A stretch of DNA of 64,000 nucleotides. Origin: an uncultured Verrucomicrobiae bacterium. GTDB taxonomy: Bacteria > Verrucomicrobiota > Verrucomicrobiia > Chthoniobacterales > JAFAMB01. Below are positions 1 through 64,000 of this stretch, one piece after another. Numbering within the stretch: position 1 is the stretch's first letter; every line of letters starts with the position of its first letter. The stretch covers positions 32,001 to 96,000 of the forward strand of contig CAVXLD010000014.1 of assembly GCA_963762565.1 (NCBI GenBank). The letters are read 5' to 3'. The translations under genes and the position numbers were made by a program. The notes under the pieces are model-generated. The model made no database searches. It had not been told where the DNA came from and saw nothing but the letters and a program-made list of their open reading frames with translations.

Positions 1-2
1 AG

Positions 3-1022
3 TCTGGACGCTCACTGGCCTTTGCTTTGCGCGGGTTCCTCCAAGAAGCGGGGCCTGACCGGATTGCGGGTGTGATCCTCAACGGCGTCAGTGGAAGCAG
101 CCACACTGATTATTTGCGAGAGGCAATCGCACCACTTGCGGTGCCGGTGCTCGGCTCATTGCCTTTCTGTCCCGAACTGGCATGGCCGGAGCGCCATCTC
201 GGGTTACAAGCTAGCCAGGAGCGTCAACTGCCTTCATGGCAAACATTAGCTTCGCTAGGGGAACAACATTTCGATATTCGCGCCATTCTAGAACTTGCTC
301 ACAGAACCGAGACCGCGCCGCTACCGTGGAGCGGGCCTCGCTTGCGAGGCCGACCCGGTCGGGACCCGGGAGAAAGCGAGGCGCGCTCCACAGGAGTGAA
401 ACAGCGAATCGGCGTCGCTATGGATGAGGCTTTCCATTTCTATTACCAGGCGAACCTCGATTACCTGGCTAATACTGGCGCGGAGGTGGTTAAATTCTCG
501 CCCCTGCACGATTCTGCGTTACCGGCCGATCTAGACGCAATTTTCATCGGCGGCGGCTTCCCGGAGATCTTCGCGCCTCAGCTGGCTGAAAACAGTTCGA
601 TGCGTACCGAGCTGCGGTCGGCGATTCAGCAGGGCCTCAACTGTTACGCGGAGTGCGGAGGCCTAATGCTGTTAGCGGAAGAACTGATGACGCTCGATCA
701 GAAAGTGTATCCGATGGCCGGCGTCATTCCCGGGGCGATCCAGATGACAAAATCGTTGAAGCATTTTGGCTATTGTATTTGCTCGGAATCGAAAGCGGGT
801 TCCGATCATCTCTTTCGTGGGCATGAGTTCCACCACTCGCTTTGGCTAGGCGAACTGGAGCACGCGAACCTGTGGAATGTCCGGCGCAAACGGACTGGTG
901 CTTTTAGGAGGGAAGGATTCTTGATCCCGAACCTTCATGCTTCTTACGTGCACCTGCACTTTCGAAGCAGCAGCGCCGTTCTCGCGCCATTCCTGAAACA
1001 GGAAAGGAGTGAGGTTCTATGA
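3..1022 (+). CDS. cobB: Cobyrinate a,c-diamide synthase (CobB/CbiA), 5'-truncated by window edge
   Basis: Frame is open from the window edge; motifs [39 protein letters not shown] of the CobB glutaminase domain. Confidence 0.93.
323..391. repeat. Palindromic element (family G) inserted in frame in the cobB linker
   Basis: gtggagcgggcctcgctt...aagcgaggcgcgctccac inverted repeat; its left part matches the reverse complement of 11492-11524. Confidence 0.8.
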
Positions 1023-1741
1023 TCTTCTGTGTTGGAGTGGGTCCAGGTGACCTCGGTTTCCTGACCCGACGAGGTCAAGAGTTAATCGAAGAGGCTCAGG
1101 TGATAGCAGGATTCACTGCGGTTGTAGATCTGGTTCGGTCTTTGGTCAAACCGGACGCCCGAATCATCACGATGGGTTACAAAGACCAGGTGGAACGTCT
1201 AAAGGAAGTTGCCGGCCTGCACCGTGCTGGATCGAAGTGTGTGGTTGTTTTCATGGGTGATCCGCATTTCTCCGGGTTCCAATTTCTCGAACGCGTAGAA
1301 AAGGCTTGTGAGCATCAAGTTGAGACGATCCCTGGGATCAGTTCGGCGCAGATTCTAGCATCTCGCTGCCGGGTCTGTTTTGATGAAACCACCTTTATCA
1401 CGTTTCACCGGCGCGGGGATATCGTTTCATTTCAAAAGCATTTGGTCCATGTCCTAGAAGACAATCGGAACGCCATTGTGATTCCGCGTCCGTGGGATTT
1501 CATGCCGGCGGCGGTGGCTGCCTACCTAACGGAGCATGGCATTGCTCCAGATCATCCAACGGAAGTGTGGGAGCATCTCACCCAATCGGAAGCGGCCTGG
1601 AAAGGCCGCCTGGGTGAATGCAGGTCTGAATTTAGCGACATGAGCATCATGCTTATTCGCGCGTTGAATGGCGATGCGGCGATTGGGCGAGGGAGTGAAA
1701 CGGCGAAAGGTCAATCCTCTAATCCCGGAGGGATGAAATGA
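1019..1741 (+). CDS. cbiE: Cobalt-precorrin-7 C5-methyltransferase
   Basis: Tetrapyrrole methylase motifs [23 protein letters not shown]; lies in cob operon. Confidence 0.8.
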
Positions 1742-1772
1742 TGGTAGCGACTATGAGTCCGTGGACGAGCAT

Positions 1773-1853
1773 CACTCCAACACTCCGACACTCCATCACT
1801 GCGCTCGACCGGATTCGAGGACGACGACGAGGACGAGGACGAGAACGAAGGAA
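1773..1853. repeat. (cactccaa)-like octamers followed by a (gaggac)n tract
   Basis: cactccaacactccgacactccatcact...ttcgaggacgacgacgaggacgaggacgagaacgaagga; same composite at 10750-10830. Confidence 0.75.
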
Positions 1854-1865
1854 TCCCCCCACCCC

Positions 1866-3476
1866 ATGACGACCGACTACGCGATTGTTATCGCCGGGCA
1901 CGGCAGCAGAGATCCCGAAGCGGTTTCGGAGTTTGAACAGCTTGTCGAGCTGGCCCGGCAACGGGCAGGTGGACGTCATGTTCAACATGGGTTCTTAGAG
2001 TTCGCTCGCCCGACCATTGATGAGGCAGCGCGGGCGCTGATAACAGCCGGCGACCAACGTATTGCTATCGTTCCCCTCATCTTGTTAGCCGCTACTCACG
2101 CAAAGAACGATCTGCCTAGTGAAGTGCTTGCTCTGCAACAAGAGTTTCCGGCAACTCAACTTCACTATGGATCCGCGCTGCATCTCCATCCTGGCATCCT
2201 ACGCCTGTTCCGTCAGAGAATTGTCGAAGCGGAGGCGCGAAGTCCGCAGAAAATTAGGCGATCTGAGAGTTGCCTGGTAGTGGCTGGTCGCGGAACTAGT
2301 GATCCGGACGCTAACTCCGACGTTTCCAAATTAGCCAGAATGCTACAGGAAGGGATGGGGTTCGGTGGTTCTTATGTCTGTTATTCAGGCATGGCGAAAC
2401 CTCTGGTGGCTGACGGTCTTCAACAAGCGGTGCGCCTGGGATTCGGAAGAATCGTAGTTGCTCCATTCTTTCTTTTCACCGGCGTTCTAGTGAAACGGAT
2501 TTATGACGTCACCGACGCCGTGGCTGTCGATCATCCAAAAACTGAATTTCTGAAAGCTGACTACCTGGGCATACATCCGTTATTAGCGGACGCTTTCCTG
2601 GAGCGCGCTGAGGAAGCCATCGTTGGGAGAGCAGCCATGAATTGCAGCTTGTGCAAGTATCGGGTGCAGATCATCGGCTACGAAAAAGAGTTAGGCGCAC
2701 CTCAAAAACCGCATCATCTGCATTCCAGAGGCGGGACCAGTAGAATCAACGGCTTGGCCGATACGATAGTGGATCAAACACTTCCGCTTTCCATTCCTCT
2801 CAAGCCGGACGGGTTAAACGAAGGGTACCTTCAACACCCGATCGAGGAAGAAAGCTTCCGCATTATCGAGGAATTACGCGACTGGAAGTCAGTACCGGAA
2901 TCTGAAAAGTCGGTACTCCAGCGCCTGATTCATACTAGTGGTGACCCGGATATCGTTGACGACATCTTCATTTCACCAGGCGCGATAGAAGCAGGTATTA
3001 CAGCGTTAGCCCGGCGAGTGCCGATCGTTACCGACGTGACCATGGTGCAGAGCGGGTTGCGACGCCTGCTCTTACAGCAGCTTGGGCTAACAACCTTGTG
3101 CACCGTTCATGACGAAGAGACCAGGCTAATCGCGGAATCGGAGAACATCACCCGTTCGGCCGCTGGTATCAGACGGGCATGGAATCGGTTTGGCAACAAT
3201 CTTTTGGTCGCCATTGGGGACGCCCCGACTGCCGTCGAAGAAACGCTTAGGCTTGTGGTCGAACAGAACTGGCGTCCGCATCTGGTGATTGGGGTACCCG
3301 TTGGGTTCGTTGGAACCCGGGAGTGTAAAGAGAGGCTTCGCACCTGCTTGCGAGTGCCGCGAATTACGAATCGAGGCACACGGGGTGGCTCACCCTGGGC
3401 AGCGGCAATCGTCAACGCGATGCTGATACAAGTCGCCAGGGTAAAGAGCGGAAACGCCCGCAACACTGAGGAATGA
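1866..3476 (+). CDS. cbiX: Fused sirohydrochlorin cobaltochelatase CbiX / precorrin-8X methylmutase CbiC (CobH)
   Basis: GHGSRD, HAKND, GRGTSD, MNCSLCKYR plus His patch (CbiX), then HPIEEESF, RLIH, IGDAPTA, VPVGFVG, RGGS (CbiC). Start moved to the ATG at 1866 because the upstream in-frame part is repeat-derived. Confidence 0.88.
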   Translation: MTTDYAIVIAGHGSRDPEAVSEFEQLVELARQRAGGRHVQHGFLEFARPTIDEAARALITAGDQRIAIVPLILLAATHAKNDLPSEVLALQQEFPATQLHYGSALHLHPGILRLFRQRIVEAEARSPQKIRRSESCLVVAGRGTSDPDANSDVSKLARMLQEGMGFGGSYVCYSGMAKPLVADGLQQAVRLGFGRIVVAPFFLFTGVLVKRIYDVTDAVAVDHPKTEFLKADYLGIHPLLADAFLERAEEAIVGRAAMNCSLCKYRVQIIGYEKELGAPQKPHHLHSRGGTSRINGLADTIVDQTLPLSIPLKPDGLNEGYLQHPIEEESFRIIEELRDWKSVPESEKSVLQRLIHTSGDPDIVDDIFISPGAIEAGITALARRVPIVTDVTMVQSGLRRLLLQQLGLTTLCTVHDEETRLIAESENITRSAAGIRRAWNRFGNNLLVAIGDAPTAVEETLRLVVEQNWRPHLVIGVPVGFVGTRECKERLRTCLRVPRITNRGTRGGSPWAAAIVNAMLIQVARVKSGNARNTEE

Positions 3477-4618
3477 ACCGGCCGCTAGAGCGATTTGACC
3501 TAGGTGTACTAACAGAGGCTGGACTGCGGCGCGGCTATACTACAGGTTCTTGCGCTACGGCAGCAGTCAAGGCGGCTCTGCTGGCACTGCTTTGTAACGA
3601 GTGTCCGGAGGAAGTGAATGTCAGTCTACCGGATGGTTTGCGCTTCCTCACGCTACCAATCAATCAGGTTAGGCGTGAACCCGACTCGGCTTATGCGGAA
3701 GTGATCAAAGATGCCGGCGACGATCCGGATCAGACCCATCGAGCCCGGATCTTTGCCCGTGTCCGGCGAAACAACCGGGGTAGCATCGTCTTTCAGGGGG
3801 GTGAGGGTGTCGGACTCGTTACTCAACCCGGACTGCAAGTGGCAATTGGTGAGCCCGCGATTAACCCGGTTCCTCGGCGAATGATGATCAATGCGGTTCA
3901 GGAAGTACTGAGTGAAAGCGATCGGGTAGCCGTTGCCGGGTTTAATCTGGAGATTGGCTGTCATAACGGCGAACAGATTGCCAAACGCACATTTAACCCA
4001 CGTCTCGGGATCATCGGCGGGATATCGATTCTGGGAACGACTGGCATCGTTGAACCAAAATCGATGGCGGCTTTTCAGGCATCTATTCAAGTCTATATCC
4101 GCGTTGCGGTGGGAGACTCGCCCGATGCGATCGTCTTAGCGCCTGGCAATCTTGGCCAGCGTTTCGCCCGAAGCTCGCTTGGAATCCCGACCAAACGCGT
4201 CGTTCAGATGTCGAACTTCATCGGACTTGCGCTCGAATATCTGCAGCAAACGCTGGAGGAAAACCGGCAAAAGCTCCCTTTGTTGTGGCTGGTTGGTCAC
4301 CCCGGAAAACTCGCTAAAATTCTGGCTGGCGATTGGGACACTCATTCGGGCCGGAGCCTTAGCGCGGTGCACTCGGTCACAGGGTTAGCCCACGAATTCG
4401 GAGTAGCGCCGCCGGCGTTGCAGGTGCTTAGCCAGTGCCGAAGCATCGAGGAAGCAATTGAAATGCTGCCAGCTAGTACGCTTCCTCCCGCCTTCTGGAA
4501 CTTAGTCGAACATCGAGTTGCGGGAGTAGTGGCCGAGCGGGTACCGAGCGTCGAGCGCGTTGAGGTCAGGTTGTTTCGCATGGATGGGGGAGCGCTGGGA
4601 GTAGCGAATAGCAAATAG
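3473..4618 (+). CDS. cbiD: Cobalt-precorrin-5B C1-methyltransferase
   Basis: LRRGYTTGSCATAA, KDAGDDPD, AINPVPR, GGISILGTTGIV, GHPGKL. Confidence 0.95.
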   Translation: MNRPLERFDLGVLTEAGLRRGYTTGSCATAAVKAALLALLCNECPEEVNVSLPDGLRFLTLPINQVRREPDSAYAEVIKDAGDDPDQTHRARIFARVRRNNRGSIVFQGGEGVGLVTQPGLQVAIGEPAINPVPRRMMINAVQEVLSESDRVAVAGFNLEIGCHNGEQIAKRTFNPRLGIIGGISILGTTGIVEPKSMAAFQASIQVYIRVAVGDSPDAIVLAPGNLGQRFARSSLGIPTKRVVQMSNFIGLALEYLQQTLEENRQKLPLLWLVGHPGKLAKILAGDWDTHSGRSLSAVHSVTGLAHEFGVAPPALQVLSQCRSIEEAIEMLPASTLPPAFWNLVEHRVAGVVAERVPSVERVEVRLFRMDGGALGVANSK

Positions 4619-4750
4619 CAGATAGCAGATAGCAAATACCCCGATGGCGAGCGGCAGAAAACTAACCATGAAATGGTTTAAGAGAATAGCCCAGGGCTTT
4701 AGCCCTGGGGAGGCGGCATCAATTGATCGCCCTGCAAGGGCGGCCGAAAT
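4602..4750. repeat. (tagcara)x5 heptamer tract containing the cbiD stop, followed by REP-like hairpins
   Basis: tagcgaa tagcaaa tagcaga tagcaga tagcaaa; then cccagggctttagccctggg and cgccctgcaagggcg. Confidence 0.75.
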
Positions 4751-4825
4751 GGGTGCGGTTATTCTCGAGGCCGGCCGATTACGGTTTAGGTCGACTGGGT
4801 GCGATTGGTCGACAACTAGAAATTT

Positions 4826-5656
4826 ATGAGTCAAGAATTCATTACTAACCTAACCGCTTCGGTGTCTGGCTGCTTCTGCGGAATTGGTGTCGGACCTGGA
4901 ATGCCGGGCCTGATACCGGTAGTAGCCTGGCAGTGTGTTCAAGAAGCTGATATTATATTTTTGCCCCGAGCTAAATCGGCCGAACGATCAGCTGCACGCA
5001 GCTGTCTGCCACCAAATCAAATTCCGGAAGATCGGTTCCGAGAGATCGAATTTGCCATGGAATCTGATCGCACTTCTTTAGGGGCCAACTATTCGCGACT
5101 GGCGGACGAGATTGCCCAGGAAGTGCGTGCTGGCAAGCAGATTGCCTATCTTACAATTGGCGATCCGTTGACCTATTCGACTTACATTTACGTTCTTCGG
5201 GCTCTCCAAGAACGTTTCCCGGGAATTCGCTGCCGGACCTATCCCGGCGTAACCAGTTATTCCGCGTTAGCCGCCGCCGCCGGCTTTCCCGTGGGAGAAG
5301 GTAAAGAGCGAATACTGATCTCACCGTGTCCGGACGCCAGGCAGGAGTTACGTCGCCTCATCGAGGCGCACGATATCGTAGTCTTAATTAAGATCGGCGA
5401 ACGCTTGCCAATGGTGCTGCGGCTTATAACCGAGATGGAAATCGGTGATCACTGTGTTTTCGGGGCACACGTTGGTATGGAGAATCAGACTCTCAGCGTC
5501 GGCCTCTCGGACATGAATGGAACTGACGCTAGCGGCTATTTATCCACCATGTTGATTCGAAGAAAACCGGTCGAGTCTCGTCAACCCAATGCCGTTAGTG
5601 CGGAAAAGCGGGATCCTGTGGCCAATCGGGGATTACTTAGAAAAGCGTCGGCATGA
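4826..5656 (+). CDS. cbiL: Precorrin-2 C20-methyltransferase (CobI/CbiL)
   Basis: GIGVGPG, YLTIGDPLTYSTY, PGVTSY, VVLIKIG. Confidence 0.88.
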   Translation: MSQEFITNLTASVSGCFCGIGVGPGMPGLIPVVAWQCVQEADIIFLPRAKSAERSAARSCLPPNQIPEDRFREIEFAMESDRTSLGANYSRLADEIAQEVRAGKQIAYLTIGDPLTYSTYIYVLRALQERFPGIRCRTYPGVTSYSALAAAAGFPVGEGKERILISPCPDARQELRRLIEAHDIVVLIKIGERLPMVLRLITEMEIGDHCVFGAHVGMENQTLSVGLSDMNGTDASGYLSTMLIRRKPVESRQPNAVSAEKRDPVANRGLLRKASA

Positions 5657-6426
5657 AAGTCTATTTCATTGGAGCAGGCCCAGGAGCAGCCGACCTCATT
5701 ACCATGCGAGGAGCAGACATTCTCTCTCGCGCCCAGTTAGTGATGTATGCGGGTTCTTTGGTCAGCGACGCGATCTTAAGCCATTGCCGGGCAAATCCGC
5801 TGATTGTGAACACCGCCAAACTCAACCTGGACGAACAAGTAGGATACTACCTTCAGGCGAAAGACAAAGATTGGGATGTCGCCCGGCTACACTCAGGGGA
5901 TCCGTCGATCTATGGGGCAACGGCAGAACAAATGCGGCGCTTGCGTGAACTTCAGATAGCGTATGAAATTGTTCCCGGTGTTCCGTCCTTCGTCTCCGCG
6001 GCTGCGGTGCTCGATGCCGAGTTAACCAGACCCAACGTTTCCCAGACTATTATCCTGACACGCACCTCCGGGCGTGCGTCTCCGGTTCCGGCAAAAGAAA
6101 ACCTTCAATCCCTGGCTGCGCACCAGGCGACCCTCTGTATTTTCCTTTCCGGTGCTAACCTGACCGAGGTCGTCGAAGAGCTGTTACTCCATTATCCTCG
6201 CCCGACACCAGTCGCGCTTGTCCAGCGGGCGAGTTGGCCTGAGCAACGAGTCTATCGGGGACAGTTAGGCGGATTGCTAGACGAGATCGAACCAAGTTCA
6301 TGGGTGCTAACCACGATGTTGTTAGTGGGTCAAGCGCTGGATGAAAACATCGTATCGGAATCCCGGTTGTACGCGGCCGATTACTCGCATCGATTCCGGC
6401 GAGCCATGCAGAAAGATCCGGAATGA
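5653..6426 (+). CDS. cobM: Precorrin-4 C11-methyltransferase (CobM/CbiF)
   Basis: VYFIGAGPGAADLIT, YAGSLV, ARLHSGDPSIYGA, SQTIILTR, SRLY. Confidence 0.95.
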   Translation: MKVYFIGAGPGAADLITMRGADILSRAQLVMYAGSLVSDAILSHCRANPLIVNTAKLNLDEQVGYYLQAKDKDWDVARLHSGDPSIYGATAEQMRRLRELQIAYEIVPGVPSFVSAAAVLDAELTRPNVSQTIILTRTSGRASPVPAKENLQSLAAHQATLCIFLSGANLTEVVEELLLHYPRPTPVALVQRASWPEQRVYRGQLGGLLDEIEPSSWVLTTMLLVGQALDENIVSESRLYAADYSHRFRRAMQKDPE

Positions 6427-7265
6427 AAGTCCGAAGAAATATCTCACGCAAAGCCGCAAAGGCGCAAAGAAAGGAAGGAGAAGTGAGGCGTAGCCGCGCG
6501 ATTGGCGTGTGGATGGTGCGACCGCAAAGCGTGGCTACCGGCCGTTATGTGGCCGTTGGACTCGGGGGTAAGTTTTATGCTTCCTATGAGATTTCAGGTC
6601 TCACGAATCGACAGGCCTTTTCTGACCGATTTCGTAAACACCAGCAATGGGTTCTAGTCATGACCACCGGGATAGCGGTGCGTTATCTCCAAGGCTTGCT
6701 CACAGATAAGGAAACGGATCCGGGAGTAGTGGTCCTAGACGAAGGATGTCATTTCGCGGTTTCTCTCATTGGAGGGCACGAGGGCGGAGCGAATCAACTC
6801 GCTTATCGGGTAGCGAATTTGGTGGGTGCTGTCCCGGTGATAACGACGGCTACGGAAACGTTGAAACCACTCGTGATCGGCGTTGGCTGTCGTCGTGGAG
6901 TTAGCAGCGAACAGATCGATGCCGCGATTGAACATGGGTTGACTCTTATCGGACGCTCTCGTGCCGAGGTCCGGGAAATTGCCTCCATCGACCTCAAACA
7001 GGATGAGCTGGGTCTCAACGCGTGGTGTCAGCGGAACGGGATCGTTCTGCGAGTGATTGCACGCGATCTCGTACAACAGCGGCCCTGGGTAACGCAGCCG
7101 TCCGATTGGGTCCGAAAGAGCATTGGCGTTGATGGTGTCTGTGAAGCCTGCGCCTTGCTGGCTACGTTTCGCGGTCGACTGCTGCTTCCGAAAACGATTC
7201 TAGGCGGTGTTACCGTAGCGATCGTGGAAGAGGTCGCCTTTGCCAGAGAAGTCACGATAAAATGA
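6423..7265 (+). CDS. cbiG: Cobalt-precorrin-5A hydrolase CbiG (alternative GTG start at 6483)
   Basis: GIAVR, DKETDPGVVVLDE, SLIGGHEGGAN, VITTATE, GVGCRRG, GVCEACAL; the first 20 codons include a repeat arm. Confidence 0.9.
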   Translation: MKVRRNISRKAAKAQRKEGEVRRSRAIGVWMVRPQSVATGRYVAVGLGGKFYASYEISGLTNRQAFSDRFRKHQQWVLVMTTGIAVRYLQGLLTDKETDPGVVVLDEGCHFAVSLIGGHEGGANQLAYRVANLVGAVPVITTATETLKPLVIGVGCRRGVSSEQIDAAIEHGLTLIGRSRAEVREIASIDLKQDELGLNAWCQRNGIVLRVIARDLVQQRPWVTQPSDWVRKSIGVDGVCEACALLATFRGRLLLPKTILGGVTVAIVEEVAFAREVTIK

Positions 7266-7309
7266 ACGGAACGAAGCTTGCAAACACGCCAGGTGGGAAA
7301 CTGGACCAG

Positions 7310-7530
7310 GACCTGGAGGGGAGCCGCTTTGTAACTAGGCAACTCTGTAGGTTGGCAGCAAGCGGCTCCCGGGAACGTCTCGTGATTGAGCAGTTCTATG
7401 GACCGCGCGTTGTATCTGTCATTTTCGAAACAGGGCCGTTGGGTAAGAGCATTGCGCTGGGCTGTTCGCGGGAGCCGCCTGCTGCCATACGATATAACTG
7501 CTGCACTACAAAGCGGCTCCCCTCCAGGTC
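7310..7530. mobile_element. MITE/REPIN-like element, family A (~210-220 bp)
   Basis: Terminal IR gacctggaggggagccgctttgta / tacaaagcggctcccctccaggtc; inner gcggctcccg / cgggagccgc; copies at 23861 and 54799. Confidence 0.8.
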
Positions 7531-7565
7531 GTGGGCGATGGGATGCCGGGTTCCTTATGAGGACG

Positions 7566-7597
7566 GCCTGCCGCGCCGTAGGCTTGGCGAAGGCGGG
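7566..7597. repeat. ~31-bp dispersed element, family C
   Basis: gcctgccgcgccgtaggcttggcgaaggcgg; near-identical copies at 11430, 22117 and 41680, a more diverged one at 39504. Confidence 0.8.
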
Positions 7598-7622
7598 AGA
7601 ACGAAGTCCTCAACGCGCTAAC

Positions 7623-9251
7623 ATGACGAGCAAAGGTAAACTCAATCTGGTTTCCGTCGGGCCTGGCTTTATTAACCTCGTTCCGCCTTTGGCTGAGTTT
7701 GCTCTCCGGGAAAGTGAAGTCGTGGTCGGATACAAGCTCTACTTCACCTGGATACAACCATTGCTCGAAGGCAAAGAGATCCATTCTTTTTCCCTGACCC
7801 AAGAGCGAGAGCGAGCTCAAAAGGCAATCGCTTGTGCTCGAGCCGGAAAGACGGTCAGCCTGGTCTCAAGCGGCGACATTGGTATTTACGGGATGGCTTC
7901 GCTCGTTCTAGAGGAAATGAGAGAAGAGGAAGAGTTTCAGCTTCAGATCATTCCTGGTGTTTCCGCGGCGAACAGTTCCGCCGCGCTGCTGGGTGCACCG
8001 CTGTCCCACGATTTCGCCACCTTATCGCTTTCAGATCTTTTATGCCCGTGGGAATGGATCGAGAATCGCGCCCGCCATCTGGCGAAGGCAGACCTGGTGA
8101 TAGCTCTTTACAATGTCCAGAGCCAATCCAGGCCCGACGGTATTTGCCGGATTCTGCGCATTTTAATGGAAGAGAAGAGCGCAAACACCTGGTGTGGCGT
8201 TGTACGAAACGCATTCCGTCCTGATCAAAATGTCTATCTCTGTTCGTTGGCAGAACTGCAGAAACGACAGTTCGACATGCTAACTACGATTATCGTCGGC
8301 AATCGGTTTACCCGTAGGAAAGGGCCATTCATCTATACGCCTCGAGGTTACCATGGATGGAACGCCGACAACGCCGGGAACGCCGACAACGGCGGAGCTG
8401 TAGTGCCAGCGACCGGCAACCGCCAACCGCTAACTGCTAACCGCCAACCCATCTGGGTATTCACCGGCACCAGCGACGGTAACGCATTGGCCGCCGAATT
8501 ATCGAGACGCGGGCATCATCTGATCGTTTCGACGGCCAGCGATTATGGCGGCGAACTGGCGTCAATTATCTTGCCGGGGGTTGAAGTTCGTTCCGGAAGG
8601 CAAGGAGTGGAGGAGCGACGAAGTCAACTCCAACACTCACGGGCGGCTGCCATTGTCGATGCCACTCATCCCTTTGCCACCGAGATTTCTAAGCAACTCA
8701 CTCGGTTATCGGCGGAACTGAACATCCCTTATATCCGGTACGAACGTCCGCCGGCAGTGCTACCGAGCTTCGCTCGTCAGGTCACGGATATGTCGACTGC
8801 TGCCCGGCTTGCTATCGAAATCGGTCAGCGCATTTTTTTGGCTACCGGAATCAAGGATATCGATACTTTTGTAAGAGCACCGGGCGCCGAATGTCGCGAG
8901 TGGTTTTTACGGATAACTCCAGACACCGGCTCTTTAGAGGTCGCACTTAAGCTGGGTGTTCCGCGATCGCAGATCTGTGCAATGCAGGGCCCGTTCTCTT
9001 CTGATCTCAATATCGCTCTTTGGTCTGCCTGGAAGATAGATTGTGTGGTCAGTAAGGAGTCAGGCGAAGCCGGCGGTTTCGATTCTAAGGCTGAAGCTGC
9101 GGATAAACTAAAGATCCCTCTAATCGTGGTGAGACGACCGCAACTCTCCTATCCAGTGGTGGCATCTGATTTCAATACTCTCGCCGACATGCTCGATCGG
9201 TCGTTATCCCGAAGAGGGGGTACTAATGAACTCACTGAATCTAATTTATGA
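7623..9251 (+). CDS. cobJ: Fused precorrin-3B C17-methyltransferase (CobJ/CbiH) / precorrin-6A reductase (CobK/CbiJ)
   Basis: VSSGDIGIYGMA, GAPLSHDF, LSLSDLLCPW, TPRGY (CobJ); GTSDG, VDATHPFA, YIRYERP, AMQGPFS, SKESG (CobK). Start set at ATG 7623. Confidence 0.92.
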   Translation: MTSKGKLNLVSVGPGFINLVPPLAEFALRESEVVVGYKLYFTWIQPLLEGKEIHSFSLTQERERAQKAIACARAGKTVSLVSSGDIGIYGMASLVLEEMREEEEFQLQIIPGVSAANSSAALLGAPLSHDFATLSLSDLLCPWEWIENRARHLAKADLVIALYNVQSQSRPDGICRILRILMEEKSANTWCGVVRNAFRPDQNVYLCSLAELQKRQFDMLTTIIVGNRFTRRKGPFIYTPRGYHGWNADNAGNADNGGAVVPATGNRQPLTANRQPIWVFTGTSDGNALAAELSRRGHHLIVSTASDYGGELASIILPGVEVRSGRQGVEERRSQLQHSRAAAIVDATHPFATEISKQLTRLSAELNIPYIRYERPPAVLPSFARQVTDMSTAARLAIEIGQRIFLATGIKDIDTFVRAPGAECREWFLRITPDTGSLEVALKLGVPRSQICAMQGPFSSDLNIALWSAWKIDCVVSKESGEAGGFDSKAEAADKLKIPLIVVRRPQLSYPVVASDFNTLADMLDRSLSRRGGTNELTESNL

Positions 9252-10399
9252 AAATACCAGTTACGATTGTTACCGGTTTTTTAGGGTCCGGCAAAACCAC
9301 CTTAATCAGCGGTTTATTGAAAAAGAATCCGAGCCGCCGTTTAGCGGTGTTAGTAAACGAGTTTGGTGAAGTGTCTGTCGATGGAGCGTTGTTGCGAACG
9401 GCCGGAGAAGGATGTGGTGTGGAGATCCACGATTTACCCAACGGCTGCATCTGCTGCACCATAAAAGATGACTTTTTGCCGGTGATGAGTCAGCTCCAAA
9501 AACGCAAACAGGAAATCGATCACGTACTGATTGAGACATCCGGTCTAGCGCTGCCTATGCCGGTGATGCGGGCAATGGCGTGGCCTGAAATTCGGAACGA
9601 CTTCCAACTCGATGCGGTCCTTGCCATAGTGGATACACCCCAACTGTTAGCGGGCAACCTGGAGAAAGGTAGGCCTATCCCAGGCGCCGATAATACCGAG
9701 ATTCCTGAACATGTTAACTCGGTGGATCTTATCCTCAATCAGCAGCTCGAGAATGCTGACGTGGTTGTTCTTAATAAGATCGATGAGCTATCAGAGGAGC
9801 GCCTACTAAAGGCTGAAGATATCGTTCGGCAAAAGGCGGCCAAGGTGAGGTTCCTTGAGCTGGCTTATCACGCCGAACTGGATACCCGGCTCTGTATGGG
9901 ACTTAGTCTGCATGATGAGCAGGAAGTGTTTCAGGATGGCGATGAGCATGATCATCACCATCATCATGGTCCGGTGCAATCGACGCCTCGGGATCTCGAT
10001 CGCCCCCTGGCAGACCAACATCAATTCGACGGCCACTCGCACACGGGGTTAGCGTCGCACGAGCATGGAGAGCACAGTCACCTGCATTTCCATGAACATG
10101 ATCCTGGATGGCAATCGTTCGTGTTAGAGAGCTCGCAGCCGCAAGATCCGGAGAAATTAAAGGCTGCCGTCAAAGAAGTGAGTATCGATCAACCGGTACT
10201 CCGAGCCAAGGGATTCGCTGCCATCGAAGGCAAACATCATCGCCTGGTTGTGCAAGCAGTTCGCAACCGTGTACAAGCGTATTTCGAAGAAGCGCATTCG
10301 CACGAGTTGCAGTCGCAGCTGGTGTTCATCGGGTATCACTGCCGGCGCGATCGGACGACTGAGTTGATGAACAAGTTAACTGGCACCGTTTGGGAGTGA
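9248..10399 (+). CDS. cobW: CobW-family GTPase metallochaperone
   Basis: KIPVTIVTGFLGSGKTT, NEFG, NGCICC, IETSGLALP, NKID, His-rich segment, directly upstream of cobN. Confidence 0.92.
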   Translation: MKIPVTIVTGFLGSGKTTLISGLLKKNPSRRLAVLVNEFGEVSVDGALLRTAGEGCGVEIHDLPNGCICCTIKDDFLPVMSQLQKRKQEIDHVLIETSGLALPMPVMRAMAWPEIRNDFQLDAVLAIVDTPQLLAGNLEKGRPIPGADNTEIPEHVNSVDLILNQQLENADVVVLNKIDELSEERLLKAEDIVRQKAAKVRFLELAYHAELDTRLCMGLSLHDEQEVFQDGDEHDHHHHHGPVQSTPRDLDRPLADQHQFDGHSHTGLASHEHGEHSHLHFHEHDPGWQSFVLESSQPQDPEKLKAAVKEVSIDQPVLRAKGFAAIEGKHHRLVVQAVRNRVQAYFEEAHSHELQSQLVFIGYHCRRDRTTELMNKLTGTVWE

Positions 10400-10446
10400 T
10401 TGGTGAAAGATGATTGGTGAAAGGTGATTGGTGAGAGGTGATTGGG
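10395..10446. repeat. (ggtgatt/ggtgaaa) heptamer tract overlapping the cobW stop
   Basis: gtgattggtgaaagatgattggtgaaaggtgattggtgagaggtgattgg. Confidence 0.8.
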
Positions 10447-10484
10447 CGTCCGTGAGAAAAAAAGCTCTGGCATGATTAACTGTT

Positions 10485-10716
10485 TGTCCCGTAGGGACTG
10501 CATGAAGGTAGCCAGGCATGAAATGCCTGGAAACGCGGCGCCGCGAAGCCCGTCCCGTAGGGTACGGCGTGATGGGTTAGCGAGGGCATCGTATCGCCTT
10601 GGACGGTGGACGCCGCCGGGAGCTACGGATCACACCGTGCCCTACGGGACGGATCATGTTTGCCACGTGTCCAGGCATTTCATGCCTGGCTACCTTCATC
10701 TAGTCCCTACGGGACA
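10485..10716. mobile_element. REPIN/MITE-like long palindrome with GTAG-bearing REP units
   Basis: tgtcccgtagggact..atgaaggtagccaggcatgaaatgcctgga is mirrored by tccaggcatttcatgcctggctaccttcat..agtccctacgggaca; inner pair ccgtcccgtaggg / ccctacgggacgg. Confidence 0.82.
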
Positions 10717-11416
10717 TGCAGACGTGCGCACTATTGGCCAAATCGCGGTCACTCCAGCACTCCGGTACTCCAGCACTCCGCGCCGCAGGATTCGAGGACG
10801 AGGACGAGAACGAGGACGAGTACGAAGGAGCCGGTGAGGCTAACCGAACCCCCAAACCATGCATTGGACAGCGACTGAACCAGGCCAACTAGATGCTGAG
10901 CGGGCGTTGACGCTCATCGAGCAAACGCCGGGAGAGATCGTATTTCTCAGCGCTGCAGATACCGAGCTCTATGCGGTCGCGTCTATTTGGAGGGAGCAAT
11001 TCGGTTCTCGTCTGCGAGTTGCTAGTGCTTTTCCGCTTCGCCAACCGGTCGCAGCCGACCATTACATTGATCAGGTCATTAGAAAGGCCAAGCTGGTCGT
11101 GGCTCGGCTTTTGGGAGGTAAAGCATACTTTGCTCATTTCTTGCAGGGGTTGTCGGACCTAAGAGAGGAAAATTCTGAGCCACAATTTCTGATTTTGTCG
11201 GGTAGCGATCTCGACGAACCGGAATTAGCCGGCATCAGTGATTTCGCTGGGCCAATTCGAGCGAAGATTTTTGGTATGTTCCGGCATGGCGGCCGGGAGA
11301 ATATTCGACGCGCAGGAACAGCAATTGACCTACTAATTCGAGATCCTTCTTCTGAGGTGCCTGAAGCGGAGCCGATGCCCGAATTCGGTCTTTATAAGGT
11401 AACGGTCGGACCACCG

Positions 11417-11524
11417 GTCGGCCTCACTACCGTGTCGCGCCGTACGCTTGGCGAAGGTGGAAGCGAGGCAGCGGTCCAGGGAGCCGACCGCGTCGGCCTC
11501 GCAAGCGAGGCAGCGCTCCACGGT
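11417..11524. repeat. Two family-G units, the first interrupted by a family-C element, in frame inside cobN
   Basis: gtcggcctc..[ccgtgtcgcgccgtacgcttggcgaaggtgg]aagcgaggcagcggtcca ... gtcggcctcgcaagcgaggcagcgctccacggt. Confidence 0.78.
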
Positions 11525-13162
11525 GCCGGCCAGCTGAAAAGAGCATGGATCTGTTTCTATCGAGCATTGTTTCAGACTGGTGACCTAGCCGTGATCGATG
11601 CTTTACATGCGGCTCTCGAAAGCCAAGGGTTTCAAGTCTATTCATTCTATTCTTTCTCGCTTCGTAGTACGACAGCCCAGGCTGAACTGCAGCGACTTGC
11701 TGAACTGAATCCTCCAGACGTCATTCTTCTGACTCAGAGCTTCTCTATATCGTCAGGAGGCTCCGATCGCCTCTCGTTCTTTGAACAGCTCGGGTGTCCG
11801 GTTTTACAGGCGCCAATCTCTTTAGGTAACAGGGAAACCTGGCTGACCAACCAAGCCGGTCTTGCTCCGGCCGAAGTCGCCATGAATGCCGCTTTGCCGG
11901 AGATCGATGGGCGCGTTTTTGCAACCGTTGTCGGCTTCAAAGAACAGGACTTCTTTATCCCGGAGGTTGAATACCGAGCTAAAAGACTGGTACCAGATCT
12001 CGAGCAGATTCAGTACGTTGCCTCCTTGGCGTGTAACTGGGCTCGGCTGCGAACCGGGCCAAACCGTGACAAAAAGATTGCGATTGTTCTCTCTAACTAT
12101 CCAAACCGCGATGGGCGCATGGGGAATGGGGTCGGCTTGGATACTCCTGCTAGCACCGTGCGATTATTAGAGATGCTGGCTGTTGCTGGTTTTTTAGTCG
12201 ATCCGTGCCCGACGAGCGGTCAGGAATTAATGGACTGGCTTCAGACTGGGGTTACAAATGATCCGGAACACTCGTACGGCAAACCTTGTTATCAAAGTGT
12301 TAGTCCGGCCGGCTTGAACCAGTTCTTGGAATCGCTGCCGGTCGCGCGCCGGAACGAACTCAAAGAGCAGTGGCCGATTAACTCTAGCGATGTGATCCCT
12401 GTCCCCGGAATACGGTTAGGGAATGTCTTTGTCGGAATTCAACCGGCACGTGGTTATTCGCTGGATGCGCAAGCGATTTATCATAGCCCAACCTTGCCGC
12501 CTCCACCCGCCTATCTCGCGTTCTATCATTGGCTGGGCGCAGAGTTTCGGGCGGATGCAATTATCCATGTCGGAAAACATGGGAACCTCGAGTGGCTGCC
12601 GGGTCGAAGCATCGCTCTCGGAGGCGACGACTATCCTCGGCTTTGTCTAGGTCCCATACCGCTGATCTATCCTTTCATTGTTAACAACCCGGGAGAAGGC
12701 ATCCAAGCTAAGCGCCGTTCTTCGGCTGTCATTGTGGATCATCTGACACCTCCACTCACTAGGGCGGGACTTTATGATGATCTCGAAAGGGTTGAGCGCC
12801 TCCTGGAAGAACATGCGCACAGCATCACGCTTTATCCGAGCCGCGCCGCAGAGCTCGAAAAAGAAATCAGTCATTTGCTGAGCCAGACAACTTGGAAAGA
12901 TGAGCTGCCAGATAAATCACTTCAGTCAGTCACGAATTATCTTTGCGAGATTAAAGAAAGTCAGATTCGATCCGGCTTGCACGTTCTAGGTGTTAAACCA
13001 ACCGGCGAACAGGAAACCGACTTTTTATTGAGCCTGTTGCGATTGCCATCTGCCGGACGGCCCAGTTTACTTCAGCTTCTGGCAGGCGATCGTGCGGTAG
13101 AAATTTTGACGCCACCGGAACGTGATGACCTGGAGTCCAGGGCTCGGCGATGGATACGGGTA

Positions 13163-13260
13163 AACGCCGACAACGCCGACAACGCCGACAGCGCCGGGAA
13201 CGCCAAACGCCAAACGTCAAACGCCGAACGCCAAACGCCAAACGCCGAACGCCAAACGTT
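13163..13260 (+). repeat. (aacgccgac)-type 9-mers followed by (raacgyy)x9 heptamers inside cobN
   Basis: Nine 7-bp units counted at 13198-13260. Confidence 0.9.
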
Positions 13261-14614
13261 GCGAAGAGTTAGCGACGTTTGTTCGTGATCAACTCATTCC
13301 ACGGCTCGCGCGATGCGACGACGAAATCAAAAACGTGTTGAACGCTCTGAACGGGCAGTTCGTGCCGCCAGGACCTTCCGGGGCGCCAACTCGCGGCAGG
13401 ATCGATGTGCTTCCTACCGGTAGAAATTTTTTCGCAATCGATCCACGCGCCGTTCCGACGCAGACCTCCTGGAATTGTGGAAAAATCCTGGCGGACCGGT
13501 TACTCGAGCGGTATCGACAGGACCAGGGGGAATATCCGCGCAAGATCGCCATGGTTATCTGGGGGACATCCAATATGCGGACCGGTGGGGACGATATTGC
13601 CCAGGCGCTCTGGCTTTGGGGTTGTGAACCGGTCTGGGAAGAGTCATCCGGACGTGTGGTCGATTTCCGGATATTGCCGTTGAGTTTGTTAGGACGACCT
13701 CGGATTGATTTGTTGTTGCGGGTATCCGGGCTGTTTCGTGATGCGTTTGGCGATACTATGCGTCTGCTGGCGACTGTGCCTAAGCGACTAGCCCAACAGG
13801 ATGAACCTCCGGACATGAATCCCATCCGGGCTTCCTGGTTACTTGAACGAGATACCCTAACACGCCGTGGTTTAGCTGCTGACGAGGCTTCACGACGAGC
13901 AACGCTGCGCGTGTTCAGCTCAGGGTTCGGATCTTATGGAACCGGTCTATTGCCGCTCATCGATGCTGGCAACTGGCGATCAGCTAAGGATCTAACGGAG
14001 GTATTCTGTCGTTGGGGTGGTTATGCATTTGATAGTGATGGTTCAGCTAGCGAGGATATCGGTTTACTGAAGACCCGCTTAGCCGAGATCGAGGTCGTTC
14101 ACCAGAATCAAGACAATCGAGAACACGATATTTTGGATTCGGACGATTATTTCCAATTTCAGGGCGGGCTACACGCTTCGGTTAAAGAGCTTCGGGGCAA
14201 AGCTCCGGTTAGTTTCCACGGAGATTCTAGTGACCCCGACCAGCCACGGATCCGTTCCCTTGAACAAGAAATTAACCGAGTTATCCGCAGCCGGGTATTA
14301 AATCCGCGATGGCTAGAAGCGATGCGGCGCCATGGCTATAAAGGTGCTTTCGAAATGGCGGCGACGGTCGATTATCTGTTCGGCTACAGTGCGACCACCG
14401 GCTTGGTTCGGGATTCTCACTACGAAGAGATCGCTCAGCGGCTTTTGCTGGATCCAATCCAGAAAGACTTCTTCCGCAGGCACAATCCCGCTGCTCTCAA
14501 GGAATCAACCCGCCGTTTACTCGAAGCTGCCGAACGCGGTCTATGGTCCGCTCCGTCAGAGAACGCGCTAGCCGGACTCGAAGAAAACTTACTCGAATTA
14601 GAAGGCCAACTTGA

Positions 14615-16282
14615 ATGAAACAATTTCCTTTTAGCGCAGTGGTTGGGATGGAGGAGGCCAAACGATCTTTGATCTACCATGCGATTGATCCTAGGATCGG
14701 TGGCTCTCTTTTGCTTGGACACCGTGGCTGCGCGAAGACCACACTCGTGCGGGCCTTTGCTGAACTATTACAAGCTGCTTCCACAGACCCAATTCCGTTC
14801 GTGGAGCTGCCGCTTGGGGCCAGCGAAGATCGTGTGCTCGGTTCGGTGAACGCGGAAGCTTTGGTTGAACAGAACAAATGGGAAACCCGCGTTGGGCTGA
14901 TTGAAGAAGCGAATGGGGGAGTGTTGTACGTCGATGAGATCAATCTGTTGCCGGATAATGTAGCGGACCAGATCTTGGACTCTGCAGGCTCCGGCAGACA
15001 TCATCTGGAAAGGGACGGGATCACACGTCGTATCGAAAGCCGATACATCCTCGTCGGTACTATGAATCCTGAGGAAGGAGAATTGCGGCCGCAGCTATCG
15101 GATCGATTCGCTCACGGTATCGTGATCCAGGACGATTTTACGCCGGATCAACGAGTGGAGGTCGTGCGACGTCGTATCCAGTTCGACGATGATCCGGAGG
15201 GATTTGTCGACCTGTACGCGGGTTCCTTGAGGGATCTGGCGGAATGTTTGGCCAAGGCAAGAAAAATCGTTAAAAGCGTAACGATTTCCGAGGAACAACG
15301 ACTCGATATCGCGAATCAGGCGAGAGTGTTGCAAGTGGAGGGGCTGCGTGCAGAACTCGCTGTGCTACGGACGGCACGCTGCGCTGCAGCCTGGGAGAAC
15401 CGATCAAAAATCGAACAGCGAGATTTGGATGAAGCCTGGCGGATGTGCCTCGGGCATCGACGGCCCGAAAATTGGCCTGCGGCGCCGGTGCCGCCAGCAC
15501 CTCCTCCGGGGCAGCGGTTCAATCCACCGTTGTCAATGCGTACTTCCGTGGCGCCTATCAATTCTCTACCAGACCCAAAGCAGTTGCCTGAGGCTAGTCC
15601 CGCAGCTAATCAGCCGCTGCGAGATTGGGCTAAGAATATCTCTGTTCCTTTACGAGGCAGAGAGGCAAGGGGAGCCTCCGAGGCAATCTCGCACGGGAGC
15701 ATCAACTGGATCGCAAGCCTCCTTAGTTCAGTGCCCTTTAGTAAGAGTTCCGGGATTCGGCTGCGATACTATTCGGTTCGGCGGCGCCCCCGTGTATGGT
15801 GTTTCCTCGATGCGAGCCGGTCGACTGGGATGAGTCGTTGCTTAAGCGCTGCCCGGGATTCGCTGATCGATCTGGCAAACTACTTCCGGTCACGCCGCTG
15901 GAATTTACTGCTCCTGCGAGACAACCAGATCGGATGGATCATTAAGGAAAGCAGCTTTCGCTCGTTTTCCAAAGTTCTCGCCCGCGTCGATGATGCGGGC
16001 GGGAAAAGCTATCTCTTTCAATCCCTTCGCTCTTTGCATCGCGTGGTTCTAAAGCGCGGCCCAACTACTGGGGATCGCGTCGTAATTGTGTCTGACGGCC
16101 TCGCAAGTCTTGAGGCCGGTCAACATCATCGGGATACGCCGTCCCGTCTCCGTCACTATTTGCGGCGAATAACCCAGCTGAACGTCTCGACCGCATGGCT
16201 CTATCCATCGACTGAACGAGCCCTGACCAGATGGTTACAAAGAATCTTACACGGTACGCCGGTTACAAGCATCAAACTCTAA
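14615..16282 (+). CDS. ChlI/ChlD-like chelatase AAA+ ATPase with C-terminal vWA-like domain (probable CobN partner)
   Basis: FPFSAVVG, ELPLGASEDRVLGS, LYVDEINLL, GTMNPEEGELRPQLSDRF, Pro-rich linker, LDASRS, VSDG. Confidence 0.85.
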   Translation: MKQFPFSAVVGMEEAKRSLIYHAIDPRIGGSLLLGHRGCAKTTLVRAFAELLQAASTDPIPFVELPLGASEDRVLGSVNAEALVEQNKWETRVGLIEEANGGVLYVDEINLLPDNVADQILDSAGSGRHHLERDGITRRIESRYILVGTMNPEEGELRPQLSDRFAHGIVIQDDFTPDQRVEVVRRRIQFDDDPEGFVDLYAGSLRDLAECLAKARKIVKSVTISEEQRLDIANQARVLQVEGLRAELAVLRTARCAAAWENRSKIEQRDLDEAWRMCLGHRRPENWPAAPVPPAPPPGQRFNPPLSMRTSVAPINSLPDPKQLPEASPAANQPLRDWAKNISVPLRGREARGASEAISHGSINWIASLLSSVPFSKSSGIRLRYYSVRRRPRVWCFLDASRSTGMSRCLSAARDSLIDLANYFRSRRWNLLLLRDNQIGWIIKESSFRSFSKVLARVDDAGGKSYLFQSLRSLHRVVLKRGPTTGDRVVIVSDGLASLEAGQHHRDTPSRLRHYLRRITQLNVSTAWLYPSTERALTRWLQRILHGTPVTSIKL

Positions 16283-16347
16283 CCGCCGTTGTCTCACCGA
16301 CCCATGTTTTACGAGGCGCGTATTGGTGCAGATGAGAATCGGCGCTA

Positions 16348-16378
16348 TGCATTCAATGAATGCAGTGCTAGCATTGCA
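16348..16378. promoter_or_regulatory. Candidate autoregulatory operator of the TA pair
   Basis: Overlapping palindromes tgcattca-a-tgaatgca and tgcagtgctagcattgca ending 2 nt before the antitoxin ATG. Confidence 0.5.
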
Positions 16379-16380
16379 GT

Positions 16381-16629
16381 ATGCCGACCCTGACCATTCG
16401 GAGGCTTGATGAGAAAACCAAAGCCAGACTCCGGATGCAAGCGGCCGAAAATGGGCGATCGATGGAAGAGGAAGCGCGTGAGATATTGCGCACCTCGCTG
16501 AGTGTTGTTGAATCGGAACAAAGCAGCCTTGCCGAATCGATCAGAAAACGGTTTGCCGCGTTTCACGGCGTCGAACTGAAGATTCCAAAACGGCAGGAGA
16601 TGCGGAAACCGCCAAGGTTTCTTGAATGA
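16381..16629 (+). CDS. FitA-like ribbon-helix-helix antitoxin
   Basis: TLTIRRLDEKTKARLRMQAAENGRSMEEEAREIL; overlaps the PIN toxin gene. Confidence 0.88.
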   Translation: MPTLTIRRLDEKTKARLRMQAAENGRSMEEEAREILRTSLSVVESEQSSLAESIRKRFAAFHGVELKIPKRQEMRKPPRFLE

Positions 16630-17042
16630 TTCTTCTCGATACGAACGTTATCTCTGAGCTAATGCGCCGGGAACCTTCGGCCCGGGTGGTTGCTTGGATG
16701 GAAGTGCAACCCCGTTCTCGCCTGGGAATCACCGCGATTACACAGGCGGAGATCCTCTACGGCATCGAGCTTTTGCCAAAGGGGCGGCGTAAACAGGGGT
16801 TACACAATGCCGCCCAGGGAATGTTTTCGGAGGACTTCCGGGGTCGAATTTTCCCATTCAATAGCGATGCAGCGCTCGCTTTTGCGAAGATTTCAGCGAT
16901 CCGTCAAAATCAGGGAAAGCCGATCAGCCAACTCGATGCGCAGATCGCTGCGATCGTTCAAATCCTCGGGGCGGAACTGGCTACCCGCAACGTGACAGAC
17001 TTCGAAGGATGCGGAATCAAACTTCTGAATCCCTGGGACTAA
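16626..17042 (+). CDS. vapC: FitB/VapC PIN-domain toxin
   Basis: MILLDTNVISE, DAQIAA, LATRNVTDF, NPW. Confidence 0.92.
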   Translation: MILLDTNVISELMRREPSARVVAWMEVQPRSRLGITAITQAEILYGIELLPKGRRKQGLHNAAQGMFSEDFRGRIFPFNSDAALAFAKISAIRQNQGKPISQLDAQIAAIVQILGAELATRNVTDFEGCGIKLLNPWD

Positions 17043-18253
17043 ATCCAGAGGAAAAGCAAACCGGCGATCGAGAAAATGATACCGATTGCGCAAACCCCGG
17101 GCCAGCCGGCAAGAGCCCAGGCTTGAGAGCCGAGCAGGGAGCCGATCGAGCCGCCTAAGAAAAAGGTCACCATATACACGGAATTGATCCGGCTATGGAG
17201 GGCCGGACTGAGGCTGTAGATCCTCGATTGATTAGCGATGTGATTGCCCTGTGCGCCGGCGTCGAGTAGCAACACCCCCACGCCCACCCAGAGCAAGGTG
17301 TTTTGCTGGCTGAACAGCATGGCGATAAATGCGACCATGATAATGCTGAGGAACAAGCCGTTGACCTGTCGCGGCGTCCACTTTTCGCCGAGATGACCGG
17401 CGAAGGGTCCTACCATGGCGCCAGTGATTGCCAGTAAACCGAACATGCCGGTGATGTCCGCACCGTAATGTTGTGGTTGTGCGTGAAGATAGAATGCGAG
17501 TGTTGTCCAGAAGGCGCTAAAGGTGCCGAAACTGAGAGCGCCGAGAATGCTGTGACGCCGAATGATCGGTTCGGTTTGAAGGAGACGTGGCATAGAGGCT
17601 AGCAAGCGGCCATAAGATTCCGCGCCTTGAGCCGGTTGCGATGGAAGAGCGAGCCAGAGAACCACAGCCAGAACCAGCATGAGGGCGGCGGCTGCCCAAT
17701 AGACGACCTGCCATGAGAATCTTGTCCCGATCAAGCCGGCGGTCGTACGGGAAAGAAGAATCCCGATTAACAACCCGCTCATCACGGCGCCGATGACCTT
17801 ACCGCGTCCTGCCCCGGGCACCAACCCGGCGGCATATGGGATTACCAGCTGCGGAGCGACCGACACGAACCCGAGAGCAAAACTAACTCCGAGCATGATC
17901 GGAAGATTCGGTGAAATTGGAACCAAGATCAGGACGGCGCAGGAAAGCAGGGTTGAACCGATGATTAGCCATTTGCGATCGATCCCATCTCCCAGAGGCA
18001 CCACAAACAACAGACCGGCGGCGTAACCGAGTTGAGTGGCAGTCGCTACCCAGGCGATCGCCGAAGGGCCAACCTTAAAAGTCGCGGCAATGGCGTTCAA
18101 TATGGGCTGGTTGTAATAGAGGTTCATCACCACCAGCCCGGCGGTTGCTGCTAATAAGAAGATCAGGCCTCCAGACGGGGTTTCCGCTTTGGCCTGAGGA
18201 TGCGCGTTGAGATTACCAGAGGATGAGCCAGCAGTGGTCCCGCATACGTTCAT
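17039..18253 (-). CDS. MFS transporter
   Basis: About 12 hydrophobic segments; NLYYNQP, QLGYAAGLLFVVPLGD, SRINSVYM. Confidence 0.88.
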   Translation of the reverse strand: MNVCGTTAGSSSGNLNAHPQAKAETPSGGLIFLLAATAGLVVMNLYYNQPILNAIAATFKVGPSAIAWVATATQLGYAAGLLFVVPLGDGIDRKWLIIGSTLLSCAVLILVPISPNLPIMLGVSFALGFVSVAPQLVIPYAAGLVPGAGRGKVIGAVMSGLLIGILLSRTTAGLIGTRFSWQVVYWAAAALMLVLAVVLWLALPSQPAQGAESYGRLLASMPRLLQTEPIIRRHSILGALSFGTFSAFWTTLAFYLHAQPQHYGADITGMFGLLAITGAMVGPFAGHLGEKWTPRQVNGLFLSIIMVAFIAMLFSQQNTLLWVGVGVLLLDAGAQGNHIANQSRIYSLSPALHSRINSVYMVTFFLGGSIGSLLGSQAWALAGWPGVCAIGIIFSIAGLLFLWI

Positions 18254-18293
18254 GTGAAGTTCCTCCCTTATTGATGTGCGTCCGGACCAACCC

Positions 18294-18416
18294 GGGAGGG
18301 CGCGCGTCCTCGCGCGCCGCGAAGACGTTCCTGGCCTTGAGGCGTAATTTAACCATGTGATCCTGAAGCGCCGTTACACTTCGCGAACCACGGATCGCGG
18401 GGACGCGATCCCTCCC
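18294..18416. mobile_element. 123-bp miniature element, family B
   Basis: gggagggcgcgcgtcctcgcgcgcc...ggatcgcggggacgcgatccctccc; same ends and length at 36595 and 52517. Confidence 0.8.
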
Positions 18417-18421
18417 CCCTA

Positions 18422-20767
18422 TTACGCTTTGGCAGCCTGTGTCCGAGGCCTGACCACCTCATGCCGTAGATTCCCTTTCCTAAGATTCGTCCACCAGAGG
18501 ACGATCGGAGCGGCAATGAAGATCGAGGAGTAGGTGCCGATAATGACGCCTATCACGTTGGTGAACGCGAAATCATCTAGGACCGGTCCCCCGAAAATCC
18601 AGAGCGAGAGCATACAAATCAAGGTGACACCGCTGGTTAACACCGTCCGGCTTAGCGTTTCATTGATGCTGTCGTTCATCAGCGAACGAATGGTTCCGCG
18701 CCGGCCGGAATGTAATCCTTCTCGTATCCGGTCGAACACGACGATTTTGTCGTTAATAGAATAACCTGCGACCGTCAGAATCGCGCCGATGGTAACCAAG
18801 GAGAATTGGCGGCCCGTGATGACGAAAATCCCGAGCGTGATAATGAGGTCGTGGAACATCGCCACAATCGTTCCCACCGAGAAAGAGAACTCGAAACGGA
18901 TGGCGACATAGAGCATCACGCCGACGAAGGCGATCCCCAGCGCAAAGAGGGAGGTGGTGGCCAGCTGTGAACCCATCACTGGGCCCACCGTTTCAGAATT
19001 TTCGACCACTAAGCCACTGGTTTGAGGTGACGCCTTTAACTCGCTGAGGATTTTCTGACCGGAGCCGTACGGAGCACGGATCGCGATCAAATGTACCGTT
19101 TGCTGGTTACGCTGACTCGATTCCTGTTGGATCACCGCGCTACCCAAACCAACCTTCTCCAGCTGGCTTCGTACTTGGGCTTCATCCACTGGCTTATCGG
19201 ACCGCAGAACAAGTGAATCACCGCCGGTGAAATCCAGATTAAACATGTTCGCTCCGCGCACACCGAACGCGATACCGGAAGCAGCGAGCAGAACGATCGA
19301 GGCGATCACGGAAATCTTCCATTTACCCAGGAAATCAAAATGCTTCGAGCTGATCAGGTGCAGCATCGAAATGCGCTTCATCAGATTAAACCGGATCAGC
19401 CAGCCAAAGATGTTCCGGGTAACTAATAGAGCCGAAAACATCGAAGCGATAATACCCAAAGTCAGAGTAATGGCGAAGCCCTTCACCGGCCCTGAGCCGA
19501 GCCAGAAGAGGATAACCACTTTCAGTAAGGTGGTGACGTTCGCATCAAAGATCGCGCTAAAAGCTTTGCGGTAAGCGGTATCGATCGAGGCCTTGAGACT
19601 CTTGCCGGCGCCAATTTCTTCTCGCAAACGTTCGTAGATCAGAACGTTCGCGTCGATAGCCATTCCGATAGTCAAGATCACGCCGGCAATACCGGGGAGG
19701 GTCAAAACGAAACCGAAAAGCGACATGGCGCCGAAGAGCAAGATGCCATTCACAGCCAAGCCGATTAGCGCGACAGCGCCCGCCGTCCGATAGTAGATGA
19801 GAACGAAAATGAGAGTGGCGGCTAATCCGGCCAAGCCGGAAGCGAGACCACGACTGATCGAGTCTTGCCCGAGGGTTGCGGAAACGCTACGCACTTCATC
19901 GATCACCACGGGCGTTTGCAGCGGGTTCTGAAGAGCGCTGGCCAAGTCTTGAGCTTCTTGGGCGGTGAAGTTGCCCGTGATCGAGGCCGAGTTATTCGAG
20001 ATCTCGGACTGGATCACAGGGGCTGAGATCACCTCACCGTCCAATACGATAGCGAGTTGGTTACCGATGTTCTGCCCGGTGACTCGAGCGAAAGTTTTAC
20101 CCCCTTCGGAATTGAAGCTTAAATCCACTTCGTAGCCGCGCTGTTCGAATCTGGCTTGTGCCCGGGTTACTTCGGCGCCGGTCAATTCCGGCTTTTTCTT
20201 AACCAGATACTTTTCAGGCTGGCCCGTTTTGCTGCTCTTTACGCCGTTCAGAATCTCGTAACCGGGAGGCGTAAAAGTCTGTCCCGATTCAATTTGGGGC
20301 AGCAACGTGCCGCTTTGCGGATTAACCAGCTTGAACTCCAGCTTCGCGACCCGTTGCAATTGTGCGCGGGCCTCGTCAATCTTGGCAGTATCCAAGCCGG
20401 GGATTTGAACGAGAATACGATCTGAACCCTGGCTGGTGATCACCGGCTCGCTGACGCCGAATTGGTCGACACGCCGCCGAATCACTTCGACGGCTTGCTG
20501 CTGCATATCCGGCGTGATAGCCCGGGGTTTACCGTTTTCGTCCTTTGGTGGAACCAGCCGGACTAAGAAGGAGCTGCCTCCCTGCAAATCAAGACCGTAG
20601 TGGATCTTGGCGCTGGGCGGGTAAAACGAATAAATGCAAAAGGCACATAACAGAATCGTCAGCGCTGTGCCGAGCAGACGTTTAGTTTGCTCTTTTTCAA
20701 CGAGGAAATAGGCGGCAAACAGGCAGAGTAGGAATAAACCGAAAAGAAACGTCCACGTCGGGCTCAT
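18422..20767 (-). CDS. secDF: Protein translocase fused SecD/SecF
   Basis: GLDLQGG, RRVDQFGVSEP, GMAIDANVLIYER, DFTGG, GYSINDKIVVFDRIRE. Confidence 0.95.
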   Translation of the reverse strand: MSPTWTFLFGLFLLCLFAAYFLVEKEQTKRLLGTALTILLCAFCIYSFYPPSAKIHYGLDLQGGSSFLVRLVPPKDENGKPRAITPDMQQQAVEVIRRRVDQFGVSEPVITSQGSDRILVQIPGLDTAKIDEARAQLQRVAKLEFKLVNPQSGTLLPQIESGQTFTPPGYEILNGVKSSKTGQPEKYLVKKKPELTGAEVTRAQARFEQRGYEVDLSFNSEGGKTFARVTGQNIGNQLAIVLDGEVISAPVIQSEISNNSASITGNFTAQEAQDLASALQNPLQTPVVIDEVRSVSATLGQDSISRGLASGLAGLAATLIFVLIYYRTAGAVALIGLAVNGILLFGAMSLFGFVLTLPGIAGVILTIGMAIDANVLIYERLREEIGAGKSLKASIDTAYRKAFSAIFDANVTTLLKVVILFWLGSGPVKGFAITLTLGIIASMFSALLVTRNIFGWLIRFNLMKRISMLHLISSKHFDFLGKWKISVIASIVLLAASGIAFGVRGANMFNLDFTGGDSLVLRSDKPVDEAQVRSQLEKVGLGSAVIQQESSQRNQQTVHLIAIRAPYGSGQKILSELKASPQTSGLVVENSETVGPVMGSQLATTSLFALGIAFVGVMLYVAIRFEFSFSVGTIVAMFHDLIITLGIFVITGRQFSLVTIGAILTVAGYSINDKIVVFDRIREGLHSGRRGTIRSLMNDSINETLSRTVLTSGVTLICMLSLWIFGGPVLDDFAFTNVIGVIIGTYSSIFIAAPIVLWWTNLRKGNLRHEVVRPRTQAAKA

Positions 20768-20790
20768 CGCTGGCGGCTGTTAGGGAGAAC

Positions 20791-21135
20791 TTATTGCGCA
20801 GTTGCAGTAGGCTGGTCGACCGACTTGGATACAGAGGCGATAGCGTTCTTGTCCACCTCAATTTTTACGTTGTCGGCAATCTTCACTACGAAGGTGGTCT
20901 CTTTTACGTTGGCGATTAGTCCATGAATCCCGCTGGTTGTGATGACCTTATCGCCCGTCTTTAAATTAGTGAGGAGGTTCTGATGCTCCTTTTGGCGTTT
21001 CTGCTGAGGCCGGATCAGCAAGAAATAGAAAATGACGGCCATGAACGCGAAAGGCAGCAAGGCCGAAACTAAGGATCCGGAACCGCCCTGGGCGGCTGGT
21101 TGTTGCTGCGCTAAAAACAAAATTGTCGAGATCAT
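20791..21135 (-). CDS. yajC: Preprotein translocase subunit YajC
   Basis: FYFLLIRPQQKRQK, GDKVITTSGIHG; upstream of secDF. Confidence 0.95.
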   Translation of the reverse strand: MISTILFLAQQQPAAQGGSGSLVSALLPFAFMAVIFYFLLIRPQQKRQKEHQNLLTNLKTGDKVITTSGIHGLIANVKETTFVVKIADNVKIEVDKNAIASVSKSVDQPTATAQ

Positions 21136-21295
21136 AAGAAGGCACCTTGATACACCACTTCAGCCGGGTAACAAGAGGAACTGAGTCAATAACGCAAACC
21201 TCGGACGCTAGCAAAGGGTTTTTGGCGACGGCATACCTCGGAAGCACTTGATTGGTATAGAGTGGATCAGGAACTGTCCCCGCAAAACCGAAGAA

Positions 21296-21462
21296 AAAAT
21301 CTCACGCAAAGACGCCAAGACGCAAAGAAGGAAGATCAAGGGCTGAAAGTAGCTTTAGGCCTAAGATGCTCTTACCCAGGTTTAACCAAACTTTATTTCT
21401 GACCTGGACTCGGGCTTCTTGCGTTCTTTCCTTTGCGTCTTTGCGTCTTTGCGTGAGATTTT
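21296..21462. repeat. Inverted octamer-arm element (cgcaaaga)n...(tctttgcg)n
   Basis: aaaatctcacgcaaagacgccaagacgcaaag ... ctttgcgtctttgcgtctttgcgtgagatttt; lone arm also at 6441-6474. Confidence 0.85.
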
Positions 21463-21469
21463 CTGTCCT

Positions 21470-21985
21470 ATGGCCGGGCTTGATTTTGTCAGTTCACACG
21501 GGTTCGTTCTGCGACTCCCCAGAGTCTCGGTGACGGACCCGGCACCGGATCCGGAGCTGATAGCGTTCCTTCGAGACGCTGATCTCGAGCGCCTCGGCGG
21601 ATATGAACCAGGGGTTGTGCCGTTCGTGCGCAGTCTATTGCTCTTGGCTGCCGGTGACCTAGAACGAGCGCATCGATTGGTTCAGGAGGCCTCCAATGCT
21701 GACGGAACCTATATTCATGGGATCGTCCATCGAACCGAGGACGATTTCGACAACGCTCGTTATTGGTTTGGAAGAACAGCAGTTCATCCGGCAGCTGCCG
21801 AGATTTATCGAAAGGCAGCCGCCAACAGCCCGAAAGTGGCGAACTGTGCGACATGGGACCCAATCTGGGTGACGGACTGGGTCGAGGCTTCGAGGAAGGC
21901 CGGCGCCGACGAGGAGTTACGGGCGGTGCTGGCGATAGAATCTGAGGTACTGCTAGAGCACTTCGCGTCAGCGACGCCGGAGTGA
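21470..21985 (+). CDS. Conserved hypothetical protein
   Basis: Motif-like AHRLVQ..YIHGIVHRTEDDFDNARYWF; start moved past the repeat-derived N-terminus. Confidence 0.7.
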   Translation: MAGLDFVSSHGFVLRLPRVSVTDPAPDPELIAFLRDADLERLGGYEPGVVPFVRSLLLLAAGDLERAHRLVQEASNADGTYIHGIVHRTEDDFDNARYWFGRTAVHPAAAEIYRKAAANSPKVANCATWDPIWVTDWVEASRKAGADEELRAVLAIESEVLLEHFASATPE

Positions 21986-21998
21986 GTGGGAGAGAAGA

Positions 21999-22211
21999 GG
22001 CGTGGGCGTATGGGCGTGTCGGCGTGATGTGAACCTTGGGCTCTGCGATCGAATAGGACTTATACGACCTATGGGACTTATATGTTTGGTCCTATAAGTC
22101 CCATTGGTCCTATAGAGCCTGTCGCGCCGAAGGCTTGGCGAAGGCGGATCCTATCGGTGCGCAGCGCGCAGCGCACGCCCATACGCCCACACGCCGATAC
22201 GCCCACACGCC
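21999..22211. repeat. Nested inverted-repeat element (family E): octamer arms, inner 9-mer arms, family-C insert
   Basis: (gggcgtat)-type arms / (acgcccat); inner ataggactt / gtcctat; second copy at 41564-41800. Confidence 0.85.
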
Positions 22212-23704
22212 TACTTCCAGCCGAGGACGTTGAAGACCACGAATAGCCCAGCGGAAAAGGTGGTAGCTCCTAGCAGTACGCAGACCGGTAGGGTCAAGAG
22301 CCAGGCAAGAGCGATATTACGCAGGGTAGCCAATTGCAGACCAGATCGGTTAGCTGCCATCGTACCTGCAATACCGGATGACAAAACGTGGGTTGTGCTG
22401 ACAGGTAACCCGTAGTTATCAGCGGCGAAAATCGTTCCCATGGCAACTAACTCCGCACAAGCGCCTTGTGCATAGCTCAAATGCGATTTCCCGATCTTTT
22501 CACCGACTGTCACCACGATTCGTTTCCAGCCGATCATGGTGCCGCAACCCAGTGCAAACGCGACGGCAACCTTCACCCAGGCAGGAATAAAGTTCGTGGC
22601 CGCATTCAGCCCGCCAGCGAATTGCTTGAGCGCGGCGGCATCCGCCGGGTCGGTTATCGCATGGGTTTTCAGCAATTTCCCAATGGTGTTCTGCGTAAGA
22701 TAGATGTCAGTCCTAACCCCAGCCCTGACCGCTTTGCCCAACTCTTGGAATGTCTTCTTGCCTTCAAGGTTGGCCTCAAATGCTTCAAGGGTGACGACAA
22801 GCGCGCCAAAGGTTTTGTCCGTTAGCTTACCAGAGGTTTTCAGGAAGGCGGAGAGTTCGGTCTCTGCTTCTTTCTGATCAGCCGGACGATCCTTAACATA
22901 CTTCGCAACAATGGCGGCCACCTGACCTTCTCCCTGTTCAATTCCGGCTATCTCTTTCGGGTCCAGACTAAGGTTCAGGGCGAAGACAGCGGGCACAATC
23001 CCAACCAAAATCAGCATGATCAGACCCATCCCTTTTTGACCGTCGTTCGATCCGTGTGCGTAGCTGACGCCGGTGCAAGTGAGAACCAAAATTCCGCGAA
23101 TCCACCAAGGAGGCGCTTTCTTAGCATCAGCCGGCTGGAATAGCTCTGGCTTACGAATTAATAGCTTAACCAGTAATAGAAGAATTGCCGAACAAACGAA
23201 GCCGACAATGGGGGAAATCAATAGAGTCGTGAATACTTCATTCGCTTTTGCCCAGTTCACGCCTTCCCCAAAGTTATGGCCCGGCGAATTTATCCAAGCG
23301 TTTGCTAGCCCGACGCCCATAATCGACCCGATGAGCGTGTGCGAGCTGGAAGCGGGCAACCCGAGGTACCAGGTGCCGACGTTCCAGATGATCGCGGAAA
23401 TCAGCAGGGCAAACACCATGGCGAATCCGGCGCCAGAGCCCACATTTAGCACCAGCTCCACTGGTAACAGCGCGAGTATCGAGAAAGCGACTGCTCCGCT
23501 GGAAACAAGAACTCCGATCAAATTCCAAATACCGGACCAGATGACAGCTACAACGGGCGGCAAAGAGTGAGTATAGATAACGGTCGCGACCGCATTAGCG
23601 GTATCGTGGAAGCCGTTAACAAACTCGAAGGCCAGGGCCATTAACAGGGCCAGGATCAGGAAGATCGCCGTGGCCATGGGTAAGGTTTCACCAAATAGAT
23701 TCAT
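22211..23704 (-). CDS. pitA: Inorganic phosphate transporter (PiT family)
   Basis: FEFVNGFHDTANAVAT, SSSHTLIG, HGSNDGQK, PVSTTH; start taken at MNLFG. Confidence 0.92.
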   Translation of the reverse strand: MNLFGETLPMATAIFLILALLMALAFEFVNGFHDTANAVATVIYTHSLPPVVAVIWSGIWNLIGVLVSSGAVAFSILALLPVELVLNVGSGAGFAMVFALLISAIIWNVGTWYLGLPASSSHTLIGSIMGVGLANAWINSPGHNFGEGVNWAKANEVFTTLLISPIVGFVCSAILLLLVKLLIRKPELFQPADAKKAPPWWIRGILVLTCTGVSYAHGSNDGQKGMGLIMLILVGIVPAVFALNLSLDPKEIAGIEQGEGQVAAIVAKYVKDRPADQKEAETELSAFLKTSGKLTDKTFGALVVTLEAFEANLEGKKTFQELGKAVRAGVRTDIYLTQNTIGKLLKTHAITDPADAAALKQFAGGLNAATNFIPAWVKVAVAFALGCGTMIGWKRIVVTVGEKIGKSHLSYAQGACAELVAMGTIFAADNYGLPVSTTHVLSSGIAGTMAANRSGLQLATLRNIALAWLLTLPVCVLLGATTFSAGLFVVFNVLGWK

Positions 23705-23768
23705 GGGAGCAGAGGTGTGACGGTGGCGATGAGACTCGACCGAGAGCAAGATGGACAACGCTGATCAG

Positions 23769-23786
23769 GTTACAATTTTGTAACAA
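23769..23786 (-). promoter_or_regulatory. Pho-box-like site upstream of the PiT gene
   Basis: Minus strand TTGTTACAAAATTGTAAC: TGTTAC/TGTAAC half-sites 11 nt apart. Confidence 0.45.
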
Positions 23787-23860
23787 AGAGCTCAATGTGA
23801 GCGGGTAACGACGGAGGGCTCAGCGGCTCATGGAGCGCCGCGTGTTTGGTCCCAGTCGTC

Positions 23861-24082
23861 TGGAGGGGAGCCGCTTTATCGCGTTGCAGGTCTATCAGTC
23901 TCTAGCAGGCGGCTCCCGGGAATGACCCAGCGTGACCTTTCGCCCGGCGGTTCCGTCTGACCGGTTTCCCGATTCCGAGGCCGCTGACAGACCCGCGTCG
24001 TGCTGGATCATTCCCGGGAGCCGCCTGCAGCCATCCGACAGAACTGCGAACCTATGCGAACCTATAAAGCGGCTCCCCTCCA
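23861..24082. mobile_element. Family A element
   Basis: tggaggggagccgctttat ... ataaagcggctcccctcca; inner gcaggcggctcccgggaatga / tcattcccgggagccgcctgc. Confidence 0.82.
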
Positions 24083-24157
24083 CGCGCGCTCTCACCTTAA
24101 AAAAATCTCGCGGATTGCCCCACGCTCAGGAGATAAGGGAAGGTCTGTTCGACCAAA

Positions 24158-24820
24158 ATGTTTAAACTGCTCAGTAACCTTGATGCGCATCAGCGGGTCC
24201 TGACCGCTCTGGCCGTCGCTTGCATTGTGTTTTTGGCCTCATTTAGCGTGGAGCACCTACCGTTCCGTATCATTCTGACCTGGAATGCATTTGCGGTAAC
24301 CGGAATTCTATTAGCCTGGCTCCGGATCATCTTGGCGGATGCAAAGACGGCAGTTGCAAATGCTAAGCTCCAAGACACGAGCCGCTCGATTATCTTTGGG
24401 ATCGTACTCTTGGGAGCTTGCGGCAGCCTGTTTGCCGTTGCGTATTTGCTTGGGACGGCGAAAAGCGTACCTGGCACACGACAGGTTCAACACGTCGCGC
24501 TCGCGGCCATCACCGTGATCTGCTCTTGGTTCTTGATCCATACGATCTTTGCCCTGCATTATGCGCACGCTTTCTACCGGCAGATTGACGAGGGCGGAGA
24601 CCGTGGCGATGGACTCAACTTTCCAGGCTGCGATGAACCGGATTTCCTCGACTTCGCTTATTTCTCGTTTGTGATCGGGATGACTTTTCAGGTATCGGAT
24701 GTGTCCATTACGTCGAACCGGATCCGGCGCATCTCGTTGGTGCATGCGATGCTCTCATTTCTGTTCAACACAATCATTTTGGCTCTGGCAATCAATTTGG
24801 CGTCCGGGCTCGTCCAATAA
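24158..24820 (+). CDS. DUF1345-like membrane protein
   Basis: HTIFALHYAHAFY, PDFLDFAYFSFVIGMTFQVSDV, FLFNTIILALAIN. Confidence 0.85.
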   Translation: MFKLLSNLDAHQRVLTALAVACIVFLASFSVEHLPFRIILTWNAFAVTGILLAWLRIILADAKTAVANAKLQDTSRSIIFGIVLLGACGSLFAVAYLLGTAKSVPGTRQVQHVALAAITVICSWFLIHTIFALHYAHAFYRQIDEGGDRGDGLNFPGCDEPDFLDFAYFSFVIGMTFQVSDVSITSNRIRRISLVHAMLSFLFNTIILALAINLASGLVQ

Positions 24821-24882
24821 GCGGCAGCCGAACAAGTACCGCAAGGCAGCTAAGAGGTACCGCCGCGGCCAAATCCAAAAGC

Positions 24883-25197
24883 AACCGCGAATGCACACGA
24901 ATGGACGCGAAGACAAGATAAATCCAACCGCAGATGGACGTGGATTTACGCAGATAAAATCGGCGGAGAAATTTGGCTCATTTTGGCCGTTGCACACCGA
25001 GATCGCTAGTGGACCTCGCGCGAAGAACAAATGAGCATGATCCAGAAACCTACAACCGGCACTTTTGAGTGAGCGTAATCGAAGGCGATATTATCTGCGT
25101 CAATCTGCGTTCATCTGCGGTTCGTTTGGTTCTCTTTTTGAGCCGCATTCATCTGCGGTTTGCCTTGTTTCGTGTGCTTTCGTGTCCATTCGCGGTT
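24883..25197. repeat. Doubly nested 9-mer inverted-arm element
   Basis: Outer aaccgcgaatgcacacgaatggacgcgaa / ttcgtgtgctttcgtgtccattcgcggtt; inner aaccgcagat.. / ..atctgcggtt (24926-25122). Confidence 0.85.
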
Positions 25198-25272
25198 TCC
25201 ATTGAGGTACTCTTGGGGCGACGATTCCGAAAATCGCCTTGACCGAGTGCCGAAGTCTGATTAGGCGGCACT

Positions 25273-26073
25273 ATGAAAAGTTTGTGCCTCGCGTTGTTCG
25301 TTGTGGCGATGCTCTCCCAAGTGCAGGCAGGCCTGGTGACGAAAACAGTCTCTTACAAGCAAGGTGATACGGAACTTAAGGGCTATCTGGCTTACGACGA
25401 TTCCGTAACAAGTGATAAGAAGGCCCCGGGAGTCTTGGTTTTCCCGGAGTGGTGGGGACTGACCGATTTCGTCAAAGGAAGGGCGGATGCACTGGCGAAG
25501 CTCGGATATGTGGCATTTGCCGCTGATATGTACGGCAATGGTGTGGCTGTGCCACCGAGCGATCACGATAAAGCAAAAGAGCTGATGACCGCGGTCGCCG
25601 GAAAACCAAGCATGGGCGCGAGGGTGCAAGCAGCGTACGATCAGTTAAGCAAGACCGGTCTGGTTGATGATTCCAAAGTTGCCGCCATCGGTTTTTGCTT
25701 TGGTGGTGCTTGCTCACAATTGTTGGCGTATAGCGGCGCCCCCTTAAAAGGGATCGTCAGCTTTCATGGCGGGCTGATACCGGCGTCGTCCGACGCCGCC
25801 AAAAAGAACCAGGCGAAATTTTTAATTCTTCAAGGCGAACTAGATCCGCTGGTGCCGGAGGCTGCGCGGGCGGCATTTAAAAAATCGATGGATGAGGGCA
25901 AGTTTGATTACCAGTTCCTTAGTTATTCTGGTGCCGTCCATGCATTTATGAACCCGGACGCGGATAAAGCGCGGGCTGCCGGTTTGGATGGGGTTGGTTA
26001 TGATCCTGAAGTGGCTGCGCGCGCCTGGGCGCAAATGCAGCTGTTCTTCAAGGAAATCTTCGGGCAATCATGA
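25273..26073 (+). CDS. Dienelactone hydrolase family protein with signal peptide
   Basis: PEWWG, AADMYG, IGFCFGG, SFHG, YSGAVHAF. Confidence 0.9.
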   Translation: MKSLCLALFVVAMLSQVQAGLVTKTVSYKQGDTELKGYLAYDDSVTSDKKAPGVLVFPEWWGLTDFVKGRADALAKLGYVAFAADMYGNGVAVPPSDHDKAKELMTAVAGKPSMGARVQAAYDQLSKTGLVDDSKVAAIGFCFGGACSQLLAYSGAPLKGIVSFHGGLIPASSDAAKKNQAKFLILQGELDPLVPEAARAAFKKSMDEGKFDYQFLSYSGAVHAFMNPDADKARAAGLDGVGYDPEVAARAWAQMQLFFKEIFGQS

Positions 26074-26657
26074 GCGGCCTGAAGCGAGCGAGAACGAGCG
26101 AGAACGCCGGGAGCGGAGCGACCGATATAGCGATCAGACGCGCTCTCTTGATTGCGTTGACGGCGATCACGACTATGACGGCGTTGATAACGGGTTGTGC
26201 GTCGAGCTCCGGCGGTTCCGGAGAGGCGACCGCAAGTGGCCAAGGCCGGCCTGTCTACAGCCCTGTCCAGAATGAGCAGTTTGCCGTCACCAACGTAGAC
26301 CTATCTGCGATTCTCCTGGACAACCAGAAGTATGCGCGCTGGACCTTCGGTCTAAGAATGAAACAGCCGCTGCAACTCCGATCAATTCGAGTTGAAGATG
26401 TTACCGAAGGAACGCCGGTTCTACTTGTTAATGATCAAGCACCGCAACCTCAAGGGAGTGCCTGGACGGGTTACACTGGGGCGATAGAACCGACCGCCGC
26501 TTCAATCCCGTGGCTGTTTGATAGCAATCCCGCCAAACGAACATTTCGTTTGACAGTCACGGATCTAAACGGGCAGGACTCGGTCTTAGAGCAGACCGTC
26601 ACTTACCCTGTGAAAACGAAAAAGGAACTGATCAAATGGTACGGCTTTAGCGCATAG
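26070..26657 (+). CDS. Putative lipoprotein
   Basis: Hydrophobic stretch ending in lipobox-like LITGC; overlaps the upstream stop. Confidence 0.65.
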   Translation: MSGLKRARTSENAGSGATDIAIRRALLIALTAITTMTALITGCASSSGGSGEATASGQGRPVYSPVQNEQFAVTNVDLSAILLDNQKYARWTFGLRMKQPLQLRSIRVEDVTEGTPVLLVNDQAPQPQGSAWTGYTGAIEPTAASIPWLFDSNPAKRTFRLTVTDLNGQDSVLEQTVTYPVKTKKELIKWYGFSA

Positions 26658-26883
26658 CCTCTATGGGCCGGCTGCTGAGGTCATTCTGTACGGGCATGAC
26701 ATCGTTTTGGTCGTCAGCAGCCGACTGAGGCGTTTGGCCGGTGTTTCCGGTTTCGGTATCGCTACAGCTCAGTTGCACCAGGGCTGCCAGTCCAATTAGT
26801 AACAGTTTCAACTTCATAGGCTTCCAGCTTCTCCGGCGGAGTGAGTCTCGCTTTCTAGGCTCAACCTAAGCGACAAAACAGAA

Positions 26884-27041
26884 AATAATATCCGCAGATT
26901 ACACAGATTACGCAGATTTCGGTTCAAAGACGGAGACTGCCGGCAAGATGAGTGCCTTATTGCGCCTAGTCTCGCGGTTTTCCTTAACCGAACGTATATC
27001 GCATCCCCAAAACGAAATCTGCGAAATCTGCGGATATTATT
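26884..27041. repeat. Inverted 9-mer-arm element (cgcagatta)n
   Basis: aataatatccgcagattacacagattacgcagattt ... aaatctgcgaaatctgcggatattatt. Confidence 0.85.
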
Positions 27042-27067
27042 CGTCCGAGAAAGTCTGCGGATCCGCA

Positions 27068-27706
27068 CTAAAAGGCGACGCGTCCTGACTTGAGTTCGAC
27101 CTTTGTTGAGGTGACTCCGATTTCATCAAGGTGCCGGCTCAACGCCGCACTAAATTCTTCTTGGGATGCGTTGGCTCCCACCTCACTGAGGCTATCTTCG
27201 ATGACCTTCTTCACGGTTTCATCGTAATGCTCCACTTTGATCGCCTTGGAGGTGTCGGTGATTTTCCAGGAGACGTCCGCAGTCGCGGATCGCATGCCGG
27301 CAAACGGGTGTTGAACCGTGCTCTTATGTGTGTGCAGTGAAACTTTGCGCCGAGAAAGGAATGGATTTGTCCAGACCAGGCCCCCGCCGCGAATAGTGCC
27401 GAGGTAGCGTCCGTGGGACGACAGAACCAACGCCTGATCGGAGCGGAATAGCCGGAATCCGCGAGAAACCACCACAACGATTAGGAGCAGGGCAACCCCT
27501 AAAAATAAACCGATGGTGATCGGAGCTGCTGAGACAGAACCGCCTTCGACGGAGCCACCGCTCAGCCGCGTGAGCGCAACTGTGAAGATCGAGCCTAATG
27601 CCAGGAAGACCAGGACGACTTCGGCAATGGCAACGATCGGACCTTGAATAAAAAAACCCTTCTTTTCAGTCGGGCCTGCGGGGGGAACTTGGAGAGGCAC
27701 CTGCAT
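27068..27706 (-). CDS. Membrane protein with short SPFH/band-7-like domain
   Basis: Two TM helices, then GRYLGTIRGGGLVWTNPF..RKVSL and VSWKITDTSKA. Confidence 0.6.
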   Translation of the reverse strand: MQVPLQVPPAGPTEKKGFFIQGPIVAIAEVVLVFLALGSIFTVALTRLSGGSVEGGSVSAAPITIGLFLGVALLLIVVVVSRGFRLFRSDQALVLSSHGRYLGTIRGGGLVWTNPFLSRRKVSLHTHKSTVQHPFAGMRSATADVSWKITDTSKAIKVEHYDETVKKVIEDSLSEVGANASQEEFSAALSRHLDEIGVTSTKVELKSGRVAF

Positions 27707-27779
27707 AAATGGGTAATGCTTTTGCTTCTAACCATGCGTAAGGACCGTTCTGTTTACAAGCGGTTTACGGGTTTAATTG

Positions 27780-28499
27780 TTAGAAGTTGTTCCTAAGGTA
27801 GATAGCGTCGATCTCTTTGCCCGTCGAGGCGATCTGCTGGCACAACTTTTCGTAGTCGGCCTGTGTCTTTTGATCAGTAAAATAGGGCTTAGTTGAATTC
27901 CACGTCTTCCAGTTTTGATCGAAAAAGGTGAGCAACTGACGGTGGTATCCAACGTAAGTCGTTAACAGATCGTCTTTCTTGGAAATATCATCCCACGGGA
28001 AACTGCTGATGATCTCTTTCCGGATCGCCGTGGCAAGCTGCGGTGCAATATGTTCGTTGGCTACTAACGCGGTTTCCAAGTCTTGGCTGGCATTCCCATA
28101 GAGCTTCGCAGTCTCATCGCGGCTTTGTTGAAACTGGTCAGCTAGCTTTTGCCAATTCTGGATTTCGTCCTTGTTGGCAAAGTTGTTCGGGTCAAAGCGG
28201 TCCTGCTTCTCAAAATAGCCAAGCCGCATCCGAAGATCCTTCTCTTGACCAATAATCTTGCTCATCACCTTGTCGGTCGCGTTTCCGATGCGGTCCTTCA
28301 GAGTAGCCATAACCGCATCGTATCTCGCTTTTTTGTCCGCGGCGGATTCGTTTGAGGGCGAGCCCCTCTGGGCGGGCGATGGGCTGGGCGAAAGGTTTCG
28401 TCGGGCGCCGGGAAGTGAAGGCGATAAGAGCGGTGTCTGAGCTAAACCTTGGGTGCCTAGGCAAACCAAGCCAGCAAGAACGATTGAGTAGGAGCGCAT
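27780..28499 (-). CDS. Exported hypothetical protein (paralog A)
   Basis: Signal peptide, Ser/Pro linker, helical domain similar to the neighbouring ORF. Confidence 0.7.
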   Translation of the reverse strand: MRSYSIVLAGLVCLGTQGLAQTPLLSPSLPGARRNLSPSPSPAQRGSPSNESAADKKARYDAVMATLKDRIGNATDKVMSKIIGQEKDLRMRLGYFEKQDRFDPNNFANKDEIQNWQKLADQFQQSRDETAKLYGNASQDLETALVANEHIAPQLATAIRKEIISSFPWDDISKKDDLLTTYVGYHRQLLTFFDQNWKTWNSTKPYFTDQKTQADYEKLCQQIASTGKEIDAIYLRNNF

Positions 28500-28511
28500 T
28501 TTCTTGGGGGA

Positions 28512-29234
28512 TTAACGAGTCATGGCGACGTATTCTTCTTCGAGCTGGTGCCCGGTGGACACAATCTCTTCGCGAAGCTTATTATAAGCTGTTCCTAGGG
28601 ACGCTGACTGGAAAACAGGCTTGCCATCTTTGCCCGCCGGCCCCCAACTACCCCAATTTTTTTGGTAGAAGTCCAATAGCTTCTGGTGTTCTTCAGCGTA
28701 CTGCATCAGCAGAGAACTTTTCCGATTAATGGTTTCCCAGGGGAATGCTCCCAGCAAGATGGTTTTGAACTTGGACACGATCACCGGATCGACAGGAACC
28801 TTAGAGTTCCGCACCTCAGCATCGAAGTTCTTTTCCAAGCCCCGATAAAGGCCATTGACCTCGTTGGCTTTGTCTTTGAACTGTTGCAACAAGGTTCGCC
28901 ATTGATTGATCTCGTCAGCCGACGCGTAAGAGTTTGGATCGAGCCTGGCCGGTTTCTCTAAGAAGCTAAGGCGATGATATAGGTCGTTCTCTTCGACTTG
29001 GATCTGTCCGCAAAGTTTATTGCCTGCGGTTTGCAGGGTGGTCTTCTCGGCTTCAATAACTCTCTTTTGAGCCTCAGAAACCGATGCGCTGGGAGACGGA
29101 GCGGCGGAGGCGTGATCCATCGCGGACACAGCAGGGGCTTTGAGCATTGATTTCGCGTCTTGCCCCATGGCCCCAGAGCTGGCCCCAAAGAGTACGCTTA
29201 CGAGAATCCGCAGATACAGCGAGTACGACCTCAT
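28512..29234 (-). CDS. Exported hypothetical protein (paralog B)
   Basis: Starts MRSYS like paralog A; shares DL..RL...EK..R.DPN and FPW..I..K..LL..Y...H..LL.F...NW..W. Confidence 0.7.
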   Translation of the reverse strand: MRSYSLYLRILVSVLFGASSGAMGQDAKSMLKAPAVSAMDHASAAPSPSASVSEAQKRVIEAEKTTLQTAGNKLCGQIQVEENDLYHRLSFLEKPARLDPNSYASADEINQWRTLLQQFKDKANEVNGLYRGLEKNFDAEVRNSKVPVDPVIVSKFKTILLGAFPWETINRKSSLLMQYAEEHQKLLDFYQKNWGSWGPAGKDGKPVFQSASLGTAYNKLREEIVSTGHQLEEEYVAMTR

Positions 29235-29279
29235 TAGAAAGAGCCTTTCTCTTAGTTTTAAGAGTAGAAGCAAGGGAAA

Positions 29280-29615
29280 AAGGAGCTAGGAGCTAGAATC
29301 TAGGAGCTAGGAGTTAAGAGATTGGTCGCAGTTTTGGTGGGGCGAGGCTCCCGAATAGCCCGGCGAATGAACCGAAGGCGCACCGCAAGAACGCTGAGAG
29401 ATGACTTAGTAGGCCGATAGACGCGCCGAGCCGTTGCCCACGATAGACCACGGCTCGGCGCGATTTAAGGCCCAACAAATGGTGCGGGCTAGCCTTACCT
29501 ACCGCTTTGCTCTAACCTTTGGATTGTTCGGGAGCCTCGCCCCACCAAGGACGAGGACGATTACGCCCCCCTGGCACGCGCCTCCTAGCTCCTAGATTCT
29601 AGCTTCCAGCTCCTT
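29280..29615. mobile_element. (ggagcta) heptamer inverted arms enclosing a family-F REP/MITE element (29334-29548)
   Basis: aggagctaggagctagaatctaggagctaggag / ctcctagctcctagattctagcttccagctcct; F ends ttggtggggcgaggctcccgaa / ttcgggagcctcgccccaccaa. Confidence 0.85.
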
Positions 29616-29669
29616 CAGTATTGACCTCTGGTTGCGAAGTAACCGATGCTCTGCTAGCCAAGATCTCCA

Positions 29670-31175
29670 ATGCCCTCCATCCTAAAGATCCAAGGCATTT
29701 CTAAGCACTTTCCCGGTGTCCGGGCGTTACAGGAGGTTTCTTTCGAGGTCGAGGAGGGCGCTATCCACGCCGTCATGGGCGAAAATGGCGCCGGCAAGAG
29801 TACCTTGATGCAGGTGATTGCAGGGGTTCACCAGCCGGACGCCGGCGAACTCGAGCTCTTCGGCGAAAAAGTCCGATTTACTAACCCGGCAGAGGCGCAG
29901 GCCAAAGGGATCGCCATCGTTTACCAGGAACTCAACCTCGCCCAGAACCTGTCAATCGCGGAAAATATCTTTCTGGGTTCCGAACCTCGCACGGCCGGGG
30001 TGTTCCTGGATCGAGCTAAGCTGCGGGACGGGACGTTCAAAGTCTTCCAACGTCTCGGTATTCACTTTGACCCGGACACGATTGTTCAGAATTTGACCGT
30101 CGCCCAGCAGCAACTGATAGAAATCTGCAAAAGTTTGATCCGAAATCCGCGCTTGCTGATTCTGGATGAACCCACGTCGAGCCTTTCTGAGGTCGAATCG
30201 GCCATTCTCTTTCGGGTGATTGCTGACCTTCAGGCGCATGGGGTTACGATTGTTTATATTTCTCACCGGCTGCCGGAAGTGTTTTCGCTTTGCCAAGTCT
30301 TGACCGTCTTACGCGACGGGAAACATGTCCGGACGGTTAAGACCAGTGAGACCACCGAGGCCGAGGCAGTCCGAATGATGGTTGGGCGCGAGCTACTGGC
30401 TTTTCATCGAACTCCGGTCGAGTCGAAGGGCGAGGTGGTGCTGCGCGTCGAAGATCTGACCCGGAAGGGTCAATATGAAGGAATTACGTTCGAGGTTCGG
30501 CGAGGGGAGATCGTCGCACTGGCTGGGCTGATCGGCGCCGGCCGAACCGAGATGGCGCTAGGTATCTTTGGATCGCCTCCACCGGACCGAGGTCAAGTCT
30601 GGTTGAAAGGCAAGAAGGCGGTCTTCCGCCAACCAAAGTCTGCGGTGAATGCCGGGGTCGCTTATGTTCCTGAGGACCGAAAAACCATGGGCCTCATTCT
30701 TGGAGCTGGGGTAGGGACTAACATTTCTAGTGCGGCGCTGCGACGGTTGGCCCGTGGTCCGTTCGTAGATCGAGGCGCCGAGGATCGCTTGATTGGGAAA
30801 TATGTGGATCGACTGCGAGTACGGACCCCGAGCTTTGATCAAAGGACCGGGCTGCTGAGCGGAGGAAACCAACAGAAAGTTTTGCTGGCAAAGTGGTTGG
30901 CGGTTCAGCCCGCTATACTCATCGTGGACGAGCCAACCCGCGGAGTCGATATCGGCACCAAGGCGGAGATCTACGCGTTGTTCGAAGAACTTGTTCACGA
31001 CGGTATGGGGATTTTGGTGATTTCCAGCGACCTACCGGAAGTTCTCGCGTTGGCCGATCGTATTTTGATCATGCGTCACGGTCGCCTGACTGGCCAAGTC
31101 GATCGAGCCGAAGCCACGGAAGAGAAGGTGATGCATCTGGCGGCGCTGGGGGTGGCGGAAGCGAACGGTGATTAG
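29670..31175 (+). CDS. Sugar ABC transporter ATP-binding protein (RbsA/MglA type)
   Basis: GENGAGKST, LDEPTSSL, YVPEDRK, LSGGNQQKV, DEPTRGVDIG. Confidence 0.93.
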   Translation: MPSILKIQGISKHFPGVRALQEVSFEVEEGAIHAVMGENGAGKSTLMQVIAGVHQPDAGELELFGEKVRFTNPAEAQAKGIAIVYQELNLAQNLSIAENIFLGSEPRTAGVFLDRAKLRDGTFKVFQRLGIHFDPDTIVQNLTVAQQQLIEICKSLIRNPRLLILDEPTSSLSEVESAILFRVIADLQAHGVTIVYISHRLPEVFSLCQVLTVLRDGKHVRTVKTSETTEAEAVRMMVGRELLAFHRTPVESKGEVVLRVEDLTRKGQYEGITFEVRRGEIVALAGLIGAGRTEMALGIFGSPPPDRGQVWLKGKKAVFRQPKSAVNAGVAYVPEDRKTMGLILGAGVGTNISSAALRRLARGPFVDRGAEDRLIGKYVDRLRVRTPSFDQRTGLLSGGNQQKVLLAKWLAVQPAILIVDEPTRGVDIGTKAEIYALFEELVHDGMGILVISSDLPEVLALADRILIMRHGRLTGQVDRAEATEEKVMHLAALGVAEANGD

Positions 31176-31353
31176 TGATTGGTGATTAGTGATTGGTGGC
31201 GATCCAAATCGCCTGGAAATCCTCGTGGGTTAGCTCCAGGTTCCCGCATCGCGCAGAAAGACCCGAATTGTTCGACAACCAACGTGGGTTATTCGGGGAG
31301 CCGGTCCCGACCAATCACTAATCACTAATCACCATCACTAATCACTAATCACC
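31167..31353. repeat. (gtgattr) inverted-arm element with unique core, copy 1
   Basis: ggtgattagtgattgg.. / ..ccaatcactaatcac; core is similar to the reverse complement of 31843-31955. Confidence 0.85.
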
Positions 31354-31360
31354 TCTCACT

Positions 31361-31780
31361 ATGCAGTGGCTACTCTGGGCTCTTTTTTCCGCGCTTTTTG
31401 CCGGGCTGACGGCGGTGTTCGCAAAGATCGGGGTTGTGTCCATCAACTCAAATCTGGCGACAGCGATTCGCACCTCTATTATCGTGGTCATTACTTGGGG
31501 TATTGCGCTGAGCACTTCGCGAGTTGGTGACGTGCTTCGGTTGCCGGCGCGGTCCTGGTTGTTTCTATTTCTATCAGCGATTGCGACTGGTCTTTCGTGG
31601 CTTTGCTATTTCCGGGCTTTGCAGCTCGGTGAAGTGGCCAAAGTGGCTCCGATTGACAAGCTCAGCGTCGTGGTTGCCATCGTTATTTCGGTGCTCTTTC
31701 TAGGGGAGCGGCTCTCTGCTCGAGAAAGTTTCGGGGTAGTTCTGATTGTGTGCGGAGCGCTTTTTCTGGCGTGGAAGTAG
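31361..31780 (+). CDS. EamA/DMT family small membrane protein
   Basis: SALFAGLTAVFAKIG, LATAIRT, TGLSWLCYFRALQLG, VAPIDKLS. Confidence 0.9.
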   Translation: MQWLLWALFSALFAGLTAVFAKIGVVSINSNLATAIRTSIIVVITWGIALSTSRVGDVLRLPARSWLFLFLSAIATGLSWLCYFRALQLGEVAKVAPIDKLSVVVAIVISVLFLGERLSARESFGVVLIVCGALFLAWK

Positions 31781-31787
31781 GGGCGGA

Positions 31788-32016
31788 TTGGTAGGGCGAG
31801 GCTCCCGCAAGAAAGTGATTGGTGATTGGTGACTGGTGATTCGTTGGGGACAACGCCCGAGATTCACGATGTTTTCCCGAACGACTTTGGGGTCTCCTGG
31901 CGCGGTGCAAGAACCTGAGACTAACGCACAAGGATTTCCAGGCGATCCAGTCGCCACCAATCACCAATCACTAATCACTAATCACCATTTCTTCTCTGGG
32001 AGCCTTGCCCTACCAA
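31788..32016. mobile_element. Family-F ends enclosing copy 2 (inverted) of the gtgattg-arm element (31815-31986)
   Basis: ttggtagggcgaggctccc ... gggagccttgccctaccaa around heptamer arms. Confidence 0.82.
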
Positions 32017-32062
32017 CTTCTTACTTGCAAAGGCGTTCGCCCCTAGCCATAGAGCACCCGAA

Positions 32063-33823
32063 GTGAAATCCACTGCTCCACAACTCGCTGCTCCGCAAGG
32101 CCGGCGATCTTTTTCGTTTGTCGACATCTTGATCTTTGTTGGCGTCTTGGGGGTGCTCTGGAGCATTTTGGAGTTTGGAAAAGGCATGGTGGTAACGTTT
32201 GATGCGTCGACGCAATCGCTGCCAATTTCGACAGATCCTGTGCTGATTCCTTATTATGCCGGGCGCACTCTGCTCCGGATGTGGATTGCCTTTGGCTTCT
32301 CGCTCTTATTTACGTTCGCAGTTGGCTACGCCGCGGCCAAGAACAAGGTCGCTCGAGCATTGATCCTGCCCTTCCTGGACATCATGCAGTCTCTCCCGGT
32401 GCTCGGTTTTCTTACCATCACCATCACCTTTTTCATTGCGCTCTTTCCCGGCTCATTGCTGGGCGTCGAATGCGCCAGCATTTTTGCGATCTTTACCGGC
32501 CAAGTGTGGAACATGACCTTTGGATTTTATCACTCCATGGTCACGATTCCGCAGGATCTTCAGGAGGCAGCTACAAACTTCCAGCTGCGACCTTTTCAAC
32601 GGTTTAGAAAACTGGAAGTCCCGGCGTCGATGCACAGTCTTATCTGGAATGCGATGATGTCATTTGGCGGGGGATGGTTTTTTGTGATCCAGAGCGAATC
32701 CGTTAGCGTTTTGGCCAAAAACATCCAGCTGCCGGGGCTCGGCTCTTACATGGCAACAGCGATAGCCAAGGGAGATAGCTCGGGTGCATTTTGGGGAATT
32801 CTGACGATGCTGATCGTGATCTTTGCATCGGATCAACTAATTTGGCGACCTCTGCTGGTGTGGGCAGACAAGTTCAAAATGGAGCTGACCGAGTCGGCCT
32901 ATTCTCCGAGGTCGTGGTTCTATAATTTATTACGTCGAGCCTATATCTTCGACTGGATCGAGGAGCATGTCTTGATTCCGGTGGCTGGTTTTTATCAAGA
33001 TCTGCGGATGAAGCTCTCGGCGGCCAAGGTTGCTGCCGGGCCAACGAAACCGTCTAAGACCAGCCGCTATATTTGGCGGTCGCTCGGTCTACTCTTGCTG
33101 TTATGGCTCCTGGTTGAGCTTGTCCTTGGGGTGATGGCCGGTTTTGACGCCGTGTATCGCCATGTCTCCCTGAACGATATTGCCAATATCTTCTGGTTAG
33201 GATTTTTGACGCTTTTGCGGGTATTTGCGGTCACTCTTTTGGCCACTTTGATTTGGACGCCGATCGGCGTTTGGATCGGTTCCAAACAACGGGTCGCAAT
33301 GTTCGCTCAACCGTTGGCGCAGATCTTCGCCTCGTTCCCGGCTAATATGGCCTATCCCTTCGTGGTCGGTGTATTCATCCGGTATCACATCGACATGAAT
33401 TGGGGGTGTATTTTGCTGATCGCGATGGGCACCCAATGGTATATCCTGTTCAATGTGATTGCCGGGGCCATGGCTATCCCGAATGATCTTAAGGAAGCCG
33501 CCAAGAACTATGGGCTGGGTGGCTGGCCATTATGGAAGAGATTGATCCTGCCGGCGATATTTCCGTTTTGGATAACCGGCGCGTGTACGGCGGCGGGCGG
33601 TGCCTGGAATGCCACCATAGCAGCCGAAATTGCCAATTGGGGTGACCAACATCTTGAGGCAAGCGGCCTGGGAGCCTTTATTGCGGACGTTAGTCAGAAG
33701 GCGGATGGGACGCCTTTGTTAATTTGCGCGATCGCCGTGATGGCGATCTTCGTCGTAGTAATCAACAAATTATTATGGCGGCGCTTGTACAGTTATGCCG
33801 AACACCGGTTCCATTTAGATTGA
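32063..33823 (+). CDS. NitT/TauT-type ABC permease, two membrane domains
   Basis: LDIMQSLPVLGFL, FTGQVWNM, WNAMMSFGGGWFF, GTQWYILFNVIAG, GGAWNA. Confidence 0.88.
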   Translation: MKSTAPQLAAPQGRRSFSFVDILIFVGVLGVLWSILEFGKGMVVTFDASTQSLPISTDPVLIPYYAGRTLLRMWIAFGFSLLFTFAVGYAAAKNKVARALILPFLDIMQSLPVLGFLTITITFFIALFPGSLLGVECASIFAIFTGQVWNMTFGFYHSMVTIPQDLQEAATNFQLRPFQRFRKLEVPASMHSLIWNAMMSFGGGWFFVIQSESVSVLAKNIQLPGLGSYMATAIAKGDSSGAFWGILTMLIVIFASDQLIWRPLLVWADKFKMELTESAYSPRSWFYNLLRRAYIFDWIEEHVLIPVAGFYQDLRMKLSAAKVAAGPTKPSKTSRYIWRSLGLLLLLWLLVELVLGVMAGFDAVYRHVSLNDIANIFWLGFLTLLRVFAVTLLATLIWTPIGVWIGSKQRVAMFAQPLAQIFASFPANMAYPFVVGVFIRYHIDMNWGCILLIAMGTQWYILFNVIAGAMAIPNDLKEAAKNYGLGGWPLWKRLILPAIFPFWITGACTAAGGAWNATIAAEIANWGDQHLEASGLGAFIADVSQKADGTPLLICAIAVMAIFVVVINKLLWRRLYSYAEHRFHLD

Positions 33824-33828
33824 TTCTT

Positions 33829-35190
33829 ATGTCCACTGAGCTCACCTCAGCCCCGAGCCCCGTTTCGACCGAAGCTCCAGCGATAGCGGAACTGCGCAGC
33901 GTCTCTAAAAGCTTTACCGTCGGTCACGGCCGCGAAATGAAGGTTCTGGATCAGATCGATTTGTCGATTCGAGAAGGCGAGCTGTTAGCACTTCTGGGAC
34001 AATCCGGGTCGGGCAAGTCGACGCTACTGCGATGTCTCACCGGTCTGACCAAACCCACGAATGGGCGGGTCCTCTGCTACGGAGAACCATTGGAAGGAAT
34101 CAATCCTTATGCTTCCATTGTGTTTCAGACGTTCGCGCTTTTTCCTTGGCTTACGGTTGAACAAAACGTGATGGTGGGTTTGGAAGCGAAAAGGATGTCG
34201 CGATCTGAAAAAGCAGAGGCGGTTGATAAGGCAATCGATCTGATCGGCCTCAACAACTATCACTCTGCCTACCCGCGGGAAATTTCGGGCGGCATGAGGC
34301 AACGAGTCGGGATTGCCCGAGCGCTGGTCTCGCGACCCAAGATCCTTTGTCTCGATGAAGCATTCAGCGCCCTCGATGTGTTGACTGCTGAAGGTCTGCG
34401 AGAGGAAGTGGTCAGTTTATGGCGAGGATCCGGCAACACGTTATCGAGCATCTTCATGGTTACGCATAACATCGAAGAAGCAGTGCAGATGGCGACGCGC
34501 ATTTGTATTCTATTCCCGCACCCTGGCCGCCTCGGACTAATATTAGAGAATAATTTGCCGTATCCGCGGGCCACGAATCACCCGGAATTTCAGCGACTCA
34601 TGAATTTGATTCATGACACAATCACCCAACAGGCGCTGCCCGATCTTCCACCGGAACCGCCGCCTGGTCCAGGCAGGCCGATCTCTCGGGCCCGCGCTCG
34701 TATGGAGTCAATCCCGACAGTTGGGGTTAACCAGATCCTCGGCTTGATCAGCATCCTTCATGATTCTCCTGATCTCGACAATATCTACGATGTCTCCGAC
34801 GAGATCGGTAAAGATTTTGGTGAGACCATTGCTATTGTGAAGGCGGCCGAGATTCTCGAGTTCGTTAATACGCCAAAAGACGACGTGCAGTTGACGGACT
34901 TAGGTAAACGTTTCTTTGAATCGGATCGGCAAACCCGGAAGACCATCTTTGCCGAGCAGGTGCAAAAGCTTCGCCTATTCCACATTATCCTCGCTTACTT
35001 GGAGGTTCAGAAAGAGGTGTCGGGCGAAACGGTCACGCACGATATTGCAGCCGCGTTGCCCTATGAGAATCCGGAGAAAATCCTGAAGACCATGATCGCG
35101 TGGGGCCGTTATGCCGGTTTAATGGATTTCAATACTAACACCGGCATGGTGGTAATCCCCGAAGAGGAAGACGAAGAAGAAGAAGCCTAA
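33829..35190 (+). CDS. NitT/TauT-type ABC ATPase with C-terminal AAA-associated domain
   Basis: GQSGSGKST, ISGGMRQRVG, LDEAFSALD, MVTHNIEEAV, C-terminal WGRYA. Confidence 0.9.
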   Translation: MSTELTSAPSPVSTEAPAIAELRSVSKSFTVGHGREMKVLDQIDLSIREGELLALLGQSGSGKSTLLRCLTGLTKPTNGRVLCYGEPLEGINPYASIVFQTFALFPWLTVEQNVMVGLEAKRMSRSEKAEAVDKAIDLIGLNNYHSAYPREISGGMRQRVGIARALVSRPKILCLDEAFSALDVLTAEGLREEVVSLWRGSGNTLSSIFMVTHNIEEAVQMATRICILFPHPGRLGLILENNLPYPRATNHPEFQRLMNLIHDTITQQALPDLPPEPPPGPGRPISRARARMESIPTVGVNQILGLISILHDSPDLDNIYDVSDEIGKDFGETIAIVKAAEILEFVNTPKDDVQLTDLGKRFFESDRQTRKTIFAEQVQKLRLFHIILAYLEVQKEVSGETVTHDIAAALPYENPEKILKTMIAWGRYAGLMDFNTNTGMVVIPEEEDEEEEA

Positions 35191-35235
35191 GGAGTGAGTT
35201 TGCCCAAACTGTACGCTTCCACCAGAGCCATCGCT

Positions 35236-35409
35236 GGGAGGGATCGCGTCCTCGCGATCCGTCGTTTCCAGGGTGTAGCTTCTGATAGACCATGGCCCAA
35301 TCCGTCAGCTGGTATCGCGTCCACAGCGCGCGAGGATCCGACGTCGCCCCGGTGGGAGAAAGATCGACTGGATCCATCAGGCTATGTCGGACAGGCAGCG
35401 CGCCCTCCC
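35236..35409. mobile_element. Family-B element carrying a ~60-bp family-C-related insert
   Basis: gggagggatcgcgtcctcgcgatccg ... atccgacgtcgcc..ggctatgtcggacaggc ... gcgcgccctccc. Confidence 0.78.
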
Positions 35410-35417
35410 GGAGCGTC

Positions 35418-36572
35418 ATGAGATCTGTTGTTGAATCTGATAGACCTGCGGCGTTTGCTAACGTTAGCCACGAGGGTGGGGACGCGACCATCGCAATAGG
35501 TGGCGCCTGGCATCTAAAAGCTTCCACGCGTCCTAAATCAGCGACCACTCTCCATGAAGTCGAGTCGGCAAACGGGGTCACCCGCGTTCGTTGTGTTAGT
35601 CAAGACTTAGGATCCTGGGATAGCAGCTTGCTTCTGTTTCTATCCGAGATCGACGCGTGGTGCCAGGAACACCGGGTAACGCTTGATCTGCAAAGTCTGC
35701 CGGAGGGAGTTGATAGCCTGATTGCGTTGGCCAAAGCGGTGCCGGAGGCTGAAACCAAGAGCCTTGGGCCGCGCCACGTCTCATTCCTCTACCGGCTTGG
35801 GACTTGGGCAATCGGGCAATCGGACGCGCTTACCGCTGCGGCGACTTTCATCGGCGAGTGTGTTCTGAGCCTTAGACGGATTGCCATCGGCAAAGGGAAA
35901 GTCGATTGGCGGCTCTTTTGGTTAACCCTGGAGGAATCTGGCGCCCAAGCGTTGCCCATCGTGGGTCTCATTAGTTTTTTGACCGGACTGATTCTTGCGT
36001 TTGTGGCATCGATTCAATTGCGCCAATTCGGAGCCGGCATCTACGTGGCGAATTTGGTGGCAGTCGCCATGGCCCGAGAAATGGGCGCGATTATGACGGG
36101 AGTGATTATGGCCGGCCGAACGGGTGCAGCCTTTGCCGCCCAAATAGGCAGCATGAAGGTCTCCGAGGAGCTCGATGCTCTCGAAACGCTGGCCATATCG
36201 CCGATGGACTTCTTAGTTTCGCCCCGAGTGGTGGCGCTTTTTCTTATGATGCCGCTGCTCGGGTTTTATGCCGATCTGCTGGGAGTTGCCGGTGGTGCGG
36301 TGGTCGGGCTGGGTGTCCTCCACATCAGTCTGATTCAATATTGGAATCAGACGGTTGGCTCGATGGGATTGGAAGACATCCTCACGGGAGTAGGCAAATC
36401 GGCGGTTTTCGGAGTGATCGTGGCCTTAACCGGATGCCAACGCGGTATGAACTGCCAGAACAACGCCGCCGCGGTGGGGAATGCTGCTACCTCGGCTGTA
36501 GTGCTTGCCATCACTTGGATCGTCGCTTGTGATGCCATCATTGATGTGGTGTTGGAGGTGTTGAAGCTGTAG
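35418..36572 (+). CDS. mlaE: MlaE-family ABC permease with N-terminal STAS-like domain
   Basis: ALPIVGLISFLTG, REMGAIMTG, AGRTGAAFAAQIGSMKVSEELDAL, VGNAATSAVV. Confidence 0.85.
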   Translation: MRSVVESDRPAAFANVSHEGGDATIAIGGAWHLKASTRPKSATTLHEVESANGVTRVRCVSQDLGSWDSSLLLFLSEIDAWCQEHRVTLDLQSLPEGVDSLIALAKAVPEAETKSLGPRHVSFLYRLGTWAIGQSDALTAAATFIGECVLSLRRIAIGKGKVDWRLFWLTLEESGAQALPIVGLISFLTGLILAFVASIQLRQFGAGIYVANLVAVAMAREMGAIMTGVIMAGRTGAAFAAQIGSMKVSEELDALETLAISPMDFLVSPRVVALFLMMPLLGFYADLLGVAGGAVVGLGVLHISLIQYWNQTVGSMGLEDILTGVGKSAVFGVIVALTGCQRGMNCQNNAAAVGNAATSAVVLAITWIVACDAIIDVVLEVLKL

Positions 36573-36594
36573 GGGAGGCCGCGGCACGATTGCG

Positions 36595-36717
36595 GGGAGG
36601 GCGCGCAGCCTCGCGCGCCGCGAGGACATGGCACAACACAAAGGTCTATTTTTGTCCGCGATCAGAATACGTCCTCGGCTTCTGTAACAAACGGATCGCG
36701 AGGACGCGATCCCTCCC
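36595..36717. mobile_element. 123-bp family-B element inside the mla-like operon
   Basis: gggagggcgcgcagcctcgcgcgcc ... ggatcgcgaggacgcgatccctccc. Confidence 0.82.
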
Positions 36718-36796
36718 ATACGAGAACGAAAGCGCGTGGTGAGTGGCCGAGTTTGACGCGCATTCTTAACTCAGGCACCCTAGACACTCAATTTAA

Positions 36797-37633
36797 GTGG
36801 ACACAAAAGGAAGCTTGGCTACCTCCGATCATAGCAACGACGCAAAAGAAAGCGGTCCAACGGCTGCACGGCCTCCCGCTATCGAAGTGCGTGATCTAAT
36901 GATGAACTACGGATCGTACGTAGTAATGCAGGACATTAATTTTACCGTGGAGGCTGGCCAGGTCTTTGTGATCATGGGCGGAAGCGGTTGCGGCAAAAGC
37001 ACTCTGTTAAAATATATGATCGGTTTGAAACCGGTCGAGAAAGGAGACATTTACTACCACGGACGAAGCTTTTCCAAAGCGAGCGAAGACGAAAAGGAAG
37101 AGGTCCAAAGGTCATTCGGTGTTTTGTATCAAGGCGGGGCTTTGTGGAGTTCTCGCACCCTGGGAGAAAATGTGGCTCTACCTTTGGAGGAGTACACCAA
37201 GCTGTCCAGCCACGAGATTAGAGAACTTAGTTCCCTCAAACTTTCACTGGTCGGCCTCAAAGGTTTCGAGGATTTTTACCCGTCAGAGATTAGCGGTGGC
37301 ATGCGCAAACGTGCGGGTTTGGCGCGAGCGATGTCGCTTGATCCAGAGATCCTCTTTTTCGACGAACCTTCGGCCGGTCTGGATCCGATCAGCTCCCGCC
37401 GACTTGATGACCTGATTCTCCGGCTGCGTGACAGCTTGGGGACGACCGTGGTAGTAGTGACGCATGAATTAGCTTCCATCTTCGCGATCGCAGATACAGC
37501 TATCTTTCTCGACGCCGAAACCAAGAGGATGCTCGTCCAAGGCGATCCGAAAGAGTTAGTGAAAGAAGGCAATAGCGATCCTAAGGTCCGGACGTTCCTA
37601 CTCCGCGGCCAGCCGGTGGAAGAATCAAAATGA
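36797..37633 (+). CDS. mlaF: MlaF-family ABC ATPase
   Basis: GGSGCGKST, ISGGMRKRAGLARA, DEPSAGLDP, VVTHEL. Confidence 0.88.
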   Translation: MDTKGSLATSDHSNDAKESGPTAARPPAIEVRDLMMNYGSYVVMQDINFTVEAGQVFVIMGGSGCGKSTLLKYMIGLKPVEKGDIYYHGRSFSKASEDEKEEVQRSFGVLYQGGALWSSRTLGENVALPLEEYTKLSSHEIRELSSLKLSLVGLKGFEDFYPSEISGGMRKRAGLARAMSLDPEILFFDEPSAGLDPISSRRLDDLILRLRDSLGTTVVVVTHELASIFAIADTAIFLDAETKRMLVQGDPKELVKEGNSDPKVRTFLLRGQPVEESK

Positions 37634-37657
37634 GTACGATCAAGATGGGTACGAACA

Positions 37658-38656
37658 ATGAGTACTAAAGCCAACCCTACCCTGATAGGAGTTTTTGTTC
37701 TTGGGGCAATCCTTATCGCGATCGGCGCCGTCTTCTTTTTCGGCTCTGCCGATCTATTCGCGAAGAAGCAGACCTACGTTTCCTATTTTACTCAATCAAT
37801 CAGCGGTCTGTCGGTGGGCTCTAACGTGAAGTTCAAGGGAGTCAATATCGGCAAAGTCACGCAGATTTTGCTTGGGATCGGCGAAAAGGATCAGCCGGCC
37901 TACGCGAAGGTCTTCTATCAAGTTGACCAAAATGTTATCGTCAGAGATTTCGGGCGCGGTAATCCGCACTTCAATCTTTTCGACATCGAACTGACGAAGC
38001 AACGGGTGGACCAGGGGTTACGCGCTCGCTTGGATTTCGAGAGCTTGATCAGCGGTCAATTGTTTGTATCCATCGATTTCATCAAGGAGCCAGCGCCGTT
38101 CACCTATCATGACAATCCAAATGATCATGCCATCGAGATTCCGGTACAGCCGTCCGATATCGAAGCGATCCTGACAAATCTAACCAAGGCAATCAGCAAC
38201 ATCGGTAACGTGGATTTCTTGGCGATCTCAAAGGATCTGGAGGCTTTGCTGACTAGCGCCAAAACTGCGATTGATGAATTGGATTTGGCAGGAATTGGGA
38301 AGTCCGTTAACAACTTGCTAAATGGTCCGGAATTGAACGGCGCTCTGACCAGCGTGAAAACCGCTTTTGACCAGATGGATGTTACTCTCAAGAAACTTCA
38401 GAACGAACTCGACCCGATCACGGCGAACCTGAATCCGACTCTGGAAGAGGCGAAGAAAACAATGGCACAACTCGAGGATGCAACGCGTAACCTCGATAAA
38501 ATGCTGAGCTCAAATTCAAGTTTTCGGTATCAATTGGACAGCACTTTATCGCAGATCGGCTCTGCGGCTGACGCTCTACAGCGTCTATCGGAGTTTCTGG
38601 AACGGAATCCTAATTCGATCATTTTCGGTCGCAAACCAGCGAAATCACCACAATAA
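37658..38656 (+). CDS. MCE/MlaD-domain protein (PqiB-like)
   Basis: KANPTLIGVFV, GLSVGSNVKFKGVNIGKV, helical region, LERNPNSIIFG. Confidence 0.88.
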   Translation: MSTKANPTLIGVFVLGAILIAIGAVFFFGSADLFAKKQTYVSYFTQSISGLSVGSNVKFKGVNIGKVTQILLGIGEKDQPAYAKVFYQVDQNVIVRDFGRGNPHFNLFDIELTKQRVDQGLRARLDFESLISGQLFVSIDFIKEPAPFTYHDNPNDHAIEIPVQPSDIEAILTNLTKAISNIGNVDFLAISKDLEALLTSAKTAIDELDLAGIGKSVNNLLNGPELNGALTSVKTAFDQMDVTLKKLQNELDPITANLNPTLEEAKKTMAQLEDATRNLDKMLSSNSSFRYQLDSTLSQIGSAADALQRLSEFLERNPNSIIFGRKPAKSPQ

Positions 38657-38661
38657 ATGCG

Positions 38662-39231
38662 ATGCGGCTGATCATTCTGCTACCTGTGGCCGTAAGTTTG
38701 TTTCTTGGATGTGCGACGACGGAACCGTTGGCCACCTATTTTGTGTTAACGCCGGCTGGGGCGAGTAGCAAACCGTCTCGGCCGGCGTCTGCAGTGCGAG
38801 TTTATGTTCGCCGAGTGGAAGTGCCGGCCTTTTTGAGTAGAACTAACCTCGCCAGCATGAACGGAGATCAAATCCGGTATTCACCAACCGGGCTTTGGGC
38901 GCTCTCGCTGGATCAAACCATTTCTCTTGGTATTGCTTCTAACCTGAATCGCCTAGGAATCTCGGCCGCCGGATTTCAGCCGGCCTTTAGCGTACCGGCT
39001 CACACCTACGACGTAGCCCTGCATATCACCCATTTTGACGGGCACGAAAATGGGGACGTGATTTTGTCCGGTGGTTGGCAGGTTCTAACTGCAGGCGGCG
39101 GGGTGGTTGCCAGTAAGTCAGTGACGATTCGGCGAGCGGGTTGGAGTTTTGGAAACGACGCCCAATTGGTTGCCTTACTCTCGTCGGAGCTCACTGAGCT
39201 GAGCGATCAGATCGCCAGGGTCTTACGGTGA
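38662..39231 (+). CDS. PqiC-like ABC auxiliary lipoprotein
   Basis: Lipobox FLGC, YFVL, VEVPAFL, HFDG; last gene of the mla-like operon. Confidence 0.78.
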   Translation: MRLIILLPVAVSLFLGCATTEPLATYFVLTPAGASSKPSRPASAVRVYVRRVEVPAFLSRTNLASMNGDQIRYSPTGLWALSLDQTISLGIASNLNRLGISAAGFQPAFSVPAHTYDVALHITHFDGHENGDVILSGGWQVLTAGGGVVASKSVTIRRAGWSFGNDAQLVALLSSELTELSDQIARVLR

Positions 39232-39240
39232 GGAAAGCAT

Positions 39241-39384
39241 TGGTGGGGCGAGGCTCCGGAATTACCGAAAGCATACCCAAGGCGATGGATTGTATGCAAA
39301 TCTGTCGCGGACGTGTCCTAACTGTTGCCGAGCCGCTCCCAGGGTGCGCCACCGATCCGGCCGTTCGGGAGCCTCGCCCCACCA
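39241..39384. mobile_element. Family-F element
   Basis: tggtggggcgaggctccggaa ... ttcgggagcctcgccccacca. Confidence 0.8.
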
Positions 39385-39555
39385 TTCGACGAGAACGAAG
39401 CCCCTTCGGGGCAAACACCCGCCCATAATTTGTCTAACAACTTGATAATGTAGAGTTGTTAGTTTTCCCATATTTGATACCATGGGCCCCAGCGCGAGCC
39501 GAAACCTGTCACGCCGTAGCGTGCGAAGGCGGAAGCCGCGACCTTACGTCAAAAA

Positions 39556-40713
39556 ATGAATCCGACGAGAAACATTGTGCAGTCAACGCTGGGCTTTGAA
39601 ACCTGGCTGCGCGGGCACATCAGTGTGCGGGAACCCGATCTGGAGATAAAACATCAGTTCATGGCGGACGACATCTTTATGTTCTTCCGCGCGACCTTTT
39701 ACCGGTGGTGCGAACGCTGGTATGCAGCCTGCCCTTCCTTGGCTAATGCCGAGCAAGTGTACGCGGTCGGTGATCTGCACATTCAGAATTTTGGGAGCTG
39801 GCGTGACGGCCATGCCCGTCTGATTTGGGGTGTGAATGATTATGACGAAGTGGCCATGATGTCATTTGCCGCGGATTTAGTGCGGTTGATTATGAGCGCA
39901 GAGCTAGCCTCGGAAGAAACGCCTGCCTGCGACCTTAATCTGTCCGAGATCTGCGAATGCGTCCGCGAGGGGTATAGCGCTGGTCTGAAAAATGCCCCGC
40001 AGCCTTTTGTACTCGAGCGCCGGCATGCCTGGCTTTTGCGGTTGGTACGGGCGGCTTTGAAAGAGCCCAAGTTTTTTTGGCGGCGGTGGCTCCAGGAGAA
40101 GACCCAATCCGTGGCCGAAGATCAGATTCCGCCTGCACTGGCCGAAAAGCTGCGACAGGTCATGCCGAAAGATGTCCCGATCGAGTTTCGGGAAATGCAA
40201 AAGAATGTGACTAAGGGACTTGGTAGTCTCGGGCATCAAAGATTTTTTGCTTACTCCGAACACCATGGCGGCCCGGTGGCTATGGAAGGTAAAAGCATGG
40301 CTCCATCGGCGGTTCTTTGGGCGACAGGTAAATCGGGAAAGGAAATTCACACGGATCGTTTGCTGAAAGGTCCAGGGCGTCCGAGCACCCCCCATACTAG
40401 TACTCAAGAAGGATGGTTAGTTCGCCCGATCATGTCGGATTGCGGCCGGATCCCCCTAACTGAGCTTGAATTCGAAGGGACAGCCCAAGAGATCAATTTT
40501 GATCAGGAGCGATTGCTTTTCTCTATGGGCTACGAAACGGCCAACTTACATCAGTTGAGTAAGAGCCGGGAGGAGCTAAGCGAGCGGCTCAAAGGCGTCA
40601 AGGTAGGAGCTTTGAAACAGGCCGCGCTCACCATGCTGGAGCTGTTGCAGGAGGATTTCAAAATGTGGCGCAAATATTGGCGAGAAAGGCAAAAAGCCGC
40701 CGGAGCGCCGTGA
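39556..40713 (+). CDS. DUF2252-family protein
   Basis: FMFFRATFYRW, VGDLHIQNFG, WGVNDYDE, GLGSLG. Confidence 0.78.
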   Translation: MNPTRNIVQSTLGFETWLRGHISVREPDLEIKHQFMADDIFMFFRATFYRWCERWYAACPSLANAEQVYAVGDLHIQNFGSWRDGHARLIWGVNDYDEVAMMSFAADLVRLIMSAELASEETPACDLNLSEICECVREGYSAGLKNAPQPFVLERRHAWLLRLVRAALKEPKFFWRRWLQEKTQSVAEDQIPPALAEKLRQVMPKDVPIEFREMQKNVTKGLGSLGHQRFFAYSEHHGGPVAMEGKSMAPSAVLWATGKSGKEIHTDRLLKGPGRPSTPHTSTQEGWLVRPIMSDCGRIPLTELEFEGTAQEINFDQERLLFSMGYETANLHQLSKSREELSERLKGVKVGALKQAALTMLELLQEDFKMWRKYWRERQKAAGAP

Positions 40714-40727
40714 CGGCAGCCGACCCA

Positions 40728-40857
40728 GAGGCGTGGCAAAAAAGTAATCGTAATAAGTACGTCAGTAATCAGTCCTGATACCCCGGGCTGGTTCAACCGG
40801 CTTCCGAAACTGATTACTGTTACACTGATTACTGATTACTTTTTGTGCCACGCCCTC
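40728..40857. repeat. (agtaatc) inverted-arm element
   Basis: ggcgtggcaaaaaagtaatc..cagtaatcagt / actgattact..gattactttttgtgccacgcc. Confidence 0.8.
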
Positions 40858-40924
40858 AGCCTCGGCCAAGCATGACGCTAGCCAGAATTCACGAGGAGTG
40901 GTAATATCACCATCGTTCGCTGCT

Positions 40925-41545
40925 ATGGAGTTCAAGGTCTGGGTATTGGCCAGCTTTCTGCTGGTAGGTTTCGGGTTGGCCGACGAGCCGAAGTCGGCAG
41001 CCTCTCCCTCCCTTTCATCCTCGCCGTCTCCGTTACCTTCGGCGACTCCAGCCATCACGGCTGCGGAACTCGAAACCCCTTTGCCGGAGGGGACTCCTCA
41101 GGAACAGCCTGCGACTGTACTTTTGCCGGAGCCTAACTTCTTGCCACCACCACCGCCTCAGACCGCTGGAAATGAGACGCCTTTTACCATGGCGTCGGCG
41201 GAGCCCAGACGCACGCCACAGGATGAGTCACATTTTAGAGAGATTAAGGACACTGCCATGGGTAGCGCCCGCGCCGGCTATCTACTGAAAGAAGCCAAGG
41301 GAGCGCTCAGCACCGAAGCTCGGAAGAATTTCATGCGAGCCTACTATTATACGGTTTGTGCCCAGATGCGGCGTCTCGATCCAAACCTGAGATCGCTGAT
41401 ACAAGCATACGAGGCGGAAGAGATTCAAAAAATTGCCGCGGAAGGCGGAAGGGAGCATGGGAAGACAAAAGCGCGTACGCATGCAGGTTTGGTTTCTCGA
41501 AGCTCGACCGCTAAGAAAAGGCGGCACCCGTATCGCGAATATTGA
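40925..41545 (+). CDS. Exported Pro/Ser-rich hypothetical protein
   Basis: Signal-like N-terminus, low-complexity linker, C-terminal helical domain. Confidence 0.6.
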   Translation: MEFKVWVLASFLLVGFGLADEPKSAASPSLSSSPSPLPSATPAITAAELETPLPEGTPQEQPATVLLPEPNFLPPPPPQTAGNETPFTMASAEPRRTPQDESHFREIKDTAMGSARAGYLLKEAKGALSTEARKNFMRAYYYTVCAQMRRLDPNLRSLIQAYEAEEIQKIAAEGGREHGKTKARTHAGLVSRSSTAKKRRHPYREY

Positions 41546-41563
41546 GCGAGGGGTGGGCGCGAA

Positions 41564-41800
41564 ATGGCGAGTGGGCGTGGTGGAGTGCGCTGGGCGCCGC
41601 GAACGGATAGGACCTATAGGACCAATAGGACTTATGGGACCAATGGGACGTGACGCATAGGTCTCATAAGTCGCACAAAGCCTGTCGCGCCGTAGGCTTG
41701 GCGAAGGCGGATCCATTCGTTCGCAGCGCCGAGCGCTTACACACACAGCCCATAGGCCCATAGGCCCATACGCCCATACGCCGACGCGCCCACACGCCAT
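41564..41800. repeat. Family-E nested element with family-C insert (41680-41713)
   Basis: Same layer order as 21999-22211; ends at the recO stop. Confidence 0.82.
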
Positions 41801-42343
41801 TCACTCTCCCAGGTGTTTTACCAGTGCCACCCGGGCTACAGGAGCTCGATTCAGGGACTCAATTAAGTGGCGAGAACTTTCGCCTTGTTTCGTCATTTGC
41901 ATTCCCAGCAATCGGGCGAGTTCGGCCTCAAAAAAAACAATCACTCGCAACGTTGGACGTTTACCTTCCAGATAGGTCAAGCCGCGGCGCAGCAGATCGT
42001 AAATCTCCGGTTCAGCGTGCTCGAGCTCTGTCGTTTCTTCAACCAGCTCGGTAAAATAAGCTGCAGTCAGCGTACTGAGATAGTTCGTCCGAATGTTTAA
42101 GAACGGCTCAACTACCACTAGTTCGCGGAGCGTGTGGATTTCGCTCTTTCGAGATCGAGAGATAGTTAGGTTACAGTGGAAGAACAAATCGATTTTACCG
42201 GCGAATGCGCTCCCGGAGCGGAGAGCGCCTTTTGCGATTGCCTTTATCTTGCCGGTTTCTTGACCGAACCAAGTCAAAATAAGGCTGGTCTCTGAGAAAC
42301 GGATCCGCCGGAGGAGAATGGCGTTTACCGTTTCTGTGGACAT
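41801..42343 (-). CDS. recO: DNA repair protein RecO
   Basis: AILLRRIRFSETSLIL, GKIKAIAKGA, IYDLL. Confidence 0.88.
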   Translation of the reverse strand: MSTETVNAILLRRIRFSETSLILTWFGQETGKIKAIAKGALRSGSAFAGKIDLFFHCNLTISRSRKSEIHTLRELVVVEPFLNIRTNYLSTLTAAYFTELVEETTELEHAEPEIYDLLRRGLTYLEGKRPTLRVIVFFEAELARLLGMQMTKQGESSRHLIESLNRAPVARVALVKHLGE

Positions 42344-42361
42344 GGCTGACGGGGGAGGGAA

Positions 42362-42550
42362 GGTGAAAGGTGAAAGGTGATTGGTGATTGGTGATTGGTG
42401 ATTGGTGATTGGTGATTGGTGATTGGTGATTGACGGACAGTCGAAGGCCCCCAGGTAAGCAAGTCAAAATCGAAGCGCGTTTTTGCCACGCCCGTCGCGA
42501 CCAATCACCAATCACCAATCACTTCTCACTTCTCACTTCTCACTTCTCAC
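42362..42550. repeat. (ggtgaww)x10 / (caatcac)(ttctcac) inverted-arm element
   Basis: Ten heptamers at 42362-42431; right arm encodes the last codons and stop of lpdA. Confidence 0.9.
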
Positions 42551-43957
42551 AGCTGGTGGAATTGAGAACGCAAGATTATCCACGGCTAGCCCTGCCTCTT
42601 TAACAGCCTCGCTCAGCGTTGGATGAGCGTGGACGGTCCGGCCGAGATCCTCGGCGCTGCCGCCGAATTCCATGATACTGACTATCTCGGCAATCAGCTC
42701 CGAAGCACTGCCACCAATAATCTGGGCGCCGAGTAGCTTATCCGTTCGACTGTCTGCAATGATCTTAGCGAAGCCAACCGAGTCATCATTAGCCAGGGCC
42801 CGACCGTTAGCGACAAAAGGAAATTTCCCGATCTTGATCTGTGTCCCATTCTTCTTGGCGGCTTCTTCGGTTAGTCCAACGCAAGCCACTTCCGGATGGG
42901 TATAGATTACATTTGGGACGACGTTGTAGTTAACGTGCCCGGGCTTCCCGGCAATGAGTTCAGTACAAGCAATTCCATCTTCTTCCCCCTTATGCGCGAG
43001 CATAGGCCCCTCGATAATATCACCGACAGCATAAAGGCCCTGTAGATTGGTTCGAAATTGTTGGTCGACAGCTACGCGACCTCGCTCAGTTAATTTCAGG
43101 CCCAAGTCTTTGGCGACAGCACCTTCCAAGTAGGGCTTCCGTCCAACTGCGACCAGCACTTTATCGGCTTGGAATTCGAGATTCTGTTCGCCCTTAGTTT
43201 TGGCCTGCACCAGGACTTTCTTATCTCCCGGGGCGACGCTCGTGACTTGGGTGTCAACATAGAATTTCAGGCCCTGGGTCTCGAGAGTCTTTTGCAAGGC
43301 TTGGGTGACATCCGGATCGAGAAAGGCGGCAATGCGCGGCAGGAATTCAAGCACCGTAACCTTGCTCCCCAGACGGGACCAAACCGAGCCTAGCTCGAGA
43401 CCGATGGCTCCGGCGCCAACCACCAGAAGCTCTGCCGGAACCTCGGTGAAAGAGAGCGCTTCATCACTCGTGACTACGCATTCGCGGTCAATCGTCACGT
43501 TCGGCAATTCCATCGGCACGCTCCCGGTGGCTAAAATCACGTTTTTGCCCCGATGCTCTTCGGTGGAATTGTCGGGTTTTGTTACCACGACCTTACCGGG
43601 GGCAACGAGCTGGCCGACACCGCGGATGCGGGTGATCTGATTTTTCTTCATCAGGAACTCCAAGCCCTGGGTGAGCTGCTTCACGACGGTTTGTTTCCGC
43701 GCCATGAGCTTGGCTAGATCCACCTGTACGCCTTCGAACTTCAAGCCATGATGCTGGGCTTCGTGGTGAGCAAAACGCACATATTGAGAGGACACCAAGA
43801 GCGCTTTGCTAGGAATACAACCAATGTTGAGACACGTGCCGCCGAGTACGTCGCGCTTGTCTATAATTGCCGTGTTTAGCCCGAGTTGAGCGGCTCGAAT
43901 TGCACCAGTGTAACCAGCTGGTCCACCACCAAGGACGATGAGATCGAAATCGGCCAT
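42533..43957 (-). CDS. lpdA: Dihydrolipoyl dehydrogenase
   Basis: GGGPAGY, GGTCLNIGCIPSK, MLAHK, HAHPTLSE. Confidence 0.96.
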   Translation of the reverse strand: MADFDLIVLGGGPAGYTGAIRAAQLGLNTAIIDKRDVLGGTCLNIGCIPSKALLVSSQYVRFAHHEAQHHGLKFEGVQVDLAKLMARKQTVVKQLTQGLEFLMKKNQITRIRGVGQLVAPGKVVVTKPDNSTEEHRGKNVILATGSVPMELPNVTIDRECVVTSDEALSFTEVPAELLVVGAGAIGLELGSVWSRLGSKVTVLEFLPRIAAFLDPDVTQALQKTLETQGLKFYVDTQVTSVAPGDKKVLVQAKTKGEQNLEFQADKVLVAVGRKPYLEGAVAKDLGLKLTERGRVAVDQQFRTNLQGLYAVGDIIEGPMLAHKGEEDGIACTELIAGKPGHVNYNVVPNVIYTHPEVACVGLTEEAAKKNGTQIKIGKFPFVANGRALANDDSVGFAKIIADSRTDKLLGAQIIGGSASELIAEIVSIMEFGGSAEDLGRTVHAHPTLSEAVKEAGLAVDNLAFSIPPAVRSEK

Positions 43958-44003
43958 AAACATCTTTAGCTGAAACCTGCCGATGAGCAAGGCGGTGGGG
44001 AGA

Positions 44004-44182
44004 GAGAGGTGATTGGTGATTAGTGATTGGTGATTGGTGGAGCACGGCTCCTACATAATGAAGCACTCGGAAGGTCCATGCCCTCTTAGGTCCGTTTTTG
44101 GCATTATTATTGTGTTGGTGGTAGCTGGTTGGAATGCAACATCCGGTCTGGGCTACCAATCACCAATCACCAATCACCTCTC
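44004..44182. repeat. (gtgattg) inverted-arm element
   Basis: gagaggtgattggtgattagtgattggtgattggt ... accaatcaccaatcaccaatcacctctc. Confidence 0.88.
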
Positions 44183-44183
44183 A

Positions 44184-45989
44184 CTAATTCGCTGCTGCCG
44201 GCGTTGTCGTTTTGTTGAGCGCGCGCAGGTCATACACCTTGCCCCACTGACCTTCCGCAGCGACTGGATAACTGTCCCACGAATGAGCCGTGGCCGGATA
44301 ATGTTCCTGTTCGAATTGGCCCCAGAACAAGTAATCGATCTTTAGTTGGGTGCAGAGTGGTTCCCAGCCCGGCTGTGCTAGCATCACTTTGTTCAGGAGT
44401 CCTTCCTCTGACCGATATTCAAGACCATGACTCCAAAGGTGACCTGGGAACCCTAAAACAACTCGATGACCCGCGACCAGCGCCGGGTGATTGTAGGTGG
44501 GGTAAATGGCGAATACGGCTTCGGGAGGAAAGCCCTTGAGGGCGTCGTCGACCTGCGTCCATTCGACCTGGTTACCGATCGCGTATCCATGTTCGTCATC
44601 CGGCGCCAACCCGCCTACTAAGCTGATGAAGCCGGAAAAGAAAAGCAGGAAGAAGAATGGCAAACGGATCAGCGGATGCCATCGACTGAGGAACATTTCC
44701 CAGATGGCCGCCATCATCAGCATATAAGCCCAGAAAAAGAGCTTGGTATTATCCCAGTCCCAAGGAGCAAAGCGGACGAATGCGCACAGAATAAACATTG
44801 CCAGTGCCGGAAGCAGAATCTGCCGCATTCTGAACCGAGTCCGCCACACGTCGATGCCTCTGGGAAAACACAGGTAAACGAGCAGAACGATTGCTAGCGG
44901 GAGTACAAACCCAAAATTCAGTAGCCAGACCATTGGTGCTTGAGCTCCGTGCGGCAATTGACGAAACCACCAAAGTTTGTGCCAGTATTCATGCGCCTCG
45001 GCCACTGAAGTCCAACCAGGTTCCCAAGCCAAGGCATTGGTTTTGCCGAACCCGGTAACACCATAAACAAAAAATGTTGCCGGGATAAACGAAAACGTCA
45101 CTAACCGGATCAGATGGCCGCGCCAGTTTGGATTCCCAAACAGGAACCACCAGAGCAATAGGAACGACAGAAAGATAAATGTATGCAGATGAAAAAGCGG
45201 CATCGTGCAATACAGCAGCCATTCCCCCCAAAAAGAGAGATGCGGTCGATCGGTCTGCGAATCTAGCGTCCGTCGCCAGTGGGTGATCAAGATTAATCCC
45301 GCCGGGATCGCATATAGCAATCCGCGCTGAGTAACGAAAAGAGCCAGGGGGATCGATTTCCAAGCGATATCAGCCTGATAGTCCTCGAGATGCCACGGCC
45401 ATGACTGGAAAAACATGAAACCAACCAGCCCGCCATTGAATAGAAAAGCGGCAACTGCAAACGGGCCGCCGAAAAGAAAAAGAGCTCGCACTGTCAGCAG
45501 CGAGCCGAGAAACGCCACCAGAATAATTCCCAAGTTCGGTGAAATGCCGATTAACTTCAGCTCCGCGTTGAATATGTCGATACCGATCGGGTAGCGGAGC
45601 TTATCAAACGCGTAGATTGGATTTTCCGGCCAATAGTGTGGATTCGATGCCAGAAAATTGATTTGGGTGAGGTGCAGACAGATGTCGCCCAGATTGTTGG
45701 GCGAAAGGACTTTGACGTTTCCGTCCTCGATAAAGATCACCTGACTAAAGGCTCGGACGGCGAAGACCAAAAACAGGATGGCGAGGAGAACGCCGCTTGC
45801 TTGGATCTTCTCCAGACGGGTCAGCATTTGTCCGGGACTCACCAAAACCGCGATTAAGACTACGACCAAGCTGAGACCTAATGACAGGGCTGCGGTCCAT
45901 GGCACCAGTCCATAAGGTGAATATCCGAAACCGACGCCGAGCGAAGTCGATAGGGCTATCCAGGTGAGGAAAAGCAGCGAGATCTTCAT
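44184..45989 (-). CDS. Polytopic membrane protein, probable GT-C-type glycosyltransferase
   Basis: Many TM segments, loop NNLGDICLHL..FWP-like ENP, WDWDNTK; adjacent to GT genes. Confidence 0.55.
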   Translation of the reverse strand: MKISLLFLTWIALSTSLGVGFGYSPYGLVPWTAALSLGLSLVVVLIAVLVSPGQMLTRLEKIQASGVLLAILFLVFAVRAFSQVIFIEDGNVKVLSPNNLGDICLHLTQINFLASNPHYWPENPIYAFDKLRYPIGIDIFNAELKLIGISPNLGIILVAFLGSLLTVRALFLFGGPFAVAAFLFNGGLVGFMFFQSWPWHLEDYQADIAWKSIPLALFVTQRGLLYAIPAGLILITHWRRTLDSQTDRPHLSFWGEWLLYCTMPLFHLHTFIFLSFLLLWWFLFGNPNWRGHLIRLVTFSFIPATFFVYGVTGFGKTNALAWEPGWTSVAEAHEYWHKLWWFRQLPHGAQAPMVWLLNFGFVLPLAIVLLVYLCFPRGIDVWRTRFRMRQILLPALAMFILCAFVRFAPWDWDNTKLFFWAYMLMMAAIWEMFLSRWHPLIRLPFFFLLFFSGFISLVGGLAPDDEHGYAIGNQVEWTQVDDALKGFPPEAVFAIYPTYNHPALVAGHRVVLGFPGHLWSHGLEYRSEEGLLNKVMLAQPGWEPLCTQLKIDYLFWGQFEQEHYPATAHSWDSYPVAAEGQWGKVYDLRALNKTTTPAAAN

Positions 45990-47857
45990 TCTTTGGGACG
46001 ATTGGAAGGATCAAAGTCCGGCTGCCTGCCCGGGAACACATCCTTGAAGGTGTCGTACTTGAAGTAGGCTTTGCAAGGATCCATACCGTCTCGCAGGCGG
46101 AACGTGTCGACGAAGTACTTTTTCGTTAGGCGGTCTTCCAAATCTGGAGAGTCCGAGTCGAGCACCGCGATGAAATCTGCGTCAAGATCTTTTGGCCATT
46201 TATCCTCGCCTTCCGCGTAATAACCAACGTCCCGCACCTCGTCGATTACCCACGGGATGGGGAAATAGCTCTCGAGCAATATCAGCCCACGCAAATGTCG
46301 TTTCGCAGAAGGGTCCTTCCTGAGTTTCTGCAATATCGGATCGACAAATTTTCGGTAATCTCGATAGGTCTGAACGTAGGCGTACAACTCCTTGGGGTCG
46401 TCATAATGGACGAAGTTCAGACCGGAAGACTTATAGGCGAGATGACCGAACAGGATCAAACCAACCACCACCGTTATGTACCGCGTGAACCGCGGTAGGT
46501 TGTCCCACAAGAAAACCAGAGCCGCTCCGCCCAGGAAAAGAAATGGCCAATCGATGGAGATGATACACCACGGCGTTTTGTACGGTATAATTGAGTAGAC
46601 GAACAAGACGCCGACCCCGTAGATCGCTAAGTACCGCAACGGCGAATTGCCACCAAACAAGTACCGCACAGCGAAAACCAATCCCAGTACCGAGAACCAC
46701 TCGTACTTGAGCATCAGGCAAACCCAATACCAATTGAGTTTCAGCCGGGCGAGAGTTGCGAGTGGTCCAAAATGTCGCAGCGGATGCGGCACCAAGGAGA
46801 AAAGGTCATACGTCGGTTTGCCGTGTCCCGCAGAGTCGACGCCGGTCTTTGTCCAAGTTTTAAACGTCTCGAAGATTCCCAGTACGCCTCTCGGATTTAG
46901 AAAGGTCCCTGAGTAGAAGAATACAATCAGGAAGTAACCGACTAAAAGCGCTCCGAACAAATGGAGCCAAGGAAGATCAACGGAACCTTCTTCGCTGCCG
47001 GATCGAGTCGTGGCTCGTCGGCAAAACAAGAGTGCGACCGGAATAGCGATCGCCATCCCTGCGAAGACGCAGAGCGCGCTGCCCTGCACGAAAGACAGAT
47101 TGCCGACTTCTCCCGGTTCATCGGGTGCAACCGTGGCGGCATTTGCTGTTGCATGAGAAATTAGGAACCAGATCGACACGAATCCGAGCGTGAAGAGCGG
47201 CCAGGAAACCAAGGTCCCGAGAGTAAACGTCCCCCAAGGTACCTTGATCGGCGTGGGAACCTCGGGCTGCGTTGCCGGGATTATTTTACCGAGTACCCAA
47301 CTCACTGGGGCAGCGGCGGCGAATGCGACCAAGTGAATCGCATAGGTCTCCTTGGTCAAAATCATCCCGGCGATTCCTAGCACGGTGGCCCAGATACTGG
47401 CTGGCGTTACGCGGTAATGCCAACTAAGTACACCCCAAAAGGTTAGAATCAGAAAGAAGACGAGCCAGGTCTCGTGGATGGCGTAGCGTTCATAGAAGAC
47501 GAATCCGGGCGAGATGGCCATGGCAAGAGCCGCCAGAGCCGTAATCCGGTAGCCGAAGAATCGAGTAAATGAGAAAAGGAAGCCGACCGTTATAGTGCCA
47601 ACCAGTACGGTCGGCATGCGCAGCGCCCATAAGTTTCGGCCAAATGCAAGGAGGAACACCCGCAGGACATAAAAATGTAATGGCCCATGGTAATTGTCCG
47701 GATCGTAGGCATAATAGCCTTGCTTCGCCATTTGATCGCACCACCAACCGTTTATTCCCTCATCAAAATGCGGAGGTTTGATATCTAAGAAAACAAGTCG
47801 CACTACCGCTGCCAGCAGAATGATCAGGACCGAAATGGTGATTTGACGTCTGGTCAT
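45986..47857 (-). CDS. PMT/ArnT-like (GT39/GT83, Agl23-like) membrane glycosyltransferase
   Basis: KPPHFDEG..YAYDPDNYHGP, ALRMP, SPGFVFYERY, TKET, YKTPW. Confidence 0.75.
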   Translation of the reverse strand: MTRRQITISVLIILLAAVVRLVFLDIKPPHFDEGINGWWCDQMAKQGYYAYDPDNYHGPLHFYVLRVFLLAFGRNLWALRMPTVLVGTITVGFLFSFTRFFGYRITALAALAMAISPGFVFYERYAIHETWLVFFLILTFWGVLSWHYRVTPASIWATVLGIAGMILTKETYAIHLVAFAAAAPVSWVLGKIIPATQPEVPTPIKVPWGTFTLGTLVSWPLFTLGFVSIWFLISHATANAATVAPDEPGEVGNLSFVQGSALCVFAGMAIAIPVALLFCRRATTRSGSEEGSVDLPWLHLFGALLVGYFLIVFFYSGTFLNPRGVLGIFETFKTWTKTGVDSAGHGKPTYDLFSLVPHPLRHFGPLATLARLKLNWYWVCLMLKYEWFSVLGLVFAVRYLFGGNSPLRYLAIYGVGVLFVYSIIPYKTPWCIISIDWPFLFLGGAALVFLWDNLPRFTRYITVVVGLILFGHLAYKSSGLNFVHYDDPKELYAYVQTYRDYRKFVDPILQKLRKDPSAKRHLRGLILLESYFPIPWVIDEVRDVGYYAEGEDKWPKDLDADFIAVLDSDSPDLEDRLTKKYFVDTFRLRDGMDPCKAYFKYDTFKDVFPGRQPDFDPSNRPKE

Positions 47858-47937
47858 TATTGGTTTTGACAAGGCAAAGAAAGGTCCATTTACGCCTTTC
47901 CTGCACAGAGGCGGTGATATTATGCGAACTGCGTGAC

Positions 47938-48720
47938 ATGTCCATACAGATTCCGCCAGCACTAACACTCGTCATCCCTGCGTTTAACGAAGCAGCTCGA
48001 TTGCCGCAGAGCCTCGTGGAATTGCAACGGCACAGCTCTGGCTGGGATTTTGCTTACGAGATTATTGTCGTGGTTGAGCCCAGTTCTGATCACACCTTGG
48101 AGTTGGCCACAACTGCTGCCAGAAACTTCCCTGAGCTTAAGGTCATTGGTAACCCAGTCCATCGAGGCAAAGGTTTCGCCGTCCGGACCGGTATGCTCGC
48201 GGGGCGGGGAGAAATGCTGTTTTTCACGGATTCCGATTTGAGCACTCCGTTAACGGACCTGGACCGGGCAATTGCCCTGTTCAAAGCGCAACCGGATATC
48301 GACTTGATCGTTGGCAGTCGCAAACATCCGGATAGCCAAATCCTCCAGCATCAGAGTCCGATGCGCGAGCTGATGGGTAACACGTTCAACCGGTTTGTCC
48401 GTGCTTTAGCGGGATTCAAGTTCTTAGATACCCAGTGCGGGTTCAAAGGCTTCCGGGCTTATGCCGCACGTGAGATTTTTGAACGTGCGCAGATCGATGG
48501 ATTTTCTTTCGACGTAGAAGTTTTGCTCCTGGCGGAAGCGATGAATTTTGTGGTGATGGAGGTCCCGGTTCATTGGTCCAATTCGCCGGAATCGAAAGTC
48601 CGGGTGGTTGGCGATAGCCTCAAAATGCTCCAAGACCTTTTTCAGGTTCGGAAGATCGTGCATGACGCCATGGAACGCCATCCCTTCGCGGTGGGGTCAG
48701 GGGCCTCGTCGAGGAAGTAG
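47938..48720 (+). CDS. Polyprenyl/dolichyl-phosphate glycosyltransferase (GT2, DPG-synthase-like)
   Basis: VIPAFNEAARL, GKGFAVRTG, FTDSDLSTP, DTQCGFK, FDVEVL. Confidence 0.9.
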   Translation: MSIQIPPALTLVIPAFNEAARLPQSLVELQRHSSGWDFAYEIIVVVEPSSDHTLELATTAARNFPELKVIGNPVHRGKGFAVRTGMLAGRGEMLFFTDSDLSTPLTDLDRAIALFKAQPDIDLIVGSRKHPDSQILQHQSPMRELMGNTFNRFVRALAGFKFLDTQCGFKGFRAYAAREIFERAQIDGFSFDVEVLLLAEAMNFVVMEVPVHWSNSPESKVRVVGDSLKMLQDLFQVRKIVHDAMERHPFAVGSGASSRK

Positions 48721-49093
48721 GGGGGGCGAAACGGCGAGTGGGCGAAACGGCGAATGGGCGAATGGGCGAAACGGCGACGCTACCCTTGATCGGTAGGGCG
48801 AAAATCTCGGCGCGAATTCCGGTTGCTACGTGGCCGGCTCAACCGCGCCGGATTTGAGCCATGCGTGCGGATGACCTCGCCCAAGACGTTGTTGATTTAA
48901 GGCAATTCCGAATCAAGGCCATTTGTCCGCCCAGGGTGCGGCTCAAATCCGGCGCGGGAAATCGGCAGACGAAAAGACGTCCGCGGCGCGCCGAGATTTT
49001 CGCCCTACCGAACGGGGGACAATGTCGCCGCTTCGCCCTTTCGCCCCATCGCCCCGTCGCCCCATCGCCCTTTCGCCCCCTTCGCCCTTTCGC
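48721..49093. mobile_element. Octamer (ggcgaatg/ggcgaaac) inverted arms around a GTAG-type REPIN-like element (48790-49011)
   Basis: tcggtagggcgaaaatctcggcgcg / cgcgccgagattttcgccctaccga; inner cgcgccggatttgagcc / ggctcaaatccggcgcg. Confidence 0.87.
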
Positions 49094-49423
49094 TTACTCG
49101 CCTATCTCCACGACCGGTATCGCTTCGCAAACCTCACGCCAGCCCGGAAAATTCCACGAGTTTGGGAACCCGGCGCATTGGTCAGGTTTCACTGGCTGGA
49201 TCCTGCAATTCTTACCTTCCAGAAAAACACAACTCCCATCGATCTTCTCCTCCAACGCCAATCCATCCCGTTGCGGCCGCAGACGGGTAAAACGCTGAAC
49301 AAATTCGTATTCCGAACATTGCAAAAAGCGGGCGATGGCTGAGATCTCGCGGTCGGAAATACGCACTAGCCCCGGCCAACGACAACAGTTTGTACAACGC
49401 TGGCAAACGTAACGTACCTTCAT
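49094..49423 (-). CDS. YkgJ-family cysteine-cluster protein
   Basis: CQRCTNCC, CVFL..C.I..KP.QC..FP. Confidence 0.85.
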   Translation of the reverse strand: MKVRYVCQRCTNCCRWPGLVRISDREISAIARFLQCSEYEFVQRFTRLRPQRDGLALEEKIDGSCVFLEGKNCRIQPVKPDQCAGFPNSWNFPGWREVCEAIPVVEIGE

Positions 49424-49470
49424 CGGCTTTGCTTTTCCGGGTGGGTCGTGTAACCGTTTTTGTTGTGAAT

Positions 49471-50013
49471 GTGACGCATACGATCGATCCCGATATTGAG
49501 ATGTCCGAACTGCTCCAGCGTTTTCCCGGCGCGCAGCGGGCTCTGTTTCGAAGCTATCATATCGGCGGATGTTCGAGCTGCGGTTTTCGTCCGGATGAGA
49601 CCTTAGCACAGGTCTGTGAGCGTAACGGTAGTCTGCCCGTCGAGGAGGTAACCGAGACGATCTTGGCCAGTCACGACGCTGAACAAAAGATGCAAATTTC
49701 GCCGGAAGATCTCTCCCGCCGTCTCCAAGAGCCTAATCCACCTGTGGTCGTCGACGTTCGTGGCCGGGAGGAATGGGATGCAGTTCATATCGAAAGCTCG
49801 CAGTTTTTGACTCAGGAACTCATGCAAGAGATGATGACTGCCTGGCCAAAAGAACGCGAGATAGCTTTTCTGTGTCATCACGGAGTTCGGAGTCTGGACG
49901 CTGCCTCTTACTTCGCGGGACATGGGTTTTCTAATGTTAAATCCGTGACGGGTGGGATTGACGCCTGGAGTGTACAAGTGGATCCATCCCTTCCGCGCTA
50001 CCAGGTGGAATAA
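49471..50013 (+). CDS. Rhodanese-domain protein with Cys-containing N-terminal domain
   Basis: YHIGGCSSC; VDVR, CHHGVRS, GGIDAWS. Confidence 0.85.
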   Translation: MTHTIDPDIEMSELLQRFPGAQRALFRSYHIGGCSSCGFRPDETLAQVCERNGSLPVEEVTETILASHDAEQKMQISPEDLSRRLQEPNPPVVVDVRGREEWDAVHIESSQFLTQELMQEMMTAWPKEREIAFLCHHGVRSLDAASYFAGHGFSNVKSVTGGIDAWSVQVDPSLPRYQVE

Positions 50014-50014
50014 T

Positions 50015-50494
50015 ATGAGCCAGCCAGAAGAGTTTTCTCAGAAGATAGAAGAAGCGTTGCGTAACCCCAGAAACCTGGGGGAGATGGAAGGCGCTGATGC
50101 CGTCGGCACGGTAGGAAGTGTTGATTGTGGAGATATGTTGCGGATGTGGGTGAAATTCAGGGAAGAGGGAGGAAAGCGAGTCATTGATCGGGCGACGTTT
50201 CAAACCTTTGGCTGCGAAACCGCGATTGCCGTGGCCAGTGTGGCCACAGAGTTGATCGCCGGTAAGACCCCGGAAGAAGCGTTGAAAATGGACAGCCGCG
50301 AACTTTCGGCGCCGCTGGGACCGTTACCCCCGGTAAAGATCCACTGTGCGCAACTGGTCGAAGGCGCTCTTCGCTCTGCTCTCGCACCGGAATCAGTGTC
50401 GGCGAAGACCGAAGCGCTCGCTCCCACACTATTGCAAAGTTTTCAAAGTGGCGACGCTAAGCCCAAACAGATACGATTGGAGCCACAGAAATGA
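50015..50494 (+). CDS. IscU/NifU-like Fe-S scaffold
   Basis: NPRNLG, CGDMLRM, FQTFGC, KIHC (three scaffold Cys). Confidence 0.88.
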   Translation: MSQPEEFSQKIEEALRNPRNLGEMEGADAVGTVGSVDCGDMLRMWVKFREEGGKRVIDRATFQTFGCETAIAVASVATELIAGKTPEEALKMDSRELSAPLGPLPPVKIHCAQLVEGALRSALAPESVSAKTEALAPTLLQSFQSGDAKPKQIRLEPQK

Positions 50495-51036
50495 GTGAAC
50501 ATCATGAAATTATTTTAAGCCGGGACACCGAGGCGATTCAGATTCCGGCAGGACTGAAAACCACGATCCCGGCCGACACCAAGGTGATCATTACCCAGAA
50601 CTTGGGCGGCAGTTATACGATTGCTTGCGACTACGGGTTGTTTCGGATCAACGAAACCGATGCCGATGCCCTTGGCCTGGAGCGAAAAGCGTCGGATGAA
50701 AAGGCGTCACATCCGCCTGGAGAGGTCGCAGAGGAAGCGGTCTGGGATCAGCTGCGGACGGTTTATGATCCTGAGATTCCCGTCAATATTGTCGATCTGG
50801 GCCTGGTCTATGACTGCCAGGTTACAAGCTCGACCGATGGCGAAACACATGTGGATGTCAAAATGACTTTGACCGCGCCCGGCTGCGGCATGGGACCCGC
50901 TATCGCCCAGGACGCCAGACTAAAGATTTTAGCAATTCCAGGCGTAGACGAGGCCGATGTTGAGCTGGTGTGGGATCCTCCTTGGAGCCAGGAGATGATC
51001 AGCGAAGCCGGCAAAATGAAGCTCGGGCTCATTTAG
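50491..51036 (+). CDS. sufT: SufT/DUF59 Fe-S assembly protein with N-terminal extension
   Basis: VYDPEIPVNIVDLGLVY, MTLTAPGCGMG, VWDPPW. Confidence 0.88.
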   Translation: MSEHHEIILSRDTEAIQIPAGLKTTIPADTKVIITQNLGGSYTIACDYGLFRINETDADALGLERKASDEKASHPPGEVAEEAVWDQLRTVYDPEIPVNIVDLGLVYDCQVTSSTDGETHVDVKMTLTAPGCGMGPAIAQDARLKILAIPGVDEADVELVWDPPWSQEMISEAGKMKLGLI

Positions 51037-51042
51037 CCGGCG

Positions 51043-51144
51043 GAATGACAGATGACAGATGACAAATCACAAATGACAAATATGATCCTTACGGGAAACC
51101 TGGGCGGCGAATATTTGTCATCTGTCATTTGTCATTTGTCATTC
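51043..51144. repeat. (atgacar) inverted-arm element
   Basis: gaatgacagatgacagatgacaaat.. / ..atttgtcatctgtcatttgtcatttgtcattc. Confidence 0.88.
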
Positions 51145-51182
51145 TGAGTGCTACTGTCGCCGCTCCCAACGCATTTAAAGTC

Positions 51183-51338
51183 ATGTCACAGCATCGTAGT
51201 TTAAAAGGAGCCAGCACCATCCAGACTAAGAGAAACGTGCTGAAAAGGTTTGAGCGAGTCGAGCTCCTGAAGAAACGTGGGGTTTTTAAGCCCGGTGATC
51301 GCGTGATTGGTTTACCCAAGACTAAGCCAGACGCGTAA
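51183..51338 (+). CDS. PVC-superphylum small basic protein
   Basis: MSQHRSLK..KRNVLKRFER...GLPK, 51 aa, very basic; recalled as the PVC signature family. Confidence 0.82.
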   Translation: MSQHRSLKGASTIQTKRNVLKRFERVELLKKRGVFKPGDRVIGLPKTKPDA

Positions 51339-51391
51339 AGCGGCAGCGGATAGCGGCGAGACGCTAGAAAACGCTCCGGCTGGGCACGTTT

Positions 51392-51666
51392 AGTAATCAG
51401 TAATCAGTAATCACTAATCAGTAACCAGTTTAGGAGCTGGGAGCTAGAATCTAGGAGCCAGGAGGGCGGCGCATGCGGACTTGGCGAATTGTCCGCTGGT
51501 CTCGATTGCTAGGCGTAGCGAACACCCACTGCTTCGACTCCTCGCTTCCGTTACAATTGTGCGCCCCTGATGCTGGAGACATACGTGCCTTGCGCGCATC
51601 CTCCTAGCTCCTAGATTCTAGCTCCCAGCTCCTACACTGATTACTGACCCACTGATTACTGATTAC
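51392..51666. repeat. Nested (agtaatc) outer and (ggagcta) inner inverted-arm element
   Basis: Inner arms 51431-51634 share ggagctagaatctaggagc with the 29280 element; outer motif shared with 40728. Confidence 0.88.
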
Positions 51667-51680
51667 CTTGTTTTTTTGCC

Positions 51681-52382
51681 ATGCGCCTGAACCGTTATCT
51701 GGCCCAGTCCGGCATTGCCTCCCGGCGAGCAGTCGAGGAGATCATCCTAGCCGATAGAGTAACAGTTAACGGCGCCGTTTGTACTGAGCTTAGTCGCCAG
51801 GTAGCTCCTACGGACTCGGTGAAGGTCGACGGCAAACTCGTTCGACCCACGGAACCAATCTACGTCCTCCTTAACAAGCCGGTCGACTACGTGACGACCA
51901 GGTCCGACGATCGCTCTAGACCGACAATCTACCAGCTGCTCCCCAAGAACTTTCATCAATTGGCGCATGTTGGCCGCCTGGATATCGATTCCGAAGGGCT
52001 CTTGATTCTCACAAATGACGGCGATCTGACCCTTCATCTGACTCATCCCAGGTACAAGGTGTCGAAAGAATATCTGGTGACTTTAGATCGTGAATTTGCG
52101 ATGGCGGATGTTCCGAAGGTTAAACGAGGCGTCTATTTGGCCGAGGGGCGAGCCCGGTTCGATTCACTTACTAAGCTTAACTCTCGTCAGGTTCGAGTGA
52201 TCCTGACCCAAGGGCTCACCCGCCAGGTACGCCGCGTCTTTGCTGCTATCGGGTACAAGGTGAGAAGGCTCCAGAGGACCAGGATTGGGCCATTGTTTGA
52301 TACGGCCCTCAAGCCAGGTGAGTACAGGTTGCTCCGCCCAGCCGAGGTGGCGAAGCTTCGGGGTCGACGGGAAGCGGAGTAA
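51681..52382 (+). CDS. rRNA pseudouridine synthase (RsuA/RluB family)
   Basis: S4 domain MRLNRYLA..SRR, LNKP, VGRLD..SEGLL.LTNDG. Confidence 0.92.
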   Translation: MRLNRYLAQSGIASRRAVEEIILADRVTVNGAVCTELSRQVAPTDSVKVDGKLVRPTEPIYVLLNKPVDYVTTRSDDRSRPTIYQLLPKNFHQLAHVGRLDIDSEGLLILTNDGDLTLHLTHPRYKVSKEYLVTLDREFAMADVPKVKRGVYLAEGRARFDSLTKLNSRQVRVILTQGLTRQVRRVFAAIGYKVRRLQRTRIGPLFDTALKPGEYRLLRPAEVAKLRGRREAE

Positions 52383-52389
52383 AGGCGTC

Positions 52390-52478
52390 ATGAACTCCGA
52401 TGCTATAACCAGCCCTTCAAGTTCGAACTATGTCATGGGCCGGACGAGTGAGGAATATGAACGTTTGCGTCGTCGTAA
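52390..52478 (+). pseudogene. Possible 5' remnant of a SAM-dependent methyltransferase gene
   Basis: MNSDAITSPSSSNYVMGRTSEEYERLRRR resembles the Y-x-x-G-x-x-x-x-E-x-x-R-L leader of class I methyltransferases; runs into repeats. Confidence 0.4.
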
Positions 52479-52516
52479 GGCGTTTCGTTCTCCGACTGTG
52501 TGCAGGCCCATGGCCC

Positions 52517-52848
52517 GGGAGGGATCGCGTCCTCGCGATCCGTCGTTACCGACGTCGAGGACGTGTTGTGATCGCGGAGGAAAACACACCCTTGGGGTGC
52601 TGGCACGTCCTCGCGGTGCGCGGGGACGCGCGCCCTCCCCGAATACGTGACCACGAGCCCATCGCTGGGAGGGATCGCGTCCTCGCGATCCGCCGTTAAC
52701 GAAGTCGAGCACGTGTTCTAATCGCCGACAAAAATACACCCTTGGGTTCTGGCACGTCCTCGCGGCGCGCGGGGATCCGACGTCGCCTGCGTGGGAGAAA
52801 AATCGATTGGATGCATCAGGCTATGTCGGACAGGCAACGCGCCCTCCC
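52517..52848. mobile_element. Tandem family-B elements (52517-52639; 52667-52848 with ~59-bp insert)
   Basis: Two direct copies with similar cores; the second carries the same insert as the 35236 copy. Confidence 0.85.
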
Positions 52849-52902
52849 CGAATTGCGCCCCGCGAATGAGGGGTTGGGGTGCTTTTAGCATTCCTCTAAA
52901 AC

Positions 52903-53781
52903 CTAAGCTGTTGCTCCCTCTCGAAAGAACGCAACCGCGTCGTCGATTGACGTTTCAGCGTTAATAGGCACAAATGGTTGCTTCTTGAACCAAGTTATTT
53001 GCCTTCTTGCGTATTGCCGCGTCGCCGCCTGGATCGTCTGGAGGCAGTCCTCGAAAGAGATCGCTTCGAGCAAGAACTCGCGGATCTCGGGTACCCCGAT
53101 CATTTGGGCTGCGGTCGGGCTCAAGTCGCCTGCGGAGGCTACTTCTTGGATCGCGCCGTTCTCTAACATCCACCTGACCCGTTGGTCGATCCGATTGTGC
53201 AGCTGCTCTCTCGGTCGGGTTAACAATAACCCACGAAATTTCGCCTCGTTAGGGTTTGAGCGCCGATAGGCAGAGAAGGGCTTACCTGTCATCCGAATGA
53301 CTTCCAGCGCGCGCTCGACTCGGCGCCGGTTGTGTTGATCGATTCGATCAAATGTTACCAGGTCTGAACGCTGGAGCTCCGAGAGCAAAGCCTCTAAAGC
53401 CTGTCCGGCCAGTTGCCTTCGGACCTCGGGATCACTGGGCGGCAGGTCGGGAAGAGGGTTCAAGAGCGCTTCAATATAAAAGCCCGAACCTCCGACCAGA
53501 ATCGGCGCCAATCCTCGCTGGTTAAGCTTCTGGATTTCCGCTGCAGCGAGGGCAGCATACCGCGCCGCGTCACAACTCTCCGTTACAGGCAAAGTGCCGA
53601 TGAGATGATGTCTGACTCGGCTTTGTAAAGCTGATGAAGGCTTTCCCGATAAAGTCTGAAACCCTTGGTAAATTTGAAAGGCATCCGCCCCGACGATCTC
53701 GGTTCCGAGCCGTTCGGCGATTTCGACGGCGAATTCGCTCTTACCGACAGCAGTGGGTCCGGCCAGGACGAAGAATCGCAT
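52903..53781 (-). CDS. miaA: tRNA dimethylallyltransferase
   Basis: GPTAVGKS, DAFQIY, VGGSGFY, RRVERALEV, TRQYARRQITWF. Confidence 0.95.
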   Translation of the reverse strand: MRFFVLAGPTAVGKSEFAVEIAERLGTEIVGADAFQIYQGFQTLSGKPSSALQSRVRHHLIGTLPVTESCDAARYAALAAAEIQKLNQRGLAPILVGGSGFYIEALLNPLPDLPPSDPEVRRQLAGQALEALLSELQRSDLVTFDRIDQHNRRRVERALEVIRMTGKPFSAYRRSNPNEAKFRGLLLTRPREQLHNRIDQRVRWMLENGAIQEVASAGDLSPTAAQMIGVPEIREFLLEAISFEDCLQTIQAATRQYARRQITWFKKQPFVPINAETSIDDAVAFFREGATA

Positions 53782-53854
53782 GGCATTCACTTAGTGTCCT
53801 GTCCCACAAATAGGCCGGCGGCGAAAGCCATGTTATTTATGGGACAGGACAGAC

Positions 53855-53896
53855 AAAAAAAAGAAACCCGCTTCTGTAAAAACAAAAGCGGGTTTC
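53855..53896 (-). terminator. Rho-independent terminator after the RRM gene
   Basis: Stem gaaacccgctt / aagcgggtttc followed by T8 on the minus strand. Confidence 0.8.
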
Positions 53897-53915
53897 AAGC
53901 TCTGTTGGAGGAACG

Positions 53916-54461
53916 TTACGTAGCGCGTTCGATATCTGGTGTCTTCGCACCGCTGACCACAAGCTTGCGTCCAAGAAACTCTTTGTCATGGAGTTCTTTA
54001 ACTGCTCGCCTAGCTTCCTCGAGCGTCGTCATCTGGACGAACGCGAATCCTTTCGAGCGCTGGGTATACTTGTGGCAGACCACTTCAGCGTTACGCACTT
54101 GGCCGACCCCGTTAAAGAGATCAAACAAGTCGCTTTCGGTGGCATCGAACGAGAGGTTACCTACATAGAGCTTAGGAGAGGTAACCTCGACCAGTTCAGG
54201 CTTACGACTTATTTTTTCTTTCGTCGCGCCATTCTGACCCTGTCTCTCGATAGGTTTGGGAGGGGCCGCTACTTGAGGGCCCTTAAAGAAAGCGATAACT
54301 CGCTGCCAAAACGTGAGTTTTGCTTTTGGTTTTGGGTTTGCGCTTGGGGCACCTACTGGGGCAGAGCGTTTGCGGCGTCCCCTACGAGAGCGTCGTCCTG
54401 AGTAATGCATTGATTGGGATTTCATTGGGTCACGAGTATGAAGTTCATCGGTGAAGGGCAT
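53916..54461 (-). CDS. RRM RNA-binding protein with Arg-rich N-terminus (start uncertain)
   Basis: RNP2 KLYVGNL and RNP1 KGFAFVQM. Confidence 0.88.
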   Translation of the reverse strand: MPFTDELHTRDPMKSQSMHYSGRRSRRGRRKRSAPVGAPSANPKPKAKLTFWQRVIAFFKGPQVAAPPKPIERQGQNGATKEKISRKPELVEVTSPKLYVGNLSFDATESDLFDLFNGVGQVRNAEVVCHKYTQRSKGFAFVQMTTLEEARRAVKELHDKEFLGRKLVVSGAKTPDIERAT

Positions 54462-54740
54462 GCATTACGCACACTGAGAAAGAACAGTTTGGGCCGAAAT
54501 AACCCTCTAACCCAAGGCCTTCACCCTGACTGACGAGATTTGCCGTCGTAATTACTGTGTGAGCGTCCAGCCGAGCTATCCCGATTAAGGGGATCGCCAT
54601 GCTAAGGAGAGAATTCCACAAACAAAGCGACCTTGCCCACTAGATTCCGGGCTCACAAGCCATCACCCCGGATCTCCCGTCGTTACGATAGATCTATAGT
54701 TGAATCTGCGAGCTAGGGCAAACGCTTTATCGGATCTGTC

Positions 54741-55071
54741 AATCGTAATCGTCCTCGTCGTTGAATGAAGGGCCCAGTGGCCCCCCTTGCCCAGCGCTCG
54801 GAGGGGAGCCGCTTTGTAGGTCAGCAGATCTGTAATATTGCAGCAGGCGGCTCCCGGGAAGGGCAGAGGGTTTAGCACGCTACCTGATGAGGTGTAATCT
54901 AATCCACCGGCGAAAACCCCTCGGTAAGAGCTTGGCGCTGGGTAATTCCCGGGAGCCGCCTGTCAGCAACAGATAGAACTACCACGCGATAAAGCGGCTC
55001 CCCTCCGCACGCTGGGTGGGCGATACCGTTGCGGCCTTCTTTTCGAGGACGAGGACAACGACGAGAACGAT
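54741..55071. mobile_element. Family-A element (54799-55007) inside inverted (gtcctc/gaggac) arms
   Basis: cggaggggagccgcttt / aaagcggctcccctccg; outer aatcgtaatcgtcctcgtcg / cgaggacgaggacaacgacgagaacgatt. Confidence 0.8.
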
Positions 55072-55086
55072 TACCAGTAGTCGCCC

Positions 55087-58000
55087 CTATGCAACCCGGC
55101 CGTGGCAATTCTTATATTTTTTGCCGCTTCCGCAGGGGCAAGGCTCATTTCGACCGACTGTGACTGTCCTTTGCCGTTGAGGGATCACCAGCTCTACTTC
55201 GCCATCGCCATCACCGTTATCATCGGTTTGACCGCCACCGCTCAACCCAAGATTTTCCCGCCTTGGGATCGGCCCGGGTCCGGGTCGAGTTGCTGGGGCT
55301 TGCCCTAAATCGGGAGCGTTCAGACCAAATGGAAGCGTGGCCAGGAACTGTTCGAACGCCATTAGATTGGTGGTGCTTCTAAAGAGATTCGAAAGCACCT
55401 CGCTCTTAATGTTTCCCATCAGCTGGCTGAACATCTCGTAGGCTTCCGCCTTATACTCCACCAGAGGATCCTTTTGGCCGTAGCTGCGCAGATAAATACC
55501 CTCACGCAGCCCGTCCATGGCATAGAGATGCTCTTGCCAAAGCCGGTCGATCGCATTCAAAAGGATGTAGCGCTCGAGACCGGCCACGGCTTCGCTTTCT
55601 TCATGCTGAACCTTGTGTCCGTAGGCGGTTTTGATCTTCTCGATAATAAACGCCGAATTTTCCTCGAGGGTCCGGGTCTGCAAATTTGCAGTTGAACGAC
55701 TGAGAGCCAGCGGGAATGTCGTGTTAACCCATTGTAGCAACCCGTCTGCGTTAGGATCCGAGCCATCGACCGGTTCCAGGTATTCGCGAACCCTCTCCGG
55801 CACAACGTCGTCGACGATTTCGAAAATCATTTTCCGTGGGTCGGTGGTTTCAAGCGCCTCATTACGCAAGGTGTAAATCACCTCGCGTTGCTTGTTCATC
55901 ACATCGTCGAAGTCGAGGGTCCGTTTTCGGATCTGATAATTCCGTTGTTCTACTCGCTTCTGCGCGGTCTCGACGCTCTTATTAAGCCAGACATGCTCGA
56001 GCTCTTCGCCCTCTTTAAGACCGAACCGCTCCATCATTGCGGTCATTCGTTCAGAGGCGCCAAAATTACGCATCAAATCGTCCTCGAAACTGACGTAGAA
56101 TCGCGAGGAGCCCGGGTCACCTTGTCGAGCACAACGGCCCCGCAGCTGGCGGTCAACCCGGCGTGACTCGTGTCGCTCGGTAGCCAGAACATGTAGACCG
56201 CCTAGCTCCGGAACGCCGTCGCCGAGCTTAATGTCAGTTCCGCGACCAGCCATGTTGGTGGATATGGTCACGGTCCCACGCTGCCCCGCTCGCGCCACGA
56301 TTTCGGCCTCTTGCCGGTGATACTTAGCGTTGAGGACATTGTGCGGGATTTTTTCCCGCTTCAGCATCCGTGACACTAGCTCTGAAGCTTCCACCGACGC
56401 CGTTCCAACCAAAACCGGCTGCCCCTTTGCGTAACAGTTTCTGATTTCATCAATGACCGCGTTGTACTTCTCGCGCCGGGTCTTATAAATCCGGTCGTTG
56501 TTGTCTTTTCGGACACAAGGTCGATTCGTCGGAATCACCACCACGTCCAGCTTATAAATATCGTGAAATTCGTTGGCCTCGGTCTCGGCCGTTCCCGTCA
56601 TTCCGGCTAGTTTATGGTAGAGCCGGAAATAGTTCTGAATGGTGATCGTCGCTAAGGTCTGCGTTTCCCGGTCAATTTGGACGCCTTCTTTGGCCTCAAC
56701 CGCTTGATGCAGGCCGTCGCTCCAACGGCGTCCCGGCATCTTGCGCCCGGTGTGCTCGTCCACGATGATAACTTTGTTTTCTTCGACCACGTACTCGACG
56801 TCCTTCTCGAAGAGGCAATAAGCCCGCAGCAATTGCGAGATGTTGTGAATCCGCTCGGCCTGGCTATCGCAGTACTGCTGTCTGGCCCGCTTTCTCTCGT
56901 CCTTCTGTTCGGAGGTTAGATTCGGGTCCAGATCGATTTCGGTAAATTCACTGATCAGGTCGGGCAGAACAAATGCGTCCGGCTCATCCGGATTCAGATA
57001 GGAACGCCCCATTTCTGAGAGGTCCGCTTCCTGTTGGCGCTCGTTAATGGCGAAGTAGAGCTCTTCCTTCAGGGCAAATAGTTCGTCCTTCCGCGAGTCC
57101 TGATAAAACGAAAGCTCAGATTTATCGAGCGCTTTGCGGTTTTCCGGGTCTTCCATCATCCGGAGAAGGGCTTTGTTTCTTGGCTGACCTAGCTTCACCT
57201 TAAACAGGAGCCGGCCCGCTTCTTCGAAAGCTTCCTTGTCCAAAGCCTCTTTGGCCTCCGAAACCAGCCGAGTACAAAGCATCGTCTGTCGTTTCACCAA
57301 CTGTTCGACCAAGGGCTTAAATTTGTCGTACTGGTGAGATGAAACCGTGGCTGGACCGCTGATGATCAATGGCGTTCTGGCCTCGTCGATCAGGATTGAG
57401 TCGACCTCATCGACGATCGCATAGTAGTGACCTCGTTGGACCTGCTGTTCTTTCGAGGTCGCCATCCCATTGTCACGGAGATAATCGAATCCGAATTCGC
57501 TGTTGGTGCCGTAGGTGAAATCGCAATCGTACTGCGCTTTCCTTTCGACTGGCGATTGGTCGTGTTGAATGCAGCCGACCGTCAGGCCAAGGGATTTGTA
57601 TATTTCGCCCATCCACTCAGCGTCACGTCTGGCCAGGTAATCGTTAACCGTGACCAGATGAACTCCCCGGCCAGAAAGAGCGTTTAAGTACAGGGGACAG
57701 GTTGCAACCAGGGTCTTGCCTTCGCCGGTCGCCATTTCGGCGATTTTCCCCTGATGCAGCCCAATGCCACCCATCAGCTGCACGTCGAAGTGGATCATAT
57801 TCCACGTCACAGGTTGATCGCAGACCGGCCAAGTCTTGTCCCAAAGCCGGCGAGCTACATTCTTCACCAGAGCGAATGCTTCCGGCAGGAGTTCGTTAAG
57901 CCGGCGCGCCAGCTCCTCCGGATCGTCGATGTTTACCAAATCCGCCTTCCAACCGAGGCTCTTAGCGCGGACCTCTTCATCGCTTAGCTTCTGGTACTCT

Positions 58001-58098
58001 TCTTCCAGCGCGTTGATCCGAGCGACCAACGGCCGCAGCCGGCGTACCTCACGCTGGTTCTTTGATCCCAGGATCGCCTTTAATACCAAGTTAGCCAT
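55087..58098 (-). CDS. secA: Preprotein translocase ATPase SecA
   Basis: [48 protein letters not shown]-terminal [13 protein letters not shown]. Confidence 0.98.
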
Positions 58099-58110
58099 AA
58101 CCGCATTATA

Positions 58111-58677
58111 TCATTTGCTGCCCGGCTTCACTGCCGGGATTGATACCAGGTCTGGCGGCAATTGATCCGGGCTGAACGTCTCAACGTCTAGACGTGCCAA
58201 ACTTTCGAATCGGCACCCGAAGTTTGGCCGGTGTTCGCCGCTTCGGTCCACTATTGATCCAACTGCCACTACCGACCCACCATTTTGTTTCACAATGTCG
58301 ATTGTTTCCTGAACTTTTCCACCTCTGGTTACGACGTCTTCAGCCACCAGGAATCGCTCTCCCGATTTTATCGTAAACCCCCGCCGGAGAACGAGTTTCC
58401 CATTCTCCTTCTCCGAGAAGATATGTCGCTTACCTAAATGACGAGCTACTTCCTGGCCCACGATGATTCCGCCCAGAGCCGGCGAAATAACCGAATCGCA
58501 CTCCACATCCCTCAATTTCGCAGCCAATTCGCCGCAGATTTGCGCGGCCAAATCCGAGTATTGCAACACCAAGGCGCACTGGAAATATTCCCGGCTATGT
58601 AGGCCTGAACTGAGAATGAAGTGTCCTCGCAGCAAGGCTCCGGATCGCTCGAATAGCTCTACAATCGGTTCGGGCAC
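58111..58677 (-). CDS. pyrE: Orotate phosphoribosyltransferase
   Basis: GHFILSSGLHS, SPALGG, LVAEDVVTRG, KPGS; GTG start inferred. Confidence 0.92.
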   Translation of the reverse strand: MPEPIVELFERSGALLRGHFILSSGLHSREYFQCALVLQYSDLAAQICGELAAKLRDVECDSVISPALGGIIVGQEVARHLGKRHIFSEKENGKLVLRRGFTIKSGERFLVAEDVVTRGGKVQETIDIVKQNGGSVVAVGSIVDRSGEHRPNFGCRFESLARLDVETFSPDQLPPDLVSIPAVKPGSK

Positions 58678-58681
58678 AGTC

Positions 58682-59065
58682 TCAGGAAGGTTTAAGAGCA
58701 ATCGCCTCGATCTCGACCTTGGCGCCCTTCGGAAGAGCCGCCACTTGAACGGTCGAACGGGCGGGCGATCCTTCCGGAAAGAATTCACCGTACACTTTGT
58801 TCATTGCGGCGAAATCGTTGAGGTCGGTTAGAAACACAGTTGTTTTTACGACGTGCGCGTAGGAACTCCCTCCCGCCTTTAGTACGGCACCCATGTTCTC
58901 GAGGACCTGCCGAGCTTGAGCACTAATATCATCTCCGACCAAATCTCCCGTTTTCGGTACTATGGGGATCTGACCTGAACAGAACAGAAATTGACCCGCC
59001 CCGATCGCCTGGGAGTAAGGCCCTATCGCGCCAGGTGCGTCAGCCGAGGATACAACCGTCTTCAT
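58682..59065 (-). CDS. ridA: RidA family enamine deaminase
   Basis: [35 protein letters not shown]. Confidence 0.93.
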
Positions 59066-59150
59066 GGAGGCGTTCAAGGGTATTCAGGGACCGGCCACTG
59101 TCAATGCAAACGCACCGATCGGTTGGCCGTGCGCTCACGGGAACAAACAA

Positions 59151-59262
59151 AAGTAAGCAGTAAGAAGTGTTTGGTGTCTTCCGAGAGAGACCGTAGCATT
59201 TTGCCGGCCAGTCACTGCTTACTGCTTACTTCTTACTGCTTACTTGCTTACTGCTTACTGCT
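59151..59262. repeat. (agtaagc) inverted-arm element
   Basis: aagtaagcagtaagaagtg ... cactgcttactgcttacttcttactgcttact.. Confidence 0.82.
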
Positions 59263-59290
59263 GAGCGATCTTTCTTCCCAGCGAGTGGCC

Positions 59291-60385
59291 CTAACCCTTT
59301 AACCTTTTCTCAAGCTCTCCGATCTTCTTCTCGAGCTCCTTCACTCTCTGATTAAGTCGGGACAGCCGCCTGAAGTTCATTAGCTGTTGCAGATGTTCGC
59401 GTAGCGGTAATGCCGGGGAACCCATAACGGTCTGCCGAGGCGGCACGTCGCCAGAGACACCCGATTGAGCTACCACTACGGCATCATCGCCGATGGTAAA
59501 ATGATCTGGTATTCCGGCTTGGCCACCTAGCACAACCCGTTCGCCAAGTTTAGCACTGCCGCCCATGCCGACTTGGGCCACGATCAGGCAATTCTGACCG
59601 ACGGTTACGTTGTGGCCGATCTGGACCAGATTGTCGATTTTGGTACCTCGGCCGATCTTGGTTTCGCCCAGGGTTCCTCGATCGATGCAGGTTCCGGCCC
59701 CAATCTCGACATCGTCATCAATCACGACATTGCCAATCGAGTTGATGCGAAGGGTTTCGCTGTTCGAGTTGGTGATCTCGGTGAGTTCCTTCTTTTGTCT
59801 TGCTGCTTCGATATTACTCGACTGGGCGGCTACGAACGAGAATCCGTCTCCCCCGATGCTGACGTTCGGTTGGATGATCACCCGGTTCCCAATTTTACAA
59901 CGATCGCCGACGCTTACTCCCGGATGCAGCAGAGCTTTCAGCCCGATTTCTACTTCCGCACCGACATTAACGTTGCTAATCAAGCGGGTTCCGGCGCCAA
60001 TCACCGAATTGGGGCCAACCCAGCAATGCGGGCCGATGCTAACCTTTTCGCCGATCTTGGCGGTCGGATCGATCACCGCGGTTGCATGAATCCCTTCCTC
60101 TGAGTAGACCGGACGCTCGAACAGCTCTAGGAGCCGGGCCAGAGCCACTTGTGGGCGAGACACCAAAATGTAGTTCGGAACGTCGATCGATTTCAGATCC
60201 GCCGGGGCGATCGCATTGGTTGCCTGGTTCTGCTTAAGGTAATCCAATACATTGGCGGAAAGGACCAAAGCTAAATCATTGGGTTCGCGAACGAGAGCCG
60301 GGTGAAGAATTCTGGTGATGATGACTCCAGGATCACCCTGCAGCTCCCCATCCACGTATTTGGCGATTTCGCCTAGGGTTTTCAT
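59291..60385 (-). CDS. lpxD: UDP-3-O-acylglucosamine N-acyltransferase, paralog 2
   Basis: Hexapeptide repeats, [33 protein letters not shown]. Confidence 0.9.
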
Positions 60386-60407
60386 GAATAGCGAGCAGAC
60401 CACCGAC

Positions 60408-60469
60408 AACTTAAAACTTATAACCTATAACCTAAAACTTATAAACTTATAACTTATAACTTATAACTT
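60408..60469. repeat. AT-rich (aacttat) heptamer tract between the lpxD paralogs
   Basis: aacttaaaacttataacctataacctaaaacttataaacttataacttataacttataactt. Confidence 0.88.
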
Positions 60470-61570
60470 CTAACCTTTGAGCTGTTGCAGCTCTTTCTGC
60501 AAATCTTCAACGGCCTTCTGCAGCTCCTTCAATTGGCGTTGCATTGTTGGGAGGCGTTTCAGCTGTACCTGGCGTTCCAGGAACTCTCGCAGAGGCACTG
60601 CCGGGGTTGAACCGACTGCTTGTTTGGCCGGCACATTCCCGGCCACACCGGCTTGGGCCCAAATCACTGCGTCATCGCCGACCGCCATGTGGTCCGGCAG
60701 ACCGGATTGTCCGCCCATCACCACGCGGTCACCAACCTTTGAGCTGCCTGCGAGGCCAGCCAACCCTGCGATCAAGCAGTTTCGTCCGATCGTCACATTG
60801 TGACCGACCTGAACCAGGTTATCGAGCTTGCTTCCGCTGCCGATGCGGGTCTCGCCCAAGGTACCTCGATCGATGCAAGCGCCTGCACCGATCTCGACGT
60901 GATCTTCGATGACCACGTTCCCGATCGAATTGACCCGGACGATCTCGTAATTAAAACTGGTAACCTCGGTTTTCTTATTTGGCCTGACCGACTCGACGCT
61001 CCCGGGTTCCGGCGTCACAAAGGAAAAACCGTCACCGCCGACCGTCGCGTTCGGTTGGATTATGACGTGGTTGCCAATCTCACAACGATCACCGACGAAG
61101 ACGCCAGCATGGAGGAGAGTCTGGTTTCCGATGCTGACCTCAGCGCCGATGCTCACGTTGCTGATCAGGCGGCATCCGGTTCCAATCACGGTATTTGGCC
61201 CGATCCAGCAATGTGGACCGATACTGGTGTTGGCGCCGATCTTTGCGGTCGGATCGATCACCGCGCTGGGATGGATACCCTCGGTCGAATAAGCGGGGCG
61301 TTCGAACAATTCGAGAAGGCGAGCCAGTGCCAGGCGCGGTCTTGGCACCAGAACAAAGTTCGGGACATCGACCGGCCCAAGCTCTGCCGGGACCACCGCA
61401 TTCATTACCTGATTCTGTTTGAGGAGCTCGATAACGCTCCCGGAAAGGACGAGAGCTAAATCTTGCGGGCCACGAACCAGAGCCGGGTGGACCACCCTGG
61501 TAATCGCAACATCGGTATCTCCGCGGAGCTCACCATCTAAGTACTTCGCGATTTGGCCCAAGGTTTTCAT
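60470..61570 (-). CDS. lpxD: UDP-3-O-acylglucosamine N-acyltransferase, paralog 1
   Basis: [31 protein letters not shown]. Confidence 0.9.
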   Translation of the reverse strand: MKTLGQIAKYLDGELRGDTDVAITRVVHPALVRGPQDLALVLSGSVIELLKQNQVMNAVVPAELGPVDVPNFVLVPRPRLALARLLELFERPAYSTEGIHPSAVIDPTAKIGANTSIGPHCWIGPNTVIGTGCRLISNVSIGAEVSIGNQTLLHAGVFVGDRCEIGNHVIIQPNATVGGDGFSFVTPEPGSVESVRPNKKTEVTSFNYEIVRVNSIGNVVIEDHVEIGAGACIDRGTLGETRIGSGSKLDNLVQVGHNVTIGRNCLIAGLAGLAGSSKVGDRVVMGGQSGLPDHMAVGDDAVIWAQAGVAGNVPAKQAVGSTPAVPLREFLERQVQLKRLPTMQRQLKELQKAVEDLQKELQQLKG

Positions 61571-61637
61571 AGGGCCCTAAATAATTCGCTGACCCGCACC
61601 ATCGTCAAGCAAAGGAATCGACAGGGGGGCGTCGCCA

Positions 61638-61704
61638 TTACTCCAATACTCCCGCCCGCAACGCTTCGCGTAGCGATGCGGGCGGGCCGACGCTCCATCA
61701 CTCC
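61638..61704. repeat. (actcca) tract interrupted by a 36-bp hairpin
   Basis: tactccaatact[cccgcccgcaacgcttcgcgtagcgatgcgggcggg]ccgacgctccatcactcc. Confidence 0.65.
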
Positions 61705-61730
61705 GGGACAACGAAGCCCTTGGTGAGTGA

Positions 61731-62489
61731 TTAAGGATTGTGAACTTCATACGTCTGCTGCACTAGCATGTCCCAGGAATCGGTTTTCCCAGCACTTAGT
61801 TTGCGGGTGACGGCTTCGCTGGTGGCCGTGGCTGCTCGGAAAACGACTGGCGACTTCGAATCAGGTGCGGCAGCGATTTGCAGGTGCAATATGGAGCCGG
61901 TCCTGGCGTAGAACGTGATCGCGTAACGGTCAGGTCCGACCGGGTACTCACCAAGCTCGGTCCCATTCAACAGCAAATTGACGGCGCCCGTTTCATGTTG
62001 GTCGCCGGGTTCAAACCACATTGTGTAAGCTGCCACCCGCCCTTGATCCAGATCGTCGCTCATCTGTTTCACTAAAGGCCCAATTGCCAGCGTCACCGCT
62101 CCGTGCGTAAGAGAATTGCGCACTTCAGTGAGAGTATCGGCTGGCAGTCGTCGCTGGGCTTCGGCCCACAAATAAAAAGCCAAGCGTTGGTCAACCTGAT
62201 TTTGGTGCAAATAGGTCTTCCCGAGATTGGTCGTTTCCGGATCGATATCCTGATCGGTTAATTGGAGGGTCTTGCTTTGCGGGTTGGGATCATCGAATCC
62301 GCCGTTCATCAGAAGGGTTACCACTATCGCGGCTAACGCAAGAACCCCGAGCCAAAGGCTCACTCGGATGGCGAGCGGCACCCACCAGATTCCGGATCGG
62401 TGGGAATGATGGCGACGTCTTCGTCTCGAAACAGCCGTGCTCGAGTTTCGGGAAGATGCCGATGAACGACGAGACGGAACAGCAGACAT
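61731..62489 (-). CDS. Membrane-anchored hypothetical protein
   Basis: Arg/Ser/His-rich N-terminus, one TM helix, soluble domain. Confidence 0.65.
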   Translation of the reverse strand: MSAVPSRRSSASSRNSSTAVSRRRRRHHSHRSGIWWVPLAIRVSLWLGVLALAAIVVTLLMNGGFDDPNPQSKTLQLTDQDIDPETTNLGKTYLHQNQVDQRLAFYLWAEAQRRLPADTLTEVRNSLTHGAVTLAIGPLVKQMSDDLDQGRVAAYTMWFEPGDQHETGAVNLLLNGTELGEYPVGPDRYAITFYARTGSILHLQIAAAPDSKSPVVFRAATATSEAVTRKLSAGKTDSWDMLVQQTYEVHNP

Positions 62490-62620
62490 AAGACGGCCTA
62501 ATTCTGCCTTAACTTGTCATCGAAGCCAAGCAGTTAGCCCGATTTTTGCATCGATGATGGTGAATGACCGGGTGAGGCGATCACTGGGCGGTGGAAGACG
62601 GAGGAGGCAAAAATCGGGCT

Positions 62621-62929
62621 GTGAGAAGTGAGATGTGAGAGGTGATTGGTTTGGTGGGGCGAGGCTCCCGAAAGAGCTAACAATCGGTCCGAAGTGCTCT
62701 GCGTTCCGACGCTCTATTGTTTGTGGGGCTCATTCGCGCGCCGAGCCGGTCCCTCGACGTGGCAACTCCAGGGCCCGGCTCCCCACGCGTTTCGGTGTCG
62801 TGGACGAAAGAGCAACGGTAGGTCGAATCTTTTTGGGCAGCATTTCTGCACTTTCGGGAGCCTCGCCCCACCAAATTAGGCCCCCTCGCCCCACCTCTCA
62901 CTTCTCACTTCTCACCAATCACTTCTCAC
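62621..62929. mobile_element. (gtgagaa/gtgattg) inverted arms enclosing a family-F element (62650-62875)
   Basis: gtgagaagtgagatgtgagaggtgattgg..[F]..cacctctcacttctcacttctcaccaatcacttctcac. Confidence 0.87.
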
Positions 62930-63336
62930 TGCCTGGTCAGTCCCAACACTCCTTCAAACTCGTTCTTCGAAAGCGACATGACTGAGAGCCGGCCCTGGCG
63001 CAACAAAGGGATTTGGGCGAGCGCCGGATCGGATTTTATTTTCTCCAACGTGACCGGCGGATTAACTGGTCGCACCGGTTTGATCTCGACAGCCGACCAG
63101 TCTCCGCTCGTGGCAGTCGGATCTGGGAAAGCTTCTCGACTCACCACTGCAATGCCGACTACGGCTTTACCATTTACGCTGTGATAGTAAAGGACTTGGT
63201 CACCGGCCTTCATGGAACGAAGGTTGTTTCGAGCTTGGAAATTGCGGACGCCCGTCCAATCCGTCTTGCCATCCACCACAAACTGGTCCCAGGAATAGGC
63301 AGTGGGTTCTTGCTTAACCAGCCAGTATTGACTCAT
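62926..63336 (-). CDS. EVE domain protein
   Basis: YWLVKQEP, WTGVRNFQARN, GDQVLYYHS, RLSV. Confidence 0.92.
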   Translation of the reverse strand: MSQYWLVKQEPTAYSWDQFVVDGKTDWTGVRNFQARNNLRSMKAGDQVLYYHSVNGKAVVGIAVVSREAFPDPTATSGDWSAVEIKPVRPVNPPVTLEKIKSDPALAQIPLLRQGRLSVMSLSKNEFEGVLGLTRQ

Positions 63337-63389
63337 TTCTGCAAATATAGTGGCATTCCACCGATCTTCGAATTCGTTTGTCTACGTAA

Positions 63390-64000
63390 ATGCCTGGACT
63401 TTTTGTTAGTTTTGAGGGCGGAGAAGCCTGCGGCAAGTCGACGCAGGTTGCCCGCTTGGTTCGAAAATTGGAAACCAAGGGATATCAGGTCCTTTCCATC
63501 CGAGAGCCGGGTTCCACCCGGGCCGGAGAAGCGATTCGCAGCCTTTTGCTTGACCCCGGTCAGGGCATCGATCTTACGCCCGCCGCCGAGCTTCTCCTTT
63601 TTGGCGCTAGTCGAGCCCAATTGGTAGAAGAAGTCATTCGCCCCGCCTTTAACGCCGGTAAAGTCGTGCTGGCAGACCGTTTCAACGATTCGACCACGGT
63701 TTACCAGGGGATTGCACGCGGGCTAGGACTAAAATTCATCCTTGAAATGGAAGAGTTTATTTGTGGCGATTTACGGCCAGCCCTCACTTTGTTGCTCGAT
63801 CTAGATCTCGAGACGATGCGGAATCGGGTGCTACGCAGAGTGCGTCCAGTTAGTGGTCCGGACCGGATGGAAGAACTTCCACTAGAGTTTCACCGGAAGG
63901 TTCGGGAAGGGTATTTGCAACTGGCTCGAGAATTTCCTCAACGAATCAAGGTGATTGATGCGGCTCGTTCGCCAGATGAAGTAGAAGCTGCCATTTGGAA
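63390..64000 (+). CDS. tmk: Thymidylate kinase, 3'-truncated by window edge (absent from the ORF track)
   Basis: Manual translation: MPGLFVSFEGGEACGKSTQ, REPG, ELLLFGASRAQ, LADRFNDSTTVYQG. Confidence 0.93.
   Translation, partial: MPGLFVSFEGGEACGKSTQVARLVRKLETKGYQVLSIREPGSTRAGEAIRSLLLDPGQGIDLTPAAELLLFGASRAQLVEEVIRPAFNAGKVVLADRFNDSTTVYQGIARGLGLKFILEMEEFICGDLRPALTLLLDLDLETMRNRVLRRVRPVSGPDRMEELPLEFHRKVREGYLQLAREFPQRIKVIDAARSPDEVEAAIW

Follow-up and report, generated by a model that had tools for sequence, protein, structure and literature searches.

The 16 palindromic elements described here are probably gene-less members and relics of genome-wide cassette families that resemble intervening sequences (IVS) of rRNA and renew themselves from the centre of the hairpin. 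They lie in a window of 64 kb (64,000 nucleotides of contig C14) from a soil bacterium, a Chthoniobacterales-like Verrucomicrobiota. Their arms appear to be the same inverted arrays of short period as are found on either side of the genes of two small-protein families. The first encodes four-helix-bundle, '23S-IVS-type' proteins and has arms of period 6-8; the second encodes GxxExxY Cas4-like nucleases and has arms of period 8-10 with a CRCRRAG-like unit. In both, gene and arms would be inherited as a single cassette.

Hairpin elements of the window and their orthologous spacers

The original prediction named at least 16 intergenic elements of the layout (motif)n-core-(reverse complement)n. 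By Tandem Repeats Finder (84 rows for the window) and reading, all 16 were located, and each named motif has a reverse-complement partner array 30-300 nt downstream (array starts are given below as left/right). Since the arrays at 51392 and 51431 are layers of one element, the 17 starts listed correspond to 16 elements, which total 3,517 bp and carry no strand assignment. All of them fold as long hairpins far exceeding mononucleotide shuffles (z -3.8 to -13.1); two solo arrays, analysed as controls, did not (z -1.1 and +1.3). The predicted combination of a shared architecture with a changing motif holds across the whole set.

The orthologous spacers of four congeners are nearly always occupied (35/45 by a strict criterion of arms of at least 16 nt, the remainder weaker by eye), and none of those compared is a clean empty site. 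In spacers 21136, 29274 and 51338 the outer arms are orthologous and the interiors different. The hairpin at 21296..21462 (z -11.2; 21304/21431) has a 103-nt core between 32-nt arms of 97% complementarity (21296-21327 and 21431-21462), built from CGCAAAGA-type 8-mers with GxxExxY-type grammar; G002, G004 and G005 have orthologous outer arms around different interiors. The element 29280..29615 (z -11.9; 29281/29582) is layered. Its outer arms (29280-29313 and 29582-29615) are 33-34 nt of AGGAGCT units with one variant, AGAATCT, and between them the dispersed module TTGGTGGGGCGAGGCTCCCGAA occurs twice in inverted orientation, along with a remnant of CGAGGA; the left junction is kept in all four congeners, again with different interiors. 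The element 51392..51666 (z -12.6; left arrays at 51392 and 51431, right arrays at 51601 and 51636) folds as one continuous stem, with outer AGTAATC arms and inner AGGAGCT(+AGAATCT) arms around a 134-nt core. Both layers occur in G004, the outer layer and a remnant of the inner one in G002, and AGGTTTT-type arms in G003 and G005.

Other sites carry different arms in different congeners. GGGCGTRT 8-mers form the outer arms (21993-22025 and 22183-22215) of the two-layer element 21993..22215 (z -8.5; 22003/22174), the inner part being a palindrome made from TATGGGAC-type 9-mers; in orthologous spacers the arms consist of GGCGAATG (G003) or AGGAGCT (G002). A further two-layer element, 24876..25204 (z -8.1; 24888/25169), combines outer arms of CGCGAATGNA 10-mers (24876-24911 and 25169-25204) with inner CGCAGATNNA arms (24921-24962 and 25086-25127), and a CGAGGA-armed composite is found at this site in G003 and G004. 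The CGCAGATTA 9-mer arms (26884-26912 and 27013-27041) of 26884..27041 (z -6.3; 26895/27013) recur on two GxxExxY cassettes of the same genome, and AGTAATC-type arms occupy the site in G002, G003 and G004. The layered element 31786..32010 (z -8.5; 31815/31955), in which an outer GGTAGGGCGAGGCTCCCG-type module pair surrounds GTGATTG arms (31815-31841 and 31955-31987), differs in content across all five congeneric spacers. At 42363..42550 (z -9.0; 42376/42500) the arms consist of two motifs in the order (GTGAAAG)2(GTGATTG)8 ... (CAATCAC)3(TTCTCAC)4, and G002, G003 and G005 have CGCAAAGA-armed composites there. The site of the GTGATTG-armed element 44001..44185 (z -6.6; 44008/44155) bears other arm families in G002, G003 and G004 and, by the strict criterion, no arms in G005, and that of the AGTAAGC-armed element 59151..59262 (z -4.7; 59152/59214), whose right arm has grown to about 7 units, bears GGCGAAWG-armed composites in congeners.

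The GTGATTR heptamer-armed element 31167..31353 (z -7.7; 31168/31313) fills its spacer, with the stop codon of the upstream ABC-ATPase gene inside the left arm and an EamA-like gene beginning immediately past the right arm; it is shared with G002 and G005, while GTGAGAA arms are present in G003 and AGTAATC arms in G004. The AGTAATC arms of 40730..40854 (z -3.8 for 40728-40840; 40743/40810) are enclosed by a short outer stem with A and T tracts and recur in G002; in G003 and G005 the site is taken by a hairpin of CACAGAGRA 9-mers. GGGCGTRT/GCCCATAC 8-mer arms surround a palindrome of TATGGGAC-type 9-mers at 41553..41800 (z -6.7 for 41564-41800; 41553/41748), a site with an additional gene of roughly 1.4 kb in congeners. 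The ATGACAR heptamer hairpin 51044..51143 (z -8.3; 51044/51113; 27-nt core) is present in 4/4 congeners by eye and in 2/4 by the strict criterion. In the element 48722..49093 (z -13.1; 48724/49025), GGCGAAWG 8-mer arms (48722-48778 and 49024-49093) enclose a second inverted pair, whose halves lie at 48783-48814 and 48987-49018. Finally, the arms of 62621..62930 (z -12.0; 62621/62892) enclose a TTGGTGGGGCGAGGCTCCCGAA module pair (62650-62677 and 62848-62875); they had been ascribed to gtgattg, of which one unit is indeed present, but consist mainly of GTGAGAA units.

Pairing, polarity and placement across the genome

The 6.1-Mb genome contains 4,479 merged tandem arrays, 1,542 of them with period 7. 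Neighbouring arrays of the same unit within 800 nt are inverted in 566 cases and direct in 58, and 1,091 of the 3,852 arrays of period 6-11 belong to inverted pairs. When ten arm families were counted with motif patterns, neighbours within 350 nt stood in the order motif...reverse complement in 403 cases, in the converse order in 2 and on the same strand in 80, so that the inverted pairing proposed from the window extends to the genome. The left arm is purine-rich in 435/479 pairs of period 7-10, as it is at 17/20 and 23/25 loci in other genomes of the phylum; in the hexamer family the polarity is reversed in 30/30 pairs. Altogether, the population comprises about 500 hairpin elements with about 100 unit types.

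These pairing statistics argue strongly against arrays that act one by one, as G-quadruplex formers or phase-variable simple-sequence repeats, with pairing as a secondary matter. In the available part of their paper, Rehm et al. (2015, PMC4692102) read inverted GGGAATC pairs of Xanthomonas in terms of G-quadruplexes, and arm unit numbers differ among congeners, as phase variation would have it. However, G-tracts are missing from most units (GTGATTG, AGTAATC, ATGACAR and AGGAGCT among them), and the arrays lie between genes at stop codons, not in promoters or reading frames. This reading is already disfavoured and we give it hardly any credence.

The elements sit in spacers of protein genes, mostly beginning a few bases from a stop codon (median distance of the arm edge 12 nt; 116/511 overlap the stop codon). 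They are found in 129/849 convergent, 253/2,592 co-directional and 92/899 divergent spacers, which is a mild enrichment in the first and no depletion in the last. This proximity to stop codons and the near-universal occupancy of orthologous spacers would also be expected if the host required a hairpin there, be it for operon punctuation, RNase III processing, mRNA 3' stabilisation or transcription insulation. Any long stem would then suffice, slippage would create the tandem arms, and small genes would settle in stems merely because insertions are tolerated there. The retention of some hairpin in the orthologous spacers, of the ATGACAR hairpin in all four congeners by eye, the convergent enrichment and independent arm growth (22 units at C7:440889, 10 units in G004) all agree with such a role. 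On the other hand, the AGGAGCT-type arm of 33 nt recurs with the same internal variant unit and sharp outer edges at about 50 loci, which indicates copying and not local slippage. Nor would a host hairpin account for the fixed polarity (403 to 2), for an arm grammar that follows the enclosed gene family, for terminator-like A or T tracts on only 38-43 of 496 elements (4% background) or for the undepleted divergent spacers. We therefore consider host-serving hairpins an unlikely explanation, albeit the most serious competitor of the cassette families.

Gene-bearing cassettes and turnover of interiors

All seven four-helix-bundle genes of this genome (PF05635/TIGR02436) have arms of period 6-8, and 10 of the 11 GxxExxY genes (PF13366/TIGR04256) have arms of period 9-10, the proteins being assigned to TIGR02436 and TIGR04256, respectively. 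This link, which the original prediction had put forward, recurs at no fewer than 22 (at least 22/26) four-helix-bundle loci of five congeners and in a phylum sample, where four-helix-bundle loci have period 7 at 17/27 and period 6-8 at about 22, and GxxExxY loci have period 9 at about 14/28 and period 8-10 at about 22. The congeneric four-helix-bundle arms include AGGAGCT(+AGAATCT), AGTAATC, GGCGAAWG, GTGATTR and GTAAGCA; most of the arm families seen without a gene in the window thus bracket such genes in congeners. Examples are the AGGAGCT(+AGAATCT) outer arm of 29280..29615 (in G004 and G005) and the GGCGAAWG arms (in G003, L176; G004, L179; G005, L174); for ATGACAR arms, the six genomes read contain no gene-bearing partner. 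The window stretch itself yielded zero matches to PF05635, PF13366 and PF01797, and the statement that it holds no mobilising gene therefore stands. In the GxxExxY protein, whose nearest folds are Cas4 and lambda exonuclease, D-E-K, E29 and Y32 are invariant in 31/31 sequences. The four-helix-bundle protein is related to the DGR accessory protein Avd, though it falls under the cut-off of the Avd model, and to our knowledge no catalytic activity has been assigned to it.

The arm unit is identical in 3/4 protein pairs with at least 66% identity and in none below 55%. Within this genome, most pairs of paralogues share 20-50% identity; they are thus old, and gene-bearing cassettes seldom jump. One site harbours a GTGATTG cassette in three genomes and an AGTAATC cassette in two, with 46% identity between the proteins and 78-83% between the flanks. 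Nesting has a consistent order: AGGAGCT lies outside CGAGGA and outside the GGGCGAGGCTCC module (5 to 0 each), and GTGA-type arms lie outside the GGGCGAGGCTCC module (4 to 0). Same-arm copies have mostly unrelated interiors, and these consist mostly of other dispersed modules. Accordingly, the proposal that the elements are non-autonomous derivatives holds as far as arm families are common to them and to gene-bearing cassettes, but the unrelated interiors are unlike simple deletion derivatives: gene remnants were found in three short elements of about 500, and a single internal deletion in the element of G002 at spacer 51338.

Unrelated interiors are also what one would expect of filler DNA, if, at a double-strand break, a templated polymerase or reverse transcriptase extended each 3' end with short purine-rich repeats, much as in telomere healing, and the ends were then joined across the filler to give motif...filler...reverse complement. 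The purine-rich repeat does run 5' to 3' towards the centre on both strands, and the distant kinship with Avd is in keeping with this idea. Yet all pairs of the hexamer family run the other way, the interiors are mainly dispersed modules instead of random filler, and the fixed 33-nt arms and gene-bearing interiors resemble inherited units, which makes break-repair scars a very improbable origin.

REP/REPIN elements moved by RAYT or other Y1 transposases share with the present ones the short, dispersed intergenic repeats, the inverted pairs and the hundreds of copies, and the genome has 10 Y1-domain genes above cut-off. Nevertheless, tandem arms occur within 500 nt of none of the 10, and single arms are not palindromic (compare the solo arrays, z -1.1 and +1.3). 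That niche is taken by a separate REP-like family, the repeat CGGCCTCGCAAGCGAGGC..., whose 431 copies cluster near one Y1 gene, while Acido-Lenti-1 hairpins flank another. As predicted, REP/RAYT systems are inadequate for the arms, and a REPIN-like origin is scarcely plausible.

Known systems and a possible route of renewal

Among the closest counterparts of the cassette families are the 23S rRNA IVS with an S23p/four-helix-bundle ORF, described from Coxiella burnetii (PMC4990558) and, as rRNA insertions, from CPR bacteria (PMC11270868). As far as the available parts of these papers go, IVS and the present elements alike have complementary flanks that pair into a long stem, and the small ORF enclosed belongs to one protein family, PF05635; both also come in versions that lack the ORF and are sporadically distributed. 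IVS are termed selfish there, and removal of the stem by RNase III renders the insertion harmless (PMC4990558, PMC11270868). In contrast to IVS, the elements described here lie between protein genes and not within rRNA (the 23S gene of the genome is uninterrupted, and 0/20 phylum loci contact an rRNA gene), their arms are tandem 6-10-mers of fixed polarity, they are nested and number in the hundreds, and a second gene family, GxxExxY, has its own arm grammar. The Xanthomonas GGGAATC heptamer arrays likewise lie in spacers and form convergent inverted pairs, 70-75 per genome. Transcripts of them exist, and the number of units varies although the type is the same from species to species; the accessible text deals with one motif and does not report enclosed genes, nesting or turnover (PMC4692102). 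Our elements are built from about 100 types of unit, and G-tracts are absent from the majority. The STRR of heterocystous cyanobacteria are tandem heptamers that abound between genes and fall into several sequence types. We know of no description of pairing, gene cassettes or layering for them, and the phylum is a different one. MITEs are likewise small, dispersed and often nested, with terminal inverted repeats, but the full-length partners found here lack a transposase gene and same-arm interiors are unrelated. Furthermore, no insertion event or target-site duplication was seen on reading 51 AGGAGCT-type pairs, including four composed of the right arm of one element and the left arm of the next. 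As the comparison with close relatives also gave no clean empty site and no act of mobility, mobility is deduced from dispersal and turnover only. The attC sites of integrons are recombination sites that are recognised through their hairpin structure, vary freely in sequence and bound small gene cassettes. The likeness is one of mode of working only; attC sites are not tandem repeats, and there are no cassette arrays here.

We infer that renewal would start from the middle: new modules would enter an existing palindrome at its centre or replace that centre, giving onion-like layers and a fast turnover of interiors beneath longer-lived outer arms. Two routes, not exclusive of each other, are conceivable to a similar degree, each short of probable: the centre of the hairpin or cruciform may be broken and repaired from another copy with the same arms, or a structure-targeted insertion step may employ the cassette proteins. 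By analogy with rRNA intervening sequences, host RNase III may excise the elements from host transcripts via the long stem, so that insertions would stay harmless. The elements of the window point to a kind of selfish gene cassette that is widespread but has hardly been described.

Paired and polar arms

Tandem Repeats Finder returned 84 rows for the window, and every motif named in the original prediction recurs as its reverse complement 30-300 nt downstream, across a core. The 16 intergenic elements proposed there were all confirmed, although 17 start points had been given for them, 51392 and 51431 being one element. Their combined span is 3,517 bp. A single long stem is predicted for 16/16 elements (z -3.8 to -13.1 versus mononucleotide shuffles), whereas two solo arrays taken as controls are without a folding signal (z -1.1 and +1.3). 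Several elements are built from two or three concentric layers. At 51392-51666, AGTAATC arms enclose AGGAGCT arms, and at 24876-25204 outer 10-mer arms enclose 9/10-mer arms. Outer heptamer arms surround two inverted copies of a 22-nt dispersed module at 29280-29615 and 62621-62930, and at 31786-32010 the order is reversed, with the 22-nt module outside and the heptamer arms inside.

The elements have protein genes on both sides, and the gene content of the window is of the housekeeping type (cobalamin operon, secDF, secA, miaA, recO). By SecA comparison, the nearest relatives (93-70% identity) are MAGs that carry the labels Verrucomicrobiota, Chthoniobacterales or Udaeobacter, which assigns the host to Verrucomicrobiota/Chthoniobacterales and leaves no place for the cyanobacterial frame of the original prediction. 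The tandem heptamers known as STRR belong to the spacers of heterocystous cyanobacteria; the heptamers described here, in contrast, occupy spacers of a member of the Chthoniobacterales. In one case the stop codon of an ABC-ATPase gene (31173-31175) lies within an arm and the next gene begins directly past the other arm (31361); this stop codon comes from the arm in 4/5 congeners. AGGAG- or GGTGAT-like words occur in some of the arm units, and an effect on translation coupling is conceivable. The cobalamin operon (1773-1848, 10396-10825) holds solo or mismatched arms, namely right-arm-type CACTCCAR and CGAGGA arrays whose left partners are absent and, at 10396-10445, a GTGATTG/GTGAAAG left arm with non-cognate right arms, enclosing another palindrome (10480-10721). 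These arms have retained their polarity despite lost complementarity.

After merging, 4,479 tandem arrays were counted in the whole genome (6.12 Mb, 15 contigs), and period 7 accounts for 1,542. Arrays of period 6-11 number 3,852; where two neighbours with the same unit lie no more than 800 nt apart, they are inverted in 566 cases and direct in 58, and 1,091 of these arrays are members of an inverted pair. When ten arm families were traced by motif patterns, neighbours within 350 nt showed the motif followed by its reverse complement 403 times, the opposite order twice and an arrangement on one strand in 80 cases. Of the two inverted layouts that are possible, a single one exists. The left arm is purine-rich in 435/479 pairs of period 7-10, and so are 83/94 unit types of these periods (evenly balanced types left out) and 23/29 single-linkage families; the hexamer family has the reversed polarity in 30/30 pairs. 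Elsewhere in the phylum the same polarity was found at 17/20 and 23/25 loci. These counts demonstrate that the arms are paired and polar. Nesting is likewise demonstrated, but Tandem Repeats Finder pairs yielded only 10 cases because inner arms miss the score threshold, and motif patterns were used instead. After merging, 496 elements cover 91,416 bp.

Arms lie at a median distance of 12 nt from a stop codon and overlap it in 116/511 cases. An inward-reading stop codon is present in 290/328 heptamer pairs; counted per unit type the signal is modest (27/38, compared with 19.9 +/- 2.7 in shuffles). Intrinsic termination was rejected as a general role, since an A4 tract before the left arm (43/496) and a T4 tract after the right arm (38/496) are too few against a background of 4%. 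In practice, the arms disrupt short-read assemblies. In read-derived contigs from three DNA runs and one RNA run, of twenty runs covering part of the window, contigs stop at arms, depth is 100-1,000x in arms versus 4-10x in flanks, and the contig joints that span cores have short sides. The whole genome also contains poly-A 14-mers (680) and poly-C 14-mers (349), possibly as an assembly or contig-end artefact.

A mobilisation of the tandem arms by a REP/RAYT system is excluded. REP/REPIN sequences flank a Y1 (RAYT) gene, whereas tandem arms occur within 500 nt of 0/10 Y1 genes, and two other repeat families adjoin Y1 genes in this genome. Moreover, REP units are imperfect palindromes singly, unlike the solo arrays, which do not fold. 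CRISPR arrays differ as well, consisting of direct repeats with unique spacers, whereas the units here are contiguous and the two arrays inverted. The idea that the arms form G-quadruplexes, after Rehm et al., does not fit units without G-tracts.

The only Rfam match in the window is the Acido-Lenti-1 sRNA motif (4664-4709, minus strand), and 20 phylum loci gave no Rfam match. The genome has 53 matches to this motif, of which 30 exceed the gathering score; they lie, for example, at C1:118882-119560 and C9:102120-102164 on two other contigs and in about 50 other places. Many of the matches are arranged in inverted pairs separated by 150-220 nt. A short Y1 transposase gene is enclosed by one such pair, and a second Y1 gene has another match at a distance of about 90 nt. 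Here Acido-Lenti-1 behaves as a REP or IS200-end repeat would, not as an sRNA gene. Among the dispersed repeats the commonest is CGGCCTCGCAAGCGAGGC..., whose core 14-mer has 431 copies; about five copies of this repeat are clustered at C1:532729-532927, just downstream of the Y1 gene C1:531701-532027 (352-aa Y1-domain ORF). The two likely constitute a REP-RAYT pair distinct from the tandem arms. Non-tandem nested palindromes at 7306-7534, 23886-24047 and 54764-55042 comprise two dispersed modules, with the GGAGGGGAGCCGCTTT-type (about 370 copies) outside and the CAGGCGGCTCCCGGGAA-type (about 170 copies) inside. At 54740-55075 these palindromes are wrapped in CGAGGA hexamer arms, a composite that the congeneric genomes G003 and G004 carry at another site.

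Arms around two small-gene families

Seven four-helix-bundle (PF05635), 11 GxxExxY (PF13366) and 10 Y1-transposase genes of the genome score above cut-off. By array calls alone, matching inverted arrays bracket 6/7, 5/11 and 0/10 of them, respectively. When the sequences were read, arms were evident at 7/7 four-helix-bundle genes, with period 6-8, and at 10/11 GxxExxY genes, with period 9-10; the eleventh is a frameshifted copy whose arm-type arrays make no clean pair. A link between such arms and both gene families, which the original prediction had offered, is thereby borne out in this genome. The arm units of the GxxExxY genes are interrelated (CGCAGATTA, CGCAAAGGA, CACAAAGAT, CACAGAGGA, CGCGAATGGA). 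The proteins belong to TIGR02436 (80.6 and 100.7 bits, NCBIfam cut-off 24) and TIGR04256 (138.5 and 136.7 bits, cut-off 35), and the four-helix-bundle proteins stay below the cut-off of the DGR Avd equivalog (27.6 and 42.5 against 80).

In five congeners we read 26 four-helix-bundle loci and found arms on both sides in at least 22, the others having a flank cut off by a contig end or by the edge of the sequence read. Their arms include AGGAGCT with the AGAATCT-type variant unit also seen in the window, AGTAATC, GGCGAAWG, GTGATTR, GTGAGAR and GTAAGCA, i.e. most families found gene-less in the window. For ATGACAR arms no gene-bearing partner was found in the genome or the five congeners. Within a phylum sample of 121 genomes, a four-helix-bundle gene is present in 78 and a GxxExxY gene in 58. 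Where the flanks were long enough, the best arm period of four-helix-bundle genes is 7 in 17/27 and 6-8 in about 22/27, and that of GxxExxY genes is 9 in about 14/28, 8-10 in about 22/28 and 7 in at most two weak cases; the sampled genomes are interrelated, and these counts are not independent. In this genome, an identical arm unit is shared by 3/4 protein pairs with at least 66% identity and by no pair below 55%. Since close protein pairs have the arm unit in common and distant ones do not, gene and arms travel together. Both a gene-specific arm grammar and the co-inheritance of arms and gene are thus demonstrated.

According to crude gene calls (longest-ORF approximations), the orientation of cassettes is mixed: four-helix-bundle cassettes have the same orientation as their upstream neighbour in 14 cases and the opposite one in 11; for GxxExxY the ratio is 23/4 in the phylum sample and 7/4 in this genome. 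A third cassette gene family was sought and rejected, as other ORFs between same-motif arms are ordinary genes between two separate elements. A 196-aa ORF with an HNH-like motif between AAATGAC-type arms (C1:982089-983031) may be such a gene. At C3:44185-44911 a four-helix-bundle gene is split by a dispersed repeat of about 290 bp with about 50 genome copies.

The D-E-K site of the GxxExxY protein is intact in 31/31 sequences. Its structure model (pLDDT 88.5) is nearest to Cas4 SSO0001, lambda exonuclease, ACE1 and RecE (E from 2e-4, TM 0.45-0.51), and this assigns it to an end-processing branch, not to the junction resolvases.

Turnover beneath persisting arms

Four congeners with flanks about 80% identical are syntenic across most of the window, and 14 spacers with tandem-arm elements could be compared with 45 congeneric spacers. 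Inverted arms of at least 16 nt are present in 35/45; the rest are weaker by eye. Neither a cleanly empty site (0/45 in the four congeners) nor an insertion event was seen in these comparisons. This constant occupation of orthologous spacers, together with the closeness of stop codons, would be expected if the host needed a hairpin at these positions. Terminator-like tracts are rare, however, which speaks against such a need in termination, and we regard a host requirement, which would be compatible with a selfish origin, as an unlikely explanation.

The content of the spacers frequently differs among species: CGCAGATTA versus AGTAATC at 26658, AGTAATC versus a 9-mer hairpin at 40714, GTGATTG versus a CGCAAAGA composite at 42344, and AGTAAGC versus a GGCGAAWG composite at 59151. 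In three spacers the outer arms and flank junction are orthologous and the inside is different. The spacer at 21136 has one, two or three layers, that at 29274 has one AGGAGCT arm over four different interiors, and that at 51338 likewise combines conserved outer arms with a different interior. On another contig, at C11:15941-16552, the cassette is GTGATTG-armed in three genomes and AGTAATC-armed in two. On the left side the alignment ends exactly where the arm begins, and on the right side 33-42 nt past the arm; the proteins are 46% identical, compared with 78-83% for the flanking DNA. These comparisons demonstrate interior turnover beneath persisting arms and the replacement of a cassette at one site.

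Short spacers were found in two congeners only at 36573 (58 and 63 nt versus 192-323 nt), where the palindromes are non-tandem. At 27707-27779 a gene of about 0.5 kb and a GGCGTTY-armed element are absent here (73 nt versus 835-1,186 nt in four congeners), and at 41546-41800 a membrane-protein gene of about 1.4 kb is absent (255 nt versus 1,620-1,931 nt in three congeners). Both are deletions beside repeat elements.

The original prediction regarded the elements as non-autonomous derivatives, and this is supported in part. Three short elements (C10:371505, C13:1528 and C10:281632) contain a gene remnant between cognate arms, and the orthologue of 51392-51666 in the congener G002 has lost the inner left arm and core. 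On the other hand, interiors within the same arms are mostly unrelated. About 50 loci carry one 33-nt AGGAGCT arm, which has sharp outer edges and is followed directly inside by differing sequence. A grouping of 456 cores by similarity gave 269 components, and the largest (107 cores) is linked by shared inner modules. Most of 69 tblastn remnant loci were rejected as decayed cassettes, their source being the dispersed repeat of about 290 bp that interrupts one query gene. Multi-layer composites recur as units: a three-layer CGCAAAGA composite is present at two different loci, and CGAGGA arms surround two non-tandem palindromic families at 7306-7534 and 54764-55042 as well as in G003 and G004. 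By reading the flanks of 51 AGGAGCT-type pairs, four of which join one element's right arm to the next element's left arm, no target-site duplication was seen; some of these flanks prolong the palindrome.

Possible origin and relation to known systems

The elements may be renewed from their centre. The apex of a hairpin or cruciform could be broken and then repaired from another copy with common arms; alternatively, a structure-directed step could bring about insertion. Tentatively, we propose a class of mobile gene cassettes without transposase or integrase, in which the unit consists of a small protein together with inverted arms of its own that are periodic and polar. Such a unit would enter at the apex of existing DNA hairpins by structure, not sequence, or would convert hairpins with the same arms, and onion-like palindromes would result. 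Under this scheme, which is possible but less likely than not, the small protein would be either a putative nucleic-acid binder of the four-helix-bundle family or a putative Cas4-like nuclease of the GxxExxY family.

Like MITEs, the elements have terminal inverted repeats. MITE copies, however, share the interior of a transposase parent, whereas interiors beside identical arms are unrelated here and the gene-bearing partners encode no transposase. With the intervening sequences (IVS) of rRNA they share complementary flanks that make a long stem, as in 16/16 window elements. IVS may encode a PF05635 (S23p) protein, as do the full-length relatives here (7/7 in the genome, 26 congeneric loci), but the window copies are gene-less. 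Furthermore, 23S rRNA IVS sit in helix 25 or 45, whereas our elements lie between protein genes; the 23S gene of the genome (C12:223485-226335) is unbroken and matches the model from 1 to 2925, and 0/20 phylum four-helix-bundle loci gave an rRNA match. Excision of the IVS stem by RNase III is described in one report (PMC4990558), and by analogy a long stem may let RNase III take an element out of host transcripts.

Further reports describe inverted heptamer pairs in Xanthomonas (PMC4692102) and four-helix-bundle genes wedged between cas genes (PMC3936711) or within rRNA insertions (PMC11270868). A literature search that covered few subscription journals found no link of tandem inverted arms to either gene family. 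This genome contributes four points: a rule of arm polarity, a grammar of periods, turnover directed at the centre of elements in orthologous spacers, and replacement of one cassette by another at a single site.

An excess of tandem repeats of 7-9 bases has long been noted in bacterial genomes without an explanation. The TIGR02436 four-helix-bundle and TIGR04256 GxxExxY families are very large families of tiny genes with, to our knowledge, no known function. The genome ties both families to the repeat excess unusually clearly, through an arm polarity that is fixed, a grammar of periods that is different for each gene family, arm units that travel with the gene, and outer arms that outlast a replaced centre at orthologous spacers. 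A vague repeat class thereby becomes a testable model, a cassette living in hairpins, which opens a way to learn what both protein families do and how rRNA intervening sequences arose. If such cassettes do enter hairpin apices or convert hairpins with the same arms, one process would lie behind the heptamer-repeat excess (STRR, Xanthomonas GGGAATC) and the ORF-bearing rRNA intervening sequences across phyla.
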